Shown: one piece after another, positions 1 to 64,000 of the stretch
How the letters are laid out: every line of letters begins with the position of its first letter
How positions within the stretch are numbered: position 1 is the first letter of the stretch
Assembly (NCBI GenBank): GCA_016186955.1
Contig: JACPKP010000004.1
Span: forward strand, 142,563 to 206,562
Reading direction: 5' to 3'
Length of the DNA: 64,000 bases
Source of the DNA: Candidatus Daviesbacteria bacterium
Lineage (GTDB): Bacteria; Patescibacteriota; Microgenomatia; Daviesbacterales; UBA10151
Notes under the pieces: model-generated
Databases searched by the model: none
What the model was told of the DNA's origin: nothing
The model's input: the letters and a program-made list of their open reading frames with translations, nothing else
Translations under genes and position numbers: made by a program

Positions 1-260
1 AGTTGAGTTTCCTAAAGAATGCTGATGTAATCTTCTTTCTAAATTGTCAGTGAATCCTTTATAAAATTCTCCTGTTTTATGGCTTTTGATAACATAAACA
101 TAGAACATTTAGCTTTTCTGAGTGTATACCTGCCTGCCGGCAGGCAGGCCATTCCACCACACCAGCAAATACTTAACATATTTTATCAGAACATGCCTGA
201 GAATTTAACTACCACTTTGATGCTTCACTTTTTGGAGCCTGAAGGGATATAATACGGATT

Positions 261-1169
261 ATGGGCAAGAAGAAAAAAAAAGGCGTAGGGAAAAAACATT
301 TAAACCCTGTTTTAACTGTCGCTCTCTTTATTTTTTTGGGTGTACTTTTTACAGTAACAACATCAGTCAGCAAATTTCAAAAAGCTTCTTCAGCAACCCC
401 CAAACCCTCAATACTTGGTGTTTTATCAAAACCCAAAACCTCCATCCAAAAAACGGCCAGAAAACAGGTTCCTGCCATACCACAAAGTTATGGTAAATCT
501 GTAAATGTACCTATCCTTTATTACCATTACATTGGCACCAACGGAAATCCTGAAGATGTAGCCAGGGATAATTTATCGGTTGCCCCTGATAAATTTGATG
601 AGCAAATGGCTTACATTGCCAAAAACGGCTATAACGTAATCACGCTGGATACACTTTATGCAGCTTTACAGGGAAACGTAACGCTTCCTCCAAAACCGGT
701 TGTTTTAAGCTTTGATGACGGGTATATTGATTTTTATGTAAATGCTTACCCGGTCTTAAAAAAATACGGTTTCCATGCCACCTCATTTATCCCGACAGGC
801 CTGATAAACCAGGGGTATTATCTGACATGGGCCCAAATAAAGGAGATGGATAGCGCAGGCCTGATCTCTTTTCAGGCGCATTCTGTAAACCATCTCAACA
901 TGCCGTCCCTGTCTTCAGAGCAGATTAGGTATGAAGTCAACCAAAGCAAAAAAGAGCTTGAAGCTCAGATCGGGCATCCTGTTAATTTTTTCTCCTACCC
1001 TTACGGAGCTTCTAATGAGGAAGCCTGGAAGGCGGTAAAAGACGCCGGTTTTGCCGGGGCAGTAGGGACTTGGTATGGCAGCATCCAGTCAGAGGGAAAT
1101 ATTTTTGACATGCCGCGTATTAAAATCCCAGGCGGGCTCTCAATTACCGACTTTGCCTCCAAAATTTGA
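261..1169 (+). CDS. Polysaccharide deacetylase (NodB-homology domain) with N-terminal membrane anchor
   Basis: The N-terminus is a Lys-rich stretch followed by a hydrophobic helix. 'VVLSFDDGY' matches the NodB motif-1 (xFDDG) pattern. Conserved His residues lie downstream (HSVNH). Confidence 0.65.
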   Translation: MGKKKKKGVGKKHLNPVLTVALFIFLGVLFTVTTSVSKFQKASSATPKPSILGVLSKPKTSIQKTARKQVPAIPQSYGKSVNVPILYYHYIGTNGNPEDVARDNLSVAPDKFDEQMAYIAKNGYNVITLDTLYAALQGNVTLPPKPVVLSFDDGYIDFYVNAYPVLKKYGFHATSFIPTGLINQGYYLTWAQIKEMDSAGLISFQAHSVNHLNMPSLSSEQIRYEVNQSKKELEAQIGHPVNFFSYPYGASNEEAWKAVKDAGFAGAVGTWYGSIQSEGNIFDMPRIKIPGGLSITDFASKI

Positions 1170-1203
1170 CTATAGGTTCTTTTTCTGATATAGTTGCCTT
1201 TAA

Positions 1204-2058
1204 ATGGAAAGAACAATCCCTGAGAAAGAATTGTCACGGTTTGTAATAACCTTGCCAAATACAGAAGCCGGACTTGAAGAAAAATACCTGGGTATTAAAT
1301 TTGTCAAAATTCCCCTAAAAATCCCTGCATACGGGAAAAACAGGATTGTTTTTTGGATATACCACAGAAATCTTTTGCCAAAAATAGCCGGACTTTACGA
1401 TAGCGGAGACGGTAAGAGACTTACGGGGGTTTTCATCTGTGACTATTTTGGATTTTTCTACAGAAAGATCCCGGTAAATTCAGCATTGAGCAGGGTCACT
1501 CCTCTACATGAAAGCTTTCACGGTTTTCTTCACTTAAATAACTCACCATTAAACTTAATACATCCCGTACCGGAATTACCGAACTTAGGCCAGGCGATAA
1601 AGTTTATGGAATCAGAAGTTATTTTAAAAGTAGTAAATGAAGGTTTTTGTGAATGGGCCGCCTATGAAACGCTTTTGCGGATTAGAGGTATTTCAGACAG
1701 GATGGATTTATGCAGGTTGCACAGGTTATTTATTTGCAAAAGAGAGCCTGTTGACGGTGCAGATAAAATTGATTACGACAGCTTTATCTTTGAGGGTATG
1801 CAAAATATCGGCATATTGGCAGATTACCGGACCGGAAGGGATTTGTTAATGAAAGATTCCCAAAAATTCAGTGAGAAACTTGCCGCCTCCAGTTATGACA
1901 CAGGCCACCATTTTGTCAATGAAGTTATCAAGGATTTAGGCGGAATGGATGCAGCTTTACCTGAAGCAATACATTTATTGATTAAAAATCCCCCAAAAAC
2001 AATTGAACATTTGAAAAATCCACATGATTTCAGCAGGTTGCTAATTGCTAAGGGTTAA
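1204..2058 (+). CDS. Hypothetical protein with HEXXH motif (possible Zn-metallopeptidase-like)
   Basis: 'LHESFHGFLH' contains HEXXH. Nothing else in the sequence is recognisable. Confidence 0.3.
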   Translation: MERTIPEKELSRFVITLPNTEAGLEEKYLGIKFVKIPLKIPAYGKNRIVFWIYHRNLLPKIAGLYDSGDGKRLTGVFICDYFGFFYRKIPVNSALSRVTPLHESFHGFLHLNNSPLNLIHPVPELPNLGQAIKFMESEVILKVVNEGFCEWAAYETLLRIRGISDRMDLCRLHRLFICKREPVDGADKIDYDSFIFEGMQNIGILADYRTGRDLLMKDSQKFSEKLAASSYDTGHHFVNEVIKDLGGMDAALPEAIHLLIKNPPKTIEHLKNPHDFSRLLIAKG

Positions 2059-2135
2059 TTTAACCATATAAATTTTACCAGAAATTCCGGTGTTTCTTTA
2101 TTACTTTTTTATCTAATACGGGTATTAGCTAAAAT

Positions 2136-2390
2136 TTAGCGGTCTTCTCTTGGTCTGGCAACATTAACAACAATCTTACGGCCGTCCATGTCAGAACCGT
2201 TGAGTTTACTTATAGCCTCATCTGCTTCCGCATCATTGGCCATCTCAACAAACCCGAACCCTCTGGAACGTCCTGTCATCCTGTCCATAAGGACAGTTGC
2301 TGATGTGACTGCACCGAATTGTGAAAAAAGGTCAGCTAATTTTTGGTCGTCTATTGCCCAAGGCAAAGACCCGACGAATAATTTCTTAAT
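2136..2390 (-). CDS. RRM-type RNA-binding protein
   Basis: The RNP-1 motif 'RGFGFVEM' is present. The RNP-2-like 'KLFVGSLPW' is encoded in-frame immediately upstream of the ORF-track start at 2366. The true start is therefore upstream, near 2390, with no canonical ATG/GTG/TTG. Confidence 0.55.
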   Translation of the reverse strand: MKKLFVGSLPWAIDDQKLADLFSQFGAVTSATVLMDRMTGRSRGFGFVEMANDAEADEAISKLNGSDMDGRKIVVNVARPREDR

Positions 2391-2551
2391 ATATACTCAC
2401 CACCTATCTAGTCGCTAGCGTTAAGTCTTACTCACTAGGGACTAGATTTTAATCTAATACTAGGATCATTACTTGCTTAGCTCTTTTGTAATGGTACCCT
2501 AAAAATACTTCAAATGCAACTATGAGTTTAGCGTCTATAATCGAGGTTATT

Positions 2552-2585
2552 AATCGCGCAAGAATCGCGCATACTATTGCGAAGA
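2552..2585. promoter_or_regulatory. Iteron-like direct repeats (AATCGCGCAAn x3, ~11-bp period) at the 3' flank of fic
   Basis: 'aatcgcgcaag aatcgcgcata ctattgcgaag' is a GC-rich motif in an AT-rich spacer. A matching set lies at 3665-3700. Confidence 0.35.
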
Positions 2586-2586
2586 G

Positions 2587-3648
2587 CTAATCTTTGATTA
2601 AAACATAGAAAGTGGCTCGCGCTTTACCCTCAGATTTAATTAATTTCTTATCCAAAAGATTTTTAAGTTTTAGTTGAGCAGTTCTTTTGGCAACTTTGAC
2701 AAGCTTTGTAACCTCACCAGAAGTAATTTTTTGATTTGAAACTAAAAAGTCCATGATTTTTAGCTCATCAGGGTCAAGATAAGTTTGAGTCCGGTCGCCA
2801 ACCTTGTCAAACCCTAAAGATACTATGACATTTTTTACTTTTCTGGCCTCCACTAAAAACCCTGCAATAAAATATTCCAGCCAACTGGTAAAATCAGCGC
2901 CTTCCTTGTAAAAATCATTCCACCCATATGCCAAAGCGTTATAATAATCCTGCCTATTCTTGTTATAAAATGCCTCCAGAACAATAACTTTTCTGAAATC
3001 CCATCCGTCTAAGTACAAAAGCAAATTAGTTAAAAGCCTGGTAACCCGGCCATTTCCATCTGAAAAAGGATGGATATGGACAAATTGGCTGTGAAAAATT
3101 CCAGCTTTAATAACCGGATGAAGCTGGTCTTTTTCAGAGTGTTTTAACCAAAGTAAAAGTTCCCTGATTAGTGGTTTGATATTGTCTGTTGGCGGCCCCT
3201 TAAACCTTAAATGTTCTTTGCCATTGCCTAAATCATCAACTATATAAACATCTCCGGGCCGGAAATTTCCGGATTTATGGTTTTCAAGCAATCCGCTCAT
3301 AGTAAGGGCGTGAATCTTTAAAATTACATCAACAGTAATCCCAATATTGTTTTTAGCCATTTTTTCTACCTCTTTTAAAGCTGCCTGATAATTTTTAACT
3401 TCCGCGATACTTTGATCATCTGCAGACACTGACATGCCTGATAAAACTTTATCTACCTGATATTCCTCAAGTTTATTGCCTTCAATAGAAGTTGAAGTAT
3501 GAACCATCCGTATCAGCGCCTGCCTCTTTAGTTCTAACTCATTTAATGGCAACACAGGCGACCTTTCAATAATTCCTTTTATTTCGGCAATCTCTGAAAT
3601 TGCACCCAAAACCTCAGGTGAAATAGTGTATTTTGGCTTAAAACCCAT
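2587..3648 (-). CDS. Fic family protein (AMPylation/Doc-fold) with C-terminal winged-helix-like domain
   Basis: The canonical Fic motif 'HPFSDGNGRVTR' (HPFx[DE]GNGR) is present. The length is 353 aa. Confidence 0.8.
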   Translation of the reverse strand: MGFKPKYTISPEVLGAISEIAEIKGIIERSPVLPLNELELKRQALIRMVHTSTSIEGNKLEEYQVDKVLSGMSVSADDQSIAEVKNYQAALKEVEKMAKNNIGITVDVILKIHALTMSGLLENHKSGNFRPGDVYIVDDLGNGKEHLRFKGPPTDNIKPLIRELLLWLKHSEKDQLHPVIKAGIFHSQFVHIHPFSDGNGRVTRLLTNLLLYLDGWDFRKVIVLEAFYNKNRQDYYNALAYGWNDFYKEGADFTSWLEYFIAGFLVEARKVKNVIVSLGFDKVGDRTQTYLDPDELKIMDFLVSNQKITSGEVTKLVKVAKRTAQLKLKNLLDKKLIKSEGKARATFYVLIKD

Positions 3649-3664
3649 ATTTTAATTATACCAC

Positions 3665-3700
3665 AAATCGCGCAATAATCACGCAAATTATCGCGCAATA
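3665..3700. promoter_or_regulatory. Iteron-like direct repeats (ATCGCGCAA-type x3) in the fic upstream/divergent promoter region
   Basis: 'aaatcgcgcaat aatcacgcaaa ttatcgcgcaatat' shares the core with 2552-2585 at the same periodicity. Confidence 0.35.
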
Positions 3701-3765
3701 TATTGTTTTAACATCATTTTTTGGGACTTGTTTTCTTATATAAACATAGAATATATTAAATACTT

Positions 3766-4179
3766 ATGCAAGAACCTGAAGAAATCAATGCCGGGCAGAT
3801 TTTAATAAATATGGAAGGATTAATTAAAAACTATATCTCATCAATAGATAAGCTATCCGAAGAGGTCAAAAAACTCAAAGAGGCTCTTGAAGACATTTTC
3901 AAAAACGATCCCACTTTTCAGGAACATTCGGAGGAAGCAAAGAAATCGGCAAAGATTAAACAAAAAACAAAATCAGAAATACTAAAACGCACCCAGGCAG
4001 CCGAGCTTGATGCCAAAATTAAATCCCTAAGATCCCAGCTTAAAGAAAATAAGTCTGCGCTTTCAGATTATCTTCAGGAATATGCAAAAAAGTCAGGCTT
4101 AAATGAAATTGAGGGCGAAGATGGGGAAGTCAGGGAGATTGTTTATGTAGCAAAGCTTGTAAGAAAACCCTTCATTTGA
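3766..4179 (+). CDS. Hypothetical coiled-coil protein
   Basis: Heptad-like charged composition (K/E rich), no recognisable motif. Confidence 0.35.
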   Translation: MQEPEEINAGQILINMEGLIKNYISSIDKLSEEVKKLKEALEDIFKNDPTFQEHSEEAKKSAKIKQKTKSEILKRTQAAELDAKIKSLRSQLKENKSALSDYLQEYAKKSGLNEIEGEDGEVREIVYVAKLVRKPFI

Positions 4180-4191
4180 TAAACTGGATTT

Positions 4192-4836
4192 ATGGCAAAT
4201 ACCCCGGAACAGCGCAGGCAGTTTTTTAAATCCTTTGAAGCGCAATCCTTAAAATCAAGATCACTTCTTACTCAAATCGCCGATGACTTGACAGCTATCT
4301 GCGGGTCAACAAAATTTTTAATTGCACACATTATATGGTTTTTAGCCTGGATTTTGCTCAATATGGGCTATATTCCGCAAATTACCCCTTTTGACCCTTT
4401 CCCGTACGGGCTTTTGACAATGTTTGTTTCACTGGAGGCGATCTTTTTATCAATATTTGTGCTGGTTTCCCAAAACAGGTCATCCTATATAAGCTCAGTA
4501 CGTGAGGAGGTGCATCTAAGGGTGAATCTGATTGCCGAGGAAGAAATTACCAAAATTTTAAGTATCCTGGCTGAGATGAGAAAAGAGATGGGGATTAAGG
4601 GAAAGGATAAAGAGCTGGAAGAGATGATGAAAAGGACTGACGCAAGTTATATAGAGAGGTCAATTATGAGGCAGATGGAAAGGGCATCCAAGCCAATTTC
4701 AACGCAGCTTAAAAAAGAGTTTCCTGAGATGTTGCTTTATCCTGTGAAGAAACCTATAGAATTGGTAAAAGATATAGCTACAGGTGCAGAGTCTTCACCT
4801 ACTTCTACAAAACTTCCGATTGAAAAACTTGAGTAA
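4192..4836 (+). CDS. DUF1003-like membrane protein
   Basis: Two predicted TM helices and a 'FPYGLLTMFVSLEAIFLSIFVLVSQNR' block typical of DUF1003. Confidence 0.45.
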   Translation: MANTPEQRRQFFKSFEAQSLKSRSLLTQIADDLTAICGSTKFLIAHIIWFLAWILLNMGYIPQITPFDPFPYGLLTMFVSLEAIFLSIFVLVSQNRSSYISSVREEVHLRVNLIAEEEITKILSILAEMRKEMGIKGKDKELEEMMKRTDASYIERSIMRQMERASKPISTQLKKEFPEMLLYPVKKPIELVKDIATGAESSPTSTKLPIEKLE

Positions 4837-4938
4837 CTTCCAATATCACTCCTGGTTTGGTAAAATTGACAAAACAAATAAGATTCTAAGATTTGTTTTG
4901 TCATCCCGATCCGGCGTAGCCGGAGAGGGATCATGTTT

Positions 4939-5100
4939 CGCGGGATCGTCTAATGTAATACACCCCATTAGACGATATGATTGTAGACATATTGCGGGAT
5001 CGTCTAATGTAATACACCCCATTAGACGATATGATTGTAGACATATTGCGGGATCGTCTAATGTAATACACCACATTAGACGATATGATTGTAACTTCGT
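4939..5100. repeat. Tandem array of 3 x 54-bp units, each containing an 11-bp perfect inverted repeat
   Basis: The unit 'gcgggatcgtctaatgtaatacaccccattagacgatatgattgtagacatatt' repeats head-to-tail three times, with the third copy slightly diverged. The stem is atcgtctaatg/cattagacgat. The first 16 nt of each unit match a tRNA 5' end. Confidence 0.9.
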
Positions 5101-5137
5101 TTCAGAACCTTGCCATTACCCGATCTAAGTATGACCT

Positions 5138-5180
5138 TGCGGGATCGTCTAATGGTAGGACGACAGACTTTGCACATTTA
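5138..5180 (+). pseudogene. Degenerate tRNA-Gln-like 5' half (acceptor + D-arm + anticodon loop CTTTGCA, no 3' half)
   Basis: 'tgcgggatcgtctaatggtaggacgacagactttgca' parallels the intact tRNA-Gln at 5914. The anticodon-stem complement and the T-arm are missing. Confidence 0.4.
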
Positions 5181-5219
5181 CAACAGAACATAGATTATGT
5201 ATAATTTGATACATATAGG

Positions 5220-5909
5220 TTGGTTCTCATGTTAGCAAAAGTTAGAGAGCATCAGCAAGCGGTATATTTAAGGAAGAAAGGTAAATCTTATGCTGAAATT
5301 GCTTATAAAATACAAGTTTCGCAGTCGACACTTTCTTTATGGCTTAGGGATGTTAAGTTAACGAAAGAGCAAATAGATTCTCTTTTTTTAAAGAAATTAA
5401 TGGGTCAAAGGAAGGGTGGTTTTGCCAAAAGAAGATTTCGAGAACAGCAAGAAGAACGAATAATAAAAACCTCTTCAAGCGAAGTAGACTGTTTATCTAC
5501 AAGGGAGCTCTGGTTGTTGGGTATTATTGCTTATTGGTGTGAAGGAAGTAAGCAAAAAGAAAATAATGTTTCACAGAGAGTAGTATTTACAAACTCGGAC
5601 CCTTTTTTACTAAAGCTATTTGTAAAATGGATAAGAGAAATTTGCTTAATCGGAGATAAGGATATTGTATATAATCTGCATATACATGAAAATGCTGATG
5701 TTTCAACAGCGTTAAATTATTGGAGTAAGTTATTGAATATTAAAGTGGTAAGTTTTGGTAAGACATCAATTAAGACACATAAAATTCTCACCAAAAGAAA
5801 AAATATAGGTGAAAATTATCACGGGTTGATAAGGATTGGAATCAGAAAAAGTACGAGTTTAAATAGAAAAATTAGAGGTTGGGTAAAAGGTTTGAATAAC
5901 TTGATCTAA
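5220..5909 (+). CDS. HTH-domain DNA-binding protein (resolvase/transposase-type N-terminal HTH), function unknown
   Basis: The N-terminal 'GKSYAEIAYKIQVSQSTLSLWLRD' is a helix-turn-helix. The rest is unrecognised. Confidence 0.4.
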   Translation: MVLMLAKVREHQQAVYLRKKGKSYAEIAYKIQVSQSTLSLWLRDVKLTKEQIDSLFLKKLMGQRKGGFAKRRFREQQEERIIKTSSSEVDCLSTRELWLLGIIAYWCEGSKQKENNVSQRVVFTNSDPFLLKLFVKWIREICLIGDKDIVYNLHIHENADVSTALNYWSKLLNIKVVSFGKTSIKTHKILTKRKNIGENYHGLIRIGIRKSTSLNRKIRGWVKGLNNLI

Positions 5910-5913
5910 AAAT

Positions 5914-5985
5914 TGCGGAGTGGTGTAATGGTAACACGCCTGTCTTTGGAACAGGAAACTCTAGGTTCGAGCCCTAGCTCCGCAG
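5914..5985 (+). tRNA. tRNA-Gln (UUG)
   Basis: The cloverleaf is built by hand. The acceptor is tgcggag/ctccgca (U1:A72). The anticodon stem is cctgt/acagg with loop CTTTGGA. The T-arm is ctagg-TTCGAGC-cctag and the discriminator is G. Confidence 0.85.
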
Positions 5986-6064
5986 CAATTTTCCTAGGCT
6001 CAAATAACTATATCAAACTGAACGACCCCTGATTGTATTCGAACTTTAGCCTCAAAGGTGTATA

Positions 6065-7012
6065 ATGTACCTTATTATGAAGATGAAGACTAACTTTAGC
6101 TGCGTTATCCATGGAAGTTTCCGTAAACATTTTGATGTTATTCAAAAAATCTATAAACTCTTTATCGATGCAGGGATAGAAGTTCTTGCTCCACAACAAT
6201 CAGAAATTGTTTCAATTAAAGATGGCTTTGCACTATTCGAAGGTGAAGAAAAGCTGGACCAGCGTTTAATTGAACTGATATATCTACATAATCTAAAAAA
6301 ACTTGGCGAAAATGGATTTAGTTATTTCATAAACCCTGAAGGATATATTGGAAAAAGTACTTCATATGAGTTAGGAATTGCACAACTTACAAATACACGA
6401 TGCTTTTATTATTCAAAATTAGAAGACCATCCCGCATATGTTCATAAAAATGCTGTTTGGACACCTGAAGATTTAGTTACTTATATCCTCGAAAATGGTG
6501 CGCTACCTACTCCACAGATTAAACGTAGTGAGCGACTTATCCATAAGATGTGGGAAGACTTAATGGTTCCATGTTCAGTAGTAGCTACTGGAGCGATTAT
6601 TGAATATCAACCAAAAAGAAGACAATCTGAGAAAGAGATTTTATTAGTAAAAACTCATAAGTGGGGTAACAAATATTCTATTGTTGGAGGAAAGGTAAAA
6701 AGAAATGAGAGATTAGAACAAGCTCTTATTCGAGAAGTAAAAGAGGAAACAGGTTTACAATCTGAAATTGGTCAACATATCTGCACTTTCGACCAAATAA
6801 AAAATTCAGGATATTATCTATCTGGTATACAACATATTTTTGTTGACAATATTGTCAAAGTTACAAGTAAAAAAGTTTTCCTAAATGGCGAAGCTCAAGA
6901 CTATATCTGGATACCAGCAAAAGAGGCTCTCGAAGCCCTTGCTATTGAACCGAATGCTCGTCATACAGTGCAAATGTATGCGACTAGGCAATCTCAATTA
7001 AATATATTGTAA
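6065..7012 (+). CDS. Fusion: nucleoside 2-deoxyribosyltransferase/DNPH1-like domain + NUDIX hydrolase
   Basis: N-terminal 'GKSTSYELGIAQLTNTRCF' resembles the Ndt catalytic-Glu block (DSGTAFEiGyA). The C-terminus carries the Nudix box 'GGKVKRNERLEQALIREVKEETGL' (GX5EX7REUXEEXGU). Confidence 0.6.
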   Translation: MYLIMKMKTNFSCVIHGSFRKHFDVIQKIYKLFIDAGIEVLAPQQSEIVSIKDGFALFEGEEKLDQRLIELIYLHNLKKLGENGFSYFINPEGYIGKSTSYELGIAQLTNTRCFYYSKLEDHPAYVHKNAVWTPEDLVTYILENGALPTPQIKRSERLIHKMWEDLMVPCSVVATGAIIEYQPKRRQSEKEILLVKTHKWGNKYSIVGGKVKRNERLEQALIREVKEETGLQSEIGQHICTFDQIKNSGYYLSGIQHIFVDNIVKVTSKKVFLNGEAQDYIWIPAKEALEALAIEPNARHTVQMYATRQSQLNIL

Positions 7013-7372
7013 ATATTGCATAGATTTTTGGTATACTAATTCTGGATATTTAATATTTTCTGTCCACTTTGCGGTACGGAAGTCGTCAACCAGCCCAGCT
7101 TTGAACTGAAACCGTCATTTTTGTGGTGGTTTTTCAGTTCAAAATTAGGAATAGAGATCCGGACTGCGCAGCACAAAGCGCTAAGCTGTTCGCTCGAGCA
7201 AAACGAGGGCATATAATCCATGTCCCGTAGCCAAAATTGGACACCAAGCGACTGAAAGCTCTAAAAAACCCGATTATGCTTGCTAAATGTCATTTTTTAT
7301 CGTAAATCTTGTACAATACTAATTGTATTTTATTTACTACGACAGATGAAGATTTGGAGGTGAATCGAATCT

Positions 7373-7825
7373 ATGAAAAATCCAATAATAATTTTTGTGA
7401 TTATTGCAATTGTAGTAATTCTTGGAATCGGTGGATACACGCTTTCTCAGAACTCTTCTAAACCTGACTCCGCGATGAAAACAGATGACAGGATGACGGC
7501 AGCCTCTCGCTATGTTGAGTATTCCAAGGAAGTTTTTGAAAAAGCAGCTACAAACCGGAGGGTCCTATTTTTCTATGCTAACTGGTGTCCGATCTGTAAA
7601 CCAGCCGATGCTGATTTTAAGGCGAACTCAAGTAAGATTCCAGCTGATGTAACAGTTATTAGAGTTAATTACAACGACTCTGATACTGATCAAGAAGAAA
7701 AAGACCTTGCTAAAAAATACGCAATTACTTATCAACATACTTTTGTCCAAATCGATTCACAAGGAAAAGAAGTAACAAAATGGAACGGTGGCAAAACTGA
7801 TGAGTTACTTGCTAATATTAAGTAA
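7373..7825 (+). CDS. Membrane-anchored thioredoxin-like protein (CxxC = CPIC)
   Basis: N-terminal TM helix and 'WCPICK' active site. Confidence 0.65.
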   Translation: MKNPIIIFVIIAIVVILGIGGYTLSQNSSKPDSAMKTDDRMTAASRYVEYSKEVFEKAATNRRVLFFYANWCPICKPADADFKANSSKIPADVTVIRVNYNDSDTDQEEKDLAKKYAITYQHTFVQIDSQGKEVTKWNGGKTDELLANIK

Positions 7826-7846
7826 TCTGCTGTTTGTTAACACACT

Positions 7847-9571
7847 ATGATATTACTAGTTGCATTTGCATTTTTAGCCGGGGTTATAACAGTGCTCTCA
7901 CCGTGCATTCTACCAATACTACCAATTATTCTTACCTCAAGTATTGGCGGCCAAAATATTGGAAAGTCACGCCCCATGGGTGTGGTAATCGGGTTTGTCT
8001 TAAGCTTTACGTTTTTTACTCTTTTTCTCTCAACTATTGTCCGATTGAGCGGTATCTCAGCCGATACTCTGAGACTGGTTTCAGTATTTGTTATAGCAGG
8101 TTTTGGGGTATCGCTTCTAATCCCTAAGTTTCAGGTACTCGTTGAGAGGTTGTTTTCGAGGCTGGCAGGATTCATGCCAAGTAGCCAAAACAGAACGGGT
8201 TTTAGCGGTGGTTTACTGATAGGCCTTTCTGTAGGACTTCTCTGGACACCGTGTGTTGGCCCTATCCTTGCATCAGTCATTTCATTGGCTATTACCGGCT
8301 CTGTCACTTTTGATGCATTTCTCATTACTCTTTCTTACTCCCTAGGTACTGCAATTCCTATGTTCCTTATTATGTTGGGTGGACAAAATGCACTCAGTCG
8401 TGTTCCATGGCTTTTGGCAAATCTCGGTAACATTCAGAAACTATTTGGAGTCTTGATGATTCTTACAGCAATCGGAATATTTTTTAATATTGACCGGAAA
8501 TTTCAAACATTTGTCTTAACCACCTTTCCCCAGTATGGAGCAGGTCTGACGAAATTTGAAGATAATGAATTAATTAAAAATCAGCTTCAAAAAAAGAGTG
8601 GGACAGAGGTAAAAAAGGAAGATATGGGAAAACCCATGTTTGATTTGAATCAACCAAAAGGTCCGAAAGCGCCGGAAATTATTCCAGGGGGAGTATGGTT
8701 TAACCTGCCTGCCGGCAAGACAGGTAGCGATCCGCTCACGCTCGCAGAACTAAAAGGAAAAGTAGTGATTATTGATTTTTGGACCTACTCCTGTATCAAC
8801 TGTCAGAGAACCATGCCGTATCTGAAAAAATGGTGGGAAACATACAAAGATAAGGGGTTAGTAATTATCGGTGTTCATTCTCCTGAGTTTGAATTTGAGA
8901 AAAGCGGGAAGAATCTTGCGAAAGCGATCAAAGATTTTAAACTTCCATACCCTATCGTCCAAGACAACAATTTTGATACTTGGAAAGCGTATAACAATCG
9001 CTTCTGGCCAGCCAAATACATCATTGATAAAGAAGGATTTATTCGTTATACGCATTTTGGTGAGGGCGCTTATGATGAAACTGAGAAAGTTATCCAGGAT
9101 TTACTCAAAGAAATCGGAGCTAAGGATGTTTCATCTAAGATAAACAATCCAACATATCAGGTGCAAACGAAAACTCCGGAAATATACTTGGGGTATGGAC
9201 GCATTGATAACTTTGTATCACCTGAAAATATCAAAAAAGATACTCTGGGAACATACACGACACCTGTAAACCTTGGGAATAATCAGTTTGCATATACGGG
9301 CGCTTGGAATATCATGGAAGAATATGCTAATCCGCAAAAGGGGGCGAAGTTGGTTCTTGATTTTGAGTCAAAGGAAGTATTTCTGGTAATGCGCAGTAAA
9401 AACACTCCCGCGGCAGTTAAGGTCTATCTCGATGATAAATTGCAGGACTCCATCACTATTGATGCCGACAGACTATATAAACTTATTAACTTGCAAACAC
9501 CTGGTCGGCATATATTGCGTTTAGAATTTGAGGATAATAATATAGAACTTTATGCTTTTACCTTTGGATGA
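7847..9571 (+). CDS. DipZ-like fusion: CcdA/DsbD transmembrane electron-transfer domain + TlpA/redoxin-like thioredoxin domain + C-terminal beta-rich domain
   Basis: TM-embedded Cys residues (LSPCILP, WTPCVGP) match the CcdA pattern. 'WTYSCINCQ' is the redoxin CxxC. Domain order matches mycobacterial DipZ. Confidence 0.75.
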   Translation: MILLVAFAFLAGVITVLSPCILPILPIILTSSIGGQNIGKSRPMGVVIGFVLSFTFFTLFLSTIVRLSGISADTLRLVSVFVIAGFGVSLLIPKFQVLVERLFSRLAGFMPSSQNRTGFSGGLLIGLSVGLLWTPCVGPILASVISLAITGSVTFDAFLITLSYSLGTAIPMFLIMLGGQNALSRVPWLLANLGNIQKLFGVLMILTAIGIFFNIDRKFQTFVLTTFPQYGAGLTKFEDNELIKNQLQKKSGTEVKKEDMGKPMFDLNQPKGPKAPEIIPGGVWFNLPAGKTGSDPLTLAELKGKVVIIDFWTYSCINCQRTMPYLKKWWETYKDKGLVIIGVHSPEFEFEKSGKNLAKAIKDFKLPYPIVQDNNFDTWKAYNNRFWPAKYIIDKEGFIRYTHFGEGAYDETEKVIQDLLKEIGAKDVSSKINNPTYQVQTKTPEIYLGYGRIDNFVSPENIKKDTLGTYTTPVNLGNNQFAYTGAWNIMEEYANPQKGAKLVLDFESKEVFLVMRSKNTPAAVKVYLDDKLQDSITIDADRLYKLINLQTPGRHILRLEFEDNNIELYAFTFG

Positions 9572-9577
9572 ATTGCT

Positions 9578-9934
9578 ATGAATAAATTAACAGATGAGGA
9601 AAAAAGGATAATAATTGATAAGGGGACAGAAGCGCCTTTTACAGGCGTTTATGTCAATAATAAAGATACTGGTATTTACGTATGTAAACAGTGTGGAAAC
9701 CCCCTATATAACTCCAAGGATAAATTTGAATCATCTTGCGGATGGCCAAGTTTTGATGATGAAATTACGGGTGCGGTAAAAAAGACTGTGGATGCGGATG
9801 GAATACGTACTGAAATAACTTGCATGAAGTGCGGAGGACATTTAGGGCACTTATTTACTGGCGAAAGATTAACGACAAAAAACCTTCGTCATTGTGTGAA
9901 TTCAATATCAATGAAGTTTATCCCTGGAAAATAA
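9578..9934 (+). CDS. msrB: Peptide methionine sulfoxide reductase MsrB
   Basis: 118 aa. Two CxxC Zn knuckles ([21 protein letters not shown]) and 'CGWPSF' are present. Confidence 0.85.
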
Positions 9935-10027
9935 TTTTAACCCAACAACTTTAAACAAACAAGGCAATGGCCAGGGGTTGGGATTACATGATATGTTATC
10001 CATGTTCAGCAGCTAGGCACAAAAGCA

Positions 10028-10105
10028 AAAGAGGAGGTGGGAAGCCCTGCCTGTCCTGACTGCCGTCAGGCAGGACGGCAGGCAGGTAATCCACCTGGAG
10101 GGTGT
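10028..10105. repeat. 78-bp GC-rich palindrome-containing repeat (MITE-like), copy 1
   Basis: Near-identical (1 mismatch) to 13276-13353. It contains cctgcctgtcctgactgccgtcaggcaggacggcaggcagg. Confidence 0.85.
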
Positions 10106-10475
10106 ACAAGCTACCGAGATTGTCCCTAACGGCCGCAAAAAGACTCTTCAGGCAATCATCAGAGGCAAGATTGATACAGAGGCAGTAGTCCATACTGATA
10201 AATGGAAAGGCTATGATGGGTTAGTTGATGTGGGATATGACAAACACAAGAGGATTAACCATTCCAAAACATTTTCCTATGGAAATGGAATCCACATTAA
10301 CGGTATTGAGAACTTTTGGAGTTTTACTAAAGGTAGACTTGCTAAATTTAGAGGAGTTAAGGTAAACTTTGAATATCACCTAAAGGAATGTGAATGGAGA
10401 TACAAGAAAACCAAACAACAACTTTACAAGGAGCTCATAGTTTTACTGTCATTTCAGAAAGCCCCAGCTTTTTAA
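10061..10475 (+). pseudogene. IS1595-family transposase remnant (C-terminal portion only)
   Basis: '...VVHTDKWKGYDGLVDVGYDKHKRINHSKTFSYGNGIHINGIENFWSFTKGRLAKFRGV' matches the IS1595/ISXO2 C-terminal catalytic region. The N-terminal two thirds are absent. Confidence 0.6.
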
Positions 10476-10497
10476 AGCTGGGGATGAATGAAATTAT

Positions 10498-10522
10498 GGA
10501 TTCCCGTCTTCGCGGGAATGAC
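10498..10522. repeat. RPE-like short palindromic repeat copy (ggattcccgtcttcgcgggaatgac)
   Basis: Member of the GTCATYCCCGC-loop-GCGGGRATCC family. A second hairpin, caccgcttt-tt-aaagcggtg, follows. Confidence 0.7.
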
Positions 10523-10610
10523 AGGAAGATGCACCGCTTTTTAAAGCGGTGTAGATTCACTAAAAGGATTTAACAAATCGTTAATCTCCTAGTCTAGTAC
10601 CTAAAAAATT

Positions 10611-11345
10611 ATGACCAAGGAAGAATTAGAGCACATATTAAAAAATCATGACATTGTCAAACCCAAGCTTGAGATTTTGCGATTAGCTGAGGAAATTAAT
10701 CCAGAGTTTAAAAATCCACATATTGTAGGTGGTTTTTTAAGGAATATTATTTTAGATGCTTTCCCAAGAGATTGTGATGTAATATTTCAAGGACACCAAC
10801 TTAATCAACCCGGAATCCTAGAAGCAGTTCAGGAGGCAGAAAAAAGATTAGGAATTGAGCCTTACCCAGACTGGGAATTTGAAAATACTACTGCAACCGG
10901 ACGTTCAGGAGATATTTACGAAGATAATGTCGGTAAGTATACTCACCATACTGACTATTTAACAATGCTTATAATGGACACTAAGGGAAACCTCCATATT
11001 GGCGGAGAAAAAACCTTACACGACCTAGAACACAGAATTTATGATTTACATTTTCCAGGAGTCTATATTTGGGCTACTCACAGAGGAGGTGGCCGAAGTT
11101 TCTTTAGTTGCTTGTCAGGAGATTTAATTAGAGCTTATTATCTAAGTCATGTATTAAAACTGACTCCTTCTGCTACTTCTGCCTTTTTGATGGGTGAATT
11201 TGATAATATTTTTAACAATCTTAATCCTGGGGACCAACAAGCTAGATTAGACTTTTGGTTTAAAAAGACTCATGGTGATCCAGCCTACCAACCTATCTTA
11301 GATAAATACGGAGTCACAGTCTTGAAAATTAAATTAGCTGATTAG
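10611..11345 (+). CDS. Pol-beta-superfamily nucleotidyltransferase-like protein
   Basis: 'IVGGFLRNIILDAFPRDCDVIF' resembles the CCA/polyA-polymerase head motif GGxVRD...DxD. Confidence 0.35.
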   Translation: MTKEELEHILKNHDIVKPKLEILRLAEEINPEFKNPHIVGGFLRNIILDAFPRDCDVIFQGHQLNQPGILEAVQEAEKRLGIEPYPDWEFENTTATGRSGDIYEDNVGKYTHHTDYLTMLIMDTKGNLHIGGEKTLHDLEHRIYDLHFPGVYIWATHRGGGRSFFSCLSGDLIRAYYLSHVLKLTPSATSAFLMGEFDNIFNNLNPGDQQARLDFWFKKTHGDPAYQPILDKYGVTVLKIKLAD

Positions 11346-11723
11346 AAATAGTAAAAAGTGCTATAATAGGTGCATGACCAGCGTTCAATTAGTAGATAAA
11401 AACAAAGGTCTTTCATGCGTTTAGAAATTTTAAGAAACGCTATTTAAACATAGGTAAAAAACCAAATGTAAAAAATCTTCTTCCTGAAGATGTCTATCAT
11501 AATATGCGTCTGGAAGGGGAAAAAATCTCTCGTAAACAAGCTTGAGCTCTTTTTAGATGAGTAAATCCACTAAACCTAAATCAGCGACTAGCTTCAAAGA
11601 AACTGCTTTTGGAATTTTACCACAACACATTGCGGTAATGGGATAAAAAAGGGATACTCAAAGCAGTGCGCTTTGGGCAACGCCGGGACAGGTGTTACCG
11701 AAAAGAGGATATACCTAAGTTGA

Positions 11724-12347
11724 TTGGTAAAAAACGATATGAATAATTTACCTGCTGGAATTGTTCTTTCAATAAAACCAAAGGAATATCTTGTACAAGG
11801 CTCTAGTCATTGCGGGGCTTATTCAGTAAAAGGCATATTAAGCGCATTTGGCAAAGATTATAAAGGACACCCAAAGGAATACCATCCAATCTTGTTAGGT
11901 AGGTTGACCGGAGGAACATTTGGGAGAAACTATTGGGTAAATGTCTTAAAACATCATGGCATCGATGCGGAATTTCAAACAGCCAAAAAATTATCTCCTG
12001 TTGAAAAAATTAATCTTCTGAAAAATCTTCTTGCAAAAAATACTCCCGTAATGATCCGCATAGGAAACGGTTATTTTAGAAGTAATACCTATAATCCAAT
12101 TTTAGGAAAAATTGTACCTCACTGGATAACGTTTTGGGGTTATGATGATAAAGAAAAAGTATTTTATGTTTATGATTCTGGATTGACCAAAAACCTTTAT
12201 GATAGAAATGTTCCAATAGGAAATACTAAAAGGACTTATGATGAGATTTTAAAAGATTGGAATTTTGGTGCATGGCAAGCTTGGACTTGGCATACTTCAC
12301 CACAAACCTATGCCTACATTAAAATAAATTCGGATAAAATTATATAA
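11724..12347 (+). CDS. Hypothetical protein (possible papain-like Cys/His fold)
   Basis: 'GSSHCGAYS' and downstream 'VPHWITFWGYD' suggest a Cys...His pairing. This is weak. Confidence 0.25.
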   Translation: MVKNDMNNLPAGIVLSIKPKEYLVQGSSHCGAYSVKGILSAFGKDYKGHPKEYHPILLGRLTGGTFGRNYWVNVLKHHGIDAEFQTAKKLSPVEKINLLKNLLAKNTPVMIRIGNGYFRSNTYNPILGKIVPHWITFWGYDDKEKVFYVYDSGLTKNLYDRNVPIGNTKRTYDEILKDWNFGAWQAWTWHTSPQTYAYIKINSDKII

Positions 12348-12349
12348 CT

Positions 12350-12736
12350 TTGGATAAACTAAAACATATTTTTCTTCTGTCATTGTTACTTATCTACGCT
12401 CACGGTGTTGAAGAAATTATAAATGGTTTTCAATATTCAGATTCATTTATGGTTTACGGTGCAAATTTGTTTAATACAACACCAGAAATTTTTTACTGGA
12501 TTTCTCATCTAATATGGTGGTTTTCCTTACCCTTACTATTTTTGGTATTCAATAAAAGTCGCTTAGGTTTATTCCTAATGACTTTATATGGTTTTGTGTT
12601 TTTTATTGAAATACACCACTCGATTAAAGGGTTTTTAGCCGGTCGCTATTATCCCGGCATGGTTACAGCGATGCTTTACCCAATTTTTGGGATTTTTTAT
12701 TGGAGGCAGCTTTTTAGCTTGAAATATTCAACTTAA
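12350..12736 (+). CDS. HXXEE-motif membrane protein
   Basis: 'AHGVEEI' lies in the first TM region. The protein is multi-pass hydrophobic. Confidence 0.35.
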   Translation: MDKLKHIFLLSLLLIYAHGVEEIINGFQYSDSFMVYGANLFNTTPEIFYWISHLIWWFSLPLLFLVFNKSRLGLFLMTLYGFVFFIEIHHSIKGFLAGRYYPGMVTAMLYPIFGIFYWRQLFSLKYST

Positions 12737-12753
12737 GTAAATATAATATCTCA

Positions 12754-13162
12754 ATGATTGAGAAAGAAAAATTTTCAACAAGCCAAACCTTAAGCCTACC
12801 AAGTATTCGGAAGACTCCTTTGACTAATGAAGATTCATTGGTTGTTAGTGGAAATATTGCCGTATTAACAGATGGAATGGGTGGGTCTCGTAATACGCGA
12901 ATGGCAAGTCGTTATGTTTCCGGTATGATTCTTGTTAAACATGAAAAATATGTTTAATGTTCAAACAGGAACCATTATGCTGCAAAAAAATGACAAATTA
13001 ATATTAACTTCAGACGGGGTGACTGATAATTTAACATCCGATGAGATTCTCAAAAATAGCAAAGATGCCATGACTATTGCACTGGCAGCGCATACCAGAT
13101 CTAAGACCCAGAGCTTCCGTTCCACTCCCGATGATGTAACAGTATTTTTGGGGGTTATTTAA
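12754..13162 (+). pseudogene. PP2C-like phosphatase remnant split by a frameshift
   Basis: ORF1 carries 'LTDGMGGS' (PP2C metal-binding motif) and ORF2 carries 'LILTSDGVTDNLTSDEIL' (C-terminal PP2C motif). The N-terminal half is missing. Confidence 0.4.
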
Positions 13163-13275
13163 ACTTAGTGTTGTAGAATATCTTCAAGGGTCTTCTATTT
13201 GATTCCTAGCTAACATATTTAAAAATGTTAACACAAATCAAACCAACTTTGGGAATTTAATATTTTTTATCCAAC

Positions 13276-13353
13276 AAAGAGGAGGTGGGAAGCCCTGCCT
13301 GTCCTGACTGCCGTCAGGCAGGACGGCAGGCAGGTAATCCATCTGGAGGGTGT
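13276..13353. repeat. 78-bp GC-rich MITE-like repeat, copy 2
   Basis: Identical to 10028-10105 except for one C/T difference. Confidence 0.85.
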
Positions 13354-13527
13354 CAATCTGGTTTTCTATAATACCCTCATGATTTACAAAGTTTACATCC
13401 TTAGAACTCCCTCAAATAATCTGTACATTGGTCAAACCAATGATCTAGAAAGAAGCACTTATTAAAGGAGACTTCGATACTTAAAAGAGATTGAATCTGG
13501 TAAAATAATACAGTAATAAAAACAACT

Positions 13528-14676
13528 ATGAAAATTCTGACTAATACCCAATCTGTCCAGATAGGTGGAATCACGCAATATAATGCATTATTCCAACAGT
13601 TCCTGGAGAAAAATAACAAAGAAGATACGCACATGATAGGTGTAGATGTTATAAGAAAATATTCTCTACACGAGGAATTATTGTATGGACGACATACAGA
13701 TGGGCAAGTTACTATTATTACCCAGGAAGTTTCCATACGAAGGATACAGGACGTTTTACCAATTATTAAATCAGTAAGAGATATAGAAGATGAGTATCAA
13801 AATATTATTGAGATATTTAAAAAAATAATCAAAGCAGAAAAACCTGATTTAATAGTTATTAATGGGACTTATTTTATCCCCTGGTGTCTATATTTAGCAA
13901 CAAAATCATTTAGTATTCCAATTATTCTCCATTATCACGGAATAATAACTAAAGAAACTGAGACTTGGAACTTGCATTCTCACTCGCTTATGAAGCAGAT
14001 GGAGCAGACCTTTGATAATAGTAGATTATACTATATCTTCCCTTCAAATTTAGCAAAAGAGGTGGTGGAAAATGAGGTATTTGGACACCAAATTCACCAG
14101 AGTGCTATTTTACCTAATCCAATACCAGCTAATTTTTTTGATGTCAATATTCTTGGTGGCACAAGAAATGTTGGAATTGTAGCCAGGTGGACAGACATTA
14201 AAAATACTGATTTTATAAAAAAGTTTGCAGAGCTAAATCAAAAAAATCATAATTTTTTTAAAATAAATATGGTAACGGATATTGATCAAATCCCAAATAA
14301 AGATATAGGGATTTCAAAGATAATTAATTTACATCATCCAATGTCTGCTTATAAATTAGGGGAGTTTTATGGAATTATGGGAACAATTATTTGCCCCTCT
14401 ACTTTTGAGACCTATGGGAATGTTCCGCAAGAGGCAATTGCTACTAGAACACCTGTTTTAATAGGTTCAAGTATGGGAATTGCCGAGGTATTTCGCCGGA
14501 TGGGTTTAGGCTATTTGATAACCGATTTTACTTTTGTAGAAGATGTGTTTGAAAAAGTTAAGGAAGTAGCTAAACTAGGAATAAGTGATAAAATGCGTAG
14601 AAGATTTAAAAAAACACTGTCTCCAGATCATGTATATCCTCAGTTACTGAATATATACAAATCAGCTACTAGATAA
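13528..14676 (+). CDS. GT4-family glycosyltransferase
   Basis: C-terminal 'FETYGNVPQEAIATRTPVLIGSSMG' is the GT4 E-x7-E-like block. Confidence 0.55.
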   Translation: MKILTNTQSVQIGGITQYNALFQQFLEKNNKEDTHMIGVDVIRKYSLHEELLYGRHTDGQVTIITQEVSIRRIQDVLPIIKSVRDIEDEYQNIIEIFKKIIKAEKPDLIVINGTYFIPWCLYLATKSFSIPIILHYHGIITKETETWNLHSHSLMKQMEQTFDNSRLYYIFPSNLAKEVVENEVFGHQIHQSAILPNPIPANFFDVNILGGTRNVGIVARWTDIKNTDFIKKFAELNQKNHNFFKINMVTDIDQIPNKDIGISKIINLHHPMSAYKLGEFYGIMGTIICPSTFETYGNVPQEAIATRTPVLIGSSMGIAEVFRRMGLGYLITDFTFVEDVFEKVKEVAKLGISDKMRRRFKKTLSPDHVYPQLLNIYKSATR

Positions 14677-14677
14677 A

Positions 14678-15847
14678 ATGAGAGAAATTGTACCTGGAAA
14701 AATTAATATCGGTATTGTATGTTCTTCTTCAATTGGAGGTAGCGGAGTTGTTGGGTCAGATCTTGCGAAGTATTTATCTAAAAACAATAAATACAAAATA
14801 GTTTATATAGGTTTTGACCTCCCCCTTCGTTTAAGTAGAAGTGATATTTTCTTCCATACAGTAAAAGCGGTTGAACATGCTCTATTTACTAATCCTTTAA
14901 GAGAAACGGCCTTAGTAGAAGGTATTATTGAAGCAGTAATTGAGCACAAACTTGATATAATCCATGCACATTTTGCTATTCCATTTGCCTATTGCGCTCT
15001 ACAAGCCCGAGAAATATTGAAAAGGATGGGCATAAATATAAAAGTGGTGACAACCTTGCATGGAACTGATGTTTTGACTTTAGGGCGTGAAGTTCCTGGA
15101 ACCATGAAATATGTACTAGAGCAAAGTAACGCTGTCACAGCCGTCTCCGTAGATTTAGCTGAAAAAGCGAAAAGGATTTACCATACACAGAAAAACATCA
15201 GAGTAATTTATAATTTCATTGACTTAAACCGTAACCTGAAACATAAGGCTAATTTACTTGGTAGTACAAATATCCCCAAAACAGATAAAAAGATTTTTAT
15301 CCATATCTCTAATTTCAGACCTATTAAAAAAGTTAACGATACTCTGAAAGTGTTTGCAAAGGTTAATAAACAGATCCCCTCTGTTTTGCTCCTAATAGGA
15401 GAAGGTCCAGAATTTGAAATAGCTAAGAAACTTTGTAAATCAGTGGACAAAAGTCAATCCATTCACTTTATGGGCATAGTAAAAAATCCTTACAAATATC
15501 TTCAAATAGCGGATGGATTAATTGTTACCTCCGAATATGAGAGTTTTTGTCTGGTCGGCTTAGAAGCAATGTCCTTTGGAGTTCCAGTGTTTAGTACCAA
15601 AGTAGGGGGTATTCCTGAGGTAGTAAAGCACGGGAAATCTGGATATCTTGCAAAATATGGTGATATAGAAGCTTTATCACAGTATATTATTAGACATTTT
15701 TCCTACAGCAATAAGGCCCTTTTGATAAAAGAACAAGCGCAAGAATTATCCAAAAATTTTGCAGCAGAAAATATTATCCCTCAATATGAGCAAATCTATC
15801 GACAGCTATACCTTTCCAAAAACCAAATTACCACTACTATGAGTTGA
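14678..15847 (+). CDS. GT4 glycosyltransferase, BshA/MshA-like
   Basis: N-terminal 'KINIGIVCSSSIGGSGVVGSDLAKYL...IIHAHFAIPFAYCA...TTLHGTDV' closely parallels BshA. The GT4 C-terminal block 'EYESFCLVGLEAMSFGVPVFSTKVGGIPEVV' is present. Confidence 0.7.
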   Translation: MREIVPGKINIGIVCSSSIGGSGVVGSDLAKYLSKNNKYKIVYIGFDLPLRLSRSDIFFHTVKAVEHALFTNPLRETALVEGIIEAVIEHKLDIIHAHFAIPFAYCALQAREILKRMGINIKVVTTLHGTDVLTLGREVPGTMKYVLEQSNAVTAVSVDLAEKAKRIYHTQKNIRVIYNFIDLNRNLKHKANLLGSTNIPKTDKKIFIHISNFRPIKKVNDTLKVFAKVNKQIPSVLLLIGEGPEFEIAKKLCKSVDKSQSIHFMGIVKNPYKYLQIADGLIVTSEYESFCLVGLEAMSFGVPVFSTKVGGIPEVVKHGKSGYLAKYGDIEALSQYIIRHFSYSNKALLIKEQAQELSKNFAAENIIPQYEQIYRQLYLSKNQITTTMS

Positions 15848-15931
15848 TGTAGTATGCTGTATATGTGCTTGATCCTGTCCAGTTAACAACTGAGGAGTTT
15901 GATTTACTGCTTGCTCATAAAAAGAGTTCAC

Positions 15932-16051
15932 TTGATTAACTTACCAGCTTATGCACCTGACCATAATCCACAGGAACATGTCTGGAAATATGGAAAGGAT
16001 AAAATTGCTAATACACAATGTGCACTTGACAGGATGTACAGAATTTTGTAA
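15932..16051 (+). pseudogene. IS630/Tc1-family transposase C-terminal remnant
   Basis: 'INLPAYAPDHNPQEHVWKYGKDKIANTQ' matches the IS630 C-terminal LPPYSPxLNPIExxW block. No intact transposase is present. Confidence 0.5.
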
Positions 16052-16060
16052 TATTGATGA

Positions 16061-16336
16061 ATGATTAAAACATTACCTATTACCAAAGCAAGAGAAGAAT
16101 TGACCAGTCTGGTTAATAAAGCCAACAAATTATTAGATGAATATATAATTACTGTAAATGGTTCTCCTGCAGCTGTTTTAATGTCTGCTGCAGAATATGA
16201 ATCCTGGAAAGAAACAACTGAAATTCTCGCTGATACACAATTGATGAAAGCAGTCAAAGAAGGCGAGGAGGATTTCAAAAAGGGAAAATTTGTTACATTT
16301 GATAAACTGAAAAAAGAGCTCAAGTTAAATGTTTAA
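16061..16336 (+). CDS. Phd/YefM-family antitoxin
   Basis: 91 aa. The 'ITVNGSPAAVLMSAAEYESWKETTEIL' fold signature is present. It overlaps the downstream toxin by 8 nt. Confidence 0.8.
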   Translation: MIKTLPITKAREELTSLVNKANKLLDEYIITVNGSPAAVLMSAAEYESWKETTEILADTQLMKAVKEGEEDFKKGKFVTFDKLKKELKLNV

Positions 16337-16580
16337 ATTATTGGTTTCCGTCAGAGCTCAAAAAAGAATCAAACTGCTTAAAACATCCCATCAGGAGGCT
16401 ATTTTATCCACTCTGCAGGAAATAAAAGAAGATCCTCTTATTGGCAAGTCCCTAACAAGGGAATTAAAAGGGCGATTTTCATACAGAGTTGGTATTTATA
16501 GGATAATCTATCGTGTTAATCAGCAGGATAAAACCATCCGCGTGTTAAATGCTGGACACCGGGCTACTATTTACAACTAG
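16329..16580 (+). CDS. RelE/ParE-family toxin
   Basis: 83 aa. 'YRIIYRVNQQDKTIRVLNAGHR' is the typical RelE/ParE C-terminus. Confidence 0.75.
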   Translation: MFKLLVSVRAQKRIKLLKTSHQEAILSTLQEIKEDPLIGKSLTRELKGRFSYRVGIYRIIYRVNQQDKTIRVLNAGHRATIYN

Positions 16581-16748
16581 CTACCCTTCTCATTGAAGTC
16601 TGTAGAAAACCGTGAGCTTTGACTTTAAATACCCAAATAACCCACACTATTACCTTCCATCCAACCTATATTTATGCAGGGTTTCAGGCAGTTTTTACCC
16701 TTGCCAAAATCAAAATTAATGCTTGTTGTTTTGGTAGAATAGTTAGGA

Positions 16749-17537
16749 ATGAAAAAAATTATTATTTTTTTGATAGTTATTTTACCCCTCATGATTTTTT
16801 TCATCATAAAAAGCAAACCCGCCCCGGCGCCTTCACCCGCTGCCCAACCTACCCTGAACAAAAACTCAAAACAGGTTAAATATCCCCAGGATTACACTTT
16901 AGTTTTAGTGGGGGATTCCATGACACAGATTTTAGGAAATTGTGATGAGCTTAAGGCGGATTTAAAAAAATACTACCCCAAAAAAAGCTTTGAGTGCTTA
17001 AATTACGGTTTTGGTTCAACAAATATTCTATCCCTTCAGGAACGTTTGGAAAAGGAAACATTCTTTGAGAGAAAATTCAGGCCGTTAACTGAGATTGATT
17101 TTGATGTGATACTGGTAGAGTCTTTTGGACACAACCCGCTTTCTAAATACCCCCTTGAGGAAGGCTTGAAGAAACAAACGGAGGCTTTACAGGAAGCTTT
17201 TACCACGCTGAAGAGAACAAACCCCAGGGCCAAAATACTCTTTATGGCAACTATTGCCCCAAGCATAAAAAAATACGGATTAGGGCAGGTCAACCTGAGC
17301 GCTGAAAAAAGAGGCGAGTGGGCCAGGGAGAGGGAGGCTTATATCAAAAACCATATTAATTTTGCCCAAACAAACAATATCCCGCTTATAAACATTTATC
17401 AGAAGTCCTTAAAAGATGGGGATTTAAATTTGGATCTTGTTTCCTCTTCTGATTATATTCACCCGTCCCCGACAGGGGTTTATTTTATTAGCCAGGAGAT
17501 AGCTGATTTTTTATACAACAATAAGATCCTAAGGTAA
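16749..17537 (+). CDS. SGNH/GDSL hydrolase, membrane-anchored
   Basis: N-terminal TM. 'LVGDSMTQ' is block I and 'DYIHPSPTG' is block V (DxxH). Confidence 0.6.
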   Translation: MKKIIIFLIVILPLMIFFIIKSKPAPAPSPAAQPTLNKNSKQVKYPQDYTLVLVGDSMTQILGNCDELKADLKKYYPKKSFECLNYGFGSTNILSLQERLEKETFFERKFRPLTEIDFDVILVESFGHNPLSKYPLEEGLKKQTEALQEAFTTLKRTNPRAKILFMATIAPSIKKYGLGQVNLSAEKRGEWAREREAYIKNHINFAQTNNIPLINIYQKSLKDGDLNLDLVSSSDYIHPSPTGVYFISQEIADFLYNNKILR

Positions 17538-17595
17538 TACCCACCTCTTCGCTAATTTTAGTATATTATATATTCAGTTTTAATTCTATAGGGTG

Positions 17596-17624
17596 TTGAC
17601 AGAAGCTAAAATAAATGCTATAGT
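17596..17624 (+). promoter_or_regulatory. Sigma70-like promoter TTGACA-17-TATAGT
   Basis: Read directly. It lies 9 nt upstream of the 17633 ATG, suggesting a near-leaderless transcript. Confidence 0.3.
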
Positions 17625-17632
17625 TAAATGCT

Positions 17633-18211
17633 ATGTTTCAGGAGTTAAAAATAGAAGGCTCTAATATTGCTGTTATCAAGAAAGTTCAATATATTCTTCA
17701 TACACCTGATGGCGTTTCAAAATATTGGCAAAGTGAAAAATACCAACCACATTATATAGAGAACGGAAAGCATTTAACCTTCGAGGAGGAAGAATTAAGA
17801 GATCAACAAATTGCTGATTTAGAAAAAACCGCCAAGATGAATGCTATTGGGATTAGAGGAATTTATCGTGTACAAGGAGATGTAATAGTTGCAAACCAGC
17901 CTGTAGCAGTTTCAAGCGCACCATTCTTAGAATCACAACCTATATATTTTGGAGATCGGGCTGAAATTTATACTTTTAACGGAAGAAGTTGGTCAAATGA
18001 TTTAGACGTTTGGAGTATGGTTGAAGCATGCATGGGTCTAAGTCAGGGTAGTTGGGTTAGAGAATCCCATTGTCGTACAGTTTTAGTCCATAATAATGGG
18101 GTATTAGCTCTAAATTCAGAAGACTATATCTGGTCACAAGGAGAACTTACCCAGGTATCAAATTTAGGAGCTTTACTAACCTCAATTATAATCAACCAAG
18201 TAAGAATTTAA
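17633..18211 (+). CDS. Hypothetical protein
   Basis: ORF only. Confidence 0.3.
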   Translation: MFQELKIEGSNIAVIKKVQYILHTPDGVSKYWQSEKYQPHYIENGKHLTFEEEELRDQQIADLEKTAKMNAIGIRGIYRVQGDVIVANQPVAVSSAPFLESQPIYFGDRAEIYTFNGRSWSNDLDVWSMVEACMGLSQGSWVRESHCRTVLVHNNGVLALNSEDYIWSQGELTQVSNLGALLTSIIINQVRI

Positions 18212-18653
18212 ATTCTAAGAAACTTTAAATACCACTAGTATTTTATTAACACATCACTCCTAACATGCTCCAGGAAAAGATAGAAGAGGTAAAAGAAAAG
18301 CAAGCTCCCTCAGGGTAGAATAGCTGACTACTTCAAAACGGCTTGTAACTACTATGAAAATATTCATTAAATGGAATATCGGATACTGAGTATCGTGGTT
18401 GATATACCTCTTCTATAACTTTTAACGGAAGAAAGTCTATATAGGAGGATCCCATGGCGATACATTCATAGAAATGACTGTAAAGATTAATATATTCTGT
18501 GGTCATGTTTTGTAAAAGTATTTTATTTGGCTGCCCATAAACCAGTTTTCTTGCTTTAAGGTTATCCTGGTAAACCTGTTCCTTAATAATGTCAGCAGTA
18601 AAAACTTTTCCATTAACTGTTCTAAAAGTAAAAAGCTTGACATCATTTGGTTC

Positions 18654-19457
18654 CTAACGAAACCATTCCTGCATAAAACGTCCCTGGCCGTATCTCCCAA
18701 AGCAGAATTGAATATCTACTCTGGATTCGTAATGAAATTTATTCAGATTAACTTGTCTAATTTCACCGTTCGCTTGTAACCGCTTAACCACACCCGATCT
18801 TGGCCGGGTCCGTTGAACTGAAATTATCTTGATCTCACCGGGGATTAGCCGGTTAATAATGGAACAAGCATTATAACCGCTGTCCCGAAATGCACCACCA
18901 TCTGAAAAAACTCCCTGATATGGTTTTGGGTGCCAGTCTAAAACGTTCTCCCCGTAAACGATATCTATACCAACAATCTCCTCACCAGACAATAACTGTA
19001 ATAAACCATTAACTGTGGAATTAAATGCAGAATGCTCTGCCGTAAATAGAGAAACATTCATTTTCAGGGCTAAATTTGTCAGATCCCTTAACTCTTGTTC
19101 TGTCTGTGTTGGCGGTTTCTCAAGTAATACATGTTTACCGGCCCCAAGTGCTGCTTTAGCTAGCGAAAAGTGTGTCTGTGGAGGTGTAGCCAGCACTACT
19201 GCTTCGATATTTGAATCTTCCAGCAGGTCGTCAATTTTAGATAGTAACTTAATATGCCCCATTTTTTCTAAAAGAGATAACCGTTTGGGGTCTGAGTCAA
19301 CAACGGCAACAATATTAAATAAATTTGGGTGGGAAGTAATAGCAGACAGATGAGTGGGTCCAATCATACCATAGCCAACCAAGCCAATTGATATCCTTGG
19401 GGTGGCATAACTTCTTCTGGCAGAGGTTTGCTTTATTGACATATCCTGCCCCATCAT
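18654..19457 (-). CDS. Gfo/Idh/MocA-family NAD(P)-dependent oxidoreductase
   Basis: 'IGLVGYGMIGPTH...AVVLATPPQTHFSLAKAALGAGKHVLLEKP' is the Rossmann/GFO_IDH_MocA N-domain. Confidence 0.65.
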   Translation of the reverse strand: MMGQDMSIKQTSARRSYATPRISIGLVGYGMIGPTHLSAITSHPNLFNIVAVVDSDPKRLSLLEKMGHIKLLSKIDDLLEDSNIEAVVLATPPQTHFSLAKAALGAGKHVLLEKPPTQTEQELRDLTNLALKMNVSLFTAEHSAFNSTVNGLLQLLSGEEIVGIDIVYGENVLDWHPKPYQGVFSDGGAFRDSGYNACSIINRLIPGEIKIISVQRTRPRSGVVKRLQANGEIRQVNLNKFHYESRVDIQFCFGRYGQGRFMQEWFR

Positions 19458-19519
19458 CAGATGAGGATTATATAGATTACAAAGCGGAAAGTAAACTTAA
19501 CAAAAATTATTGTTGAATC

Positions 19520-20065
19520 TCAATCCCTATACTCTGCCTTGACCCTGCTTCCGTATTTTTCCAAAAGCTTGTGGATTTTGGGGCTGATTATAAAATCACA
19601 ATACGGGGCGCTTTTATTTTTATCATAATAATTTTTATGGTAATCTTCGGCTGTATAAAAATTTTTAAAGGGAATAATCTCCGTAACTATTGGGTCTTTA
19701 TAAACACCTGTGTGTGTAAATCTCTCTTTAGATTTTAGGGCTATCTCCTGCTGTTTTCGGTTGTGGTAAAAGATCACCGAACGGTATTGGGATCCAAAAT
19801 CATCTCCCTGGCGGTTTATTGTAGTAGGGTTGTGGGTATCCCAAAAAATATCCAATATCTTTTCAAAAGGGATTTTTGAAGGATCAAATTCTATTTGGAT
19901 AGCTTCAGCATGACCTGTTTCCCCCGAACAAACCTGCTCATAGGTTGGATTGGTAACTGCCCCTCCTGAATACCCAGGTGTTACAGACAAAACTCCTTTA
20001 AGCCTTTTAAAGATGGCCTCCGTACACCAAAAACACCCTCCTGCCAATGTTGCTGTCTCATTCAT
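19520..20065 (-). CDS. msrA: Peptide methionine sulfoxide reductase MsrA
   Basis: 'GGCFWCTEAIF', 'GYSGG' and 'GHAEAIQIEFDP' are present. Confidence 0.85.
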   Translation of the reverse strand: MNETATLAGGCFWCTEAIFKRLKGVLSVTPGYSGGAVTNPTYEQVCSGETGHAEAIQIEFDPSKIPFEKILDIFWDTHNPTTINRQGDDFGSQYRSVIFYHNRKQQEIALKSKERFTHTGVYKDPIVTEIIPFKNFYTAEDYHKNYYDKNKSAPYCDFIISPKIHKLLEKYGSRVKAEYRD

Positions 20066-21129
20066 CGGTTGTGTAAATTTGAAAAAAAGCTTTCAATCTT
20101 GGCGAATACATACCCTATGGCCAGAAATAATCCCAGGTAAAGCATAGTGGCTAAAGATGCAGGCAGATATTTGTAAAAAATATCATATCTTGAAAGTATG
20201 GGCCAATGGATAAGGTAAATAATATAAGAAAAGCTGCCAAAATAGGTAAAAAGCCGGAACTCAACATTTTTAAGCATAAAGACAAAGATGATAGAAAACA
20301 TGGTGATAAGGCTGATTGTTTGCTCGGTATTTTTATCAAGCCCCACCCCGGAGTTGATAGAAGTATAAGCTGCGGTTATCAAAAATACGGTAAGAAGAAA
20401 AAATTTTAAGTAGGTTTTTTGAGATAGTTTTGAAAGGTCCGGTGTCAGAAGCGCAAACATTAAACCAAGCGGAAAAGACAATGAATGTATTTTGTAAAGG
20501 CTCAAAACACCAGGGTTTAAAGACAGGGGTAAATTCATTACAAAATAGCTTAAGGCTAATATAACTACAGGGCAAAGATAGGGGAATTTTCTCCAAAATG
20601 TTAAGGGAAAAATTAGGTAATAGAAAAAAATTAAGGAGAAGTACCAAAGCGGGGAATTTAAACTTTGCCAGATATCGGCCTTTGGATAAAAACCCAGATA
20701 GCTTTGGATTATTTCATAAAAGGGATAAGCCCTGTTTAAAAATAGCAGATCTGCCAAAAAGAGAGAAGTCAGGACAAACCATAGAGGGATAAAAAGTCTT
20801 TTCAATCTCTTTTTATAAAATTCCAAAACGGAAGTATCTGAACGCAGGGCAGAGGAAGCCAGGCCAAATCCTGACCAAAATAGAAACAGGTTGACTCCAA
20901 CTCCGGCCAAAATAGAAAATGGATAAAGGAACCTATGATCAGCCGATAAAAAATACCCGATATGTGAAAAGATAATCGCTAAAATGGCAAAGCCTTTTAA
21001 CTCCCGGGTTAATTCTGAAGAAAAAAAGGGTATATTTTTAAGCTTTCTGGCAGTGAGTATTAAACAGACTAAAAACAATACACCAAATATTAAAGTTTGT
21101 CCGGATGGGTCGCCAACTTTAATTTGCAT
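20062..21129 (-). CDS. Acyltransferase family 3 (OatA/OafA-like) integral membrane protein
   Basis: It is multi-TM. The N-terminal 'LKGFAILAIIFSHIGYF' is the acyltransferase_3 signature. Confidence 0.6.
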   Translation of the reverse strand: MQIKVGDPSGQTLIFGVLFLVCLILTARKLKNIPFFSSELTRELKGFAILAIIFSHIGYFLSADHRFLYPFSILAGVGVNLFLFWSGFGLASSALRSDTSVLEFYKKRLKRLFIPLWFVLTSLFLADLLFLNRAYPFYEIIQSYLGFYPKADIWQSLNSPLWYFSLIFFYYLIFPLTFWRKFPYLCPVVILALSYFVMNLPLSLNPGVLSLYKIHSLSFPLGLMFALLTPDLSKLSQKTYLKFFLLTVFLITAAYTSINSGVGLDKNTEQTISLITMFSIIFVFMLKNVEFRLFTYFGSFSYIIYLIHWPILSRYDIFYKYLPASLATMLYLGLFLAIGYVFAKIESFFSNLHNR

Positions 21130-21850
21130 TTATAATTTTTCCCCAAAGCAGATACCCTTCTTTTGAAGGGTGGAATTGATCTTCCGAGTATAAATTGCTG
21201 GCTTTTTTAAATAACTCCGCTGTCTGTTTATACAGGTCAACATGCCTTATATCCTTATCTTTGACCTCCTTTTTAATAACATCATTAAACAGTTTTGTCT
21301 TGGAATCTAAAAGTGCATTATAGGGCGGCAGCAGTATGCGATCAGAACCTAGATAGGGGATATTAATTACAATTATTTTAGCACGGGTTCGGGCAGTCAA
21401 CAGGCTTATAATTTTTGAGTAATCCTTTCTAAAGCTGTCCGGTGGAACTAAATTATGTATATCATTTATTCCAATAAGTAAAGTAATAAAATCAGGCTTT
21501 TCCAAAATAGCCCGGGGAACCTGTTCATTTAAAACTTGTTTTACTCCTACACCGGATAGAGCCAGGTTTACTACCTCAACCCTAACTCCGGTTTTTACCA
21601 AATTAGTGCCTACCAAAAAAGGGAGCGAATCCTGATAATTTTGGGTTCCAGCACCAGCTGTCAAACTATCGCCCAACGCCACATATTTTATAACCTGTGT
21701 GGTTGTCGGGTCCCCCAGTATTAACATCTTTGGGTAAGCAGGTGGGAAAATTTTGTGGCTGCCAATAAAATCATAAAAATAAACGTAGGACCTGTTCAAG
21801 TATACTACGACTATCAAAACTAATGACAGAAGCAAAGTTTTTCTGCCCAC
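21119..21850 (-). CDS. SGNH/GDSL hydrolase (partner of acyltransferase-3)
   Basis: 'ALGDSLTAG' and 'DQFHPSKEGY' are present. The start overlaps the acyltransferase stop. Confidence 0.6.
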   Translation of the reverse strand: MGRKTLLLSLVLIVVVYLNRSYVYFYDFIGSHKIFPPAYPKMLILGDPTTTQVIKYVALGDSLTAGAGTQNYQDSLPFLVGTNLVKTGVRVEVVNLALSGVGVKQVLNEQVPRAILEKPDFITLLIGINDIHNLVPPDSFRKDYSKIISLLTARTRAKIIVINIPYLGSDRILLPPYNALLDSKTKLFNDVIKKEVKDKDIRHVDLYKQTAELFKKASNLYSEDQFHPSKEGYLLWGKIINAN

Positions 21851-21912
21851 AGTATTAGTATAACAGAGTTGGTTATTGATTCCTGAGGTAGACTCGGTTA
21901 ATAATTAAATTA

Positions 21913-22977
21913 ATGCCCAAAAATGCTTCTGCTTTTGCAACTTTACCGTTAATCTTTGTTGTGATAATTTTAGGTTTAATATTGGCAGGCTTCCTGCTAA
22001 TTAAAGCTGGGAGGAATGCAGACCTATCTCAAAGGGTAGGGAAACCAGTTCCCAAAAAAATAGGTGTTATCCAGCATGTAAAAACCCTTGACCCTGTTTA
22101 CCAGGGCTTTAAGGAGGGTATGTCCAAACTGGGTTATACGGAAGGGGATAATGTATTGTTTGAATATATCGATGACGGTGGAGACATTTCAAAGGTAAGG
22201 GGGATAACCAGGGATTTTATAAACAAAAAGGTGGATTTAATCCTGGTGATTACAACCCAGGCTTTGGAGCAAACATTAAAAGAGAGCACTGCATCAGGTA
22301 ATGCTGCTGTACCAATCGTTTTTACAAACGGCAGCACTGCCATCCAGCAGGGGCTTGTTAAAAGTTTTAAGTCATCCGGAAATAATTCAACCGGCATTAT
22401 ACCTGACGACACTAAAGTAAGCGCAAAGAAGCTTGATTTCCTAAAGGATATCAACCCGGGCGCAAAAAAAGTCCTGATTTTTACCTCTCCAGGCGCTGTT
22501 GCAGGAGAGATTTCCGCACAATCTGCCAGAGAGGGCGCAAAAAAATTGGGTATAACTATCGTTGAGTATAAATTTAAGAATAAACCCGGACCATTATCAA
22601 CCCAGGAGCTTAAGGATTATATCAGCACACTGAAACCAGGTGATATTGATGCTATTATGACCATGCCCGAACCGGTTGTCAATAGCGCCCCGGAAAACCT
22701 GAAGATGCTTTTAGACCTGTCAAAAAGGCTCAAAGTCCCAACATTTTTTGTCAACTTGGGCCAAGGGGGGTTAATAGGCTATAACCTGGACCTTACGGAT
22801 AGCGGAAAACAGGCGGCTGAGATGGCTGATAAGATATTGAAGGGCGCTAAACCTGCAGATATTCCGCTGGGTTATTCAAGAAAGAACTATTTAGAAGTCA
22901 ATTTAAAACTGGCAAAAGAGCTGGGTATTACTATTCCTGATTCAATAATTGCGATCGCCGACAGAAAGATTGAATAA
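21913..22977 (+). CDS. ABC-type solute-binding protein (COG2984/ABC_sub_bind-like), paralog 1
   Basis: N-terminal TM anchor. It is a paralog of 23029-24099 with a near-identical last ~100 nt. Confidence 0.5.
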   Translation: MPKNASAFATLPLIFVVIILGLILAGFLLIKAGRNADLSQRVGKPVPKKIGVIQHVKTLDPVYQGFKEGMSKLGYTEGDNVLFEYIDDGGDISKVRGITRDFINKKVDLILVITTQALEQTLKESTASGNAAVPIVFTNGSTAIQQGLVKSFKSSGNNSTGIIPDDTKVSAKKLDFLKDINPGAKKVLIFTSPGAVAGEISAQSAREGAKKLGITIVEYKFKNKPGPLSTQELKDYISTLKPGDIDAIMTMPEPVVNSAPENLKMLLDLSKRLKVPTFFVNLGQGGLIGYNLDLTDSGKQAAEMADKILKGAKPADIPLGYSRKNYLEVNLKLAKELGITIPDSIIAIADRKIE

Positions 22978-23028
22978 TCACTTGACATTACCAGGGGGTT
23001 ATTGCTACCTTAAAATGAGGGACATCTG

Positions 23029-24099
23029 ATGAAACTGCCTAAATTATCATCATTAGGATTTACTCCAACATTTTTAATTATTGGAGTAGCGGCATTGGTT
23101 GTTTTGGCAGGAAGTTTCTTTATCTATCAATCCAGCCGGAACCGACAGGTTGTTATTCCTCAAGAGATAAAACAGCCTAAAAAAATAGGGATTTTGCAGC
23201 ACATCAAAACTTTGGATAAAGTCATTGACGGCTTCAAAATAAAGATGACTGAATTGGGCTATGTTGAAGGCAAAGATATTGTTTATGACTACCAAACCAC
23301 TGGGGGAGACCCCTCAAAGGCAGCCGGAATAGCCAAAGAGTTTGTCAACAAAAAAGTAGATATGATCCTGGCGATAACCAGTCCGGCTCTTGGGCCGGCC
23401 ATAAAAGAGACAAGTGCATCTGCAAAACCAATCCCAATTGTATTTACAAATGCAATAAATCCCGTTGAAGCGAAGTTTATTAAAAGCTATAAATCCTCAG
23501 GAAATAATGCGACCGGAATTATACCTGATGCTGTGGCGTTAAGTTCAAAACAGGTTGAGTTTTTTAACAAAATCAGCCCAAAGTCTAAAAGGATAGGGAT
23601 GTTTTCATCCCATATATCACCTTATGCCAATGCCTCAATTGATGCGGTCAGAAAAAACGCCGAAAAATTCGGTATCACTGTCCTGGATTATGAATTTAAG
23701 AAATTACCGGGGCCTGCTTCACTGCAGGAGATCCAGGCTATAGCAGATAGTATCAAACCCGGGGATATTGATGCAATTATGACAGTTTCTGACCCGATTG
23801 CAACAGCCCAACCAAAAGTTTTTCCTATTTTGAACAATCTCGGAAAAAGACTAAAAATACCTACCCTTTATTTGAATACCGGCACAGAAGGATTAATCAC
23901 CTACAATGCTGACTATATCGAAACAGGTAAATCAGCCGCTGTTATGGCTGACAAGATATTCAAAGGGACTAACCCGGCAGATATACCTATTGAATATAAC
24001 AAGAGGAATTATTTAGAAGTTAACTTAAAACTGGCAAAAGAGCTGGGTATTACCATCCCTGACACAATAATTGCGATCGCCGACAGAAAGATTGAATAA
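23029..24099 (+). CDS. ABC-type solute-binding protein (COG2984-like), paralog 2
   Basis: Roughly 50% identity to paralog 1 with the same C-terminus, 'RNYLEVNLKLAKELGITIPDxIIAIADRKIE'. Confidence 0.5.
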   Translation: MKLPKLSSLGFTPTFLIIGVAALVVLAGSFFIYQSSRNRQVVIPQEIKQPKKIGILQHIKTLDKVIDGFKIKMTELGYVEGKDIVYDYQTTGGDPSKAAGIAKEFVNKKVDMILAITSPALGPAIKETSASAKPIPIVFTNAINPVEAKFIKSYKSSGNNATGIIPDAVALSSKQVEFFNKISPKSKRIGMFSSHISPYANASIDAVRKNAEKFGITVLDYEFKKLPGPASLQEIQAIADSIKPGDIDAIMTVSDPIATAQPKVFPILNNLGKRLKIPTLYLNTGTEGLITYNADYIETGKSAAVMADKIFKGTNPADIPIEYNKRNYLEVNLKLAKELGITIPDTIIAIADRKIE

Positions 24100-24158
24100 T
24101 CCGCAGATTTTAAAAAACTACTTTTTGCTAATACCCAAAGATTTAGTATGATCAATAT

Positions 24159-26387
24159 ATGAGAAGCCTTATTTTAATGCTTTTTAGGGGCAGGCTCCGT
24201 TTTAAACTGACCGCTTTGGTAGTGAGTATGGTTCTGATACCCCTTTTTACGGTAATGTCGATAACTATATATTACCTGCGTAGTTTAGAAACCAGCAACG
24301 CCTACAACATAGAAAAGAACATAGCTAAGGCTGCATCAAAAGAGATCGCCGGGTTTGTTGAGGTTCAGTTTGGAGTCCTTGAAAACTTGGCAACTATTTA
24401 TCCCGGACTGACAGAGGATAAGGAAAAGGCAGACCTACTGGAGCGTATCCTGTTTAAAAACAGTAATTTTACTGATATCAGCATTGTGGATAGTTTAGGC
24501 CGGGAAAAACAGAGGAAAAACATCTTGCAAGTTATCGGCAAAGATGATTTAACAGACAGGTCTCTGACCCCCGAGTTTAAATCTGTTCAGGATTACGGGT
24601 ATTATTTCGGGCCTTCATACCTGGTTGAAGGCCGTCCGTTTTTTTTAATCGGCAGAAGGATTTCCGGATTGGACGATTCATTCCAGGGCGCCGTATTTGC
24701 CATAGTTGACGCCAGGGCGATGCAGAGTATTATCATGCAGGTTTCATCAGTGCCGGAAGAAGGCAGGGTTTATGTTGTAGACGGGAAAGGAGTGGTAGTA
24801 GCCCACCCAGACATCTCCCAAGTCTTAGACCAAAGGGATTTTTCCCAGACCCCTTCAGTAAAATTTCTGGTCCTCAAAGACACTAAAATTGATCCAACGC
24901 AGATTTATACCAATGAACTGAAAAAGGACGTTTTAGGGGCAGGCGATGAAATCATCCTATCCTTGGGAGATAAGTTTGATAAAAAACTGGATACTTCGTG
25001 GATTGTCATTGCTGAGGAACCAGCATCCCTTGCCTTGGCTTTTGTATTCAGTATAACCGAGTTTACGGTTGTCACTTTATTTTTGATATTTTTAATATCA
25101 ATCGTAGTAACGCTTATATTTACCCACAGGATTGTCAAACCGATAGAGCAGCTTCACGAGGCCTCAAAGGAATTTGGATTGGGGTATCTTGACTACAGAT
25201 TAAATATACATACCAATGATGAGATAGAGGATCTGGCCGGCGGATTTAATTCAATGGCGGAGAGTTTAAAAACTTCTATAAATACCCTCCGGCAAGACCG
25301 GGAGCTGATAGCTGCAGAGAGGAATAAATTGGCAATTACACTCTCAGGAATCAAAGATGGAGTTATTGCCCTTGATACAGATAGAAACATCATGACTTTC
25401 AATAAGGCTTCTGAGGAGTTGACAGGATACAACTTTAGCGAAGTCCAAAGTAAGAGAATAGGCGAGGTTTTAAAGCTCTATGACCTAAATGGTGAGATAC
25501 ATGAATTGGCATATTGTCCGGTGACAACTGAAGGTTTTGAGGGAATAACATATAACAGTCAGGATATAAAAATTGTGGGAAAGAACAATAAAACGGCTGT
25601 TGTCAGTTTAATCTCAGGACAGATCAAGGAAGGGGCAAGCGTAAATTTAGGCTGTATTATCACACTCCATGATGTCACAAAAGAAAGAGAGCTTGAGAAA
25701 ATGAAGCTGGATTTTGTTTCCATGGCTGCACATGAACTTAGAACTCCGCTTACATCGATCAGGAATTATCTATGGGCTATAATGCACAAGTACAAACATA
25801 TCTTCGAAGGCGAGGCGTTAACTTATATAAACCGTATTGATATATCCACCCAACAGCTTTACTCATTGGTTGAAAACCTGCTTAATGTCTCAGGTATTGA
25901 AAGGGGGGCAATTGCGGTAAATTTAGAGTCTGTGGACTGGCCAGGTTATGTAAAAAAAATCGTTGAAGAAATGTCTGCTGCCGCAAGGGAAAAACAGATC
26001 TCATTGACTTATATCGAACCGCTTACCAAACTTCCTTCTGTAAAGGCGGACCGGCTGAGAATACGTGAAGTTGTTGCAAACCTTTTATCTAATGCAATAA
26101 ATTTTACAGAAATGGGAGGCAAGATCAATGTGTGGCTTGAGCAAAAAGAGGAGGAGGTGGTTACTCATATACTGGATACCGGAAAAGGCATACCGCAAGA
26201 GGATATACCAAACCTGTTTACCAAATTTTTCCGGATTACAGGCAGGCTTCAGATGGGAAGCAAGGGCACGGGCTTAGGGCTGTACATCTCAAAGTCAATT
26301 GTGCAGCTGCATGGAGGGAAGATCTGGGTTGATTCAACTGTAGGCAAGGGTTCTGTTTTTAGCTTCTCTTTACCTGTCTATCAATAG
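24159..26387 (+). CDS. Sensor histidine kinase (TM-extracellular-TM, HAMP, PAS, HisKA, HATPase_c)
   Basis: H-box 'MAAHELRTPLTSI'. N-box 'NLLSNAINFT'. G-boxes 'DTGKGIP' and 'GTGLGLYISK'. Confidence 0.8.
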   Translation: MRSLILMLFRGRLRFKLTALVVSMVLIPLFTVMSITIYYLRSLETSNAYNIEKNIAKAASKEIAGFVEVQFGVLENLATIYPGLTEDKEKADLLERILFKNSNFTDISIVDSLGREKQRKNILQVIGKDDLTDRSLTPEFKSVQDYGYYFGPSYLVEGRPFFLIGRRISGLDDSFQGAVFAIVDARAMQSIIMQVSSVPEEGRVYVVDGKGVVVAHPDISQVLDQRDFSQTPSVKFLVLKDTKIDPTQIYTNELKKDVLGAGDEIILSLGDKFDKKLDTSWIVIAEEPASLALAFVFSITEFTVVTLFLIFLISIVVTLIFTHRIVKPIEQLHEASKEFGLGYLDYRLNIHTNDEIEDLAGGFNSMAESLKTSINTLRQDRELIAAERNKLAITLSGIKDGVIALDTDRNIMTFNKASEELTGYNFSEVQSKRIGEVLKLYDLNGEIHELAYCPVTTEGFEGITYNSQDIKIVGKNNKTAVVSLISGQIKEGASVNLGCIITLHDVTKERELEKMKLDFVSMAAHELRTPLTSIRNYLWAIMHKYKHIFEGEALTYINRIDISTQQLYSLVENLLNVSGIERGAIAVNLESVDWPGYVKKIVEEMSAAAREKQISLTYIEPLTKLPSVKADRLRIREVVANLLSNAINFTEMGGKINVWLEQKEEEVVTHILDTGKGIPQEDIPNLFTKFFRITGRLQMGSKGTGLGLYISKSIVQLHGGKIWVDSTVGKGSVFSFSLPVYQ

Positions 26388-27025
26388 GTTTTTTTAAGCT
26401 CTTCATCAATCTTGTTTTTGAACGTATCATAGTTTGGCACACCTTCAATTTTTTGTCCGCCAATAAAAAATGTCGGGGTTGAATTTACTCCCAGTGCGCT
26501 TCCGTCATTTTGGTCTTGGTTGATTATGTCAGAGTATTTATTGGCTTTAACCTCCTGTTCAAACCGGGTAAGGTCTAAGCCAAGATCCTTTCCGTAACCC
26601 ATAAACAGATCAAAGACCTGCTTATCCTCTGACCATACGCCCTGGTTTATGTATAATTTGTTATGCATCTCCCAAAATTTACCCTGGGCCGCAGCAGCTT
26701 CTGCCGCCTCTGCTGCTGTCAGCGCATTTTGATGCTGGGGAAGGGGAAAATTCCTGAACACAAAATTTATCCTTCCAGAGTAATCTTGAAGTATTCTTTC
26801 CACCACAGGGTAGGCCAACCCGCAAGCCGGGCACTGGTAGTCGCCGAATTCAACCACAGTAATTTTGGCCGAATCAGAAGCAATCTTATGGCTGTTGCTT
26901 TTAACCAGAATATTTGTGTCAGCAGTCGGAGCCGGCGGGTTTTTGCTAAACATAAAAACAGCGCCTGCTAATATGGCTATTGTTGCTACACCTATTCCCA
27001 GCAGCACTTTCGCTTCCTGTGTCAT
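26381..27025 (-). CDS. DsbA/BdbD-like thiol:disulfide oxidoreductase
   Basis: N-terminal TM anchor. 'CPAC' in a thioredoxin fold. Confidence 0.7.
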   Translation of the reverse strand: MTQEAKVLLGIGVATIAILAGAVFMFSKNPPAPTADTNILVKSNSHKIASDSAKITVVEFGDYQCPACGLAYPVVERILQDYSGRINFVFRNFPLPQHQNALTAAEAAEAAAAQGKFWEMHNKLYINQGVWSEDKQVFDLFMGYGKDLGLDLTRFEQEVKANKYSDIINQDQNDGSALGVNSTPTFFIGGQKIEGVPNYDTFKNKIDEELKKTY

Positions 27026-27444
27026 TTGTGGCTATTATATCTTTTGTAAACTAACATGCAAACACTGATCAATGTAAAGGCTGAAAAAGAAAGAAACGGT
27101 ATGGTAACAAATCCCAACCATTCAAAAAACTTCGTGGTGCAGGAGATACCAGCAGCACAAGGGGCGGCAGATTCAGGCAACACCTGGTAGTACAAAAGGT
27201 TATGGTACAAAGCGGTCAGCATTCCGGTAATACTTAGCGGCAAGGCGTACAAATATACTTTTTTATCCTTTGTTAAAATACCTACTGCTAAAATTACCAC
27301 CAAAGGATACATAAATATCCTTTGGTACCAGCATAAGACGCAGGGCGGGAAACGGACTATCTCACTGAAAAAAAGACTGCCAAAAGTTGCGGAAAGCGCC
27401 AGCGCCCATGCAAAATATAAAGTATATTTTTTCAAAATGCCCAT
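27022..27444 (-). CDS. DsbB/BdbC-like disulfide bond formation protein
   Basis: Four TM helices. 'CVLCWYQR' is the first Cys pair and 'CAAGISC' the second periplasmic Cys pair. Confidence 0.6.
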   Translation of the reverse strand: MGILKKYTLYFAWALALSATFGSLFFSEIVRFPPCVLCWYQRIFMYPLVVILAVGILTKDKKVYLYALPLSITGMLTALYHNLLYYQVLPESAAPCAAGISCTTKFFEWLGFVTIPFLSFSAFTLISVCMLVYKRYNSHK

Positions 27445-28312
27445 AATACCGAAATTTATTATATTGCATTTGGAGCAATTTTACTATAAATTTTTATCTG
27501 TAATGCAAAAAGGAGTAACTGTTTCGGCGGTTGTACCGGCATACAATGAAGAGAAGGCGGTCGGGAAAATAGTTGACACCCTACTAGCCTGCAGCCTGAA
27601 CCAGGTTGTTTGTATCAATGACGGGTCCACAGACCAAACAGAACAAATCCTTGAAAATTTTGGGCGGCAAATTACCCTGGTAAACCATGAAAGGAACTTG
27701 GGTAAAGGTTTTGCGCTGGCTTCAGGCATAAAAGCTGCCCAAGGTCATGTTGTCATGTTTGTTGACGCAGATTTGCAAAACCTTAAAAAGAAACATATTT
27801 CCCAGCTTTTAGACACTTTTTTAACTAAAAAGTATGAGGTGGTAATTGGGGTGCGGTCTTTTGAAAAAGCAAATTATTACCTCCCCCTAAAATTAAATAT
27901 TTCCGGGGAGAGGGTATATTGGAGAGACTCCCTTTTGCCTTATCTGACCCAGATGAGAAAGATGAACTTTGGAGGGGTAGAAGTTTTCCTGAATTCTTTA
28001 TTTAAAAAAAACCAGGTCAGGAGAATTATTCTTGAAGGGTTGTACAACCCCCCAAAACACCAAAAAAGGGGATTTGAAGCAGGAATAAAGGAGTATCTGC
28101 AGGAGGGGGTTGAAATCGCCCTGGAACTTTCTAAACTTGAGCGCGCCCCTTTAGAGGATTACCTCAGGATTAAAAAAATTATGAAATTAAGGAATATTAA
28201 AGATATCAGGTCCCAGATAAACAGCATCACCAATAAATATGTCAAATCATCGCTTAAACTATACTTTAAAAAATACATGGAGGGGATACAGAAGATACTG
28301 ACTAAGATTTGA
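27437..28312 (+). CDS. GT2-family glycosyltransferase (DPM/DPG-synthase-like)
   Basis: 'VSAVVPAYNEE', 'INDGSTDQT' and 'FVDADL' (DxD) are present. The true start is probably Met at ~27503. Confidence 0.7.
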   Translation: MPIIPKFIILHLEQFYYKFLSVMQKGVTVSAVVPAYNEEKAVGKIVDTLLACSLNQVVCINDGSTDQTEQILENFGRQITLVNHERNLGKGFALASGIKAAQGHVVMFVDADLQNLKKKHISQLLDTFLTKKYEVVIGVRSFEKANYYLPLKLNISGERVYWRDSLLPYLTQMRKMNFGGVEVFLNSLFKKNQVRRIILEGLYNPPKHQKRGFEAGIKEYLQEGVEIALELSKLERAPLEDYLRIKKIMKLRNIKDIRSQINSITNKYVKSSLKLYFKKYMEGIQKILTKI

Positions 28313-28492
28313 CAGGAGACAAAATTTATGTTATTATGTGCTTCTGCCAGAACAACGGGTGCAGCTAAATTGCATTCTGTATCCGGTTTCTGGCAGAAAT
28401 ATTTTTTTGTTTTTAGCCGTCCCCCTTCGGGGGGTGAAGAAAGGAGTGCGCCTGGATCTGATGATTTAGCGCACAAATTTAATAAGCGGCGG

Positions 28493-28527
28493 GGGCAGTC
28501 CGGTTTTCCGGGCTGCCCATTCTTTTT
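28493..28527 (+). terminator. Rho-independent terminator (hairpin gggcagtccgg/ccgggctgccc + TTCTTTTT) between convergent genes
   Basis: Read directly. A second GC hairpin, cccccttcgggggg, lies at 28422-28436. Confidence 0.4.
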
Positions 28528-28939
28528 ACCCTGACGCTTTCGACAGTCCTAAAAACTCCTTATAATCCCTGATATAATCATCGGGATCATAAAGATTGGA
28601 CGCCAAAACCAGTAGAATAGTTTTCTTTTTAAAGTCATGCATTTCATGCCAGACCATTTTGTCTAAAAACAGTCCATGCTCAGGTTTGTCCAAAAAAACT
28701 GTTGCGCGTTTTTTCCCGTCATCAACTATTATTTTAATATCCGAATTCAGGCAGAATAAAACCTGTTGGGTTTTTTTATGTGCATGGAACCCCCTCGGAA
28801 ATTTAGGGTCAGCATCAAATATTGAATAAATCCTGTTTATGGGGAAGGGGATATGGTCAGGGGTTTGGGCAAACACCAGGGAACCGTCGTCTGTAATTTT
28901 TGGCAGGTAGATAAACCGCACCAGTTCATTTTCTCTCAT
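28526..28939 (-). CDS. Cupin-fold sugar 3,4-ketoisomerase-like (FdtA/WxcM-like)
   Basis: 'YSIFDADPKFPRGFHAHKKTQQVLFCL...VWHEMHDF' fits the WxcM/FdtA cupin pattern. Confidence 0.45.
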   Translation of the reverse strand: MRENELVRFIYLPKITDDGSLVFAQTPDHIPFPINRIYSIFDADPKFPRGFHAHKKTQQVLFCLNSDIKIIVDDGKKRATVFLDKPEHGLFLDKMVWHEMHDFKKKTILLVLASNLYDPDDYIRDYKEFLGLSKASG

Positions 28940-28980
28940 TTGTCTTTGTAAATATGCCAGTACTGTTGTAAAGTATCTTT

Positions 28981-29541
28981 ATGATAAATTTTTTAAAGAA
29001 TGTAATCAATCAGGCCACCGGTTTAGATTCTACATCAATTATCATAGCAGTTGGAGCAGCTACTTTTTTCTTCGGGTTTGGCGCAGGCGCGCTTTATAAT
29101 TATTACCTGATTTTGACAAACTCACCAATAGTTTCAACACTAAGAACCTCTTTAACCTTCAAATCAGCAATTTTCGGGGATGGGATAATTTTACCAATCA
29201 TTAACATGACGGCAGCATATTTCCTGATCAAAAACCGGAAATACCGGACAAAAACCATTTTAGTTTACTCATTTATATCAGGATTTGTTGTTTTAGCCTA
29301 TTTTCACATCACCCAGGCTGTCAAGGGTTTGGTCAACTGGGCGATGCCCTCACCCTGGCATTGGAACCTGTTAGGGCTTTGGCATGCAATATATATGTAC
29401 TCTGTTGCGAGTTTCATCTCCTATTTTTACTTTACCAGCATAAAGTCAGCAATAAAGGAAAAAAAAATTCCGCTTCAGCTGATACTTGTCACAATTGGAA
29501 TGATAACATTTTTTATACTACTTGATTTAGATTACCGCTGA
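28981..29541 (+). CDS. Hypothetical multi-pass membrane protein
   Basis: It has 5-6 hydrophobic helices and no motif. Confidence 0.35.
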   Translation: MINFLKNVINQATGLDSTSIIIAVGAATFFFGFGAGALYNYYLILTNSPIVSTLRTSLTFKSAIFGDGIILPIINMTAAYFLIKNRKYRTKTILVYSFISGFVVLAYFHITQAVKGLVNWAMPSPWHWNLLGLWHAIYMYSVASFISYFYFTSIKSAIKEKKIPLQLILVTIGMITFFILLDLDYR

Positions 29542-29559
29542 TTGATCCTTACTGGCACT

Positions 29560-29619
29560 CACCTGGAAGGAGTCCATTCGGCCACCTTCCAGGTGGGCCC
29601 TGACTCCTGGAAGGTGGTG
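29560..29619 (+). promoter_or_regulatory. Three-part element with mutually exclusive hairpins: A cacctggaagg, B caccttccaggtg, C cctggaaggtggtg
   Basis: B can pair with either A or C (11-bp and 9-bp stems). It sits just upstream of a TTGACA-18-TATAAT promoter. Confidence 0.3.
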
Positions 29620-29633
29620 TCATATGTGATAGG

Positions 29634-29663
29634 TTGACATGAACCCCATAGTCATACTATAAT
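29634..29663 (+). promoter_or_regulatory. Sigma70-like promoter TTGACA-18-TATAAT
   Basis: Read directly. It lies upstream of the GC-rich small gene. Confidence 0.35.
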
Positions 29664-29767
29664 CCCAACTTAGTGTCTGGAAAGTGACAAGGTCATAAGA
29701 TTGCTTGGCTTTTGTTGTTTTTCCAGCAATAGGCAGGGCATATTCAGTTGTGGAAAAGGAGGTTGTC

Positions 29768-29968
29768 GTGGCAAAGCGGAAGCGACAGCTGGTTGAGGCG
29801 GAGCTCAGGAAAGCTGACCTCCAGATCTCAGCCCAGTCCGGGTATCATTATGAAACCGGCCTGGGATACGGATCCCCGCTCGAAGAGTGGGATGAATCCT
29901 CATACTATGAGGAGGGCGAGGAACCAAACTGGGGCAGAGCCCTGTCCCAGTTGCAACGCAACAACTGA
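29768..29968 (+). CDS. Small (66 aa) basic-N/acidic-C protein encoded in an anomalously GC-rich (~57%) patch
   Basis: A perfect RBS AAGGAGG sits 5 nt before GTG. The ORF is in-frame with ORF-track entry 29705..29968. A terminator follows. Confidence 0.4.
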   Translation: MAKRKRQLVEAELRKADLQISAQSGYHYETGLGYGSPLEEWDESSYYEEGEEPNWGRALSQLQRNN

Positions 29969-29977
29969 ATATGCCAG

Positions 29978-30010
29978 AAGGCGGCCTCCGGGCCGCCTTT
30001 CCTATTCTAT
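29978..30010 (+). terminator. Hairpin aaggcggcc-tccg-ggccgcctt + T-rich tail (probably bidirectional)
   Basis: Read directly. It abuts the sortase stop on the opposite strand. Confidence 0.45.
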
Positions 30011-30592
30011 AAGTTCACCAAAGACCAAAAGCCTTTTTAGGCTGGTGCCGGGTGGAGTACAGGTCATCAGAGTAAGAATTTTTTCATCTGTGTTGCTTTT
30101 TAGGTACTGCACATCATTAGGATTAACTATTTTTTTGCCATTGACAACATATTCATATTTTTCCCCTTTAAAGTAGATAAAAACTTTATCCCCATAATTT
30201 AACTTATCCAGTAGATAAAATATTGAGTTGTACCTTTGTGCTTCATAAAAATTTACTGAGGAGTGTGAGAATAAAAACATATTTCCTGGTTGGCCGGGAT
30301 AGGCTGTACCTTTAGCATGGGCTATGCCCTTTGCCAGCACCTGTTGGTATTCCCACTCCTTCCATGGGTCAACATTGGCGATTATGCGTGAATTAGCCCC
30401 TATTTTGGGCACCACAATGCCAAATTGCCGGTCTATAGGTTTAACCTCCTTCTTAGACTGTTTAACTAAGGCGCTTGTTTGGTAACCAAGCTCAGCTAAA
30501 AGCATGGGGTAAAAGGTAAGCCCGACAATAGAAAATGAGAAAAAAATCAGAATAATACCTAATGATGTTAAAAACCCGGGATATTTAAACAC
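30002..30592 (-). CDS. Sortase (class A/E-like transpeptidase)
   Basis: N-terminal TM. Catalytic 'LTLMTCTPPGT' (TLxTC) with upstream His. Length 196 aa. Confidence 0.8.
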   Translation of the reverse strand: MFKYPGFLTSLGIILIFFSFSIVGLTFYPMLLAELGYQTSALVKQSKKEVKPIDRQFGIVVPKIGANSRIIANVDPWKEWEYQQVLAKGIAHAKGTAYPGQPGNMFLFSHSSVNFYEAQRYNSIFYLLDKLNYGDKVFIYFKGEKYEYVVNGKKIVNPNDVQYLKSNTDEKILTLMTCTPPGTSLKRLLVFGELIE

Positions 30593-30596
30593 AATT

Positions 30597-31163
30597 TTAG
30601 ATGCGTTTTTTTGACCTTAACCCTTTGAAAAGTATTACCAAACCGGAAACCAGTGAAGCCAAAGCAATAATCAACCAAATAGATTCTGCACCTGTTTTTG
30701 GCAGGCTGATTGATGCCCCCAAAATCTCTCCTCCAGTACCTCCGCCACTGCAGCTGTAATTGCTGTTTTTGGCCAGATATGGAGCATTTTGCAGCCCCCA
30801 AAGACTTCCGTCAGGTATCAGAACCCAATTGTCTTTTTTTAAAACTTCAATTTGACCCTGGGTTAAGGATGAAGCTTTCCACCAGTTTGTCTGAATACCT
30901 GCTCCGTCTATAGAACAAAAACATTGCTGCAGTGTATTGTCTGAAAGTGTATAGACCTTGTCAGACCCTTTAAATTCAGTGCTATTTCCCGCTATACCAT
31001 GGGTTCCGCCGGGGTAGTCTGCTTTTATTGTTCCCTCCGGATTTGAACATGAAGGGAAATGAGGGGTATCAACAGCTTTTACCTGCATTGGGGTAGCGGT
31101 AAATAAAATTAATGAAACTGATAGTGATACCAAAAGTAACTTTGATAAATTCAAATTTATCAT
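30597..31163 (-). CDS. LPxTG cell-wall-anchored surface protein (sortase substrate)
   Basis: Signal peptide. C-terminal 'LPKTG' + hydrophobic helix + 'RSKKRI' tail. Gly/Ser-rich linker. Confidence 0.8.
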   Translation of the reverse strand: MINLNLSKLLLVSLSVSLILFTATPMQVKAVDTPHFPSCSNPEGTIKADYPGGTHGIAGNSTEFKGSDKVYTLSDNTLQQCFCSIDGAGIQTNWWKASSLTQGQIEVLKKDNWVLIPDGSLWGLQNAPYLAKNSNYSCSGGGTGGEILGASISLPKTGAESIWLIIALASLVSGLVILFKGLRSKKRI

Positions 31164-31205
31164 ATCGCGCGGATTATAGCAGGCCTATAATGAAATTGCA
31201 AGGGG

Positions 31206-32192
31206 TTAAATGAATTTTCTGAAAGTGTAAAAGGATGTAATTGTTTTAACAGCTTTTCTGGGGTTTCCATTTTTATTCCAAAGCTGGGTTGAACCACCTA
31301 CACTAACCCAATAGTTTATTCCGATAACATTAGGATTGTTTTTAAGATTTTCGAGAACGCTTGAAATCCAATCTGATTGTTGTTCTTCATTCATCCGGCC
31401 GTTAATATCAGGTATTGGTACACCAAACTCACCCAAAACTACTTTTCCTCCGCTTGCCACTGCAATTTTATTGATATCGGAAATCAGTTTTTCCGGTTTG
31501 CCAACATAATGGTCGATCACTACAATTCCGCCCAATGATTTAGTTGTATCTTTATCCATAACTAAAGTTGCTACATCATAATTCATGGAATAAAAACCGC
31601 TGTTTAAATCCTTACCGATTTTTTTAAATGATTTTTGGGAGATTTGATATTCATCAATCAAAAATTTTCTATAATCCTCAACACCACCTGTTTGTCTGGG
31701 ATCACCCGAACCGCCATTTTCGCACTCAGGACAGGGAGTAAAAATATCGCCGTTTTCGAAAAAGTAAGGATTTTTTAATATAAAATCTTCTGTTTTTTTT
31801 AGATGGGTATTTCTGTCAATTTTATCATAGCCAAACCATTTTTCCCAACCGGAAAAATTCCCTCTGAACCAAACTTTGAGTTTATATTTTCTGGCAGCCT
31901 GAACCCACCTTTTTAGCATAGGGTTGAATTCATCGTCATACGGGGTTGAGATGGCGATATGGCTGGCGCCGGTTTTAGCAATATCTCCAACCTGGGTATT
32001 AATAGTCAGGTCAAAGCTCTCATCAGCTAACTTCTCCCGGCTTAAATCCCTGGAGTATTTAACAGTATCTATTGAGCGAAACTGCCAGTAGGGAACTGCA
32101 GCGGTTTTCGGTCCTGTCCCCGGAGCAATCGCCTTATAAAAGAAAAGCAGTCCTACCAGTATCATTAATATTCCCAGCAAAGTTTTATTCAT
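31206..32192 (-). CDS. Secreted TIM-barrel glycoside-hydrolase-like protein (GH5/GH113-like)
   Basis: Signal/TM. 'CPECENGG' (candidate acid/base NE/EN), 'LGEFGVP' (candidate nucleophile) and 'INYW' are present. Confidence 0.35.
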   Translation of the reverse strand: MNKTLLGILMILVGLLFFYKAIAPGTGPKTAAVPYWQFRSIDTVKYSRDLSREKLADESFDLTINTQVGDIAKTGASHIAISTPYDDEFNPMLKRWVQAARKYKLKVWFRGNFSGWEKWFGYDKIDRNTHLKKTEDFILKNPYFFENGDIFTPCPECENGGSGDPRQTGGVEDYRKFLIDEYQISQKSFKKIGKDLNSGFYSMNYDVATLVMDKDTTKSLGGIVVIDHYVGKPEKLISDINKIAVASGGKVVLGEFGVPIPDINGRMNEEQQSDWISSVLENLKNNPNVIGINYWVSVGGSTQLWNKNGNPRKAVKTITSFYTFRKFI

Positions 32193-33817
32193 TATTTTTG
32201 TTTTCCCAAAATTGGCCTGGTAATAAGATTGCTTACATATTGTTCCTGCAGCTTGTATACGTCCGCAAACGGATACTTAGCTACAAGATCATAATGATCA
32301 AGCTCCTTGGTTTTGCTGACTGCTTTATAAACCATATCTTTGTCATCGTAGGTACGCATCACAATCCATCTGGCCCAATGGGAAGGATTTGTAGTGGCAA
32401 GATCCCAATAAGCGCCCGTTCCTTCATGAATAAACTTGCTCATAGGTAATCCTGAGGAAAAGACGATCGCGTCATGAGATGCAACAGATATCAAAACGAA
32501 CCCATCTTTATCTTTGGCATTTTGGTTCAACCATCCGCTAACCTCGGAAACATTTTTTTGGCTTGATCCGACTCTGGCATCATCTATGGTCACCGCATCC
32601 AAACTGTTAAATTGAAAAAATGTTACAAATAATAAAAGACCGATCAATACAAGCCTTAAGTCTTTTAATCTGTCAATTAAAAATCCTACGAATATTGCAG
32701 CAGGCACAACCATCAGCGCTCCGTAACGCACATTAAACCAGGTTTCCCCTGAAATTCCCTGAATAAATAAAACAGAATGGCCAAAATACAGGGCAGCAAT
32801 ATTAAAAATTAGTGGAGTAGTTAACATTGAAGCTGCAATCTTTACGTTTAAGGCAATTTTTTTATCGATCCATAAAATTACCGCGCCAATCAAACCCAAA
32901 ACAGCAATAAAAGCGCCTACGTTATATACTAATGCATACAAATAGGCGCTTGCAGAATAAAGGATGTTTCCTTTGGTAACCAGATTTCCTGCCTGTTCCA
33001 ACTGAGCTTGCTGAACGCGCGCAGAGTAAGGACCATACGCAAAATATAGCGCATCTTTAAAAATCAGTTGGTTCCATAAAAACCATAGGAGTATCCCAAA
33101 CCCCGCCAGGGTTGCAAACAATATCATCAATCCTTCCGCTTTCTGGTATTTTTCTTTTAGGTTTTGGGTAATTTTACCTTGACTCTTTATAAAAATATTT
33201 ACCATAACCGCCGAGGCGATCAATAAAAATAGAAACCATCCGTCATAACGGGTAAGACTTGCCATCATCACCCAAAAAGCGGATTTGATTAAATCAATAA
33301 TTTTTTCCTCTTTTTCCCAAACGATAAAGCTGTAAATTGCCGCAGTGGTTGTGGCGATCAAAAGAGGTTCTGTCATTGCAGTAGACTGGAGATAAAGCAT
33401 GTTTAGGTTGGATGCAAACAGCCCTACTGCCACTAGCCTTCCCAATATCCCAATACCCAGTTTTTTTAAAATAAGATAGATAAAAATTCCTGTTGCCACA
33501 AAAGAAACCATTGAAGTTAAAGCTCCGGCTAAACCTGAGTGCCATAAAAAATCATTCCAGACAAAGGGGATCATTAAAACATGGGGGAGGGGAAGCCAGA
33601 CACTTCCAAGCTGAGCGATACCGGGCTTTAACCCTTCAACCACCCTCCTGCCAATATCCAAATGAGAACGCGCATCATTGTACGAAAGCCCCAAGCCGTT
33701 AATATAAAAATATGTAAAACTAACCAAGGCTATTAATGATAGAAGGATAGGTAAACCCAACATGGGGTCTTTAAAAATTATTCTAATTACATTCAGTTTA
33801 ATAATTGTATTTTTCAT
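32192..33817 (-). CDS. GT-C fold membrane glycosyltransferase (PMT/ArnT-like, GT39/GT83-like)
   Basis: More than 10 TM helices. The first loop has 'DARSHLDIGRR' (DE-like motif). Confidence 0.45.
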   Translation of the reverse strand: MKNTIIKLNVIRIIFKDPMLGLPILLSLIALVSFTYFYINGLGLSYNDARSHLDIGRRVVEGLKPGIAQLGSVWLPLPHVLMIPFVWNDFLWHSGLAGALTSMVSFVATGIFIYLILKKLGIGILGRLVAVGLFASNLNMLYLQSTAMTEPLLIATTTAAIYSFIVWEKEEKIIDLIKSAFWVMMASLTRYDGWFLFLLIASAVMVNIFIKSQGKITQNLKEKYQKAEGLMILFATLAGFGILLWFLWNQLIFKDALYFAYGPYSARVQQAQLEQAGNLVTKGNILYSASAYLYALVYNVGAFIAVLGLIGAVILWIDKKIALNVKIAASMLTTPLIFNIAALYFGHSVLFIQGISGETWFNVRYGALMVVPAAIFVGFLIDRLKDLRLVLIGLLLFVTFFQFNSLDAVTIDDARVGSSQKNVSEVSGWLNQNAKDKDGFVLISVASHDAIVFSSGLPMSKFIHEGTGAYWDLATTNPSHWARWIVMRTYDDKDMVYKAVSKTKELDHYDLVAKYPFADVYKLQEQYVSNLITRPILGKQK

Positions 33818-33824
33818 AATAATT

Positions 33825-35345
33825 TTATTGCCTGTTTTTAGAAATTGAAAAGACTATCAGAGAGGCTATAACAAAACAACTTGAGACGCCTGTGACGATG
33901 GCAAGAAATACCGTACTAGTTATTTTATCGAATAGGTATACATTATATATAAGCGAACCGGAGAAATTTTTTTGGATTAATTCAAGATTGTATCTGAAAT
34001 CTGAATGAATTGGGGTGAGTAAGTGGACTGCTTGAATAGCCGGCGGGATATGTACGGTTGTAACAGCGCTCAAGGTATTAACAAAAATTCCATATAGTGC
34101 AACCAAGCATAATAAAATCAAAAAAAATATATTTTTTTTAAGTCTATCCAATAGAATACCCAACCCAGAACAAAGCAAGGCAAATGATGGAATCAAATAT
34201 CTTGGTCCAAAAGCCCAACCGCCCCAAGGATCGTTAAACATAGAATACAATAAAACGTTTATCCCTATCATAGTTAGCATCAAAGACGCTAAACTACTGT
34301 CTTTTTTGCTCCGAATTATCCAAAACAAGCTTATAAAACCGATTAATACAACCGGACTATAATAAATTAGCCCACGGTCTCTGCTAAAAAGTAAAACGCC
34401 TAATCCATTGAGTTGTCTGCGTGATTCGAATTGATGAAAATCCTTAGACCTTGTGACTGTTTCATTTTCAATTTTGTGGGATTGGCTTAGTTGAGGATCC
34501 TCAGGAAAGATTGCTCTACCCTGAGTCTGTGCAAGTTTAAAATAGTTACCGGTTACCTGATAATTATACCAAAGAAATAACCCTGTAATGGGTACTAGAC
34601 CTATAAATATACCAAGCATACTTATACGCTTGAGTGACTGCTTTAATTGAAAAAATACCTCACTTTTTTCTATAAAAATATTTTTGTAAATTACAACAAT
34701 TAATATTGGGATAGACAGTATAATATTAGGAATATCAACTATCGCAGCAGCGCTCAATAAAAACCCAAAAATTATATTACTTAAAATCCCCCTTTTTTGT
34801 AATGTGTTAAGCAGCATTAAAATAATCAGAGTGACGCTAACCTGATGCTGTGTAAAAGTAACCGCATACGGGTATGCATTTGTAGCAAATAAAAATAAAA
34901 ACCCACTGAGTATGCTGGAATAAAAACCCGCCCCTAATTTTGAAGCTAATTTTGCAACCAGAAAGATATTCAAAAGAGATAATAATGTTATAGAAAGGTA
35001 AGTTGTTAATTGCTGGAGATTGAATATAGAGCCTAAATAATAAAAAGGCACTCCGATCAACGAAACACCGGGTGTAAAAATTGATAGATATTTACCATTA
35101 ATCTTGGAAATATCAGGCGATGAAAAAGCAGCCAAAGATTCATTAAGAAATAAACTATTGGATTTGACAATCGACTCAGTTAGGGCAAACCTCGAGGAAC
35201 TATTTGTACCTTCAAAAGGGCTGCCTATACCGGTATCCCTGTTTGTTTGAAAGTAAATTGGGATACCCGAACGTCCCCTGACCGCAAAACCTAATAAAAA
35301 TAAACTTATTATTAAGGTGGTTACCAGAAAAAAAGCATTTTTCAT
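33825..35345 (-). CDS. GT-C fold membrane glycosyltransferase (PMT/ArnT-like), second copy
   Basis: Multi-TM with the same architecture. It lies adjacent to 32192-33817. Confidence 0.45.
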   Translation of the reverse strand: MKNAFFLVTTLIISLFLLGFAVRGRSGIPIYFQTNRDTGIGSPFEGTNSSSRFALTESIVKSNSLFLNESLAAFSSPDISKINGKYLSIFTPGVSLIGVPFYYLGSIFNLQQLTTYLSITLLSLLNIFLVAKLASKLGAGFYSSILSGFLFLFATNAYPYAVTFTQHQVSVTLIILMLLNTLQKRGILSNIIFGFLLSAAAIVDIPNIILSIPILIVVIYKNIFIEKSEVFFQLKQSLKRISMLGIFIGLVPITGLFLWYNYQVTGNYFKLAQTQGRAIFPEDPQLSQSHKIENETVTRSKDFHQFESRRQLNGLGVLLFSRDRGLIYYSPVVLIGFISLFWIIRSKKDSSLASLMLTMIGINVLLYSMFNDPWGGWAFGPRYLIPSFALLCSGLGILLDRLKKNIFFLILLCLVALYGIFVNTLSAVTTVHIPPAIQAVHLLTPIHSDFRYNLELIQKNFSGSLIYNVYLFDKITSTVFLAIVTGVSSCFVIASLIVFSISKNRQ

Positions 35346-35348
35346 ATT

Positions 35349-36581
35349 TTAAATTTGCGGTTGGTTCATTCCAAAAAAAGCATCTTTTAACTTATCCATT
35401 GATTTTTTGAATTCGAAATTAGATATATATAATTCTCTATTGTTTACGCCAAATCTCTCTCTAATGCTTCGGTTTAGAATCAGGGTCGCTATTTTTTTAG
35501 CCAGTTGGGCAGGATTTCCAGAAGCAACTACAAATCCGCCGAAATGATATTTTTCAAGCTCTCGGCTTGTATTATTTTCAGCTATTACCATCGGCAGACC
35601 GGATGCCATCGCCTCAAAATACATAGCCGGCATAGTTTCTGAAATTGAGCCAGACACAAAGATATCTGCTTTATTATAAAATTTATTAATCAGCTCCCTT
35701 TTAATATATCCTTTAAAAACAACATATTTATTTAGTTTCAATCTGGTTGTTAAATTTAATAAATGCTCTTTTTGCGGACCATCTCCCACTATTACCAGTA
35801 TTAAATTTGTAATTTTCATTTTATGCACAAGAATATTTAAAGCAAAAATCAGATCTTCTGTTCTTTTTCTTTCAACTAAATAACTTACATTAAGCAGGAC
35901 AATATCTTTTGTTGTTTTTCTTGCCCTTTTTTTGTATGAAACCACCTGTGTAGCGTTATTTCCAACAGGTAAAATCATTGTATTATAAAGACCTTTATTT
36001 TTTAGTATTAATTTGCTTGCTTCATCCTTGGCTATAACTAAAGCTGCTTTTTTTAATGTTAGGTTAGATATGTAAATAAAAGCTTTAGATAAAAAATATG
36101 TTTTACTGTCAAAAAATTTAAGCAACGCAAGGGTCTTACTTGAACTTACATTTATTTTCTTACCCATAGATCTGGTTTCATCCTCTCCCAAAAAAGTATG
36201 CGGAGTTACAATTGGACCGATAACAAAAGGTATTTTTTTTGAAAATACTAACCCCGCAAGGTTGAATGTTTCGTTTAATGCAAACGGACCGTTATGCCAC
36301 ATAATGTCATACCTGTTCTGCTTAATTAATATCATTGATTTCAGAAAAACCCAGAAAATAAATTTCAAGCGTGTTAAATTAGATATATATTCAGGTTTTT
36401 TTTGAAAAAAACTAATGATACTTAGACGCCCCATTTTCTTTTTCTCACAAAACCCAACTAAAACATCCCCGTAAATATCCTCTTGTTTACTTAAATACTC
36501 AAGATAATCAAATGCCCTTGAATATTCACTGCCGTCATTTTTATCCGCTATATAGTGCAACGGCGCTATCAATAAATTCAT
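35349..36581 (-). CDS. GT4-family glycosyltransferase
   Basis: 'ETMPAMYFEAMASGLPMVIAENNTSRE' is the GT4 C-terminal block. Confidence 0.65.
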   Translation of the reverse strand: MNLLIAPLHYIADKNDGSEYSRAFDYLEYLSKQEDIYGDVLVGFCEKKKMGRLSIISFFQKKPEYISNLTRLKFIFWVFLKSMILIKQNRYDIMWHNGPFALNETFNLAGLVFSKKIPFVIGPIVTPHTFLGEDETRSMGKKINVSSSKTLALLKFFDSKTYFLSKAFIYISNLTLKKAALVIAKDEASKLILKNKGLYNTMILPVGNNATQVVSYKKRARKTTKDIVLLNVSYLVERKRTEDLIFALNILVHKMKITNLILVIVGDGPQKEHLLNLTTRLKLNKYVVFKGYIKRELINKFYNKADIFVSGSISETMPAMYFEAMASGLPMVIAENNTSRELEKYHFGGFVVASGNPAQLAKKIATLILNRSIRERFGVNNRELYISNFEFKKSMDKLKDAFFGMNQPQI

Positions 36582-36600
36582 ATAAATACCTTTCTTGATG

Positions 36601-37551
36601 TTAATGAACCTTTTTTTGTATTAAAAAGTCTAAATAATCGTTTTGCTTCCCTTTATCGTAATAATGAGATAAATTTAGAGAGATATATAAAGCTAGTGGC
36701 TGATTAAACTCTTTCGTTATTTTTTGAATCCGGCTATAAACATCCCGGGAATCGGTTTTAATCAATTTTTGCGTAAAATCATAATCTTTAAGAGTTAGCA
36801 CCATATATTCACAATCTATAATTGTAGCAGAGCTTTTACTAACCAGAATATTTTCGGCAGATAAATCCCTATGCGCTAAATATAAGGATTTTTGGTTTGA
36901 TAAAACAAAACCCTTGAGTATTAAAAGCGCTGATTTAATTATTGTCCAGGAATATTTCGGGTTAGATATAACGCCAAGAAATATTAAAAAAGGCAAGGAG
37001 AGAACCATAAAAGATAAACTTCTGGTTGGAAAACCATTCAGTTGTAATGGTTTTGAAACCTTTTCAAAGGCTTCAAGTATCCCTTTAATATAAGTTACCT
37101 GAAAGGGGATAGAGAAGCATTTTAACTGTTTTCCCGGGATATATTTGAAAACAACTGATAATAACCTCTTCTCTTCAATTATTTCTAAAACCTCAGTAAC
37201 TTCAAGTTTTTTACCACAAATTTTAATTGCAGTTTTGGAAAATTCTTTAGACAGCAATTTACTGGAAATAATTTCATTGAGTAAAGAATAATAATGAAAA
37301 TCCCTAAAGTGGCCCTGCCAGGTTTTTATAAATTTTTTATTACCTTGATTGTCCGAGTAAATGCCTACATAAAAATTACTGAAGCCATTTGATTTTTTTA
37401 TTGTTCTTATCAGTCTATACTTACCGATATTCGTCAGTTCAAGGTTATACTTATTAAATAACTTATTGATACCAAAAAAAGAAATTATCATACCCACCAG
37501 TAAGTTTAGGGTTGATGCTTTTTTGTAATCAGTTATGCTCTTACTTTTCAT
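36601..37551 (-). CDS. Protein-kinase-like fold protein (Kdo/WaaP / eukaryotic-like kinase), N-terminal TM
   Basis: Catalytic loop 'HRDLSAENILV' followed by 'IIDCEY' (DFG-like region). Confidence 0.5.
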   Translation of the reverse strand: MKSKSITDYKKASTLNLLVGMIISFFGINKLFNKYNLELTNIGKYRLIRTIKKSNGFSNFYVGIYSDNQGNKKFIKTWQGHFRDFHYYSLLNEIISSKLLSKEFSKTAIKICGKKLEVTEVLEIIEEKRLLSVVFKYIPGKQLKCFSIPFQVTYIKGILEAFEKVSKPLQLNGFPTRSLSFMVLSLPFLIFLGVISNPKYSWTIIKSALLILKGFVLSNQKSLYLAHRDLSAENILVSKSSATIIDCEYMVLTLKDYDFTQKLIKTDSRDVYSRIQKITKEFNQPLALYISLNLSHYYDKGKQNDYLDFLIQKKVH

Positions 37552-37553
37552 AT

Positions 37554-40500
37554 TTATTCTTTTAAAAGTTTTATTAACCTATCGCTACTTTGATCCCAAC
37601 TGAATTGTTTTACCCAATCTCTTGAATTAGTTTCCAAATAAATTCTGAATTTTTTATCTTTCAAGATCCTACAAATTGCCTCTATCCATTTTTCCTGATT
37701 GTCCCAAGCCACCAATAAACCTGTATGAGGGTTTTTAACCGAATCACGAAGTCCGGGTACATCGGAAGCAATTACACAGGTACCTGCAGCATTAGCTTCT
37801 ATGATAGTGATACCCCAGCCTTCAATCCTTGAAGGTTGAACCAGAATCCATGATTTAGCTAAAAGTTCGACTTTAGTCTTTTCACTAACAACACCAATAA
37901 ACTTAATAACCTTTTGTAGATTTAAGTTTTGTACTAATTTTTCAAGGGATGACCTGCTTTCTCCCTCTCCTGCAATAGTTAATGTAACTGACGGAACTTG
38001 TTTTTTGACCTCTCCCATGACATTTATAAGTTTGTCCAATGATTTGTAAGGCTTTAGTCTGCCAAGATATAAAAGCGAGGGTGTATAGGTCTTGTTAGTA
38101 TTTAACTGGAACTTTTTCAGATCTACTCCGGGGTTGATAATAGATATCTCTTGTTTTTTACCCAATCCTAAGCTTTTAATTGCCTGTTTTGAAGACTGCG
38201 AAACCGTTATCACCTTTGAATTTCTGTAAGCTAGGGGCATCAGTTTTCCTTCCAAAAATCTTCCAATTTGTGATAGGGGGAATTTAAGCTCAGTCAAAAA
38301 TACTTCCTGATGAATGTGGTGAATCAGCAGAAATATTTTCTCTCTGGCATAAAGCGGAGTAAAAAAAGGAATTCCGTTCTCAGAATCAATTACAACATCA
38401 AAAGAATCTTTAAATCTGAAAATATAATACAAAAAAGCCCAAATATATACTGTATATGTTCCGCCTCTTCTGATAATCTGTATTCCATCTATATATTCAG
38501 CTCTCGGTAAGTTACCGTCGTTTCCGCAAAAGAGCGTTACCTGATTTCCTTGCTCCACCCATTTTTTTGCCATTTCATGCAAATAAACCTCTGCTCCTCC
38601 AGCCCATTTATGTTTTGTATCCCTCCAATTCATGATTAAAATTGATTTGTTAGATTGAAATCTATTTTTTGGTTTTGTTCTAAAAAATAACAGCCCTAAT
38701 AGGTCTTTTAGATTAGATTTAATAGGATTGTATTTTTTATGAAGGACATGCAGAAGAAAAACACAAAGAAAATTGAAAAAACCTATATAAAATACCTGGT
38801 AAGTAAAATCTTTGACACTACTATGAAATTTATTTATCAGAACCAATTCAGCTGCAAATGAAAATACTCCGCTTAAAGTAAAAATATACTTTTCTTTAGC
38901 TTGGTAAAAATGGATTATTGGACGGCTGAGGGTAAAGAATGTTATACCCAGCAAAAAAACAGGTAAATATTCTAAAATGTGTTCAGTTTTTTTACCTAAA
39001 AGTAATGGAACAAAAAGATTACCGAAAATTCCTAATAATAAAAAAGTTGTCAAGGAAACAAGGGCTGTGGAGCCAAAAATCAGCCAAAAGGTTTTGTTAC
39101 TTTTTTTTGTGGCGCCTTCATTTCTGGAAACTATAGGGATCATGAAAGGCAAAAAAAGAGCGCCCATATAATATGCAATTTTCCCAACAAGGCTTAACAA
39201 GCTATATTGACCAGCCTCAAACGGGGACAAAAAATGCTTAGCTAGAATGATATCTAAGCCCAAAAAAGATATGTTTGAAATCCCATTTAAAGCCGAAGTT
39301 GTAAAGAAAAGAAAATTAAATGAGAATTGTTTAGAGGGTAATGCGCTAGATTTAGTTTTTAATACTAAAATCCAACCTAAGATAACTTCAATTAGTAATG
39401 CAGCTGGTATTGCCAGCGCTACATAATCTGCTAAGCCTGCTTTTATCAATAAAAAAGCTAGCGTAAGTTTTACAAAAGATTCAACGATTGTTAATAATCC
39501 AATTGTCCCAAAAGATAATATTCCCTTCAGGTATCCTGCAACACTCAAGTTTAATATTCCAATTGTCCAAATCGGGGTAAAGATTAAAAAAGTTAACAAT
39601 GAGTCTGTGTGAAAATAGGATGATAGAAACGGTATAGATAACAACCATAAAAGAGTCGCTAAAGAAGCAACTAAAATTCCGTAGTGGGCAACTACATTTA
39701 AATATTTCCTGGCATTTTCTTTAGAATACCTGCCAATAATAAACGCCACTTTATGGGATACGGTTGTTGAGAAAGCATTAAGGGGTATGTATGCTATAAA
39801 CAGAAGGCTTGTAAATAAACTCAATTCCCCAAAATCCTCAACACTAAGTTTCCTTCCCAAAAATGCATTGAATATAAAGTTTGAAATGTTTGCCAAAAGG
39901 TTTGCTAAGATCAGCATTGACCCTCCGACAAAAAGATCTTTCTCAGCTATCACTCCAGGCAATTTATTTGTAAGCCATCCTTTCCATGTTGCTTTACTTC
40001 CGGAAACTGACACTTCTTCGGCTACCTCATTTTTCATTACTTCACTGATATATTTTTTAGCTTCTGTTTTTTTAAAATCCAGTCCATGCACTGTTTTTTC
40101 CCAATAGTGAGGCTTAAAAATCAACTGGAAAAGCGCCATAACTGCAGCTATCGAGGTAATCAGCCAGTAAAAGGGGATTAGGTAAACAAATTTAATGATT
40201 GTAAAATGGCCTCTTTTGGCTGCACCTATCATATAGTTATAAAAGTGCAGGAAGTTTCCAAACACTAAGGAGAACGCTGCCATATAAAAAACAGGCGCAG
40301 GGTAGAATGATTCAATAGCCGGACCAACGATTGAATAAAGCGCAAAGTAAGAGATGGTTGTTATCCAAAGTATTGGGTTAATTAAAATAAATGAAATTCT
40401 TGAGCCGATTATTAAATCAAAAATTAATGCGTGCGCTCTGTGTTTTTTTAGGAAATCCCATCTGTCCCTGGTGTGAACTAAGTAGGTTTGCATATAACCC

Positions 40501-41186
40501 TTGATCCACCTTGATCTTTGCCTGATCCAGTTACCCAAATCGCTATTTGCTTCCTCAAGCGTTGTTGAATCAATAATCGCTGTTTTATAGCCCTGCCTGA
40601 AAAGTCTTACTCCCAAATCGCAATCCTCGGTAACGTTAAATGGATCCCATCCCTCAAGCGATCTTAGTATTTCCGTTTTGAAATGATTACTGGTTCCACC
40701 CAATGGTATGGTTGTATCAATGGATTGAAACCCTATAAGTATTACGTCAAACCAAAGCGAATACTCTGCCGTAAAAAGGCGGGTTAAAAGATTTTGATGA
40801 GGATTGTAGTAATTCAGTTTTGCCTGAAGGCATACAACGCTATTTTTGGATTTTTGAAAAGCCAAATAAGCTTTTTTCAGTTGACACGGATCCGGTTGAT
40901 CTTCGGCATCATAGATGACTAAGTATTCTCCTTTGACAAAATTTAAACCAAAATTACAGGCTTTTGGTTTTGTTTTAGGAAGGGAATCAGGAACAATAGT
41001 TGTTGTTATATACTCAGGTAAATTTAAGCTTCTGACTGCATCTATTGTTTCCTGATCATCACTCTCAAGAAGAAGCTGAATATCCAACTTTTCCTTAGGC
41101 CACTCAATTTTAGAAATAGATTCTAAAAATTTTGGTAAAACTCTTGCTTCCCTATACAAAGGCACAAGTATGGAATAAACCGGCAA
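37554..41186 (-). CDS. Tri-domain fusion: processive GT2 (QxxRW) - MOP/Wzx-type polysaccharide flippase - GT4
   Basis: Residues 1-~380: 'IYDAEDQPDP', 'QRSRWIKG' and GT2 TM helices. Residues ~400-820: 12-TM Polysacc_synt-like. Residues ~830-1210: GT4 'IEGWGITIIEANAAGTCVIASDVPGL'. It is a single 1210-aa ORF. Confidence 0.7.
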   Translation of the reverse strand: MPVYSILVPLYREARVLPKFLESISKIEWPKEKLDIQLLLESDDQETIDAVRSLNLPEYITTTIVPDSLPKTKPKACNFGLNFVKGEYLVIYDAEDQPDPCQLKKAYLAFQKSKNSVVCLQAKLNYYNPHQNLLTRLFTAEYSLWFDVILIGFQSIDTTIPLGGTSNHFKTEILRSLEGWDPFNVTEDCDLGVRLFRQGYKTAIIDSTTLEEANSDLGNWIRQRSRWIKGYMQTYLVHTRDRWDFLKKHRAHALIFDLIIGSRISFILINPILWITTISYFALYSIVGPAIESFYPAPVFYMAAFSLVFGNFLHFYNYMIGAAKRGHFTIIKFVYLIPFYWLITSIAAVMALFQLIFKPHYWEKTVHGLDFKKTEAKKYISEVMKNEVAEEVSVSGSKATWKGWLTNKLPGVIAEKDLFVGGSMLILANLLANISNFIFNAFLGRKLSVEDFGELSLFTSLLFIAYIPLNAFSTTVSHKVAFIIGRYSKENARKYLNVVAHYGILVASLATLLWLLSIPFLSSYFHTDSLLTFLIFTPIWTIGILNLSVAGYLKGILSFGTIGLLTIVESFVKLTLAFLLIKAGLADYVALAIPAALLIEVILGWILVLKTKSSALPSKQFSFNFLFFTTSALNGISNISFLGLDIILAKHFLSPFEAGQYSLLSLVGKIAYYMGALFLPFMIPIVSRNEGATKKSNKTFWLIFGSTALVSLTTFLLLGIFGNLFVPLLLGKKTEHILEYLPVFLLGITFFTLSRPIIHFYQAKEKYIFTLSGVFSFAAELVLINKFHSSVKDFTYQVFYIGFFNFLCVFLLHVLHKKYNPIKSNLKDLLGLLFFRTKPKNRFQSNKSILIMNWRDTKHKWAGGAEVYLHEMAKKWVEQGNQVTLFCGNDGNLPRAEYIDGIQIIRRGGTYTVYIWAFLYYIFRFKDSFDVVIDSENGIPFFTPLYAREKIFLLIHHIHQEVFLTELKFPLSQIGRFLEGKLMPLAYRNSKVITVSQSSKQAIKSLGLGKKQEISIINPGVDLKKFQLNTNKTYTPSLLYLGRLKPYKSLDKLINVMGEVKKQVPSVTLTIAGEGESRSSLEKLVQNLNLQKVIKFIGVVSEKTKVELLAKSWILVQPSRIEGWGITIIEANAAGTCVIASDVPGLRDSVKNPHTGLLVAWDNQEKWIEAICRILKDKKFRIYLETNSRDWVKQFSWDQSSDRLIKLLKE

Positions 41187-41232
41187 CTTGGAATCTTCAA
41201 GCGCAAATATTTCATCATCCTTTACTGAGATT

Positions 41233-42243
41233 TCAGGAGGAGCGTAAAAACTTTTGGTAATTAAAAAAAAGACTGAATAAAACGTCTATAAAATAAACAA
41301 CGCTGAGGATTCCAATTAATACTTGCAGCGCCAGCAGCCAGTTTAAAGCAAAGCCTATGAGTAGAATTCCGATTAATAAAACAAAGAAAAGCGCCTGATT
41401 AGCGCTGAAGGTTTTAAATGCGGAAGATTTATGGTTTAAAGTGGTATGTGTTATATATCTTTTGCTCTTGTAAGCCAAACCGGCGCCAACCATAGTTGTG
41501 ACAGCTTGAGGAAGAATTTTATATATCTTTCTTTTGGAAAATTTATGCTTTAAAGAATTCGTACCGATCTCAACTATTGTTTTGAAAACATTAATGTTTG
41601 AGGCCCCGTTTAATCTTTTGTCAAATTTGATACCAATAGTTCCAATTGAATACCCGAGTTCCCTGGCGGTTAAAAGAAGGAGCAGATCCAATGTCCAGGG
41701 AGAAAGAGTATTTTGGTCAACATTTTCAATCACCTCTTTTTTAAAAAGCTTTAGGCCTGATTGAACATCACAATCCAACCCAAACAAGAAATTGCCAAAT
41801 ATATTCTTAAATCCTGCATTTAAGAATTTTCTAAAAGGCTTATCCTGATAATCAATCCTGTTGGCAACAACCACCCCATGCTCTGAAAGTTTTGCAAACA
41901 TTGCAGGTATGACTTCTGGAGGATACTGCAAATCACCGTCGATCATAGCAAGGTTGTCACCTACTGCAAATTGGGCGCCCTCGATGATTGAATATGCTTT
42001 CCCGGCCTTACCTTTTTTTGTAACAAGTTTAACCGGATAAAACCGCTGAAGGTTTAATATAGTTTCAGTTGTTTGATCTTCAGACCGGTCATCTACAAAA
42101 ATAATTGTGTAATCTATACCTTTTGAAGACATGGAGGAATCAATCCTTTTTACCAAAGGCGTTATATTTTCTTCCTCGTTTTTGACAGGAATGATAATAT
42201 TTAAGTAATTCATAACTGTATTAAAAAGGCATGATCCTAGCAA
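41233..42243 (-). CDS. GT2 polyprenol-phosphate sugar synthase (DPM1/GtrB-like) with C-terminal TM helices
   Basis: 'IIIPVKNEEENI', 'FVDDRSEDQT' and 'IDGDLQYPPE' are present. Two C-terminal hydrophobic helices follow. Confidence 0.7.
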   Translation of the reverse strand: MLGSCLFNTVMNYLNIIIPVKNEEENITPLVKRIDSSMSSKGIDYTIIFVDDRSEDQTTETILNLQRFYPVKLVTKKGKAGKAYSIIEGAQFAVGDNLAMIDGDLQYPPEVIPAMFAKLSEHGVVVANRIDYQDKPFRKFLNAGFKNIFGNFLFGLDCDVQSGLKLFKKEVIENVDQNTLSPWTLDLLLLLTARELGYSIGTIGIKFDKRLNGASNINVFKTIVEIGTNSLKHKFSKRKIYKILPQAVTTMVGAGLAYKSKRYITHTTLNHKSSAFKTFSANQALFFVLLIGILLIGFALNWLLALQVLIGILSVVYFIDVLFSLFFNYQKFLRSS

Positions 42244-42481
42244 AAGCTAGTTTTTGGGCAGAGGCCTTATTTACAAAGGCCTATAATAACACAAGGGGAT
42301 TGAAAAGTCCAGCCTATAGATATCTTATCTTCGCAGAACCAAACAACCGGTGTTTAAAAAATGCTTTTAATTGTTACCCCATTTTAAACCATCCGTCAAG
42401 CAACCTGTTAATAGCTGTAATTTTTATACATAGCTTTTTGAGAAAAAAAGTGTATTATTATCCAAATTGGAGGTGATTTAT

Positions 42482-42934
42482 ATGGCAGAAAAAGAACCAA
42501 AATTTGCACAAGGGGATAAAGCCCAGGTGAAGAAGGTTGAGGTAACAGATGACGGCTCAAATGATGGGATTAAAAAAATTATAGTCACAAGAAGGGACCC
42601 TGCAGCAAGATGGACCGCAACAGGTTGTGCGGTTTTAACAGCTGTTTTTGTCATTACCGATGTTTTGATAAATTACAGCTTAAGACAACAGAGTCCTATC
42701 GGTGAACCTGAGCTGGCAATTTACCGGGAGGACTTAAAAAAAGAGGCGGAGGCAATGAAAAGCCTGAAGTTGCAACTTGAAGATGATATGATTAAAACCA
42801 GGCTGGCAGGTTATGCAGTTTTACAAGTAGTTTCAGAGGGGAAAATGAGCTATCAGGAATATTCAGATCAGATAGACACCTTATACAAAAAATCCAAAGA
42901 CCTGGCTTCTGCAACAAAGCCTTTAAAAAAATAG
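42482..42934 (+). CDS. Hypothetical single-TM protein
   Basis: RBS GGAGGTGA 7 nt upstream of the ATG at 42482. One TM helix (AVLTAVFVITDVLI). Confidence 0.35.
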   Translation: MAEKEPKFAQGDKAQVKKVEVTDDGSNDGIKKIIVTRRDPAARWTATGCAVLTAVFVITDVLINYSLRQQSPIGEPELAIYREDLKKEAEAMKSLKLQLEDDMIKTRLAGYAVLQVVSEGKMSYQEYSDQIDTLYKKSKDLASATKPLKK

Positions 42935-42956
42935 CTGCGGGTAGTATAATTTTGGG

Positions 42957-43673
42957 ATGGATTTTGAGGTTCAGGGAAAAACTATTCTTTTTGTATGCGC
43001 ACATCCCGATGATCTGGAGTTTTGTTTCGGGGGAACTGTTGCAAAATGGGCGGGCGAGGGTGCATCAATTTATTATCTTATATTAACTGACGGAAGCAAA
43101 GGCTGCGAAGATCCACAACTGGATCCAACTGAACTAATAAAAACCAGACAGAGAGAACAGGATGAGGCAGCCAAAATTCTAGGTGTTAAAAAGGTGATAT
43201 TTTTAGACCATGTCGACGGCGAACTTGAAAATAACCCAAAACTTAGAAAACAGATAGTCAGGGTCATCCGCAAGATAAAACCGGATATAGTTGTAACAAT
43301 GGATCCTACATTTGTCTATGACGAGAAATATGGCATCATCAACCATCCTGACCACCGGGTCGCCGGCCAGACCACCTTGGACTCTGTCTACCCTTTTGCC
43401 AGAAACCACCGTGCTTTTCCGGAGCTTTTGGATGAAGGGTTAACACCCCACCATGTCAGTGATATCCTTCTTTTCAACAGCCTAAGGATGAATTTTTTTG
43501 TAGATATAGAAGATACTCTTGCAAAAAAGCTTAAAGCGCTAAACTGTCATAAAAGCCAGTTTAAAGATCCACAAGCGGTTGAAAAGCTGGTAATACTTGT
43601 TGCCCAAAACGCGGGTAAGAAAGCAAAGCTCAAATATGCAGAAGGCTTAACCTGGGTCCATATTAATTTTTAG
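42957..43673 (+). CDS. PIG-L/LmbE-family N-acetylglucosaminyl deacetylase (BshB/MshB-like)
   Basis: 'LFVCAHPDDLEFCFGG' and 'HPDHR' zinc-binding signatures are present. Confidence 0.75.
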   Translation: MDFEVQGKTILFVCAHPDDLEFCFGGTVAKWAGEGASIYYLILTDGSKGCEDPQLDPTELIKTRQREQDEAAKILGVKKVIFLDHVDGELENNPKLRKQIVRVIRKIKPDIVVTMDPTFVYDEKYGIINHPDHRVAGQTTLDSVYPFARNHRAFPELLDEGLTPHHVSDILLFNSLRMNFFVDIEDTLAKKLKALNCHKSQFKDPQAVEKLVILVAQNAGKKAKLKYAEGLTWVHINF

Positions 43674-46600
43674 GGCTTAAATATTCATCCCAGCTTTTAA
43701 TTTGCAGATCTTCAAGTTTTTTTTCAGTTACCGCATAGGAAAATTCAATCGCTGCCTGTAGGTTTGTCATCAGGGGTATGGCAAAATCCACACAATTTCT
43801 CCTGATGATAAAACCATCCCTCTTGGCCCGATCTTCTCCTATTAAACTGATATTGATGGCAAGATCTACCTGAGCTTTTTTTATCAGGTCTAAAACAGTA
43901 GGGTGTTTCCCTTCTGATAATTTAAAAACAGTGGTATTTTTAATACCTGAGAGTTTTAGGAATTTCGAAGTCCCCTCAGTGGCAAAAATTTCTAAATTAA
44001 GAGTAGTCAATTTCCGGGCGCTTTCCAAAAAATCCAGTTTGTTTTTATCTCCGCCGATAGAGAGGAAAATAGATTTTTCCGGCATTTTCCAGCCTGTTGA
44101 AAAAAGGGCTTTCAGATATGCTTCATGAAGGTCCCGGCCAAAACAAGCCACCTCACCTGTGGATGACATCTCCACCTTAAGTTTGGGGTCAGCTTCTTTA
44201 ATCCTGTTAAATGAAAATTGTGGCGCTTTCACTCCCACATAATCTAAATCAACTGTCTGAAAATCACCTGTAATATTTTCTCCAACTATTACTTTTGCGG
44301 CAATTTCAATAAAATTTATCCCTGTCACCTTTGATACAAAAGGGAATGAGCGGGATGCACGAAGGTTAAGTTCAATGACCATCACCTTATTGTCTTTTGC
44401 TAAAAACTGGATATTAAATGGCCCGTGGATATTTAAAACCTTGAGGATTTTTTTAGTCTCCAGTTTTATCTGACGCATTGTTTCAAGATACAGCCTTTGC
44501 GGAGGCAAGACTAAAGTTGCATCCCCGGAGTGTACTCCTGCATTCTCGATATGTTCGCTGATCGCATAAATTAAAAGTTTGCCGCTCTTTGCAACCCCGT
44601 CTATCTCTATTTCCTTGGCATTGTCAATAAATTTACTGATCACCACCGGGTGTTTTGAAGAAACCTTAGCAGCTTTGTTTAAATATATAGCAACCTCTCT
44701 GGAGGAATTTGCTATATTCATGGCAGACCCACTTAAAACATAAGATGGCCTGATCAGGACAGGATAACCTACTTTCCCGGCAAACCGTTTGACACTTCCG
44801 GTATTTTTTATTTGCTCCCATTGGGGCTGGGATATGGAAAGCCTGTCTAAAAGCGCACTGAATTTATGGCGGTCTTCTGCAAAATCAATACTTTTGGTTG
44901 GCGTCCCCAATATAGCCATCTTTTCAGCGGCAAATAAAGCAGCAAGATTATTGGGTATCTGCCCACCAAAAGCTAAAACCAACTTGGCATTTTTCTCAAC
45001 CTTGTAGATATCAACTATTCTTTCCAATGTAAGTTCTTCAAAATAAAGTTTGTCTGCAATATCAAAATCCGTAGAGACAGTTTCAGGGTTACAGTTTATA
45101 ACTATTGTTTCCAACCCCTGCTGCCTGAAAGTTGCAACAGCCGTTACCAGGCACCAGTCAAATTCGACAGATGAACCTATCCTGTAAGGGCCGGCGCCTA
45201 AAACAATTACTTTTTTGCAGTTATGAGTTTGCCTGAATCCTGAATCCTGGATCCTTAATCTTGAATCATTTTCTGATTCCTCTCCATGGTATGTCATATA
45301 AAGGTAGTTTGTTTTGGCAGGGTACTCTGCAGCCAGCGTATCTATATGCTTGGTTTTAGGGTAAATATTCCATCTTTCCCTAAACTTCCTGACTTTGTTT
45401 AAACTCATCCTGCAGGAGGCTGCGATTAAATTATCGGAAAAGCCTAATTTCTTTGCCTGCAAAAAATTTTCGTTGTTAAACTTATAGGCAGGGCCAAAAT
45501 TCTTTTGATAATCTACAATCTCTTTGACCTGGTTTAAAAACCATTGGTCAATGCCTGTTTCTTTACTTATACTTTCGACAGATGAATTCCTTAAAAATTG
45601 TTGCGCTATTGCAAAAAGCCTTAAACTCCCGGGTGAGAGGGAATCTTCTCCTGGCATACCAAGCAGCCCGTCCTGTCCTGTCTCAAGCATCCTGACTGCT
45701 TTCTGCAGGCTTTCTGGAAAACTTCTGCCTATTGCCATTACCTCACCCACACTTTTCATTTCAGAACCGATCCGTAAATTCGCCCCTTCAAATTTTTGCA
45801 GGTCCCACCTGGGAATTTTAACCACTATATAATCAAGGGCAGGCTCAAAAAAAGCTGAAGTTCCGGTAACAATATTTTTAAGCTCCCTCAGGCTATAACC
45901 TAAACTTAGCTTGCATGCTATGTATGCCAGCGGGTATCCGGTTGCTTTTGAAGCAAGTGCAGATGACCTGGACAACCTGGCGTTTACCTCAATCACCCGG
46001 TAATCATCAGACTTTGGGTCAAGCGCAAACTGGATGTTGCATTCGCCAACTATCCCAAGATGTTCAATCACTTTAAGTGAAATTTGCCTGAGCAGATGGT
46101 ATTGATAGTTGTTTAGGGTTTGGGAGGGAGCCACTACAATACTCTCGCCCGTATGAATTCCCACCGGATCCATATTCTCCATATTGCAAACAGCTATTTT
46201 ATTCCCACCTTTATCCCTGACGATTTCATATTCAATCTCTTTCCAATGCCTTAAGTATTCTTCAATAGCAACCTGTGGGGCGTTTTTTAAAGCCATGGAT
46301 ACAACCAAATTAAGGTCTTCTTTGTTATTTACAACAGAAGATCCAAGTCCCCCAAGGGAAAAGCCCGACCTTACCATAACCGGATAACCTATCTTATTTG
46401 CAATCATCAATGCCCCCTTTACATCCCTGGCAAAACCGCCTCTGGGCGCTTTTATGCCGATTCCACCCAAATACTTTGCAAAAAGCTGGCGGTCTTCGGT
46501 GATTTCAATACTTTTTACAGGCGTCCCTAAAACAGTAATCTTATTTTTTTTGAACACACCACTGCCCGACAGGTTTAAACCACAATTTAAGGCAGTTTGT

Positions 46601-46866
46601 CCGCCAAACGAGAGCAGGGCGCAATCCGGTTTTTCCTTTTCAATAATTTTTTGGACAAAATAGGGGGTGACAGGTAAAAAATAGATCTTGCCGGCAAGCT
46701 CCTGTGATGTTTGGATGGTGGCGATATTAGGGTTTACCAAAACTACATTTATGCCTTCTTCTTTAAGGGCTTTCAAAGCCTGTGAGCCGGAATAGTCAAA
46801 TTCACCGGCTTCACCGATCTTAAGAGCGCCAGAACCAAGTAATAAGACTTTTTTTGGTTTTATCAT
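43663..46866 (-). CDS. carB: Carbamoyl-phosphate synthase large subunit
   Basis: 'KKVLLLGSGALKIGEAGEFDYSG', duplicated ATP-grasp halves and a C-terminal MGS-like domain are present. The start is moved to Met30 ('MIKPKK') because the ORF-track N-terminus reads through a palindromic repeat. Confidence 0.9.
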   Translation of the reverse strand: MIKPKKVLLLGSGALKIGEAGEFDYSGSQALKALKEEGINVVLVNPNIATIQTSQELAGKIYFLPVTPYFVQKIIEKEKPDCALLSFGGQTALNCGLNLSGSGVFKKNKITVLGTPVKSIEITEDRQLFAKYLGGIGIKAPRGGFARDVKGALMIANKIGYPVMVRSGFSLGGLGSSVVNNKEDLNLVVSMALKNAPQVAIEEYLRHWKEIEYEIVRDKGGNKIAVCNMENMDPVGIHTGESIVVAPSQTLNNYQYHLLRQISLKVIEHLGIVGECNIQFALDPKSDDYRVIEVNARLSRSSALASKATGYPLAYIACKLSLGYSLRELKNIVTGTSAFFEPALDYIVVKIPRWDLQKFEGANLRIGSEMKSVGEVMAIGRSFPESLQKAVRMLETGQDGLLGMPGEDSLSPGSLRLFAIAQQFLRNSSVESISKETGIDQWFLNQVKEIVDYQKNFGPAYKFNNENFLQAKKLGFSDNLIAASCRMSLNKVRKFRERWNIYPKTKHIDTLAAEYPAKTNYLYMTYHGEESENDSRLRIQDSGFRQTHNCKKVIVLGAGPYRIGSSVEFDWCLVTAVATFRQQGLETIVINCNPETVSTDFDIADKLYFEELTLERIVDIYKVEKNAKLVLAFGGQIPNNLAALFAAEKMAILGTPTKSIDFAEDRHKFSALLDRLSISQPQWEQIKNTGSVKRFAGKVGYPVLIRPSYVLSGSAMNIANSSREVAIYLNKAAKVSSKHPVVISKFIDNAKEIEIDGVAKSGKLLIYAISEHIENAGVHSGDATLVLPPQRLYLETMRQIKLETKKILKVLNIHGPFNIQFLAKDNKVMVIELNLRASRSFPFVSKVTGINFIEIAAKVIVGENITGDFQTVDLDYVGVKAPQFSFNRIKEADPKLKVEMSSTGEVACFGRDLHEAYLKALFSTGWKMPEKSIFLSIGGDKNKLDFLESARKLTTLNLEIFATEGTSKFLKLSGIKNTTVFKLSEGKHPTVLDLIKKAQVDLAINISLIGEDRAKRDGFIIRRNCVDFAIPLMTNLQAAIEFSYAVTEKKLEDLQIKSWDEYLSPKN

Positions 46867-46867
46867 C

Positions 46868-46910
46868 GTCATTGCGAGGACTCCGATATCCATCGGAGGA
46901 CGTGGCAATC
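46868..46910. repeat. RPE-like palindromic repeat variant immediately 5' of carB (gtcattgcgagga...ggcaatc) + T-run
   Basis: It shares the GTCATT... ...AATC termini with the family. The internal hairpin is ctccgat-atcc-atcggag. Confidence 0.5.
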
Positions 46911-47135
46911 TTTTTATTAGCAAGGCTCGAAGGCTTTGTTTATGAAGCTCCACGGCTAAAGCCGTGGTATCTTCTCATTACAGCTTCACAGCAAAAAGCT
47001 GTTCAGCTGACCGCCTTCGGCGGAGAAAAGCATTCATCCACGGTTAAAACCGTGGTTTTCTGCTTTTTGCTGATAAGATTTCTCGCTCCGCTTTAAATGA
47101 CAAATTGAATTTTGAAATTGTATTCAGTTTGTCAA

Positions 47136-48260
47136 CTAAATCATACTAATGAACTCATCAAACAGATACTCAGCATCAGTCGGACCTGGGCTAGCCTCAG
47201 GGTGAAACTGGACAGCCAGAAATGGCTTTTTTTTATGCCTGATTCCCTCATTGGAACCATCATTTAAATTAATAAACCATTCACTCCAACCCAAAGGCAT
47301 GCTTGTAAAATTAACGGCAAAACCGTGATTTTGGCTGGTTATAATGGCTTTTTTAGTAATGAGATTTTGGACAGGTTGGTTTTGGCCCCGATGGCCAAAT
47401 TTCAGTTTGTATGTATCTCCGCCTGCAGCCAAAGCCAGCAGCTGGCTGCCCAGACAAATCCCGAATACAGGGACAGATTGGCTCAACAAATTTTTTATAG
47501 TTAGTATTGTATCCTTGGAATTTTTGGGGTTGCCCGGCCCGTTGGAGATTAAAACTCCGTCAAAATTCCATTTTTCCTCAATAGGGTCAAAATTCCAGGG
47601 AGCAACAGTTACCCTAAGCTTACGCTTCAGCAGACTCCTGATGATGTTTTGTTTGGCGCCACAATCTATCACCACAACATTTTTTTTGCCTGTTCCATAT
47701 GTTTGGGGTTTTTCAATTGAAACAAACTGCAAAACATTTTCTAGATTTGGATTGTAAATTTCATTTTTGTCATTCTGAACTTGATTCAGAATCTTTCCTG
47801 CATTAGAATGGATTCCCGCTTTCGCTCGCCTCGCTGAAGCTTCGGCGAAGCGGGCGGGAATGACAGTAAGCCGTCCCAACATTGCTCCTTGAGATCTTAA
47901 CTTGGTTGTCAAAGCTCTGGTGTCTATCCCCTGCAAAGCAGGAATACCTTCTTTTTTGAGCCACTCACCCAAACTCATGATGCTTGCAAAGTGGGAGGGG
48001 GAATCAATGTAATTTTGGACAATAAGACCCCTTACCCAAATCTTCCTGGACTCAAAATATTTAGGGTTAGGTACTCCATAGCTTCCAATAATGGGGTAGG
48101 TGAGGACTAAAATTTGGCCAAAGTAGCTGGGGTCTGTCAGGCTCTCGGGGTAACCCACCATCCCTGTATTAAAAACAACCTCCCCTGAGCTTGAAACATC
48201 AGCCCCGAAAGATTCACCTATAAAGGTAGCGCCATCAGATAGAATTAATTTCCCCTGCAA
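47136..48260 (-). CDS. carA: Carbamoyl-phosphate synthase small subunit (glutamine amidotransferase)
   Basis: GATase catalytic 'GICLGSQ' and 'HGFAV...QFHPE' are present. It carries an ~18-aa in-frame insertion encoded by a palindromic repeat. Confidence 0.85.
   Translation of the reverse strand: MQGKLILSDGATFIGESFGADVSSSGEVVFNTGMVGYPESLTDPSYFGQILVLTYPIIGSYGVPNPKYFESRKIWVRGLIVQNYIDSPSHFASIMSLGEWLKKEGIPALQGIDTRALTTKLRSQGAMLGRLTVIPARFAEASARRAKAGIHSNAGKILNQVQNDKNEIYNPNLENVLQFVSIEKPQTYGTGKKNVVVIDCGAKQNIIRSLLKRKLRVTVAPWNFDPIEEKWNFDGVLISNGPGNPKNSKDTILTIKNLLSQSVPVFGICLGSQLLALAAGGDTYKLKFGHRGQNQPVQNLITKKAIITSQNHGFAVNFTSMPLGWSEWFINLNDGSNEGIRHKKKPFLAVQFHPEASPGPTDAEYLFDEFISMI
47811..47864. repeat. 54-nt RPE-like palindromic repeat inserted in-frame within carA
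   Basis: On the coding strand it reads gtcattcccgcccgcttcgccgaagcttcagcgaggcgagcgaaagcgggaatc. This translates to 'VIPARFAEASARRAKAGI' between conserved CarA blocks. Confidence 0.75.
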
Positions 48261-48353
48261 GCTTTAACCAGTCTAAAGAAAATTGATATCCGATGTCAAT
48301 TGCCAATTTGAGTAATTTTTGAAAATTTGCAACTTATAGGTTATAATTAGGTA

Positions 48354-49499
48354 ATGGCGGTCATACTCAAAAATATCCCAAAAATTGATGACGTTGAAAC
48401 AACAATCCGGATTTTAAACCATCTGGGTGTCAAAACCCTCCTTACCGGAGACAAGCTTGAAATAGAAGCCCTAACTGTCAAAACACATATCTTACCTTCT
48501 GATTTAATGAGGAAGTTGCGTGGTTCAATAGTTTTAGTGGGTTCAATTCTGGCAAGACAAGGTAAGGCCCAGTTTTCTTTTCCGGGCGGAGATATTGTCG
48601 GCAAAAGAAGCATTGATACACATCTTAAAGGGTTTAGAAACCTTGGGTTTAAAGTGCTGAAAAACGACTTAAATTTTCTGATTTCAAAAGGGACTGGGGA
48701 AAGAGAAGATATTTTCCTGGATGAAGCTTCAGTAACAGCAACAGAAAACTTGATCCTGGCTTCTGTTTTGAGCCAGGGTAAAATTACTCTGAAAAATTGT
48801 GCAACAGAACCTCATGTGACGGACCTATGTCTGATGCTCAATAAAATGGGCGCTGACATTAAAGGGGTTGGGACACACACATTAAATATAAAGGGGGCAA
48901 AAAAATTGAAAGGGACGCAGTTTAAGCTTGGCGCAGATTATCTGGAAATGGGGACTTATGCTGTTGCCGCTGCCATAACAGGAGGAAAAATCGGACTTAA
49001 AAACTGCAGCATCAGAGATCTTGAACCAGTGGTTTACCCTCTTAAAAAAATGGGGATTGAGCTTGAAAAAAATAAGGGGATTATTTATGCATATTCTAAA
49101 AATATTTTATCCATACCAAAGCTGCATACCAATATTTGGCCGGGGTTCCCCACAGACCTGATGAGCGCTCTTATTGTTTTGGCAACCCAAGCCAAAGGTA
49201 TTTCGCTCCTGCATGACTGGATGTATGAAACAAGGATGTTTTTTGTAGATAAACTGGTCAATATGGGCGCTGATATCACTATCTCTGACCCGCACCGGGT
49301 TTTAGTCTACGGCCCGAGTAAACTCTATGGCAGGGAGCTGGAGACACCGGACATCAGGGCCGGTATGGCTTTAGTTCTGGCAGCTCTTATTGCCAAAGGG
49401 GAAAGCGTTATCAACAAAGCTGAACTGATTGACAGAGGCTATGAGGATGTGGAGGGAAAACTCTCTTCCCTGGGCGCAGATATTCAAAAGATAGATTAA
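48354..49499 (+). CDS. murA: UDP-N-acetylglucosamine 1-carboxyvinyltransferase (MurA), Asp-type active site
   Basis: EPT fold. 'FPGGDIVGKRSIDTHL' matches the MurA active-site loop with Asp replacing the fosfomycin-target Cys. It appears ~35 aa shorter at the N-terminus than typical MurA. Confidence 0.75.
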   Translation: MAVILKNIPKIDDVETTIRILNHLGVKTLLTGDKLEIEALTVKTHILPSDLMRKLRGSIVLVGSILARQGKAQFSFPGGDIVGKRSIDTHLKGFRNLGFKVLKNDLNFLISKGTGEREDIFLDEASVTATENLILASVLSQGKITLKNCATEPHVTDLCLMLNKMGADIKGVGTHTLNIKGAKKLKGTQFKLGADYLEMGTYAVAAAITGGKIGLKNCSIRDLEPVVYPLKKMGIELEKNKGIIYAYSKNILSIPKLHTNIWPGFPTDLMSALIVLATQAKGISLLHDWMYETRMFFVDKLVNMGADITISDPHRVLVYGPSKLYGRELETPDIRAGMALVLAALIAKGESVINKAELIDRGYEDVEGKLSSLGADIQKID

Positions 49500-49509
49500 T
49501 CATATCTTC

Positions 49510-50943
49510 TTGTTTCTTACTGCTTGTGGTAAATTACCACTTGTGAATATAGAACTTGGCAGACCAAAGGAACATTGCGGAATAGTGGGTATTTATGGGG
49601 TAGAGGATGCCGCCAGGGATGTTTACTTCGGTTTGTTCGCGCTTCAGCATCGGGGCCAGGAAAGCGCCGGCATTAGCTCCGCTTATGGAAAATATATTTT
49701 TACCCGTGCAGACATGGGGTTAATCCCTGCAGTATTTGATGAGGAAGATATCACTAAGTTGGTGGGGGATATGGCAATAGGACACACACGGTACTCTACT
49801 TACGGCGGCTCTAAAAAAGAATATTGCCAACCCGTAAGTTTGGATAAAAATCTGGTTTTGGCACACAACGGCAACTTACCTATCACTAAACCGCTTGAGG
49901 ATTTTTTAGATTCCAAGGGTATTGATTGGAATAATTGTAATGACACTATGCTGATGTATAAAGCAATAAATTACAACCTCAAACGGGGATCAGGGTTATC
50001 TGATGCGGTTGAGCAAATTTACCATTTGGTGGATGGTGTTTATGCCTGTATAGCTATGACCGCAAGGGAGTTTGTTGTTTTCCAGGACCGCTGCGCTATC
50101 AAACCCTTGTGTATGGGTAAGGTAGGAAAATCAGGATATATCTTTGCTTCCGAAACCTGTGCCCTGGACACTATTGGCGCAAAGTTTACGGAAGAGATAA
50201 AACCCGGAGAGATGCTTGTTTTAAAAGATAATAAGATGAGGCGGAAACAGGTGACGGCAGGAGATCTTAAAAGAGACAGTTGGGAATTTGTTTATTTCGC
50301 CAGGCCGGATAGTGTAATGCTTGGAAGAAGTATTGGGATAGTTAGACTCACACTTGGAAAACTTTTGGCACAACAATATCCAACTGACGCAGATATTGTA
50401 ATAGGAGTGCCTAACTCAGGCACTACCGCCTCAATTGGCTATGCCCAGGAGTCCGGTATTCCCTGGCAGGAAGGACTGATTAAAAATAATTATATCGGCA
50501 GAACCTTCATACAACCAAATAAAAGATCAGAGTTGGTAAGATTAAAATTAAATCCAATTGAAGAGATAATTAGCGGAAAAAGAATTGTTTTGGTTGACGA
50601 TTCAATTGTCAGAGGAACAACTACCCCGAAAGTGATTAACATTTTAAGAAATAAAGGCGCCAGAGAAGTACATATGCGCATTCCTGCACCCCCGTATAAA
50701 TGGCCTGATTATTATGGCACTGACACCCCCATACAGGAAGGGTTGATTGCAGCTAAAAATAGCGAAGAGGAAATCCGCAAATTTATTGGCGCAGATTCAT
50801 TAAGGTATCTGTCCTTTGAGGCAACCATCCGGGCTATTGGTTTGCCGGAAAACCAACTTTCTACCTCCTGGTTTACCGGTGTTTACCCAATTCCAATCGG
50901 GGAGTTGGCAAATAATATTAAGGGGCTAAAAACTAATGCTTGA
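49510..50943 (+). CDS. purF: Amidophosphoribosyltransferase
   Basis: Ntn 'CGIVGIYG' after a short propeptide. PRTase motif 'VLVDDSIVRGTT'. Confidence 0.85.
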   Translation: MFLTACGKLPLVNIELGRPKEHCGIVGIYGVEDAARDVYFGLFALQHRGQESAGISSAYGKYIFTRADMGLIPAVFDEEDITKLVGDMAIGHTRYSTYGGSKKEYCQPVSLDKNLVLAHNGNLPITKPLEDFLDSKGIDWNNCNDTMLMYKAINYNLKRGSGLSDAVEQIYHLVDGVYACIAMTAREFVVFQDRCAIKPLCMGKVGKSGYIFASETCALDTIGAKFTEEIKPGEMLVLKDNKMRRKQVTAGDLKRDSWEFVYFARPDSVMLGRSIGIVRLTLGKLLAQQYPTDADIVIGVPNSGTTASIGYAQESGIPWQEGLIKNNYIGRTFIQPNKRSELVRLKLNPIEEIISGKRIVLVDDSIVRGTTTPKVINILRNKGAREVHMRIPAPPYKWPDYYGTDTPIQEGLIAAKNSEEEIRKFIGADSLRYLSFEATIRAIGLPENQLSTSWFTGVYPIPIGELANNIKGLKTNA

Positions 50944-50991
50944 CTTGATATCCCCATAATCGTTAAACTAATAAAAGTTTCTAAAAGAGAG

Positions 50992-51330
50992 GTGGTGATT
51001 TTATTGAACCCAAATAACCCAAATCAAAACGATCCTAATAATCAATCAGGCGACGGAGATCAGCCTATGGCTCAACCGGCTGATGATCAAACACCAGCAG
51101 ATACCGGAACTACCACTCCATCAATGGGTGATACAGCTGCTTCAACTGCAGAAACAACCCCAATGGGAGGAATGGACCAGGGTATGGGAACTATGACAGG
51201 AGACACAACCGGGCAACCGGCTGCTCCAGCTCAAGATACAGGGATGGCAGAAGCGCCGGCTATGGGAGATCAAACTGCACCGGTAGCTGAAAATACCTCA
51301 GGTGGAGACAATTCAGGTCAACCTCAGTAG
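50992..51330 (+). CDS. Low-complexity Met/Thr/Gly/Asp/Pro-rich intrinsically disordered protein
   Basis: RBS AGGTGGTG. There is no hydrophobic segment. Composition is highly biased and GC is locally elevated. Confidence 0.3.
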   Translation: MVILLNPNNPNQNDPNNQSGDGDQPMAQPADDQTPADTGTTTPSMGDTAASTAETTPMGGMDQGMGTMTGDTTGQPAAPAQDTGMAEAPAMGDQTAPVAENTSGGDNSGQPQ

Positions 51331-51436
51331 AGCAATATCCTGTCTTTTGAATTTGTTTTAGCTAGTCTAACGGCTAGTAATTGGTGTGCAAAAAACACCA
51401 ATGGAGAAATCCATTAACGTTTTTTGTCTGCCCATA

Positions 51437-51511
51437 TGGAGCGGGGGACGGGATTCGCACCCGCGACCTTCTCGTTGGCAACGAGACATTCTACTGCTGA
51501 ACTACCCCCGC
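51437..51511 (-). tRNA. tRNA-Gly (GCC), CCA encoded
   Basis: Cloverleaf built by hand: acceptor gcggggg/cccccgc, anticodon loop TTGCCAA, T-loop TGCGAAT, 3' CCA. Confidence 0.85.
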
Positions 51512-51522
51512 AATACACACAA

Positions 51523-52680
51523 TTATATAAGATTGGTCAGCAGATTAGCAAACTGCCTTACAGCCCGGTCTGCCTCAAAAATATCACCCAAGCTTGGGCT
51601 ATATTTTGGGGTGTGTTTTGCTAAAACATTTTCTACCACTTCAGGGATTTTGTAAAAGGGCAGCATGCCATTTAAAAAAGCTTCCACTGCAATATCATTG
51701 GCGACGTTTAATACTGCCGGGTACGTTCCTCCTGATTTAGCAGATTCAATAGCCAGCCTTAAACAGCGGAATGTCTCAGTATCCGGCTCTTCAAATGATA
51801 GTGTCGGGTAGTCAGCAAAAGATAATTTCCTGAAATTATTTTGGATTCTCCTACCCGGGTATAACAGGGCATATTGGATAGGCAAGCGCATGTCAGGAGC
51901 TCCCATTTGTGCAATCACCGACCCATCAACAAACTCCACTGCAGAATGTATGACTGATTGTGGATGGATTATTATGTTTATCTGATCCATGGGTAAACCG
52001 AACAACCAGTGCGCTTCTATCGCCTCAAACCCTTTATTCATTAAGGTCGCGCTGTCAACTGTGATTTTTTTGCCCATCTTCCAATTTGGATGGTTTAATG
52101 CATCCTGTAAGGTCACACTTTTGAGTTGCTCCGTATTTAATCCACGAAACGGGCCGCCGGAACAAGTCAGATAAATTTTACTTACTTGTTCAATGCAATG
52201 GTTTTGGAGGCATTGGAAAATGGCAGAGTGTTCAGAGTCTATCGGTAAAATTTGTGCCTTTGCTTTTTCTGCTGCATCCATAACAACATTGCCTGCTGCA
52301 ACCAAAACCTCTTTTGTGGCTAAAGCTACCTTTTTTTTAGCCTCAATTGCTGCAATAGTAGGTATTATCCCCGGTAAACCAGGTGTCGCTACTACAACCC
52401 TATCAACCTTCTCTGAGGTAGCAGCCAAAACATTACCAAAATCGCCCCAATAAATTAATTCATACCCGTCAAACATCTGATTTAAAATTTTGGCAGAATT
52501 TTTATTCTTTACAGAAACTAAAGCCGGGGAAAACTGTTTAATTTGTTCTGATAACAATTTGGTGTTTGAGCCGGCAGTCAGGGCATAAGCCCTTAAAGAA
52601 TCTTTATGTTGTTTTATAACTTCCAGGGCTTGGGAGCCAATTGAACCGGTAGAACCCAAAATTGCAATGTTTTCCTTCAT
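51523..52680 (-). CDS. dxr: 1-deoxy-D-xylulose 5-phosphate reductoisomerase
   Basis: 'MKENIAILGSTGSIGSQAL', 'LPIDSEHSAIFQCL' and 'LTCSGGPFR' are present. The start is set at Met35 because the upstream extension reads through a GC-rich repeat region. Confidence 0.85.
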   Translation of the reverse strand: MKENIAILGSTGSIGSQALEVIKQHKDSLRAYALTAGSNTKLLSEQIKQFSPALVSVKNKNSAKILNQMFDGYELIYWGDFGNVLAATSEKVDRVVVATPGLPGIIPTIAAIEAKKKVALATKEVLVAAGNVVMDAAEKAKAQILPIDSEHSAIFQCLQNHCIEQVSKIYLTCSGGPFRGLNTEQLKSVTLQDALNHPNWKMGKKITVDSATLMNKGFEAIEAHWLFGLPMDQINIIIHPQSVIHSAVEFVDGSVIAQMGAPDMRLPIQYALLYPGRRIQNNFRKLSFADYPTLSFEEPDTETFRCLRLAIESAKSGGTYPAVLNVANDIAVEAFLNGMLPFYKIPEVVENVLAKHTPKYSPSLGDIFEADRAVRQFANLLTNLI

Positions 52681-52757
52681 TTTTGTATAATAGCAGATAC
52701 AGCCGCAATTGCCAACGTGGTCAAGGCGGGCGCCTGAAGAGCGTCTTATCTCAGTCC

Positions 52758-52853
52758 GATTCTGGGTTGCGGCACCGAGCACCTGCGAGGTGCAAAAAAC
52801 CAGATCAAGGTTCTGACGCGAAGCGTCATGGTTCTTATTCTGGGTTGCGGCAC
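52758..52853. repeat. Two copies of 17-nt direct repeat ATTCTGGGTTGCGGCAC 79 bp apart, with short GC hairpins, in the dxr leader
   Basis: Copies at 52758-52775 and 52837-52853. Hairpins gcacc-tgcga-ggtgc and gacgcg-a-agcgtc. Confidence 0.5.
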
Positions 52854-52857
52854 AAAT

Positions 52858-53988
52858 TTAATCTTTTACAAGCATATAACCCAATTTCTTATGGCTTTCT
52901 ATCCCATATCCTGAAGAGATAAATCCGGGATTTTTTCTCAGCCTGTAAATTAAAGCATCCAGCGCCCAATCCGAAACCTCGGAAGAATCCTCCCAAACAG
53001 CATTAAAAATGTTTTCTTTAGAAACAAGCACTCCCTGATTATGCCTTAGGAGCCTGAAAAGTTTTGCCTCTTTTACCGGGAGCTTTAAAGGAGAAGCTGA
53101 CTGAATATATTCCGACAGAAGCGGGCTAAAAATTTCATACCCTCTGTTTTTTTTAATAACCATCCCCACATTTGATAGGTATTCATCAATATTATCTGAA
53201 ACCTTACCTGATGCAATTTTTTGCAGCTGCTTTTTTTGCCTGTAATTTAAGCTTTCATAAATTTCCCTCATCTGTAATTTTACAAAATGGTCAAGCAGAA
53301 GATTTTCACCTTTTTCGGACTTTGCAAGAATCTGGTAAAGCTGGCTGTGGCCGCCGGAAAGTTTTAAAAGAGTATCTTGTCTTTTCCTTTCCGCCGGGGT
53401 AAGGAGTTTAATCTTTAAAAGTTTCTCCATATCCTCACTGGAATAAGGCTTTAGGTAAATATATTTTGAGACAAGGTTTAAGTTGGTTCCGGAAATTGCT
53501 TCAGGAGCTATCTCGTACAGGGGTTTGATTGAAGTCAGGATTACCACAATCCTATGGGGATCTACATTCCTCAATGTCCTTAAGTTGGCAAAAAAATTCT
53601 TGTCAAACTCTTTTTCAAGCTGGTCGAAACGGTTAAACACAATGACAATTTTGTTGTGTTTCCGCACAAGCTCTTCAAGCCTCTTTCTGCACAAGTCCAG
53701 CAGCTCCTGTTCATTTTCTTTCTCCGTTTCCTGACCCATCTCTTTGAGTAAAGCCTTATAAAAATCCTCCTTGGTTAAATTGGCAAGGGTGTACATGTCA
53801 ACAAAGATAAAATAGGCCGGGTATTTCATCGCCAAAAAACGAAGCAAAAAAGAGACCCCCACACCAGTCATCGCTATGGTTGTAAAGGTTATCCCGCTAT
53901 CAATCAGGTCGCTGATTTTACTGAAATTCTCCCGGCAAAATTGGGGGTCAAGTTGTCCCTCTTTAAATTTGTATTTTGGATTAAGCAT
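52858..53988 (-). CDS. Putative regulator: degenerate P-loop NTPase-like N-domain + C-terminal OmpR/PhoB-type winged helix
   Basis: C-terminal 'LTPAE...LFRLLRHNQGVLVSKENIFNAVWED...ALDALIYRLRKN...GYGIES..GYML' fits trans_reg_C. N-terminal 'TGVGVS' is Walker-A-like but lacks Lys. Confidence 0.4.
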   Translation of the reverse strand: MLNPKYKFKEGQLDPQFCRENFSKISDLIDSGITFTTIAMTGVGVSFLLRFLAMKYPAYFIFVDMYTLANLTKEDFYKALLKEMGQETEKENEQELLDLCRKRLEELVRKHNKIVIVFNRFDQLEKEFDKNFFANLRTLRNVDPHRIVVILTSIKPLYEIAPEAISGTNLNLVSKYIYLKPYSSEDMEKLLKIKLLTPAERKRQDTLLKLSGGHSQLYQILAKSEKGENLLLDHFVKLQMREIYESLNYRQKKQLQKIASGKVSDNIDEYLSNVGMVIKKNRGYEIFSPLLSEYIQSASPLKLPVKEAKLFRLLRHNQGVLVSKENIFNAVWEDSSEVSDWALDALIYRLRKNPGFISSGYGIESHKKLGYMLVKD

Positions 53989-54036
53989 AGATACGTCAGG
54001 ATTATATCAGTTTTTTATCAAGCTGTCAAATAATTT

Positions 54037-54450
54037 TTGGGTTATAGTTTTAACATGATCGAAAAAGATAGTAAAAACACGTCTGAGTTTGTTGGAAATT
54101 TACCACTGCTTATAGACCGGTACCGTGATACAAGGGCTGGTGACACTTATGTGGAACCTGTAAGCTACAGCGAGCAGTTTTTGGTCTCGGAAAAATTTAC
54201 CCAAAGGCAAATTGAGGTTTTAGCAGAATTTATAACATCCAAACGCTTAGAGCCTGTTTTGATTAAAGTATCAACTATACACACATACAATGAATTCAGG
54301 GAACCTTCATACTGGGCTTCCCTCGTTATAAGCTGCAAAGATGAAAAAAATTTCCATGAGCTGATAAAAAAACATAACAGTAAAGAGGCTGATTATGACA
54401 GCTGGTTAAAACCGGGGGGTTGGATCCAGCAGGATGATCTTGGGAGGTGA
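54037..54450 (+). CDS. Hypothetical protein
   Basis: ORF only. Confidence 0.3.
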   Translation: MGYSFNMIEKDSKNTSEFVGNLPLLIDRYRDTRAGDTYVEPVSYSEQFLVSEKFTQRQIEVLAEFITSKRLEPVLIKVSTIHTYNEFREPSYWASLVISCKDEKNFHELIKKHNSKEADYDSWLKPGGWIQQDDLGR

Positions 54451-54655
54451 AATTTTTATGAAGGAGACAGAAATTCTAGTATTGGAAAAAGGCTCAAGTT
54501 GGGAAAAGATGGATAATGAAAGTCTGCACCTTTGGATTGATGCCTTAAATTTGACAATTGAACATATAGAAAAGATTTTAGAGGGCAGGGAAAGAAAGAC
54601 AAAGCCTAACCCGGTGTTTGCAGACAGGCGTTATTTTTTCCATTGTGATGATTAA
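54434..54655 (+). CDS. Hypothetical small protein
   Basis: ORF only. It overlaps the previous stop. Confidence 0.2.
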   Translation: MILGGEIFMKETEILVLEKGSSWEKMDNESLHLWIDALNLTIEHIEKILEGRERKTKPNPVFADRRYFFHCDD

Positions 54656-54671
54656 AAATTAGTTTAAAATT

Positions 54672-55340
54672 ATGGAAAATATTAATTTTGATCTTTACTT
54701 AATCAGGCACGGGGAATCTGAGGCAAACCGCAAAAAAAATATTATATGCGGCAGGAGTCCTAATGCCCCCTTAACCCGTAAAGGCAGGCTTCAGGCTAAA
54801 AGTCTTGGCCAAAGGCTGGCCGGGGAAGGCATAAAATTTGACAAAGTTTTTTCTTCCCCGTTTGTCAGGGCTCTTGACACATGCGATCTGGCAGTTGAAC
54901 CCACGGGGTTCCGGCCTGATCGGGTAATAATAGATGATGCGCTTGTGGAGATGAGCCAGGGAGAATGGGAAGGAAGGATCAGAGAACAAGTTTATATTAA
55001 GGATGTCCTGATTGATATGAACAGCCAGGGTAAGTTTTTCCTGCCGGAGGGGGGAGAATCACAAAGGCTGATAGAAAGAAGGGCTTCCAACTGGTTTGAA
55101 GACAATATTTTATACAACAGTGAGTTTTATGATGGCGTTCATAGGACATTCGCTGTTTTTACCCACACACAGTGGGTTCGGGCATTCCTTCATTACGTTA
55201 TGGGGTTTAACGACAGGCTTATCCATAAGATCGCCATAGATAATGCCTCCTTAACCAGACTGTACTTTGATAAATCAGGTTGGGGAATAGGCCCGCAGTT
55301 TAACGACACATCACATCTAAAAATAGAAGAACCTAAATGA
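54672..55340 (+). CDS. Histidine phosphatase (phosphoglycerate-mutase-like) family protein, paralog 1
   Basis: 'LIRHGESEANR' (RHG motif). Confidence 0.7.
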   Translation: MENINFDLYLIRHGESEANRKKNIICGRSPNAPLTRKGRLQAKSLGQRLAGEGIKFDKVFSSPFVRALDTCDLAVEPTGFRPDRVIIDDALVEMSQGEWEGRIREQVYIKDVLIDMNSQGKFFLPEGGESQRLIERRASNWFEDNILYNSEFYDGVHRTFAVFTHTQWVRAFLHYVMGFNDRLIHKIAIDNASLTRLYFDKSGWGIGPQFNDTSHLKIEEPK

Positions 55341-55353
55341 AGGGGGGTGAAAT

Positions 55354-55764
55354 ATGAATATTGAAAAAAAAGACAACGACATGAAAACTTCGGAATGGTT
55401 TGTGAAATATCTGCAAAGCCATGAGAATTATTGCATGGAAGATGACATACTTGAAGAAATATTGACAATGGAGGAAGAGGGTGTAGAGGATTTGGTGGCT
55501 GTTGTAAATGATAAAAAAGCACGGGGAATTTTCAGGGCTGCTGCAATAGACAGACTCTCACACCTGATACGGGATACTCAAAAAGAGCGCTTTTTGGATA
55601 TCTTGAGGATCAACTGTGATAAAGATACCGAGCACATTGACGAAGTAAGGGAGCATTGTTTCGGATGGAGATATTACCTGGAAGAAGATAAGCAGTCCTT
55701 GAATCAGGAGGCTTTGAAGGATCCTAATTTCAACATACAGTGGTTGGGAACTTTTGAGGATTAG
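55354..55764 (+). CDS. Hypothetical acidic protein
   Basis: ORF only. It lies between the two histidine-phosphatase paralogs. Confidence 0.3.
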   Translation: MNIEKKDNDMKTSEWFVKYLQSHENYCMEDDILEEILTMEEEGVEDLVAVVNDKKARGIFRAAAIDRLSHLIRDTQKERFLDILRINCDKDTEHIDEVREHCFGWRYYLEEDKQSLNQEALKDPNFNIQWLGTFED

Positions 55765-55812
55765 GTCAAAAAGTGTGGTAATATCCCATTAGAGTCAATA
55801 ATTTGATAATTT

Positions 55813-56451
55813 ATGCTTCATGAAAATACAGAACTGACAATATATCTGATCAGGCATGGGGAGTCTGAGGCAAACCTTAGGGCAGACAGTTTTGGAAACA
55901 AGTTAACACCGCTGACCAAAAAAGGGCAAAGGCAGGCAATCAGACTGGGCAAACTACTCAAAAAAGAGGGTGTTATATTTGATAAGGTTTACAGCTCCCC
56001 GTTGCCCAGAAGCCTGCAAACCTGCCAACTGGTGGTAGGAGAGCTCGGTTACCCTTTTGACCAGGTAGTCCAGGTTCAGGCGCTAGAGGAGATTGATGCG
56101 GGTATCTGGGAGGGAAAAATCAGGGATGATGTTCTGACACCGGAGATAGCATTGCGGATGAGCAGAAAAGGGGACCTGTTTGCCCCGGTAAATGGTGAAT
56201 CATGGAGAATGGTCAGAAGGCGTATTGCCAACTGGTTTGATGATGAGATACTTTATAATCCAGCCTATCTCACAAAACGTCAAACCTTAGGGGTGTTTGG
56301 TCATGCAACTGCAGACAAACTGCTGCTTCAAGATTTGATTAATTTTGATACTGCTTTTTTAAATAAAATGCATTTCGGGAATACAGGGTATATTAAGCTT
56401 TTTTTAAATAAGGACGGTATATCCATCCATAAATTTATCTCCCACCCCTAA
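55813..56451 (+). CDS. Histidine phosphatase family protein, paralog 2
   Basis: 'LIRHGESEANL'. It parallels paralog 1 along its length. Confidence 0.7.
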   Translation: MLHENTELTIYLIRHGESEANLRADSFGNKLTPLTKKGQRQAIRLGKLLKKEGVIFDKVYSSPLPRSLQTCQLVVGELGYPFDQVVQVQALEEIDAGIWEGKIRDDVLTPEIALRMSRKGDLFAPVNGESWRMVRRRIANWFDDEILYNPAYLTKRQTLGVFGHATADKLLLQDLINFDTAFLNKMHFGNTGYIKLFLNKDGISIHKFISHP

Positions 56452-56693
56452 AAGTTAAAATTTGCAAGCTTGAATAGGGTTAGCAAAAGGATCGCTGCAA
56501 CAAATGCCGTTGTGACAGGAAAATAGAGCCTGAACCCGAACTTATCAACTATCATATCCCAGGGAAATCTGGGAAGATTGGGCTCAAAATTAAAAATTAA
56601 GGTCAAAATCCCGAATGTGCCTATTAAAATATATATCCCATGCAAAATAGCAGTCACACCTAAATCATACCAAATCTTTTTTAACAATTTCAT
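56448..56693 (-). CDS. Small membrane protein (hypothetical)
   Basis: Two hydrophobic helices. The start is uncertain and it overlaps the 3' end of the upstream gene. Confidence 0.25.
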   Translation of the reverse strand: MKLLKKIWYDLGVTAILHGIYILIGTFGILTLIFNFEPNLPRFPWDMIVDKFGFRLYFPVTTAFVAAILLLTLFKLANFNF

Positions 56694-57876
56694 TAGGTAA
56701 AGTTGTTTTAAAACTCCCGATTTTAACCCCAGGGTAGACAGAGGTGTTGATACCAAGCTTTACACCATCTCCGATAACTGCCCCAAATTTATTCCTGCCG
56801 GTATCAGTCAGTTCATTATTTATCATCATTTTGATATTTTTAAAATCATGCCTTAAATTGGCAACTTTGGAGCCTGCACCAAAGTTTGTTGTATTCCCGA
56901 TAATGCTGTCACCAACGTATGATTGGTGCCTTAAACTGACATCATTACCCAAGCTGGACCTGACAACCTCCGAACCGTTTCCCACAAAACAATTATTTCC
57001 AAGCGCCGCAAAACCCTTAAGGTAGCAGTTTGGCCCGATAACACAGTTTTCCCCGATATAAAAATTTCCCTCAAGGTATGCGCCACTCTTGATAATTGAA
57101 CCTTTTCCTAAAAAAATTTTACCTTTTATTGTGACGCCTTTTTCCACCTTGCCCAATATTAAACTCTTTTTCATGCCTGAAAATAGTTTTTGTGTAGCTT
57201 CCAGAATTTGCCAGGGGTAGCTGATTGGGATTGAACCCATGTCATTTCGGATAATCTTAATAAACCGGTCTTTGGCATACAAATTGATCAGGTCTGTTAC
57301 TTCAAATTCACCCCTTTTGGATAATTTAATTTTTGGGCAGTATTGAAAAATTTTGCTGCCAACAAAGTAAAAACCGGTGTTGGCCAGGTTGCTGATAAAT
57401 TTTTTGGGCTTTTCTACAATTTCTGTTAACCTGCCGTTGTTTGATTTTACCGCACCTACACTGCTGCAATCCTCCTGGCGCCTGCAAATCAGAAAATCCT
57501 TACCCAAAAAGCTCTTTTGGAAGAGTTCCTTGGAATAGATATCATCACCGTTGATAATTACCAGCCTGCTGCCCCCAATAACATCTTTCACTAAGCCCAG
57601 TGCAACTGCATTACCATTTAATTTTTTCTGGGTGACATATTTTATGGGGACGCCTTTGTAAGATTTTCCAAAATAATCCCTGATCAGGCTTTCTAAATGT
57701 CCCACAACCATAACTATTTCCGAAATATACCTGTATGCATTCTCCATGTTCCATTCAAGGATTAGTTTACCGGCAATTTTAATCAGGGGTTTGGGGGTGG
57801 TATTTGTTAAAGGCTGAAGCCTGGTGCCTTTTCCTGCAGCCAGGATAATCAGAGACGGTTTATCCATAATTTCCAT
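56665..57876 (-). CDS. Bifunctional-type sugar-1-phosphate nucleotidyltransferase with C-terminal left-handed beta-helix (GlmU-like)
   Basis: 'LIILAAGKGTRLQPLTNTTPKPL' is the NTP-transferase motif. C-terminal hexapeptide repeats are present. The start is set at 'MEIMDKP' because the ORF-track N-terminus 'MDPRFRGDD' is a translated palindromic repeat. Confidence 0.7.
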   Translation of the reverse strand: MEIMDKPSLIILAAGKGTRLQPLTNTTPKPLIKIAGKLILEWNMENAYRYISEIVMVVGHLESLIRDYFGKSYKGVPIKYVTQKKLNGNAVALGLVKDVIGGSRLVIINGDDIYSKELFQKSFLGKDFLICRRQEDCSSVGAVKSNNGRLTEIVEKPKKFISNLANTGFYFVGSKIFQYCPKIKLSKRGEFEVTDLINLYAKDRFIKIIRNDMGSIPISYPWQILEATQKLFSGMKKSLILGKVEKGVTIKGKIFLGKGSIIKSGAYLEGNFYIGENCVIGPNCYLKGFAALGNNCFVGNGSEVVRSSLGNDVSLRHQSYVGDSIIGNTTNFGAGSKVANLRHDFKNIKMMINNELTDTGRNKFGAVIGDGVKLGINTSVYPGVKIGSFKTTLPNEIVKKDLV

Positions 57877-57901
57877 GTCATCCCCGCGGAAGCGGGGATC
57901 C
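57877..57901. repeat. RPE-like palindromic repeat (gtcatccccgcggaagcggggatcc) abutting the glmU-like start
   Basis: Family member with a C/G variant. It reads as 'DPRFRGDD' in the gene frame. Confidence 0.7.
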
Positions 57902-57911
57902 AATTAAAATC

Positions 57912-59669
57912 CTACCTCACAACGACTGACTTTGCCAGATTTCTAGGTCTATCAGGGTTCAACCCTAATTTCAAAGCCAGATAGTATGACAAAAGCTGGG
58001 CAAAAACAGGGTGGGGGATAACTGAGCTTGCCCCAACATCCCTTACCTTAAAAAAGAAGTCAAAAACCGGATTGTTCTCCGGTCCTACACCGATAATAAA
58101 TGCGCCCCGTGCCTTAACCTCCATGGCGTTTGCCAAAATGGCCTGTTTAGTTTCATCTTCCGGTACAAAAACTATCACAGGAGTATTTTTTTCTATTAGC
58201 GCAATCACTCCATGCTTAAGCTCTCCTCCTGCAAAACCCTCAGCATGGATATAGGCGTTTTCCTTAATTTTAAGACTTGATTCCATTGCAACAGGGTACG
58301 AAAGCCCCCTTCCCAAAATGAAAATATTTTTCTGGTGGAATATTTTACCTGCTAAATTTTTGATTGCAGACCTCCTTTTAAGAATTGATTCAATTTCTCT
58401 GGCGCTTTCAAGGATTATTTTTTGGGCTGTTTTTCTTTTACCAACAAGACAATAAGATAAAAACACCATATGGGCAAACATGGCTGTCAAAGCCTTTGTG
58501 GAACATACTGCTTTTTCAACACCTGCCCTCAGCAAAACAGGGAAATCCACGCTCCTGTACAAGGTTGAGCCTAAAACATTAACCAAAGCAACTGTTTTTG
58601 CACCATGCTTTTTTGCTGAAAGTACAGGTTCAAGCGTATCAATGCTTTCCCCTGACTGTGAAACAGCCACCACCAGGCTTTTAGGCTTTATGTAATCCTC
58701 GATATAATTGAACTCAGATCCAACTGAAAAGTTAACATGTTTTTTGGCTATTTTTGAGAAAAGATAAACTCCCAGCAGACATGAATAACTGGCCGATCCG
58801 CAAGCGATAAAAAATGTCCCATAGGCTTTCCTGATCATGCCCGCCACTTGCTCCACCTCTTTGGCGTTTTGTGCAATATTCCGGAGCGCCTTTGGCTGCT
58901 CATATATTTCTTTTTCTAAAAAGTATTTATATTTTTGCAGGCCTGAAGTACTGTGTTCCCAAGGCACCGTAGTAATAATAGGCTGAAGTTTTCTGGAGTT
59001 TAGGCTGTTGTAAAGCTCTAATTCTTTATTTAACCTGATAAGCTGGTTATCTTGTAAAAACACTAATTTTTTTGTGTGGGGGAGTAAGGCGTTCGGATCG
59101 GAAGCAATAAAAAGTTTTCCATTGCCAACACCTGCGATAAGGGGTGAACCAACTTTAGCTGCAATAATTTCATTCCCATCAGATACCACAATAGCGTTTA
59201 ATCCGCGTAATTTCTGGAATATATTTAAAACCGCTTGATTTAAACCATTTTTTTTTAGCGCTTCTTCAATCAAGTGTACGATCACCTCGGTATCAGTTTC
59301 AGATTTCAGATTGTGGCTTTTAAGGGTTTTTTTAAGCTCAAGATAATTCTCAACTATGCCGTTATGGACTAAAACCAGTTTGCCGCTGCAATCTTTATGT
59401 GGGTGGGCATTAATTTGAGTAACACCTCCATGTGTGGCCCAGCGGGTATGCCCTATTGCCAATCCCACACCGTCATTCCCGCGAAAGCGGGAATCCATTA
59501 TTTTTGGTAAAAAACCTGTGTTTTTTTCTATCTTCCATATTCCATCTTCTATATTCCAACTTGCTATTCCCCAAGAATCATAACCCCTGTACTCTATATC
59601 TTTGAGGCCATTAAAGGTTGTTTGAACCGCATTTGTATCCTGACCAATTACCCCAAAAATTCCGCACAT
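57912..59669 (-). CDS. glmS: Glutamine--fructose-6-phosphate aminotransferase
   Basis: 'MCGIFGV', 'GHTRWATHG' and two SIS domains with 'SQSGES' are present. It carries a 9-aa in-frame insertion from a palindromic repeat. Confidence 0.9.
   Translation of the reverse strand: MCGIFGVIGQDTNAVQTTFNGLKDIEYRGYDSWGIASWNIEDGIWKIEKNTGFLPKIMDSRFRGNDGVGLAIGHTRWATHGGVTQINAHPHKDCSGKLVLVHNGIVENYLELKKTLKSHNLKSETDTEVIVHLIEEALKKNGLNQAVLNIFQKLRGLNAIVVSDGNEIIAAKVGSPLIAGVGNGKLFIASDPNALLPHTKKLVFLQDNQLIRLNKELELYNSLNSRKLQPIITTVPWEHSTSGLQKYKYFLEKEIYEQPKALRNIAQNAKEVEQVAGMIRKAYGTFFIACGSASYSCLLGVYLFSKIAKKHVNFSVGSEFNYIEDYIKPKSLVVAVSQSGESIDTLEPVLSAKKHGAKTVALVNVLGSTLYRSVDFPVLLRAGVEKAVCSTKALTAMFAHMVFLSYCLVGKRKTAQKIILESAREIESILKRRSAIKNLAGKIFHQKNIFILGRGLSYPVAMESSLKIKENAYIHAEGFAGGELKHGVIALIEKNTPVIVFVPEDETKQAILANAMEVKARGAFIIGVGPENNPVFDFFFKVRDVGASSVIPHPVFAQLLSYYLALKLGLNPDRPRNLAKSVVVR
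59472..59496. repeat. RPE-like palindromic repeat inserted in-frame within glmS
   Basis: gtcattcccgcgaaagcgggaatcc translates on the coding strand to 'MDSRFRGND', immediately before 'GVGLAIGHTRWATHG'. Confidence 0.75.
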
Positions 59670-59711
59670 GAGTTATGAGAACAGACCTAAATTAACACAA
59701 AGCGGTAAAAA

Positions 59712-59749
59712 ATGTCAAAAAGAAGGGCGCCTGGGAAACCCAGGCGCCC
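59712..59749 (-). terminator. Rho-independent terminator (minus orientation): 10-bp GC stem gggcgcctgg/ccaggcgccc followed by U-run
   Basis: It lies downstream of the tRNA-Val/tRNA-Leu genes and upstream of glmS. Confidence 0.4.
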
Positions 59750-59955
59750 TGCGGCCGGAGGCCGACGCTGATCAGTGCATTAATACGAACTGGTTGTTTA
59801 CGTTACTCACGTCACAGTCCTCCTCCAGTTGGTAAATTCTTACAAAGGTAAGCAGGCTGCATTGAAATTTGAATTTCCTCAAATAATCCCTGCCACCTCT
59901 GTAAGTTTGGATATAATACCACGTTAAAACTCATATGTCAAGTATTATAGGATAA

Positions 59956-60029
59956 GATGTTTTTGTGGACTCCAGAGGGTTCGAACCTCTGACCTCTTCA
60001 GTGTAAATGAAGCGCTCTAACCAGCTGAG
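59956..60029 (-). tRNA. tRNA-Val (UAC)
   Basis: Cloverleaf by hand: acceptor ggactcc/ggagtcc, anticodon loop TTTACAC, T-loop TTCGAAC. Confidence 0.85.
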
Positions 60030-60033
60030 CTAG

Positions 60034-60117
60034 GAGTCCTTAGTGCCGAGGAGAGGACTCGAACCTCCACGCTCTTGCGAGCACATGCACCTCAAGCATG
60101 CCTGTCTGCCAGTTCCA
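60034..60117 (-). tRNA. tRNA-Leu (GAG), type II long variable arm
   Basis: Acceptor gccgggg/cctcggc. Anticodon stem catgc/gcatg with loop TTGAGGT. Variable arm tgctcgcaagagcgt. Confidence 0.8.
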
Positions 60118-60340
60118 GCACCCCGGCATTTTGGTTTATTATACCTAAAGCTTGTTCTATTTTAAACCTTTCCCTCTCTAAACTTAGTACCCAAAAATTT
60201 TTGTCTTGTTTGGCATTAAACCAATATTCAGTAAAAATCTATATAATTTTACATTGCCAAACTGAATTTGATAATAGTTACTTTTGGGGTTATTTGATAA
60301 GCTTTCTATATTGAATTTGAAGAGTAATCTTATTTTACTT

Positions 60341-60778
60341 TTACGCTTTTTTTTGTTCCTGGCTTAACAGTAAGTAGGCAAATTCCAAAATTTGAGGCAC
60401 CATGTAATTTTTGAGTCTAACTACTACATGTCTTGGTACACGAGCTCCTTTATCTGGAGAATAAACCTCTACTACACCATCAGGTTTAGTCATCTGCAAA
60501 TTTACCATTAATTCAGAATTTCGATTTTCATAGTAATAGTCGACAGCATTATAAAAATCTTCTTTGCTGTAATATTCTCTCGCAGCAACACTATCTCCAT
60601 CAGCAGTATAATATAATAAACAGATTCTATCTCTATCTTGTCTATCTTGTTGAAAACTATCACAATCCTGCAAAGATGTCAGTATTTCTATTGACCTTAG
60701 CTTATCTATATTTGGGTTAGGATTTTGCTCTGTTTCACTCATGCTAGGAATAATACCATAAAAAAAAGACAATGTCAA
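60341..60778 (-). CDS. Hypothetical protein (orphan ORF between the two tRNA-Leu genes)
   Basis: ORF only. It is flanked by AT-rich non-coding DNA. Confidence 0.3.
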   Translation of the reverse strand: MTLSFFYGIIPSMSETEQNPNPNIDKLRSIEILTSLQDCDSFQQDRQDRDRICLLYYTADGDSVAAREYYSKEDFYNAVDYYYENRNSELMVNLQMTKPDGVVEVYSPDKGARVPRHVVVRLKNYMVPQILEFAYLLLSQEQKKA

Positions 60779-60882
60779 CTATGGGTCTACTGTTCAAATC
60801 ATTCGCTCCTGAAACCTCCATAAAGGAGTTACTAGTGTCTTTCGTACAACCCACATAGGTGTATGCCTATCCTTAAGATTAG

Positions 60883-60965
60883 TGCCGAGGAGAGGAGTTG
60901 AACCTCCACGGGATTGCTCCCACAACGTTCTGAACGTTGCGTGTCTACCATTCCACCACCCCGGC
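60883..60965 (-). tRNA. tRNA-Leu (CAG), type II
   Basis: Acceptor gccgggg/cctcggc. Anticodon stem caacg/cgttg with loop TTCAGAA. Long variable arm. Confidence 0.8.
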
Positions 60966-61011
60966 TTTAAACTTAATTCTACCTTAATTTTTAATTTTTT
61001 GCATTTTTCAT

Positions 61012-62034
61012 TTGGTGTATAATCGGGGCAGGAAAATGACAGAGTTTAGGATTGTCACTTTTGGGGGAGGAACCGGGCACTATACGCTGTTGCGCGGGCT
61101 TGTTGAACAAAACAGGCCGGAGTCCGTCACAGCCGTCCCTTCAACCTGGGATGACGGGGGATCCTCGGGAAGGCTCCGTACCGAGATGGGGGTGTTGCCC
61201 CAAGGTGATGCCAGACAATGCTTACTGGCTCTAATGACCAGTGATGAGCAAAGGCAGGTGGCGCAGCAGCTTTTCAATGACAGGTTTGCCAGCGAACGCG
61301 GACCCCTGAAAGGCCACAGCCTGGGAAATCTTATCTTTGCCAGGCTGGAGCGGACTTTCCAGGGCCAGGACCGGGGGCTTGAAGCAGCCAGAATCCTTTT
61401 TAAGGTTAAATCCAAAATCATACCGCCTACTTTAACAAATACAATTTTAATAGCCAAAACAAAAAAAGGGGTCATTATAGAGGGTGAAACAAATGTTGAC
61501 CACAGAAAAAAAAGAGAGGACTTTGACCCGAAAGACAGAATTTCCAGATTATATTTTGACACCAAAGCAGATGCAAACCCTCAAGCGCTTCATGAAATAA
61601 GTAAAGCTGATGTTTTAATTTTCTCATCAGGGGATTTATATACCAGTATCCTGCCGCATCTTTTAATTTCCGGGATACAGGAGGGGATACTTTCATCAAA
61701 AGCTAAGCTTTTTTTTATAGTAAATTTGATGACCAAGGCAGGTGAGACTGATTTCTATAAAGCGTCCGATCATATTGAGGTTTTTCTGCATTATTTGGGG
61801 GATCCAAAAAGGTTAAATTACATCGTTGTCAATGAAAACCGCATCGACAAGAAAGTTATTAACCAATACAGGGAAGAAAGCCAGGAATTGGTTAAAATTG
61901 ATGCTGAAAGAATCCATAAGCTGGCCGCAAAATCAAGGATACTCAAGGCCCCAATGGCCTTATATTTTCCCAAAGAACATCTTTTACGCCATAACCCTGA
62001 GGTCTTGGCATCAACAATACTTAAAGCTGCCTGA
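61012..62034 (+). CDS. YvcK/UPF0052 (CofD-like) gluconeogenesis-factor family protein
   Basis: '[14 protein letters not shown]' and '[11 protein letters not shown]' are present. Confidence 0.75.
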
Positions 62035-62147
62035 ATTATCCAATGTTGCTTGAATTTGACATTCTGCAGGTTATGGGATATAATTATGAACTAGATCCTG
62101 GAGTATGACCCCTCATACCCCAGGATTTTTTGACGCGAGGAATAAAT

Positions 62148-62747
62148 ATGAGCAATAAAATTATTTTGTCGGCGCTGCTTTCATTGATATTTATCACTTT
62201 GCCTATATCCACGGCGGAAAGTTTGGTGGATAAAAAACAAGAGATTAAATTTGAAGCCAAAAAACTTGATAACCGCGCTATAGTTTTAAAGGATTATCTG
62301 GAAAAACATAATTCACCCCTGCAATATCATTCACAGGATTTCATTGATGCGGCTGACACATACCATTTAGACTGGAAATTGGTACCCGCTATTGCCGGCG
62401 TCGAATCCACTTTTGGAAAAGCCATACCCGGAGGATATAATGGTTGGGGTTGGGGAGTATATGGCAACCAGGCTTTGGAATTTGAGTCCTGGAATGACGG
62501 AATTCATACCGTAAGCCAGGGGTTGAAAGAGAATTATGTCAATAGGGGTTTAACCACTCCGGCAGCCATGAACCGTGTTTATGCCGCTTCACCAACTTGG
62601 GGCAATAAAGTCAATTATTTTATGAACGATATTGAAAAATACGCAAAATCCCAAAATTACTCCGGGCCGGAGGAACTTCCGGTAAAATATAGCTCTCCTG
62701 AAGCAAAAACAGCAGCTATATCTGCAAAGCTTACCCTCAAACCTTAA
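62148..62747 (+). CDS. Secreted peptidoglycan-hydrolase-like protein (glucosaminidase/lytic-transglycosylase-like)
   Basis: Signal peptide and RBS GAGGAA. 'LVPAIAGVESTFGKAIPGGYNGWGWG' resembles glucosaminidase/SLT active-site regions. Confidence 0.35.
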   Translation: MSNKIILSALLSLIFITLPISTAESLVDKKQEIKFEAKKLDNRAIVLKDYLEKHNSPLQYHSQDFIDAADTYHLDWKLVPAIAGVESTFGKAIPGGYNGWGWGVYGNQALEFESWNDGIHTVSQGLKENYVNRGLTTPAAMNRVYAASPTWGNKVNYFMNDIEKYAKSQNYSGPEELPVKYSSPEAKTAAISAKLTLKP

Positions 62748-64000
62748 CTTTGGTAAAGTATGCGGGTAGCTTGATAGATAGCATCCGTTAAAAACTTGAG
62801 GTCCGCCTGGGTAGAAACAAGCGGCGGGGTAAAACGGATGGCTGGGAATGATTTAGAAGCCGGATATGTCCATACTCCCAACTCACGCAGCTTTAAATTG
62901 ACTAAATCCCTCATCTTTGGATCAGGGATGCCATTTTTATCATAAAATTTAATGCTTCTGTACAAACCTATCCCGTCTACTTTTAAAGAGGGTAGCCTCA
63001 TATTATGAAGATTTAAGATATCATAGGGCTCTATTGCATTTTTCAGCATTTTCCCAAACTCCGGTGAAAGGTTACGGGCATTTTCAACTATTTTTTCTTC
63101 CTCATAGATCCTCATTACAAAATTTGCTGCAGCCATCCCGGCGTTATATCCCGGAAAGGTCCCAGAAATTTTACCATGCGGGAAATTATAAAGATCGTTT
63201 ATCCCTTTTTTTAATACAAAACATGAAACCGGGACAATGACGCCCAAAGACTTTCCCAAAACAATTGCATCCGGGTTAAGCCCTAATGCCTGATACCCAA
63301 ACCACTCACCACATCTGCCCATTCCCGCCTGAATCTCATCAGATATAGAATAAACCCCTTCCGTCTTCAAAAAATCTTCTACCTCTTTTATGTAACGGCC
63401 CACCCTCATACCGCCCCCTTCACCCTGCACTGGTTCATACAATAAATATGAAAATACTTTCAAGTTCAAGCTCTTTAGTTTTTCTAAACATGCTTTCAGT
63501 CCTTCTTTTGTTTCGGGATAAGGCAAGCGGTAAGCATGATGATCCCTCTCCGCCTCGTTCCAATGGATCGGGTTGGAATCTGAACTGTCCCTGGCTTCAC
63601 CGTGGCGTCCATGAAAGGCTTTCTCAAATGTCAGCCAATAGGGCCTTCCTGTAACCGTCCGAAAATATCGGAGGGCGTCATTGGCGCCAAGCGCCCCGGT
63701 GACATCCGGGAAACATATTGTATTTTCCGGACCAAAGGTATGCTGAGCCAACCGCCTTTGCAGTCCAGGAGGAGAGATCTCCATCCGCTCTCCATCCACT
63801 GTTAAAAAACTTCTGGCATAGCAATCTGTATTAATGGAAGAGGTGATGATCTTTTCCCGGGCGGCTTTAGCGTAATACTTTCTGGTCCAACTAATAAGTT
63901 TAGGGTGGTTATGGCCAATATTAACCATACTTACTTGTGAGGCTGCATCAAAATATTTCTTCCCATCCTCATCCCAAACCCAAACCCCGTCCCCCTTGCA
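62744..64000 (-). CDS. Class-III PLP-dependent aminotransferase (partial; N-terminus beyond window)
   Basis: 'DEIQAGMGRCGEWF...GKSLG' is the PLP-Lys region. The translation continues in-frame past 63928 to the window edge. Confidence 0.75.
   Translation of the reverse strand, partial: CKGDGVWVWDEDGKKYFDAASQVSMVNIGHNHPKLISWTRKYYAKAAREKIITSSINTDCYARSFLTVDGERMEISPPGLQRRLAQHTFGPENTICFPDVTGALGANDALRYFRTVTGRPYWLTFEKAFHGRHGEARDSSDSNPIHWNEAERDHHAYRLPYPETKEGLKACLEKLKSLNLKVFSYLLYEPVQGEGGGMRVGRYIKEVEDFLKTEGVYSISDEIQAGMGRCGEWFGYQALGLNPDAIVLGKSLGVIVPVSCFVLKKGINDLYNFPHGKISGTFPGYNAGMAAANFVMRIYEEEKIVENARNLSPEFGKMLKNAIEPYDILNLHNMRLPSLKVDGIGLYRSIKFYDKNGIPDPKMRDLVNLKLRELGVWTYPASKSFPAIRFTPPLVSTQADLKFLTDAIYQATRILYQS

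Follow-up and report, generated by a model that had tools for sequence, protein, structure and literature searches.

The DNA considered here is a 64-kb window of a 206,757-bp contig from a Candidatus Daviesbacteria MAG (CPR, Microgenomates). Scattered through it, between genes as well as within carA and glmS, lie seven hairpins of the form (T/C)GTCAT-stem-loop-stem-ATC(CAT), located by a structure-aware scan (Table 1). An earlier, sequence-only reading had listed five of them, each of which is present where it was placed; the scan added 4900-4932 and 47769-47793, both on the + strand. Six copies were observed, versus zero to two in Markov shuffles scanned at the same threshold. The regular expression proposed by the sequence-only reading matches only 57877-57901 and 59472-59496 on the + strand (0.00 expected, 100 shuffles); 10499-10522 and 47811-47864 lie on the - strand and are missed by a + strand search, and 46868-46910 is a stem variant (GTCATTGCGAGG...) that escapes the pattern. 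The half-sites GTCATYCCSG and CSGGRATCCA each occur four times in the window versus 0.14 and 0.29 expected, respectively, and no orphan half-site of either kind was found there.

Table 1. Hairpins of the window, with positions counted from its first nucleotide
Hairpin	Positions	Strand	Context
Variant, GTCATCCC-GA-TCCGGCGTAGCCGGA-GA-GGGATC, nested inner stem	4900-4932	+	Intergenic
Canonical SRM, TGTCATTCCCGCGAAGACGGGAATCCAT	10496-10523	-	Intergenic; exact match to published SRM degenerate motif
Stem variant, GTCATTGCGAGG...GCAATC	46868-46910	+	Adjoins or overlaps carB start codon
AT-rich stem variant, GTCATTCTGAACTTGATTCAGAATC	47769-47793	+	Inside carA (- strand); right-hand member of convergent pair
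54-nt composite, SRM stem around second hairpin (CCGCTTCGCCGAAGCTTCAGCGAGGCGAGCG)	47811-47864	-	Inside carA
Hairpin, GTCATCCCCGCGGAAGCGGGGATC	57877-57900	+	glmS-glmU spacer
Canonical NTS/SRM, CGTCATTCCCGCGAAAGCGGGAATCCAT	59471-59498	+	Inside glmS (- strand); exact SRM match

The first hairpin of Table 1 lies 3' of a DUF1003 gene (4192-4836; Pfam annotation), and its DNA fold has an energy of -10.3 kcal/mol (z = -3.6). The second has a truncated IS1595 transposase (10105-10475, Pfam) on one side and an ORF (10611-11345) on the other. Two further copies abut genes at their starts, as the sequence-only reading had proposed for both. The 46868-46910 hairpin (-10.6 kcal/mol, z = -3.9) lies directly 5' of carB or overlaps it, depending on whether this - strand gene begins at 46866 or 46872, and its subtype recurs in the carB linker of another locus, L005. 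The 57877-57900 hairpin (-9.8 kcal/mol, z = -4.0) takes up most of the 35 nt that separate the stop of glmS (57912) from the likely ATG of the glmU-like gene (57876-57874, - strand), which it adjoins. The carA-carB spacer contains, in addition, two CCACGGYTAAARCCGTGG hairpins (46950-46967 and 47038-47055; 0 expected); the sequence-only reading was right about their existence, but the kinship it saw with the other hairpins does not hold, and they form a separate family.

Kinship with the NTS/SRM family and its ssn genes

Judged by sequence and structure, the window hairpins are members of the NTS/SRM (dRS3-like) family of PMC11893778, in which NTS stands for Neisseria Transformation Sequence and SRM for Ssn-related motif, and whose 20-bp core is the dRS3 repeat ATTCCCN8GGGAAT. 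The published SRM motif is matched exactly by two of the seven copies, and 59471-59498 is identical to the Neisseria NTS consensus CGTCATTCCCGCGMAVGCGGGAATCYRG at 27 of 28 bases, with only the last base differing. The asymmetric flanks, GTC 5' of the stem and C 3', are present in all seven, which also fold alike as single-stranded DNA, with four unpaired bases (N-G-T-C), a stem that opens at AT and four unpaired bases after it (z-scores -2.5 to -4.2). These GTC...C positions are critical for cleavage and binding by SsnA, a 94-aa GIY-YIG nuclease of Neisseria that is specific for single-stranded DNA, binds the NTS hairpin and cuts just upstream of it (PMC11893778).

Across the loci that were fetched, what recurs between paired hairpins is the GIY-YIG gene ssn, not RAYT. 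For example, locus L238 consists of the 54-nt composite hairpin, 17 nt, a 94-aa ssn gene and then a reverse SRM, and its Ssn protein is OGY07468.1 of Candidatus Blackburnbacteria (Microgenomates); the arrangement is similar in L228, L214 and L229, and L148 (Peribacteria) has SRM-ssn(pseudogene)-SRM. Neighbouring hairpins at most 120 nt apart are convergent in 140 cases, divergent in 21 and tandem in 30, counts that are in part inflated by near-duplicate contigs, and convergent is also the polarity of the hairpins around ssn cassettes. Within the 64-kb window, no cd10448-type Ssn gene was found. It does contain two GIY-YIG genes and no others, one of 82 aa at the left edge and one truncated copy (13390-13462); both match the Ssn profile in the catalytic core only, lack the conserved C-terminal tail and are flanked by a different palindrome. 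An Ssn enzyme may act on the window copies; GIY-YIG enzymes are, to our knowledge, not established transposases.

Could these instead be REP/BIME-type repeats mobilised by a RAYT, that is, an IS200/IS605-like HUH tyrosine transposase? Short palindromes, asymmetric flanks and frequent inverted pairs are indeed reminiscent of BIMEs. GTAG is a feature of REPs, however, and the conserved 5' flank here is GTCAT; the recurring gene is, as described above, a GIY-YIG ssn; and a six-frame translation of the window yielded no RAYT/IS200 TnpA homologue, although this is a weak test. We consider this explanation highly improbable, even though the analogy is drawn by PMC11893778 itself.

Hairpins inside genes

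Three of the seven copies lie in frame within genes: the glmS copy falls in a loop of the protein, the two carA copies in the linker. Alignments with 120 homologues of each protein show the segments to be sporadic and confined to particular lineages; they are not conserved protein sequence. In glmS, where the sequence-only reading had correctly put a copy inside the gene, 59472-59495 encodes residues 58-66, MDSRFRGND, in the loop after the conserved GFLP. Among 120 aligned homologues, MDSRFRGND is found in the window GlmS only; in about 115 the loop here is short and without the segment, and three (P0127, P0207, P0225) carry unrelated hairpin peptides in the same loop. The window protein still has Cys1 and can be aligned with E. 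coli GlmS over its whole length, in keeping with tolerance of the segment. A DNA comparison of the glmS copy with the nearest relative did not find an empty site at nucleotide resolution.

The copy that the sequence-only reading placed inside carA is likewise translated in frame, 47811-47864 as VIPARFAEASARRAKAGI and the neighbouring 47769-47793 as ILNQVQND. Together they form a convergent pair of 96 nt (32 codons) with a 17-nt spacer in the CarA inter-domain linker, where the window protein has about 28 residues more than human CPS1. This linker is hypervariable, ranging from about 6 to about 45 aa among 120 homologues, and the closest of these (P0002, 81% identity outside the linker) is without both hairpins. 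Carriers are scattered on a neighbour-joining tree beside hairpin-free sisters. In the alignment, the catalytic residues (C269, H353, E355) do not vary, and an AlphaFold2 model places the insert (136-167) in the low-confidence inter-domain segment, most of it in 10-residue blocks at 141-170 with mean pLDDT of 51-72; both observations speak for tolerance of the insert. Since neighbouring hairpins are mostly convergent, the carA pair looks like an ssn cassette that lost its gene.

Might the carA and glmS segments be ordinary conserved protein that is palindromic by chance, or else assembly artefacts? E. coli GlmS does have a loop of similar length at the same position. For each protein, however, hardly any of the 120 close homologues has the peptide, and the DNA within the genes is of the same type as that between them. 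Moreover, a Logan short-read assembly (L001) independently encodes the identical GlmS protein, hairpin segment included. The 120-homologue alignments and this exact reproduction refute such a reading, to which we assign practically no probability; conservation in all homologues was the objection that the sequence-only reading had raised against itself.

It had also allowed that no further copies might exist; in fact, they are abundant outside the window, in 72 viral contigs, more than 120 genome contigs and 50 metagenome contigs, the metagenome counts being in part inflated by near-duplicates. Among relatives, L004 has seven hairpins in 5.8 kb, and the two closest (L006 and L249) have none. 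The 54-nt composite of carA is represented by 51 copies in the 50 metagenome contigs, 16 of them within ORFs that continue for 40 or more codons to either side, and its in-frame host genes encode MiaA, RNase HII, RmlD, a GT1 glycosyltransferase and Wzy_C. Comparison of L215 with L248 shows hairpin decay under frame constraint, with a 36-nt in-frame deletion in L215 taking away half a hairpin, and the same permissive protein sites are shown to be used recurrently by hairpins.

We also weighed whether the host selects these structures as terminators or attenuators, mRNA stabilisers or translational controls at start codons, such that their presence within genes would be adaptive. The stems are stable, two copies abut start codons (carB and the glmU-like gene), and the purine-rich 3' arms of these two fall where a ribosome-binding site is expected. 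Such roles fit poorly with three copies within coding sequence in both orientations, with the absence of a consistent T-run after the stem, with closest relatives that lack hairpins at every site, with the same sequence in phyla ranging from 32% to 73% GC and with an SsnA that does not act on RNA (PMC11893778). We give host selection little credence.

Selfish elements or passive spread?

What we have, then, is a known repeat family with a new behaviour in a new phylum, and we think that the NTS/SRM hairpins here are probably small selfish, non-autonomous elements of CPR bacteria that enter genes in frame. The basic unit, a GC-rich stem-loop able to form in single-stranded DNA, is framed by (T/C)GTC 5' and C(CAT) 3'; as a cassette with ssn between two such units, [SRM+]-ssn-[SRM-], the element would be autonomous. 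Loss of ssn from this cassette would give convergent pairs around a short spacer, as in carA, and a hairpin on its own would be either a product of further decay or a solo copy. Insertion would occur anywhere; intergenic copies would persist freely, and those in frame within tolerant loops or linkers of essential proteins (the linkers of CarA and CarB, a loop of GlmS) would withstand selection and add a short peptide to the protein. Canonical GC-rich copies are open in five of six reading frames (the closed frame has TGA in the complement of GTCA), so survival of in-frame copies at tolerant sites is to be expected.

The route of insertion may be transposition-like movement or acquisition through recombination of transforming single-stranded DNA. 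In an unlikely explanation, to which we give some weight, no transposition-like step occurs: the hairpins would be signals for recombination or uptake, as has been proposed for dRS3/NIME arrays and for NTS in Neisseria, and would spread passively to new sites, the same linker in different lineages included, when incoming single-stranded DNA recombines, homologously or illegitimately. Ssn would do no more than trim that DNA. The sole role shown experimentally for SsnA/NTS is modulating or restricting integration of transforming DNA, not mobility (PMC11893778), and NIME arrays have been proposed as recombination substrates. Passive spread also fits the Ssn proteins among the best matches listed, which are 61-89% identical to the query across distant lineages, including Ignavibacteria, Francisella and CPR groups. 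The same pair architecture, a composite and a reverse hairpin, stands at the same carA site in the non-sister lineages P0001, P0003 and P0010, which could reflect recombination or segment transfer, not independent insertion. Against passive spread, the 54-nt element recurs in many unrelated genes that share no flanking homology, from carA to those of the metagenome contigs, and the convergent bias with identical polarity around ssn genes resembles a structured element with defined ends.

Comparison with known systems

Selfish NTS/SRM elements would resemble REP/BIME sequences with RAYT, and MITEs, in being non-autonomous palindromic units with inverted pairs, a small enzyme gene between its own repeats and a proposed single-stranded hairpin substrate. 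They differ in their enzyme, which is GIY-YIG instead of HUH-Y1 or DDE, and in their flank motif, and target-site duplication is not demonstrated for them. Palindromes in fungal and sponge mitochondria are GC-rich, lie in AT-rich genomes and enter coding sequence. Repetitive palindromic or hairpin-forming elements are reported to spread within mitochondrial genomes (PMC7218506, PMC2800124), but they represent another sequence family in another compartment, and the likeness is one of analogy only. NIMEs (dRS3-RS-dRS3) share inverted dRS3-type hairpins around short spacers with the carA pair and the 140 convergent pairs; they are intergenic arrays with 19-214-bp RS spacers, thought to be Neisseria-specific, whereas here a single pair with a 17-nt spacer sits within coding sequence of a CPR genome.

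The closest counterpart is NTS/SRM with Ssn itself (PMC11893778, Nat Commun 2025), which is alike in sequence, hairpin architecture, GTC...C flanks and multi-copy dispersal, and whose SRM-ssn-SRM cassettes also occur in CPR loci (L148, L238). Here, by contrast, the repeats are carried by a CPR bacterium, and CPR bacteria go unmentioned in the text of that paper; the stems are more variable, including the 54-nt composite with its nested hairpin; an Ssn gene is not seen in the 64-kb Daviesbacteria window; and three of seven copies are in frame within genes, whereas in N. meningitidis only 2% of NTS are reported to be intragenic. Rickettsia palindromic elements (RPEs) are palindromic repeats found in frame at permissive sites of unrelated housekeeping genes and translated as an extra peptide (PMC10969869). 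The sequence-only reading had proposed an analogous, unnamed family: the behaviour is borne out by the in-frame, translated, lineage-specific copies at structurally permissive sites, but the family has a name, NTS/SRM. Membership among the RPEs themselves fails on size (about 150 bp versus 24-54 nt, or 96 nt for the pair), sequence family and host. RPEs comprise ten Rickettsia families, each with a conserved peptide and with no nuclease partner known, whereas the family of the window hairpins extends across many phyla and is linked to a GIY-YIG gene.

Seven hairpins of the NTS/SRM family

Seven hairpin copies were found when the whole window (38.8% G+C) was scanned for GTCAT...ATC segments with a stem-closing interior. 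They include all five copies picked out in the sequence-only reading, each at the coordinates it proposed; the search pattern offered there recovered two plus-strand copies (0.00 matches expected from shuffles) and missed the others, two of them on the minus strand and one a stem variant. At an equal threshold, shuffled sequence gave 0-2 hairpin matches against six observed, and the half-sites GTCATYCCSG and CSGGRATCCA occur four times each (0.14 and 0.29 expected), always within full copies. The glmS copy is not an assembly artefact, as exactly the same GlmS protein is obtained from an independent short-read assembly.

Hairpins, other repeats and GIY-YIG genes in the window, with corresponding features of relatives (L004-L006) and of the Logan contig L003
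Feature	Locus	Coordinates	Strand	Context
Hairpin copy	window	4900-4932	+	intergenic
Hairpin copy	window	10499-10522	-	intergenic
Hairpin copy	window	46868-46910	+	adjoins carB start
Hairpin copy	window	47769-47793	+	inside carA, translated ILNQVQND
Hairpin copy (composite, 54 nt)	window	47811-47864	-	inside carA, translated VIPARFAEASARRAKAGI
Hairpin copy	window	57877-57900	+	occupies most of 35-nt glmS-glmU spacer
Hairpin copy	window	59472-59495	+	inside glmS, translated MDSRFRGND
Exact SRM match	window	10496-10523	-	
Exact SRM match	window	59471-59498	+	
dRS3 core	window	10500-10519	-	ATTCCCGCGAAGACGGGAAT
dRS3 core	window	59475-59494		ATTCCCGCGAAAGCGGGAAT
carB linker before second ATP-grasp half	window			heptamer repeat
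carB linker before second ATP-grasp half	L004			convergent hairpin pair
carB linker before second ATP-grasp half	L005			pair of GTCATTGCGAGG subtype
carB linker before second ATP-grasp half	L006			nothing
(CCTGAAT)x5	window	45232-45267		carB, translated SRLRIQDSGFRQ in inter-domain linker
14-nt unit x3.3	window	59526-59570		glmS, translated WNIEDGIWKIE
CCACGG(Y)TAAA(R)CCGTGG	window	46950-46967, 47038-47055		carA-carB spacer
82-aa GIY-YIG gene	window	1-108	-	crosses left edge
82-aa GIY-YIG gene	L003	59-304		complete
Shortened GIY-YIG gene	window	13390-13462		adjoins ~77-bp repeat
CCTGCC(T)GCCGGCAGGCAGG	window	129-148, 8704-8719, 10055-10074, 13303-13322		
CCTGCC(T)GCCGGCAGGCAGG	L003	1-45, 317-362 (palindrome and flanking direct repeats)		
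~77-bp repeat (AAAGAGGAGGTGGGAAGCCCTGCCTGTCCTGACTGCCGTCAGGCAGGACGGCAGGCAGGTAATCCAYCTGGAGGGTGT)	window	10028-10104, 13277-13353		
Shortened IS1595 transposase	window	10105-10475		adjoins ~77-bp repeat
54-bp tandem repeat	window	4940-5093		2.9 copies, 99% identical
tRNA-Gln-like 5' half	window	5138-5175		
HTH-domain ORF	window	5220-5909		
Intact tRNA-Gln	window	5914-5986		

The repeats are thus a real, non-random family, and one that already has a name. The Neisseria Transformation Sequence (NTS), CGTCATTCCCGCGMAVGCGGGAATCYRG, includes the older dRS3 repeat of Neisseria and was described for the first time in 2025, in a text that leaves CPR bacteria unmentioned, together with a degenerate Ssn-related motif (SRM), HGTCWYN(0-2)YYVSBRHN(0-5)WNVSBRGN(0-2)RNCYNB, and with SsnA, a 94-aa GIY-YIG protein (cd10448) that binds and cuts the NTS hairpin only as single-stranded DNA (PMC11893778). 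Two of our copies match the SRM exactly, the one in glmS agreeing with the NTS consensus at 27 of 28 positions, and the dRS3 core ATTCCCN8GGGAAT is present; the other five have the same termini and fall outside the strict pattern because their loops are longer or their stems variant. Cleavage by SsnA needs three bases upstream of the palindrome, and binding relies most on the C directly after it (PMC11893778); the corresponding GTC and C are kept in all seven copies. Additionally, all copies are predicted to adopt a common single-stranded DNA fold (z-scores of -2.5 to -4.2), with N-G-T-C unpaired, a stem starting at AT, and then four unpaired bases, usually CCAT. Agreement with the NTS/SRM family therefore extends over sequence, flanks, predicted fold and multiplicity. 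A terminator reading was rejected on sequence context, with no T-run consistently present and genic copies on both strands.

The family is widely distributed. The exact 27-mer pattern GTCATTCCCGCGNNNGCGGGAATCCAT was found in 72 viral-collection contigs and at least 120 genome contigs, the latter including, among the matches listed, Proteobacteria, Chloroflexota, Planctomycetota, Verrucomicrobiota, Nitrospirota, Acidobacteriota, Spirochaetes, Bacteroidota/Ignavibacteria, Omnitrophica, Actinomycetes, Neisseria, and the CPR groups Peribacteria and Saccharibacteria.

Hairpins read in frame within CarA, GlmS and CarB

Alignments of 120 homologues bear out the earlier suggestion that the carA and glmS segments are lineage-specific rather than protein sequence conserved in all homologues: the segments are absent from most GlmS and CarA homologues, and hairpin load differs sharply among relatives, from 0 in 14.2 kb (L006) and 0 in 4.8 kb (L249) to 7 in 5.8 kb (L004). 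Peptides predicted from the CarA and GlmS inserts include VIPARFAEASARRAK and MDSRFRGNDGVGLAIGHTR. For GlmS, the loop after the conserved GFLP has ~10 residues in nearly all 120 homologues (57-100% identity), and KIMDSRFRGNDGVGL is found in the window protein only; three unrelated homologues carry other hairpin-type peptides in the same loop (IPKQVRDD; IKSGMT; VIPAKAGIH...INSGMT). The loop DNA of the closest relative is 15 nt shorter and otherwise unalignable at 72% protein identity, which is why no empty site was found there at the nucleotide level.

The CarA inter-domain segment ranges from ~6 to ~45 residues among 120 homologues, and it is exactly at this linker that the window protein exceeds human CPS1 by ~28 residues. 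The insert is a convergent hairpin pair (47769-47864) of 96 nt, or 32 codons, with a 17-nt spacer. In the AlphaFold model, pLDDT is 51-72 for the 10-residue blocks with most of the insert and at least 90 for several domain-core blocks; the alignment shows no variation at the catalytic residues C269, H353 and E355. Neither hairpin is present in P0002, the closest homologue (81% identity outside the linker); hairpin peptides do occur at the linker in the homologues P0003, P0010 and P0030, and three other homologues have DSRLRGND or DSRIRGND at a second site. Two relatives, L004 and L005, carry the same type of pair at the same carA site, but there the composite is shorter and the second stem differs. 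Could the pair have been inherited vertically? We rejected this, since carriers stand beside hairpin-free sisters on a CarA NJ tree that, at 65-80% identity, is robust only for the P0001-P0002 pairing. Nor do we claim the three pair changes in the second hairpin (window vs L004/L005) as selection for compensation, as they would follow equally well from separate insertions of different family members.

How might such insertions be tolerated in coding sequence? Of the six frames of a canonical copy, five are open (VIPAKAGI, SFPRKRES, HSRESGN, DSRFRGND, IPAFAGMT) and the sixth is closed by the TGA that the complement of GTCA contains. Where a genome is AT-rich and leaves very little space between genes, genes would receive many of the random insertions, and those retained would be in-frame ones in a loop or linker. 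Two near-identical contigs, L215 and L248, differ by a 36-nt in-frame deletion that takes away half a hairpin, which shows decay under reading-frame constraint. Three of the seven copies are genic, far above the 2% for the almost wholly extragenic NTS of N. meningitidis (PMC11893778). The same share lies below the ~85-90% coding fraction of the window, as judged by eye from the ORF list, which fits selection against most insertions into genes. The stereotyped peptides VIPAKAGI, DSRFRGND, IPAFAGMT and SFPRKRES could flag such insertions.

Other repeats share these sites. Besides the heptamer repeat of carB and the 14-nt repeat of glmS, heptad-like peptides (NGQWTMDNGQWK, ESRVKSQESR) stand at the same variable sites of many CarA/GlmS homologues, so that linker peptides in the clade seem to arise from heptamer repeats as well. 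The carA-carB spacer (~270 nt) is filled by two hairpins, which the sequence-only reading had noticed and related to the present family, and by further small palindromes; the hairpins are real, and the spacer appears to consist of inserted repeats belonging to a third family. In L004 and L006, carA and carB overlap or lie only 12 nt apart.

Convergent pairs, ssn cassettes and the route of spread

The carA composite is an SRM stem around a second hairpin, CCGCTTCGCC(R)AAGCTTCAGCGAGGCGAGCG. In metagenomes, a scan returned 51 copies of this composite on 50 contigs (32-56% G+C), 16 of them within ORFs that extend for 40 codons or more to either side; the host genes checked encode MiaA, RNase HII, RmlD, a GT1 glycosyltransferase and a Wzy_C protein, and in most of them a reverse hairpin follows the composite. 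Across all fetched loci, neighbouring hairpins at most 120 nt apart form 140 convergent, 21 divergent and 30 tandem pairs, counts that are inflated by some near-duplicate contigs, against the 1:1:2 expected of random orientation.

The hairpins around ssn genes are likewise convergent; SRMs typically flank these genes (PMC11893778). This feature was found in other CPR lineages: in L238, from Candidatus Blackburnbacteria (another Microgenomates lineage), a composite is followed after 17 nt by a 94-aa ssn gene (OGY07468.1) and then directly by a reverse SRM; L228, L214 and L229 are arranged similarly; and in L148, from Peribacteria, an ssn-like gene with one in-frame stop lies between forward and reverse SRMs. 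Ends and polarity are common to the carA pair (composite SRM+, 17-nt spacer, SRM-) and the L238 cassette (composite SRM+, ssn, SRM-), as terminal inverted repeats are to a MITE and its gene-carrying parent. Such common ends are the signature expected of parent and derivative mobile elements, and we read carA-type convergent pairs as ssn cassettes without the gene, a MITE-like derivative. This reading agrees with the insertion-sequence-like architecture that the authors of the 2025 description saw in NTS-ssnA-NTS; they also raised repeat multiplication as a question, by analogy with insertion sequences (PMC11893778).

[quoted passage not shown] Between carA or glmS and their nearest relatives the loop or linker is too diverged for boundaries to be seen, and the only close pair, L215/L248, shows a partial deletion. 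These comparisons showed no empty site at the nucleotide level, so that where an insertion begins and ends, whether its target was duplicated and how the hairpins spread are inferred. Returning to derivation from ssn cassettes, we rate its fullest form as less likely than not: convergent SRM pairs would be true non-autonomous elements from [SRM]-ssn-[SRM], Ssn would be the enzyme of an unrecognised GIY-YIG-driven, ssDNA-hairpin-targeting mobile class, and the elements would routinely colonise CPR coding sequence and add substantially to the new linker and loop peptides of essential proteins. Small, AT-rich CPR genomes with many filled, empty and decayed sites make mobility testable by comparative and population genomics.

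The ssn genes themselves have features of interest. In L228 (3210-3608), as in L214 and L229, the ssn frame enters the downstream reverse SRM and stops at the TGA of ..GGGAATGAC, so that the hairpin supplies the stop codon after the C-terminal peptide GFPLSRE. Among the best matches listed, Ssn-like proteins (P0241-P0360) have 61-89% identity over 91-100% of the query's 94 residues; the sources named among them include Absconditabacterales, Paceibacterota, Ignavibacteria, Bacteroidetes, Omnitrophota and Francisella tularensis, and such high identity across distant sources suggests frequent horizontal transfer.

A profile search of the 64-kb window found no cd10448-type ssn gene. The sole match, a weak one (E = 3e-6), was an 82-aa GIY-YIG protein (MBI2595706.1; Pfam PF01541, E = 1.6e-13), of which the window also holds a second, shortened gene copy. 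These were rejected as Ssn: they align with the Ssn profile over the catalytic core only (hhalign probability 96.7%, 35% identity), are without the conserved Ssn C-terminal segment KKWxRxWKxxLIExxNPxWxDLY, and belong to another small subfamily, flanked by a palindrome of another kind, CCTGCC(T)GCCGGCAGGCAGG. The latter gives 14 pattern matches at four places, both strands and overlaps counted, against 0.18 expected. One copy lies directly upstream of the 82-aa gene and another in frame within an ORF (7847-9571), as the peptide NLPAGKTG; the related peptides LPAGRQ and MPAGRQ also occur in CarA/GlmS homologue loops. Direct repeats GTGTATACC..ATTCCACCACACCAGCA flank the 82-aa gene, the right-hand one split by the hairpin. 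The palindrome and the gene may be a second hairpin/GIY-YIG pairing.

Two further repeats deserve mention. The ~77-bp repeat, which adjoins two shortened genes, may be a breakpoint marker or a mobile promoter-like cassette. The 54-bp tandem repeat, whose units start with the tRNA-5'-like GCGGGATCGTCTAATG, precedes a tRNA-Gln-like 5' half, an HTH-domain ORF and an intact tRNA-Gln in that order, and the region resembles what is left of an element that had integrated at a tRNA gene. Some short-read contigs appear to end where hairpins lie; additionally, of the Logan contigs from the window region, L002 ends within the 54-bp repeat and L003 at the GIY-YIG flanking repeat, and repeats may break up short-read assemblies.

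Comparison with known repeat families

REP repeats have a conserved 5' GTAG, whereas the flank here is GTCAT, and no RAYT (REP-associated transposase) or IS200 TnpA was detected in the six-frame translation of the window (best E = 0.51, a weak negative). REP/BIME-RAYT membership was rejected on both flank motif and enzyme. NIMEs (dRS3-RS-dRS3) form intergenic arrays in which inverted dRS3 units flank 19-214-bp RS elements. The dRS3 core is present here too, but the layout recurs only in miniature, as the single carA pair with its 17-nt spacer, within a gene, and the window has no arrays. Compared with the family's own 2025 description, what is new is the phylum (CPR/Microgenomates) and the genic, in-frame habit, the family there often lying in frame in essential genes (CarA, CarB, GlmS, MiaA, RNase HII and others).

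The sequence-only reading had likened the repeats to Rickettsia palindromic elements (RPEs), which measure ~100-150 bp, form ten Rickettsia families and encode a conserved peptide (PMC10969869). The likeness holds for behaviour, namely in-frame insertion at permissive sites of unrelated genes: the CarA linker and GlmS loop in the window, the CarB linker in L004 and L005, and MiaA, RNase HII, RmlD, GT1 and Wzy_C in metagenomes. It does not extend to membership, from which the description of RPEs sets our repeats apart (PMC10969869): the units are 24-54 nt and the pair 96 nt, the peptides vary with reading frame, and the host is Candidatus Daviesbacteria rather than Rickettsia, this being the annotation of the NCBI proteins to which the window's CarA, GlmS and small GIY-YIG proteins are identical. 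A limited literature search for hairpin-encoded peptides or palindromic insertions in CPR returned nothing, and the hairpins described here may be among the clearer cases outside the RPEs of palindromic repeats translated within housekeeping proteins.

Follow-up and report, generated by a model that had tools for sequence, protein, structure and literature searches.

The locus belongs to an uncultivated Candidatus Daviesbacteria bacterium (CPR/Microgenomates) and was analysed within a window of 64,000 nucleotides, by which we mean the whole stretch of DNA considered here. Its core is a single minus-strand operon running from 42243 to 30002, with gaps of at most 46 nt between nine co-directional genes, which encode, in operon order, a GT2 resembling DPMS and GtrB, a protein combining GT2, MOP-like and GT4 modules, a kinase-like protein, a GT4, GT-C2, GT-C1, a 328-aa extracytoplasmic protein, an LPKTG protein and, as the last gene, a sortase. 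All open reading frames named in a first-pass annotation are present where it placed them, and its domain assignments hold in profile and structure-database searches. The operon, its flanking genes and two sequence features are:

27437–28312, plus strand: soluble GT2 flanking the operon on the opposite strand (Pfam GT2, E 1.4e-25)
28526–28939, minus strand: FdtA/WxcM-like sugar-nucleotide 3,4-ketoisomerase, outside the operon (Pfam FdtA, E 6.6e-42)
29977–30000: candidate terminator, a GC-rich hairpin of 10 pairs (7 GC) directly after the sortase stop codon
30002–30592, minus strand: membrane-anchored sortase (Pfam Sortase, E 2.5e-25; TLMTC motif)
30597–31163, minus strand: sortase substrate (TIGR01167, 19.3 bits against a cut-off of 15.9)
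31206–32192, minus strand: 328-aa extracytoplasmic protein with N-terminal membrane anchor, from a conserved uncharacterised family (Pfam Glyco_hydro_cc, E 0.008, below cut-off)
32192–33817, minus strand: GT-C1, GT-C-fold glycosyltransferase (AF2 and Foldseek) with a C-terminal alpha/beta domain (about residues 435–541)
33825–35345, minus strand: GT-C2, polytopic membrane protein (NCBIfam LA_3751/LA_3752 family, E 2.5e-14, below cut-off)
35349–36581, minus strand: GT4 glycosyltransferase of the strain-variable tailoring region (Pfam Glycos_transf_1, E 4e-31)
36601–37551, minus strand: kinase-like protein of the same variable region, with a weak choline kinase/APH-like fold (Pfam Choline_kinase, E 4.5e-4, below cut-off)
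37554–41186, minus strand: 1210-aa three-module membrane protein with a processive-synthase-type GT2, a MOP/MatE-like polytopic region and a C-terminal GT4 (Pfam)
41187–41285, minus strand: junction between the halves of a split four-module gene, with a T8 homopolymer at 41262–41269
41233–42243, minus strand: 336-aa GT2 like polyprenyl-phosphate-sugar synthases (DPMS/GtrB/ArnC/PgfS), with a C-terminal transmembrane region (Pfam GT2, E 1.9e-23)
42957–43673, plus strand: PIG-L family de-N-acetylase flanking the operon (Pfam PIG-L, E 2.4e-31)

The sortase substrate consists of a signal peptide, a conserved domain of about 105 residues, a 15-residue Gly/Ser/Thr linker, the LPKTG motif, a transmembrane helix and a KKRI tail. 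In the family alignment 32 positions are invariant and the sorting motifs are mostly LAxTG, while neither a conserved N-glycosylation sequon (N-X-S/T) nor a WxxW motif was found. The head domain, modelled by AF2 at a pLDDT of about 95, has no match in the PDB by fold or by sequence; it is rich in aromatic residues (NWWK, WGL) and is in some relatives tandemly repeated or placed on fn3 or SpaA-like stalks. It contains four invariant Cys, and genes for DsbA and DsbB are located 3 kb away. The first-pass annotation had described the protein as Gly/Ser/Thr-rich, which is true of the linker SGGGTGGEILGASIS (15 residues, 4 Ser/Thr) and not of the protein as a whole, as Ser and Thr make up 18% of its mature part; the search for Ser/Thr-rich acceptor stretches thus yielded one acceptor-like linker, just 15 residues long in the window's LPKTG protein. 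Across the family, linkers contain 24% Gly, 16% Ser and 10% Thr, and some include long poly-Ser runs. In two other loci (L003 and L014) the same slot is filled by an LAxTG protein that is not homologous to this family; its linker, strongly enriched in Pro, Ser and Thr, is a stalk of the kind typical for O-glycosylation. The sortase, closest in the PDB to 4d70 and to class C sortases, is dedicated to the adjacent substrate, and fusions of the two proteins occur (P0322, L044). Judged from its sequence, the hairpin behind the sortase gene is likely a bidirectional terminator closing the operon.

At the opposite end of the operon, the 336-aa GT2 has its nearest solved relatives in Pyrococcus dolichol-P-mannose synthase (5mlz, E 1e-21), ArnC and GtrB, and its best NCBIfam matches, PgfS and ArnC, are both under cut-off (65.9 for PgfS against an equivalog cut-off of 500). 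Its orthologues constitute the N-terminal module of one protein of about 1550 aa, with fusion to the next gene in 13 orthologues. At the junction in the window, no stop codon interrupts the downstream frame back to 41285; this frame encodes LITKSFYAPPENL..., which matches the orthologue linker L(I/V)LKSLxxPPE..., and a 1-nt indel, probably in the T8 homopolymer, would have split the four-module gene. The three modules of the 1210-aa protein match Glyco_trans_2_3 (E 4e-23), MatE (27.3 bits, cut-off 24.9) and Glycos_transf_1 (E 1.8e-39), and its GT2 module carries DAED, TED and QRSRW motifs, with D, D, TED and QRSRW invariant in 14 sequences. Many loci have homologues of the kinase-like protein in their variable region, and some of these homologues match APH; a close homologue of the neighbouring GT4 occupies the same position in only one of 80 loci.

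GT-C1 shows the highest conservation of all proteins in the operon (58–79% identical across Microgenomates and present in at least 400 species genomes). It has an invariant YNDARSH motif in its first outer loop, and its family has neither a Pfam nor an NCBIfam model. Foldseek searches with the AF2 model (pLDDT 75) matched STT3 (1e-5), PglB (1e-3) and ArnT (1.6e-3, TM 0.45), and also AftD, Pmt4 and ALG9. GT-C2, which aligns with GT-C1 in hhalign (E 0.0024) and has a PMT_2 match in 10 of 34 orthologues, is probably likewise a GT-C glycosyltransferase; neither protein has a sequence-level relative among solved structures. Membership of the PMT family was considered for both and rejected, as they fall below the Pfam thresholds (17.3 bits against 22.7 for GT-C1) and the fold of GT-C1 resembles STT3, PglB and ArnT at least as much. 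In the actinobacterial Ppm1/Pmt system, a single GT39 enzyme, recognisable by a clear PMT signature, receives its donor from a polyprenyl-P-sugar synthase and modifies Ser/Thr-rich stretches of secreted proteins. The operon shares with it the pairing of a polyprenyl-P-sugar-synthase-like GT2 with GT-C enzymes, but it has two unrelated GT-C families with a sub-threshold PMT score and no PDB sequence relatives, together with polymer-type enzymes, and the earlier proposal that these genes are the actinobacterial recipe for O-mannosylation is not supported. The structural matches of GT-C1, its C-terminal soluble domain and the combination of GT2 and GT4 enzymes with a MOP flippase for a lipid-linked glycan recall STT3, AglB and PglB with their Agl/Pgl pathways, except that GT-C1 has no WWDxG motif or STT3 Pfam match, TM-scores are 0.4–0.47 and the substrate family lacks a conserved sequon.

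The 328-aa protein encoded next to GT-C1 belongs to a family with invariant E156/E158, DHY and GEFG motifs; its assignment as a clan GH-A-like glycosidase is weak. In one locus (L085) the GT-C1 orthologue is fused to a true GH5 domain that replaces the 328-aa protein, with no detectable homology between the two, and a neighbouring PMT_2-GH8 fusion lies beside a CesA-like GT2. Among the flanking genes, those for the FdtA-like isomerase and the PIG-L protein are probable accessory genes, the former for sugar tailoring. Homologues of the isomerase lie inside the variable region of L011, L055 and L082; as for PIG-L, the variable region of L001 contains such a domain, and L051 and L079 have homologues close to the block. 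The soluble GT2 gives only generic GT2 matches in related loci, and its place in the system is uncertain.

Gene order was surveyed in 80 species-representative Microgenomates genomes, with denominators that vary by step (71, 62, 46 and 35 loci). GT-C2 lies directly upstream of GT-C1 in 71 of 71 loci, a gene of the 328-aa family follows GT-C1 in 61 of 62, an LPKTG-family gene (mostly LAxTG) comes next in the block in 46 of 62, and the sortase directly follows that gene in 40 of 46. Beyond the sortase, synteny drops sharply, and the commonest next gene family is common to just 4 of 35 loci. Adjacency to substrate and sortase is kept at 74–87% across lineages in which GT-C2 is only 30–45% identical, and in a rearranged locus (L086) the pair is found directly upstream of the four-module gene. 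Because the block is conserved and synteny then collapses after the sortase, the co-location of glycosylation genes with a sortase substrate far exceeds chance and the link is real. Sortase and LPKTG substrate are co-transcribed with two GT-C enzymes and a GT2 resembling polyprenyl-P-sugar synthases, and this linkage extends across Microgenomates, L086 included. In 14 of the 62 loci, GT-C2, GT-C1 and the 328-aa gene occur without any nearby LAxTG gene.

The operon is a variant of known systems that has not been described previously. In Streptococcus mutans, the Pgf operon (PgfS, PgfM1, PgfE, PgfM2) uses one GT-A and two GT-C enzymes for the extracellular glycosylation of Cnm and WapA, which are LPXTG adhesins (PMC12041528). 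The window's operon has the same set of a GT-A lipid-P-sugar synthase and two GT-Cs, and PgfS is the top NCBIfam match of its GT2; unlike Pgf, it has no epimerase, the PgfS score is far below cut-off, the GT-C families have no Pfam model, and a processive GT2, a MOP module, a GT4, a variable tailoring region, the 328-aa partner and a dedicated sortase are added. In Actinomyces oris, gspA adjoins the gene for the transferase from which GspA receives a glycopolymer prior to its anchoring by sortase, and the oxidative folding of GspA depends on a disulfide system (PMC6381275). Here too a small sortase substrate, with its four Cys and the DsbA/DsbB genes 3 kb away, adjoins glycan enzymes, but the A. 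oris transferase is an LCP phosphotransferase with a pyrophosphate-lipid donor, whereas the operon has no LCP and the GT-Cs would take this role. In the CsbB/GtcA/YfhO and GacI/GacK/GacL systems, a GT-C transferase works across the membrane with a flippase and a GT2 that makes the lipid-P-sugar (PMC8035078), and the operon has counterparts in its synthase-like GT2, flippase-like module and GT-Cs; those systems, however, decorate LTA, WTA or rhamnan from separate pathways, none of which is in this locus, and here synthase and MOP-type module are fused in one polypeptide.

The reading we tentatively prefer, as plausible if short of probable, is that the LAxTG protein receives, on the outer side of the membrane, a glycan whose assembly depends on a lipid carrier, and that it is afterwards fixed to the wall by the sortase. 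From the observed gene content, folds, motifs, sorting signal, operon structure and conserved synteny, we infer a sequence of steps in which order, acceptor and sugar are conditional. The DPMS/GtrB-like GT2 would put a sugar on polyprenyl phosphate at the cytoplasmic face, the processive-type GT2, the GT4 modules and the strain-variable tailoring enzymes would build the glycan, and the MOP-like module of the same polypeptide would carry the lipid-linked sugars across the membrane. Outside, both GT-C enzymes would use the lipid-linked donors, helped by the 328-aa protein, and the acceptor would most likely be the operon's LAxTG/LPKTG protein, on its Gly/Ser/Thr stalk or possibly on the conserved domain. 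Finally, the sortase would cleave LPKT|G and join the protein to peptidoglycan, giving a wall-anchored glycoprotein or proteoglycan. In favour of this reading are the domain and fold assignments, the compact operon, the conserved block that ends at the sortase and its survival of rearrangement in L086, the Pro/Ser/Thr-rich stalks of L003 and L014, the composition of the family linkers, the substrate–sortase fusions and the precedents of Pgf and GspA. Against it are the short linker of the window's protein and the lack of a conserved sequon or WxxW motif. The processive GT2, MOP module, GT4, variable tailoring region and GH5 fusion point to an oligo- or polysaccharide and not to a single O-mannose. 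As 14 loci keep the GT-C pair and the 328-aa gene without a nearby LAxTG gene, the GT-Cs may have another, universal acceptor, and the head domain, strongly conserved and in some relatives repeated or stalk-mounted, suggests a functional module on display and not a mere passive bearer of glycan.

Those same features bear on a second reading, possible although unlikely, in which the product of the operon is a glycopolymer, either wall-associated or anchored to lipid (a secondary wall polysaccharide or a lipoglycan), the GT-Cs extend or decorate it like GacL and YfhO, and the LAxTG protein is a non-acceptor wall accessory, e.g. lectin-like, that binds, organises or processes the polymer. The multi-component transmembrane glycosylation of LTA, WTA and rhamnan is a known model for this (PMC8035078), and the processive GT2, MOP module and L085 GH5 fusion suit a free or wall-linked polysaccharide equally well. 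Further in its favour are the invariant processive motifs, the MOP-like module and the GT4 in one polypeptide with a lipid-P-sugar synthase, the strain-variable tailoring region, which is typical for surface polysaccharide loci, the GH8 fusion beside a CesA-like GT2, the 14 loci without a nearby LAxTG gene and the highly conserved, aromatic-rich head domain. On the other hand, the operon and five annotated related loci contain no LCP ligase, phosphoglycosyl transferase, Wzy, ABC exporter or teichoic-acid gene, and the glycosidase assignment of the 328-aa protein is weak. A specific glycan-binding head is also hard to reconcile with a slot that accepts a non-homologous LAxTG protein sharing only the Ser/Thr-rich stalk and the anchor. 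With no phosphoglycosyl transferase, Wzy, ABC exporter or chain-length regulator present, classical capsule or O-antigen routes are not indicated; the initial preference for a glycoprotein over LPS or capsule is supported in this respect, but given the polymer-type enzymes an exclusion of polysaccharide synthesis in general is not supported.

It is improbable that the GT2 and GT-Cs form a general protein O-glycosylation system, as streptococcal GtrB/PgtC2 and Pgf do, modifying many extracytoplasmic proteins with Ser/Thr-rich disordered segments, of which the LAxTG protein would be one. The GT-A plus GT-C architecture, the streptococcal precedent (PMC12041528) and the high conservation of GT-C1, near-universal in Microgenomates and independent of an adjacent substrate, would fit such a system, but it leaves unexplained the tight conserved pairing with one substrate and sortase as well as the processive GT2, GT4, variable region and 328-aa partner, and a scan of the 64-kb window, a very small sample, gave no other convincing Ser/Thr-rich secreted protein. 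A housekeeping sortase/substrate module merely lying beside a glycan locus is equally improbable, since, despite near-ubiquitous sortases in Microgenomates (PMC6744442), long co-directional gene strings in CPR genomes and the 14 loci without the pair, adjacency persists through the divergence of GT-C2 and the rearrangement in L086 while the next downstream genes are common to at most 4 of 35 loci.

Since its conservation extends throughout Microgenomates, the unit probably builds a core, previously undescribed surface glycoconjugate of these organisms.

Glycosylation genes are coupled to the sortase and its LPKTG substrate in this lineage, and the coupling is real: as the first-pass annotation had claimed, the pair sits with these genes, and the analysis finds them both in the same operon and in conserved synteny across related genomes. 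All open reading frames of that annotation are present, and their broad classes were confirmed by Pfam, NCBIfam and PDB searches. The protein at 32192-33817 matches one from Candidatus Daviesbacteria (CPR, Microgenomates) at 100% identity. The operon runs from 42243 to 30002 and comprises nine minus-strand genes with intergenic gaps of at most 46 nt, in a window with a GC content of about 38%. Its features are as follows:

41233-42243, minus strand, DPMS/GtrB/ArnC-like GT2 (PDB 5mlz, E 1e-21)
37554-41186, minus strand, 1210-aa protein with GT2, MatE/MOP-like membrane region and GT4
36601-37551, minus strand, kinase-like protein (weak)
35349-36581, minus strand, GT4
33825-35345 and 32192-33817, minus strand, two polytopic membrane proteins (GT-C2 and GT-C1)
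31206-32192, minus strand, 328-aa protein
31173-31201, minus strand, promoter-like site TTGCAA-17-TATAAT with upstream TG, in the 42-nt gap preceding the LPKTG gene
30597-31163, minus strand, LPKTG protein (the substrate)
30002-30592, minus strand, sortase (Pfam match)
29977-30000, GC-rich hairpin at the operon end

The short gaps and the terminal hairpin together indicate that the substrate and sortase genes are the final two of a glycosyltransferase transcription unit. GT2, FdtA and PIG-L genes flank the operon, and its remaining neighbours in the window are housekeeping genes (carAB, a murA-like gene, purF and dxr). Promoter and terminator scans gave no enrichment over shuffled sequences, and only the hairpin after the sortase and the promoter-like site before the substrate gene were noteworthy; judged from its sequence, the latter could provide a separate transcription start for substrate and sortase. 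On the plus strand beyond the operon, a perfect promoter (TTGACA-18-TATAAT, 29634-29663) is followed by an AAGGAGG ribosome-binding site, a 66-codon GC-rich ORF with a GTG start (29768-29968) and then the strong hairpin (29977-30000); this element (29634-30000) has no Rfam match, and its homologues are absent from 87 related loci. A pair of genes, one DsbA-like and one DsbB-like, is found 3 kb away from the operon (26381-27444, minus strand). Four cysteines are invariant in the substrate. The gene pair stands outside the conserved block, with no homologue within 10 kb in 80 loci. What looks like a split OafA-type carbohydrate O-acetyltransferase lies about 8 kb away (20062-21850, minus strand), where the gene of an Acyl_transf_3 membrane acyltransferase overlaps that of a GDSL/SGNH protein.

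A scan with one genome per species returned at least 400 loci with GT-C1 relatives, of which the best 80 were analysed using the window proteins and iterated HMMs as queries. All belong to Microgenomates lineages, including Daviesbacteria, Curtissbacteria, Woesebacteria, Gottesmanbacteria, Levybacteria, Chisholmbacteria, Shapirobacteria and Amesbacteria. GT-C2 was found immediately upstream of GT-C1 in all 71 of 71 loci. Downstream of GT-C1, a gene of the 328-aa family followed in 61 of 62 loci and then a gene of the LPKTG family in 46 of the 62 (adjoining the 328-aa gene in 43), with the sortase after it in 40 of these 46. As a control, the commonest gene family in the 3.5 kb past the sortase occurred in only 4 of 35 loci. 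An outward search from three substrate homologues gave three arrangements: the same block as in the window (locus L087), a rearranged one with substrate and sortase immediately upstream of the large multi-module gene (L086), and one (L085) in which a true GH5 cellulase-family domain, joined to a GT-C1 orthologue (41% identity, E 1e-128), replaces the 328-aa gene. The region between the large gene and GT-C2 varies in content among genomes and includes genes for GT2s, GT4s, methyltransferases, acetyltransferases, deacetylases, a kinase, an aminotransferase and FdtA, as is usual where the structure of a surface glycan varies. Many of the contigs carrying the block (L005-L084) are publicly labelled 'uncultured Gammaproteobacteria', 'Bathyarchaeia' or 'Eisenbacteria' and are probably mislabelled or mis-binned MAGs.

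With regard to the 328-aa protein, membership of glycosidase clan GH-A finds little in its favour, as Glyco_hydro_cc reached 16.1 bits against a cut-off of 21 and 4 of 34 family members match. Family profile searches recovered no PDB glycosidase; all the proteins that they did retrieve are 'hypothetical', and some of these carry CarboxypepD_reg at the C-terminus. Homology to the GH5 domain of L085 is not detectable (BLASTP E 0.03; hhalign probability 1.5%), and the glycosidase label is therefore weak. The L085 locus itself holds two fusions (5269-7950, plus strand, and 9125-11770, minus strand), that of GT-C1 and another joining a PMT/PMT_2 GT-C to GH8 beside a CesA-like GT2, and GT-C-glycosidase fusions appear recurrent in such genomes.

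The two polytopic proteins resemble several known transferase families. GT-C1 (541 aa) scores 17.3 bits on Pfam PMT (PF02366), below the gathering cut-off of 22.7, and its AlphaFold model (pLDDT 75) matches STT3 (Foldseek E 1e-5), PglB (E 1e-3) and ArnT (E 1.6e-3, TM-score 0.45), as well as AftD, Pmt4 and ALG9, each at a Foldseek probability of 1.0. An invariant YNDARSH motif (D48 invariant) lies in its first outer loop, and an alpha/beta domain forms its C-terminus; the polytopic fold and the conserved acidic residue in the first extracytoplasmic loop are those of the GT-C fold. We infer the same fold for GT-C2 (506 aa), which has no Pfam match itself, resembles the Leptospira LA_3751/3752 family below cut-off and shares only remote similarity with GT-C1 (hhalign E 0.0024). 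Among orthologues, PMT_2 is matched by 10 of 34 for GT-C2 and 2 of 39 for GT-C1. PDB searches with single sequences and family profiles of both proteins retrieved no GT-C chain at E <= 10. Compared with STT3/PglB/AglB, GT-C1 has no WWDxG motif, only a YWD at residue 470, and no STT3 Pfam match, and its fold similarity is limited to TM-scores of at most 0.47. The first-pass annotation had read the DPM1-like synthase and the two transferases as the actinobacterial Ppm1/Pmt recipe for protein O-mannosylation, a claim that could not be upheld: both proteins miss the PMT/GT39 thresholds, and solved PMTs were found neither by sequence nor by profile. On these results GT-C1 is, and GT-C2 probably is, a GT-C-type enzyme of an uncharacterised family, and the two group with neither the PMT nor the lipid-A/arabinan transferases. 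A 706-aa GT-C1 homologue (P0080) was considered as a fusion to another operon protein and rejected, its extra part being a duplicated C-terminal domain.

The sortase is well supported (Pfam 89.1 bits against a cut-off of 26.6; TLMTC present as the TLxTC catalytic motif; 43 PDB sortases matched), and none of the sortase class models reaches its cut-off. Its substrate carries a tripartite sorting signal of LPKTG, 23 hydrophobic residues and KKRI (TIGR01167, 19.3 bits against a cut-off of 15.9), and the sorting motif is retained in 107 substrate homologues, mostly as LAxTG and in a minority as LPKTG. The family consists of a signal peptide and a domain of about 105 residues with 32 invariant positions, including four cysteines, HG, IQTNWWK and WGL, followed by a variable linker (median 27 residues; Gly 24%, Ser 16%, Thr 10%) that in the window protein is only 15 residues long. 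The domain (residues 31-140; 30744-31073, minus strand), with its four invariant cysteines, is modelled by AlphaFold at a pLDDT of about 95, and has no PDB sequence match and no PDB fold match (best Foldseek E 0.19, to type III secretion chaperones). Another weak hint comes from a two-copy relative, which matches Pfam TY-Chap3 (E 0.0012). When 1.84 billion representative proteins were searched with a profile, only 363 clusters emerged, almost all with the usual architecture of the family; the few that differ carry the domain in tandem, with fn3 or SpaA-like stalk domains, or fused to the sortase. Substrate domain and sortase form one protein in the ORF P0322 and in that at 12794-14119 of locus L044, which may be a genuine fusion or a lost stop codon. 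At two loci (L003, 12742-13638, and L014, 4564-5514, both plus strand), the slot after the 328-aa gene is occupied by a non-homologous LAxTG protein of about 300 aa with a long Pro/Ser/Thr-rich linker (DPSPSPSPTPSPTPGPSTQPSPTS...) and a VLG...LAxTG tail like that of the usual family. No other sorting-signal protein occurs within the 64-kb window, and neither an N-X-S/T sequon nor a WxxW C-mannosylation motif is conserved in the substrate family. A sortase-assembled pilus was rejected, as the pilin motif and an Ig/CnaB fold are absent and a nearly invariant Lys is Arg in some members.

At the head of the operon, the GT2 at 41233-42243 resembles the polyprenyl-phosphate sugar synthases in its relatives (5mlz, E 1e-21; ArnC; GtrB) and its C-terminal hydrophobic region, and it misses every NCBIfam equivalog cut-off. 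In 13 orthologues this GT2 and the 1210-aa protein are a single polypeptide of about 1550 aa, and in the window the two are split (41187-41285) by a 1-nt frame change in a T8 run (41262-41269). The conserved linker is still encoded in the downstream frame, pointing to a 1-nt indel, probably either introduced in assembly or very recent. The second GT2 module has a complete D, D, D(TED), QxxRW motif set, with DAED, TED and QRSRW invariant in 14 sequences, and matches the CelA and PgaC models below cut-off; as a sequence signature, this is predictive of processive beta-glycan synthases of the CesA/PgaC/NodC type. The MOP-like module scores 27.3 bits on MatE (cut-off 24.9), confined to residues 425-557, and matches neither Wzx nor MurJ models. 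The natural fusion (37554-42243) has four modules, namely a lipid-P-sugar synthase-like GT2, a processive-type GT2, a MOP/MatE-like module and a GT4, and is kept across Microgenomates (L016, L042, L051, L053, L061, L065, L079 and others). We know of no described counterpart.

Compared with known systems, neither the operon nor five annotated related loci (L001, L003, L085, L086 and L087) encode a phosphoglycosyl transferase, Wzy, a chain-length regulator, an ABC exporter or an LCP (LytR_cpsA_psr) domain, and the operon does not class with capsule or O-antigen pathways of the Wzx/Wzy or ABC-transporter kind. In the GspA-LcpA-SrtA system an LCP phosphotransferase stands beside the substrate, whereas the operon has none. 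The Pgf operon is similar in having one GT-A synthase and two GT-C enzymes beside an LPXTG substrate, but the window GT2 scores 65.9 bits on the PgfS model against a cut-off of 500, and a PgfE-like epimerase domain was not found in the operon. The operon falls outside the PMT, PgfS, STT3 and LCP-based systems, and our literature search found no paper describing it. In its mode of action the system would resemble known GT-A/flippase/GT-C extracytoplasmic glycosylation. Méheust et al. (PMC6744442) remark only on the near-ubiquity of sortase in Microgenomates and on the hypothetical membrane proteins that make up many of the families enriched there.

We tentatively favour a wall-anchored glycoprotein or proteoglycan as the product of the operon. 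Protein glycosylation is favoured by a linkage that is operonic, conserved and resistant to rearrangement, by the unrelated replacement substrate, which has in common only the Ser/Thr-rich stalk and the anchor, and by the precedents of Pgf (PMC12041528) and GspA-LcpA-SrtA (PMC6381275). A polymer, free or wall-linked, with the LAxTG protein as an accessory is somewhat unlikely; it draws on the processive GT2, the MOP module, the GH5 fusion, the variable tailoring region and the 14 of 62 loci without a substrate gene nearby, and the conserved, display-like head domain of the substrate could be a glycan-binding module. Polymer-decorating GT-C systems (PMC8035078) offer a comparison for such a product. 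A general O-glycosylation system is improbable, and so, to the same degree, is the lack of any functional link between the sortase pair and the glycosylation genes. A more novel reading, which we regard as doubtful, is that a protein adaptor joins the main surface glycan of Microgenomates to peptidoglycan. GT-C1, as a novel and very highly conserved GT-C family, would move a strain-variable glycan from its lipid carrier onto a dedicated LAxTG protein whose fold has not been seen before, a dedicated sortase would attach the proteoglycan to the wall in place of LCP-type ligation, and the enzyme of about 1550 aa, with its four modules, would provide the donors and flip them.

CPR/Patescibacteria represent a large share of bacterial diversity, and their envelopes are almost unknown biochemically. 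The operon occurs in at least 400 species-level Microgenomates genomes, among which its central GT-C, GT-C1, is 58-79% identical. Conservation to this degree suggests a core envelope function, and in a major uncultivated lineage the operon seems to belong to the core of the envelope. It provides four testable handles: a defined candidate glycoprotein with its sortase, two GT-C families outside Pfam and NCBIfam, a small, confidently modelled surface domain that matches no known fold, and a fusion of lipid-P-sugar synthase and MOP-type modules that bears on the flipping of lipid-monophosphate sugars. If the surface glycan is indeed fixed through a protein adaptor, this would be a new mode of glycan attachment to the wall, and one that probably helps to determine how these episymbiont-like bacteria interact with hosts or phages.

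Follow-up and report, generated by a model that had tools for sequence, protein, structure and literature searches.

A GC-rich patch in a Daviesbacteria genome is probably a single-gene unit with a tightly folded mRNA

Introduction

Some small RNAs have a dual function and also encode small proteins, as in RNAIII/delta-haemolysin, SgrS/SgrT and SR1/SR1P. By analogy, the locus described here, a GC-rich patch in the genome of a Candidatus Daviesbacteria bacterium, would resemble them as a stand-alone, strongly folded transcript in the range of 200-500 nt with a conserved small protein, a strong promoter and an intrinsic terminator. However, the open reading frame (ORF) takes up about 60% of the transcript in our locus, and there is no homology to these RNAs. 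All positions in this paper refer to the window, which is the whole stretch of DNA that was analysed (64,000 nt of contig JACPKP010000004.1, assembly GCA_016186955.1).

In Helicobacter, the type I toxin mRNA of the aapA/IsoA system has a long-distance interaction between its 5' and 3' ends (PMC6733600). By analogy, such a 5'-3' interaction of type I toxin mRNAs would be the nearest known principle for our locus. The likeness to hok/Sok and aapA/IsoA is that a short ORF lies on a highly structured mRNA that has a promoter and a terminator of its own, that the 5' UTR beside the Shine-Dalgarno (SD) sequence is predicted to pair with the very 3' end of the mRNA, and that relatives carry small hydrophobic ORFs within the same framework of signals. 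In contrast to these systems, the window encodes an acidic, soluble product, the consensus scan showed no promoter for an antisense RNA, occlusion of the SD is not robustly predicted and the cassettes may hold one to three ORFs. Nor is there sequence similarity to a known family of toxins.

GC-rich intergenic regions of AT-rich genomes have been used for finding structured noncoding RNAs (Stav et al. 2019, PMC6429828). Our patch looks like such a region in being a GC-rich and well-folding island between genes of an AT-rich genome. It differs from the targets of that approach in that the island contains a conserved ORF that looks translated, and has neither a covarying common fold nor an Rfam family.

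Results and Discussion

The ORF of 66 codons, (V/M)AKRKRQLVEAELRKADLQISAQSGYHYETGLGYGSPLEEWDESSYYEEGEEPNWGRALSQLQRNN, lies at 29768-29968 on the forward strand, between a conserved gene for a 186-aa membrane protein and a sortase gene. All of its signals are on the same strand. The predicted sigma-70-type promoter, TTGACA-18-TATAAT at 29634-29663, matched the consensus in 12 of 12 positions, and the scan of 28500-31000 gave no further promoter site above 9/12. From the position of the promoter, transcription is predicted to start at about 29669-29671. The SD sequence AAGGAGG, read from the sequence, is found at 29756-29762, 5 nt before the GTG at 29768. Downstream, the predicted intrinsic terminator (29977-30010) consists of a hairpin at 29977-30000, GAAGGCGGCC-TCCG-GGCCGCCTTT, with a stem of 10 bp including 7 GC pairs, and of a moderately T-rich tail. 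The promoter, ribosome-binding site and terminator that the first-pass annotation had described around the ORF were thus all recovered at the same sites as consensus matches. In the NCBI annotation, HYW46_03350 is the upstream gene and HYW46_03355 matches the ORF, which is given there as 87 aa starting at TTG 29705. Because the start codons of the protein family align with GTG 29768, the annotated start is probably 21 codons too long and GTG 29768 should be used instead.

The 66-aa protein, which is charged and acidic, lacks any hydrophobic stretch. As had been noted earlier, it is a small charged protein with a basic N-terminal stretch and an acidic/aromatic C-terminal part, and the latter is conserved. 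A word-indexed protein search with the single 66-aa query returned only the query itself, and therefore we fetched the closest homologues of the upstream 186-aa membrane protein and reached the relatives through them. A profile of three sequences again gave only the query and two orthologues in the word-indexed search. The same kind of profile, used as an HMM in an exhaustive search against 1.84 billion representative proteins, added three proteins of 67-71 aa (P0124, P0126 and P0127); the search yielded six small proteins in total and one spurious repeat protein, and nothing else. With P0122 and P0123, five homologues are thus available. The six family members have 63-71 aa and the common motif LGYGP.FDEFPEE..YEG.EP.WG.LSQF.R. 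No match to the family was found in Pfam, NCBIfam, PHROGs, PADLOC or the PDB sequences. An AlphaFold2 model from the 6-sequence alignment was of low confidence (pLDDT 59, pTM 0.21) with three short helices, and the protein is predicted to be largely disordered.

The family as analysed consists of six sequences, five of them with DNA, out of a few related metagenomes. In their alignment all indels are in frame and the starts are aligned to GTG 29768. Among the five members with DNA, pairwise pS was 0.6-0.8, which means saturation, pN was 0.33-0.49 and dN/dS ranged from 0.1 to 0.6. Judging from this pattern of substitution, the ORF is a genuine protein-coding gene whose amino acids are under purifying selection. 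The first-pass annotation had proposed a separate gene for a small protein, equipped with a promoter, ribosome-binding site and terminator, and had considered the case in which the DNA but not the ORF is conserved; what we found is that the ORF is conserved as a protein in five further sequences.

The gene has kept its place in related genomes. In locus L004 a 63-aa ORF, and in locus L005 a 66-aa ORF, occupies the same slot before the sortase gene, and the flanking membrane protein is 76% and 77% identical, respectively. The orthologues in L004, L005 and L077 are syntenic or nearly so, and across the genomes with an orthologue at this site the flanking proteins are 64-77% identical. The orthologue in L076 (P0124) is in a different context, close to an IS200-like transposase gene. 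We also looked at 66 metagenome loci in which the homologue of the upstream gene is more distant; none of them encodes the acidic protein, and most have a different gene directly downstream of the membrane-protein gene. A scan of genome contigs with the neighbouring protein returned only the contig that was already known.

The G+C content is 57.2% in the ORF, 54.6% in 29700-30005 and 52.5% over the whole patch (29560-30010), compared to a mean of 38.8% in the window (sd 4.6%, 300-nt windows). This agrees with the earlier description of about 57% against about 38% in the surroundings. Of the 300-nt G+C peaks in the 64 kb, the patch ranks second (z about 3.7), after one in the 5' part of a CofD gene at about 61090. 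GC3 was 0.67 in the window ORF, 0.66 in that of L004 and 0.63 in that of L005, and 0.34-0.45 in nine neighbouring genes; the loci L004 and L005 have an overall G+C content of 38-39%. Since the synonymous sites are saturated, a foreign composition would have decayed. On this comparison of composition and divergence, the gene has maintained its GC-richness, which is not a mark of foreign origin. It fits selection for folding of the mRNA, as far as the predicted structures go.

The predicted transcript at 29668-30010 folds with a minimum free energy (MFE) of -156 kcal/mol and a z-score of -7.6 on the + strand; the opposite strand gave -4.9. The orthologous transcripts had folding z-scores of -4.8 (L004), -5.1 (L005), -9.0 (L077) and -2.6 (L007). 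When codons were shuffled synonymously within each coding sequence, with protein and codon composition kept, each of the five folded more stably than its shuffled versions (z between -2.8 and -4.4; -3.2 for the window). Eighteen control segments of neighbouring genes had a mean z of -0.6 with an sd of 1.4 and a minimum of -2.83. Values of about -2.8 occurred in some of the control segments in this test.

The MFE and centroid structures predicted for the window transcript agree on a 5' leader hairpin at 29669-29733 (+ strand). A hairpin is found at the same place in L005 and L077, and the predicted structure of L004 has no leader hairpin. The SD pairs with GACCTCC at 29817-29823 in the MFE structure, but not in the centroid. 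RNAalifold on the five coding regions gave no net covariation support (covariation term +4.68), and some local hairpins showed compensatory changes, from GGGC/GCCC to GGGAU/AUCCC in one case and from GAGUUCC/GGAACUC to GAAUUCC/GGAAUUC in another. The window had no Rfam match at the gathering score, a permissive search of 29450-30100 gave only chance-level matches (E >= 1), and no match was obtained in seven related loci. A search with ARAGORN gave neither a tRNA nor a tmRNA in the patch.

The SD and the entire ORF are enclosed by a perfect 15-bp inverted repeat that the first-pass annotation had not mentioned, GGCATATTCAGTTGT at 29737-29751 and ACAACTGAATATGCC at 29961-29975. The 5' arm ends 4 nt before the SD and is 100% complementary to the 3' arm, and both are on the + strand of the window. 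The duplex has a computed energy of -25.1 kcal/mol, compared to -8.8 +/- 2.4 in shuffles (p < 0.001), and the closing stem is predicted in the MFE as well as the centroid structure. In the relatives, the 5' arm (GCACATTCA...) pairs partly with the 3' region, with interruptions and p values of 0.03-0.25. Because the pairing in relatives is partial and statistically weak, the perfect 15-bp stem is, according to these models, a feature of this genome. With the clamp weak in relatives and no net covariation, the target of selection seems to be stable local folding in general and not one defined fold.

The 3' motif CGCAACAACTGAATA at 29957-29971 lies together with the 3' arm of the stem within 29957-29975 (+ strand). 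It overlaps the last codons and the stop of the ORF, and the terminator begins one base past the 3' arm. The identical motif is found in L005 and L077, located there in the 3' UTR past the stop codon. Since it is coding in the window and untranslated in these two loci, the motif is, by this comparison, conserved as nucleic acid and not as protein. Cassettes of small ORFs in L070 and L072 likewise have its core, ACAACTGAATAT, at their 3' end. An nhmmer search with a profile of the 3' motif recovered only the window, L005, L077, L007, L070 and L072. The terminator hairpin is nearly identical in L005 and L077, with a compensatory change from C:G to U:A in the stem of the latter.

Across the relatives, a framework is thus shared that is made up of a promoter abutting the upstream stop codon, a leader, a 5' arm, the 3' motif and the terminator. 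The promoter is kept in L004, L005 (11/12) and L077 (11/12), along with a part of its spacer, CCCATAGT. The content of the framework varies. The acidic protein is present alone in the window and L004, with a 44-aa membrane peptide in L005 and with two membrane peptides in L077; in L007 there is only a 31-aa membrane peptide. In the more distant genomes of L070 and L072, the cassettes hold two or three small ORFs for membrane proteins and end in ACAACTGAATAT, and there the cassette is convergent with the membrane-protein gene. Overall, hydrophobic or TM-like ORFs of 31-86 aa occur in L005, L007, L077, L070 and L072, and these membrane peptides resemble neither one another nor the window nor any family.

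We consider it reasonably probable that the patch is an autonomous and strongly transcribed single-gene unit of about 340 nt (about 29669-30010) with a tightly folded mRNA, that it is not foreign, and that its product is a cytoplasmic protein of a very rare orphan family of Daviesbacteria. The mRNA would be under selection for a tight fold, made up of the leader hairpin, many hairpins in the coding sequence and the 15-bp stem between its 5' and 3' parts. Such a compact fold with clamped ends may protect the transcript from nucleases and make it long-lived, and the clamp may limit or time the access of ribosomes and hence translation. The acidic protein itself probably binds a partner through its conserved 35-residue motif.

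A different view is that the locus acts wholly or mainly at the RNA level. The structured RNA would then be the product of a dual-function element and the small protein would be secondary; a regulatory sRNA, or an sRNA derived from the 3' UTR and consisting of the ACAACUGAAUA motif and the terminator, are variants that we count together with it. The extreme folding z-scores are in line with this, as are the GC3 that was kept in spite of the saturated synonymous sites, the 3' motif and terminator that are more conserved than the ORF whether coding or not, and the unrelated ORFs that the same framework holds in L007, L070 and L072. However, the protein motif is conserved while synonymous sites vary, with a dN/dS below 1, Rfam gave no match, a common fold has no net support from covariation, and nhmmer found the 3' motif in only six loci. 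On balance we give this explanation, in any of its variants, a low probability.

The varying content of the framework could also be taken as the main point. The locus would then be one example of an undescribed cassette of Microgenomates/Daviesbacteria, in which a fixed framework including ACAACUGAAUA carries freely swapped cargo and in which the 5'-3' clamp and the motif act on the RNA. If this were true, the clamp and the 3' motif would be an RNA-level lock, a processing site or an sRNA seed, governing the expression of whichever small protein sits inside, be it the acidic protein, one to three unrelated membrane peptides or both. We put this forward as a rather improbable idea.

The clamp and the membrane peptides also bring to mind a locus like a type I toxin-antitoxin system, in which the toxin mRNA is locked by a 5'-3' interaction as in hok or aapA. 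The membrane peptides of the relatives would be the toxins and the acidic protein an accessory or a replacement cargo. In the window the clamp adjoins the SD, in L077 the 3' region is predicted to pair with the SD region of the first ORF, hydrophobic ORFs of 31-86 aa are present in the framework of the relatives, and the locking principle has been described for aapA/IsoA (PMC6733600). However, the consensus scan of the cassettes of the window, L005, L007 and L077 found no promoter-like site on the minus strand from which an antisense RNA could start, the membrane peptides are unrelated to one another and to any family, and cassettes with two or three ORFs are atypical of type I toxins. The product of the window is acidic and has no hydrophobic segment; with this and no antisense promoter in the consensus scan, membership in the type I class was rejected. 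We regard a toxin-antitoxin function of this kind as unlikely.

It is very unlikely that the 15-bp repeats are recombination sites of an inverton whose inversion would uncouple the SD and ORF from the promoter and cause phase variation: perfect inverted repeats do flank 209 bp with the promoter outside, but only one orientation was found in the metagenome-assembled genome and three independent Logan assemblies, in the relatives the 3' motif is kept but a perfectly matching 5' copy is lacking, and a scan of eight proteins, seven of them from neighbouring genes, gave no recombinase.

The stop codon of the upstream gene (29539-29541) is separated from the promoter by a palindromic element of about 90 nt, at about 29543-29633 (+ strand). 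Three CCTGGAAGG-type units make up part of this element: A at 29560-29572, B at 29583-29595 as the reverse complement and C at 29604-29617. The first-pass annotation had described three repeat copies that allow alternative hairpins, and the computed energies bear this out: A:B (-26.3 kcal/mol, z -5.5) and B:C (-27.0 kcal/mol, z -4.2) exclude each other and have almost the same energy. For the element as a whole, the folding energy is -33.3 kcal/mol. Sequences matching CACCTGGAAGG with at most one mismatch occur four times in the window, compared to 0.76 expected. A resemblance to a 78-bp repeat had also been suggested, and this held for one 14-nt motif that the element has in common with the 78-nt repeat (10028 and 13276; score 23 against a null maximum of 22), but for nothing beyond. 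In a scan of viral contigs for CAACAACTGAATAT there were at least 120 scattered single matches, which is at the chance level for a 14-mer.

The -35 hexamer at 29634 comes 14 nt after the end of the hairpins (29556-29620). In L004, L005, L077 and L008 the element is absent and TTGACA follows 1-5 nt after the stop codon, and in L007 the spacer is too short to hold it. Because of this absence from the four readable orthologous loci, the upstream hairpin is, at the sequence level, best read as a small, strain-specific palindromic insertion of the MITE/REP type and not as an attenuator. Like such insertions, it has about 90 nt, is palindromic and intergenic, and is present or absent at orthologous sites; TTGA flanks it on both sides, which is a possible 4-bp target duplication, and assemblies break inside it. 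The Logan contigs of five runs all break at 29589/29590, within arm B; possible reasons are a polymorphism, a repeat elsewhere in the genome or a drop in coverage. Unlike a typical member of this type, the element has weak terminal inverted repeats and no second full copy in the 64-kb window. At most, the insertion would insulate the small gene from read-through.

The first-pass annotation had likened these hairpins to the expression platform of an attenuator or riboswitch of the small gene. Two isoenergetic and mutually exclusive hairpins would suit such a role. However, the element lies upstream of the -35 box and not in the predicted 5' UTR, and it is missing at all orthologous loci that are readable there. 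It has neither an Rfam match (E <= 10) nor a conserved domain of aptamer size, no U-tract follows the hairpins and no terminator was called there. The position upstream of the promoter, the lack of conservation in orthologous leaders and the absence of a U-tract and of an Rfam match led us to reject this explanation, which we consider highly improbable.

Recent acquisition of a foreign gene by horizontal transfer, the origin that had been suggested for the patch, is hardly to be expected either. Its composition is atypical (57% versus 39% G+C), the palindromic insertion adjoins the gene and P0124 is near an IS200-like transposase gene in L076. However, genomes with flanking proteins 64-77% identical have the gene at the same site with the same composition, the synonymous sites of the small gene are saturated, and the immediate flanks of the window gene contain no mobility genes. 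With syntenic orthologues in L004, L005 and L077 that have kept the GC-rich composition, recent transfer was rejected.

Conclusions

The reading that we prefer is still that of a small autonomous protein-coding gene with a tightly folded mRNA, and its general impact is modest at present because the family is very narrow. The analysis defined an orphan family of six members and corrected, in all probability, one annotated start codon. It suggests that a GC-rich folding island, which is a classic signature of noncoding RNA, can be a genuine small-protein gene in an AT-rich genome of CPR bacteria, and that the mRNA of such a gene can itself be under structural selection. A conserved UTR framework with swappable cargo could open up the biology of small proteins and mRNA stability in uncultivated CPR bacteria.

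Results and Discussion

The gene of the small acidic protein is annotated by NCBI as HYW46_03355, with a TTG start and a product of 87 aa (window 29705-29968). Because the Shine-Dalgarno (SD) sequence and all homologues indicate the GTG at 29768, the annotated frame probably carries 21 codons too many at its 5' end. Of the acidic protein's homologues, P0124 is the closest (57% identical); it is encoded in the 1581-2255 region of locus L076, where the context is other than that of the window: an MFS transporter gene adjoins it and an IS200-like Y1 transposase gene lies about 1.3 kb away. The contig of L076 ends 34 nt upstream of the P0124 ORF.

The upstream neighbour (28981-29541) encodes a multi-pass membrane protein of 186 aa with the motifs GFGAGALYNYYL, NWAMPxPWHWN and LWHAIYM. 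It is widespread in Microgenomates, with about 200 homologues (P0002-P0121), and no family was found for it in Pfam or NCBIfam. Contig CAZFVS010000018.1 (loci L004 and L006) is labelled 'uncultured Gammaproteobacteria', yet it is syntenic with the Daviesbacteria locus of the window and its membrane protein is 76% identical to the one here. This bin is likely to be misclassified.

Between the membrane-protein gene and the acidic-protein gene, Logan contigs from five sequencing runs (L001-L003, L198 and L199) share a start or end at 29589/29590, in arm B of the hairpin insertion. Polymorphism, a repeat copy elsewhere or a drop in coverage could cause this break. Elsewhere in the window, a palindromic GC-rich repeat of 78 nt, which is MITE/REP-like, occurs in two copies that are 99% identical (10028-10105 and 13276-13353) and folds at -40 kcal/mol (z -3.8); the only sequence that it has in common with the hairpin insertion (29543-29633) is CACC[C/T]TCCAGGTGG. 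Three tandem units of 54 nt (4940-5101; unit identities 100%, 100% and 87%) each contain the 32-nt hairpin ATCGTCTAATGTAATACACCCCATTAGACGAT. An inverted pair of 32-nt sequences, 91% complementary and 49 kb apart (10491-10522 and 59472-59503), includes the small hairpin GGGAATGAC / GTCATTCCC.

Local GC is anomalous at a second place as well, within an ordinary coding gene of the CofD family (61036-62034; Pfam E = 1e-72). The 5' third of this gene has 59% GC, the top GC peak of the window (about 61090-61390), and the remainder is AT-rich.

In two loci that have a membrane-peptide ORF ahead of the acidic one, a conserved hairpin, CATCTT(T)-GGAG-AAGATG (L005 2826-2846; L077 1125-1145), holds the SD sequence of the acidic ORF (GGAG) in its loop and the start codon in its 3' arm. 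This hairpin may be an element of translational coupling or control.
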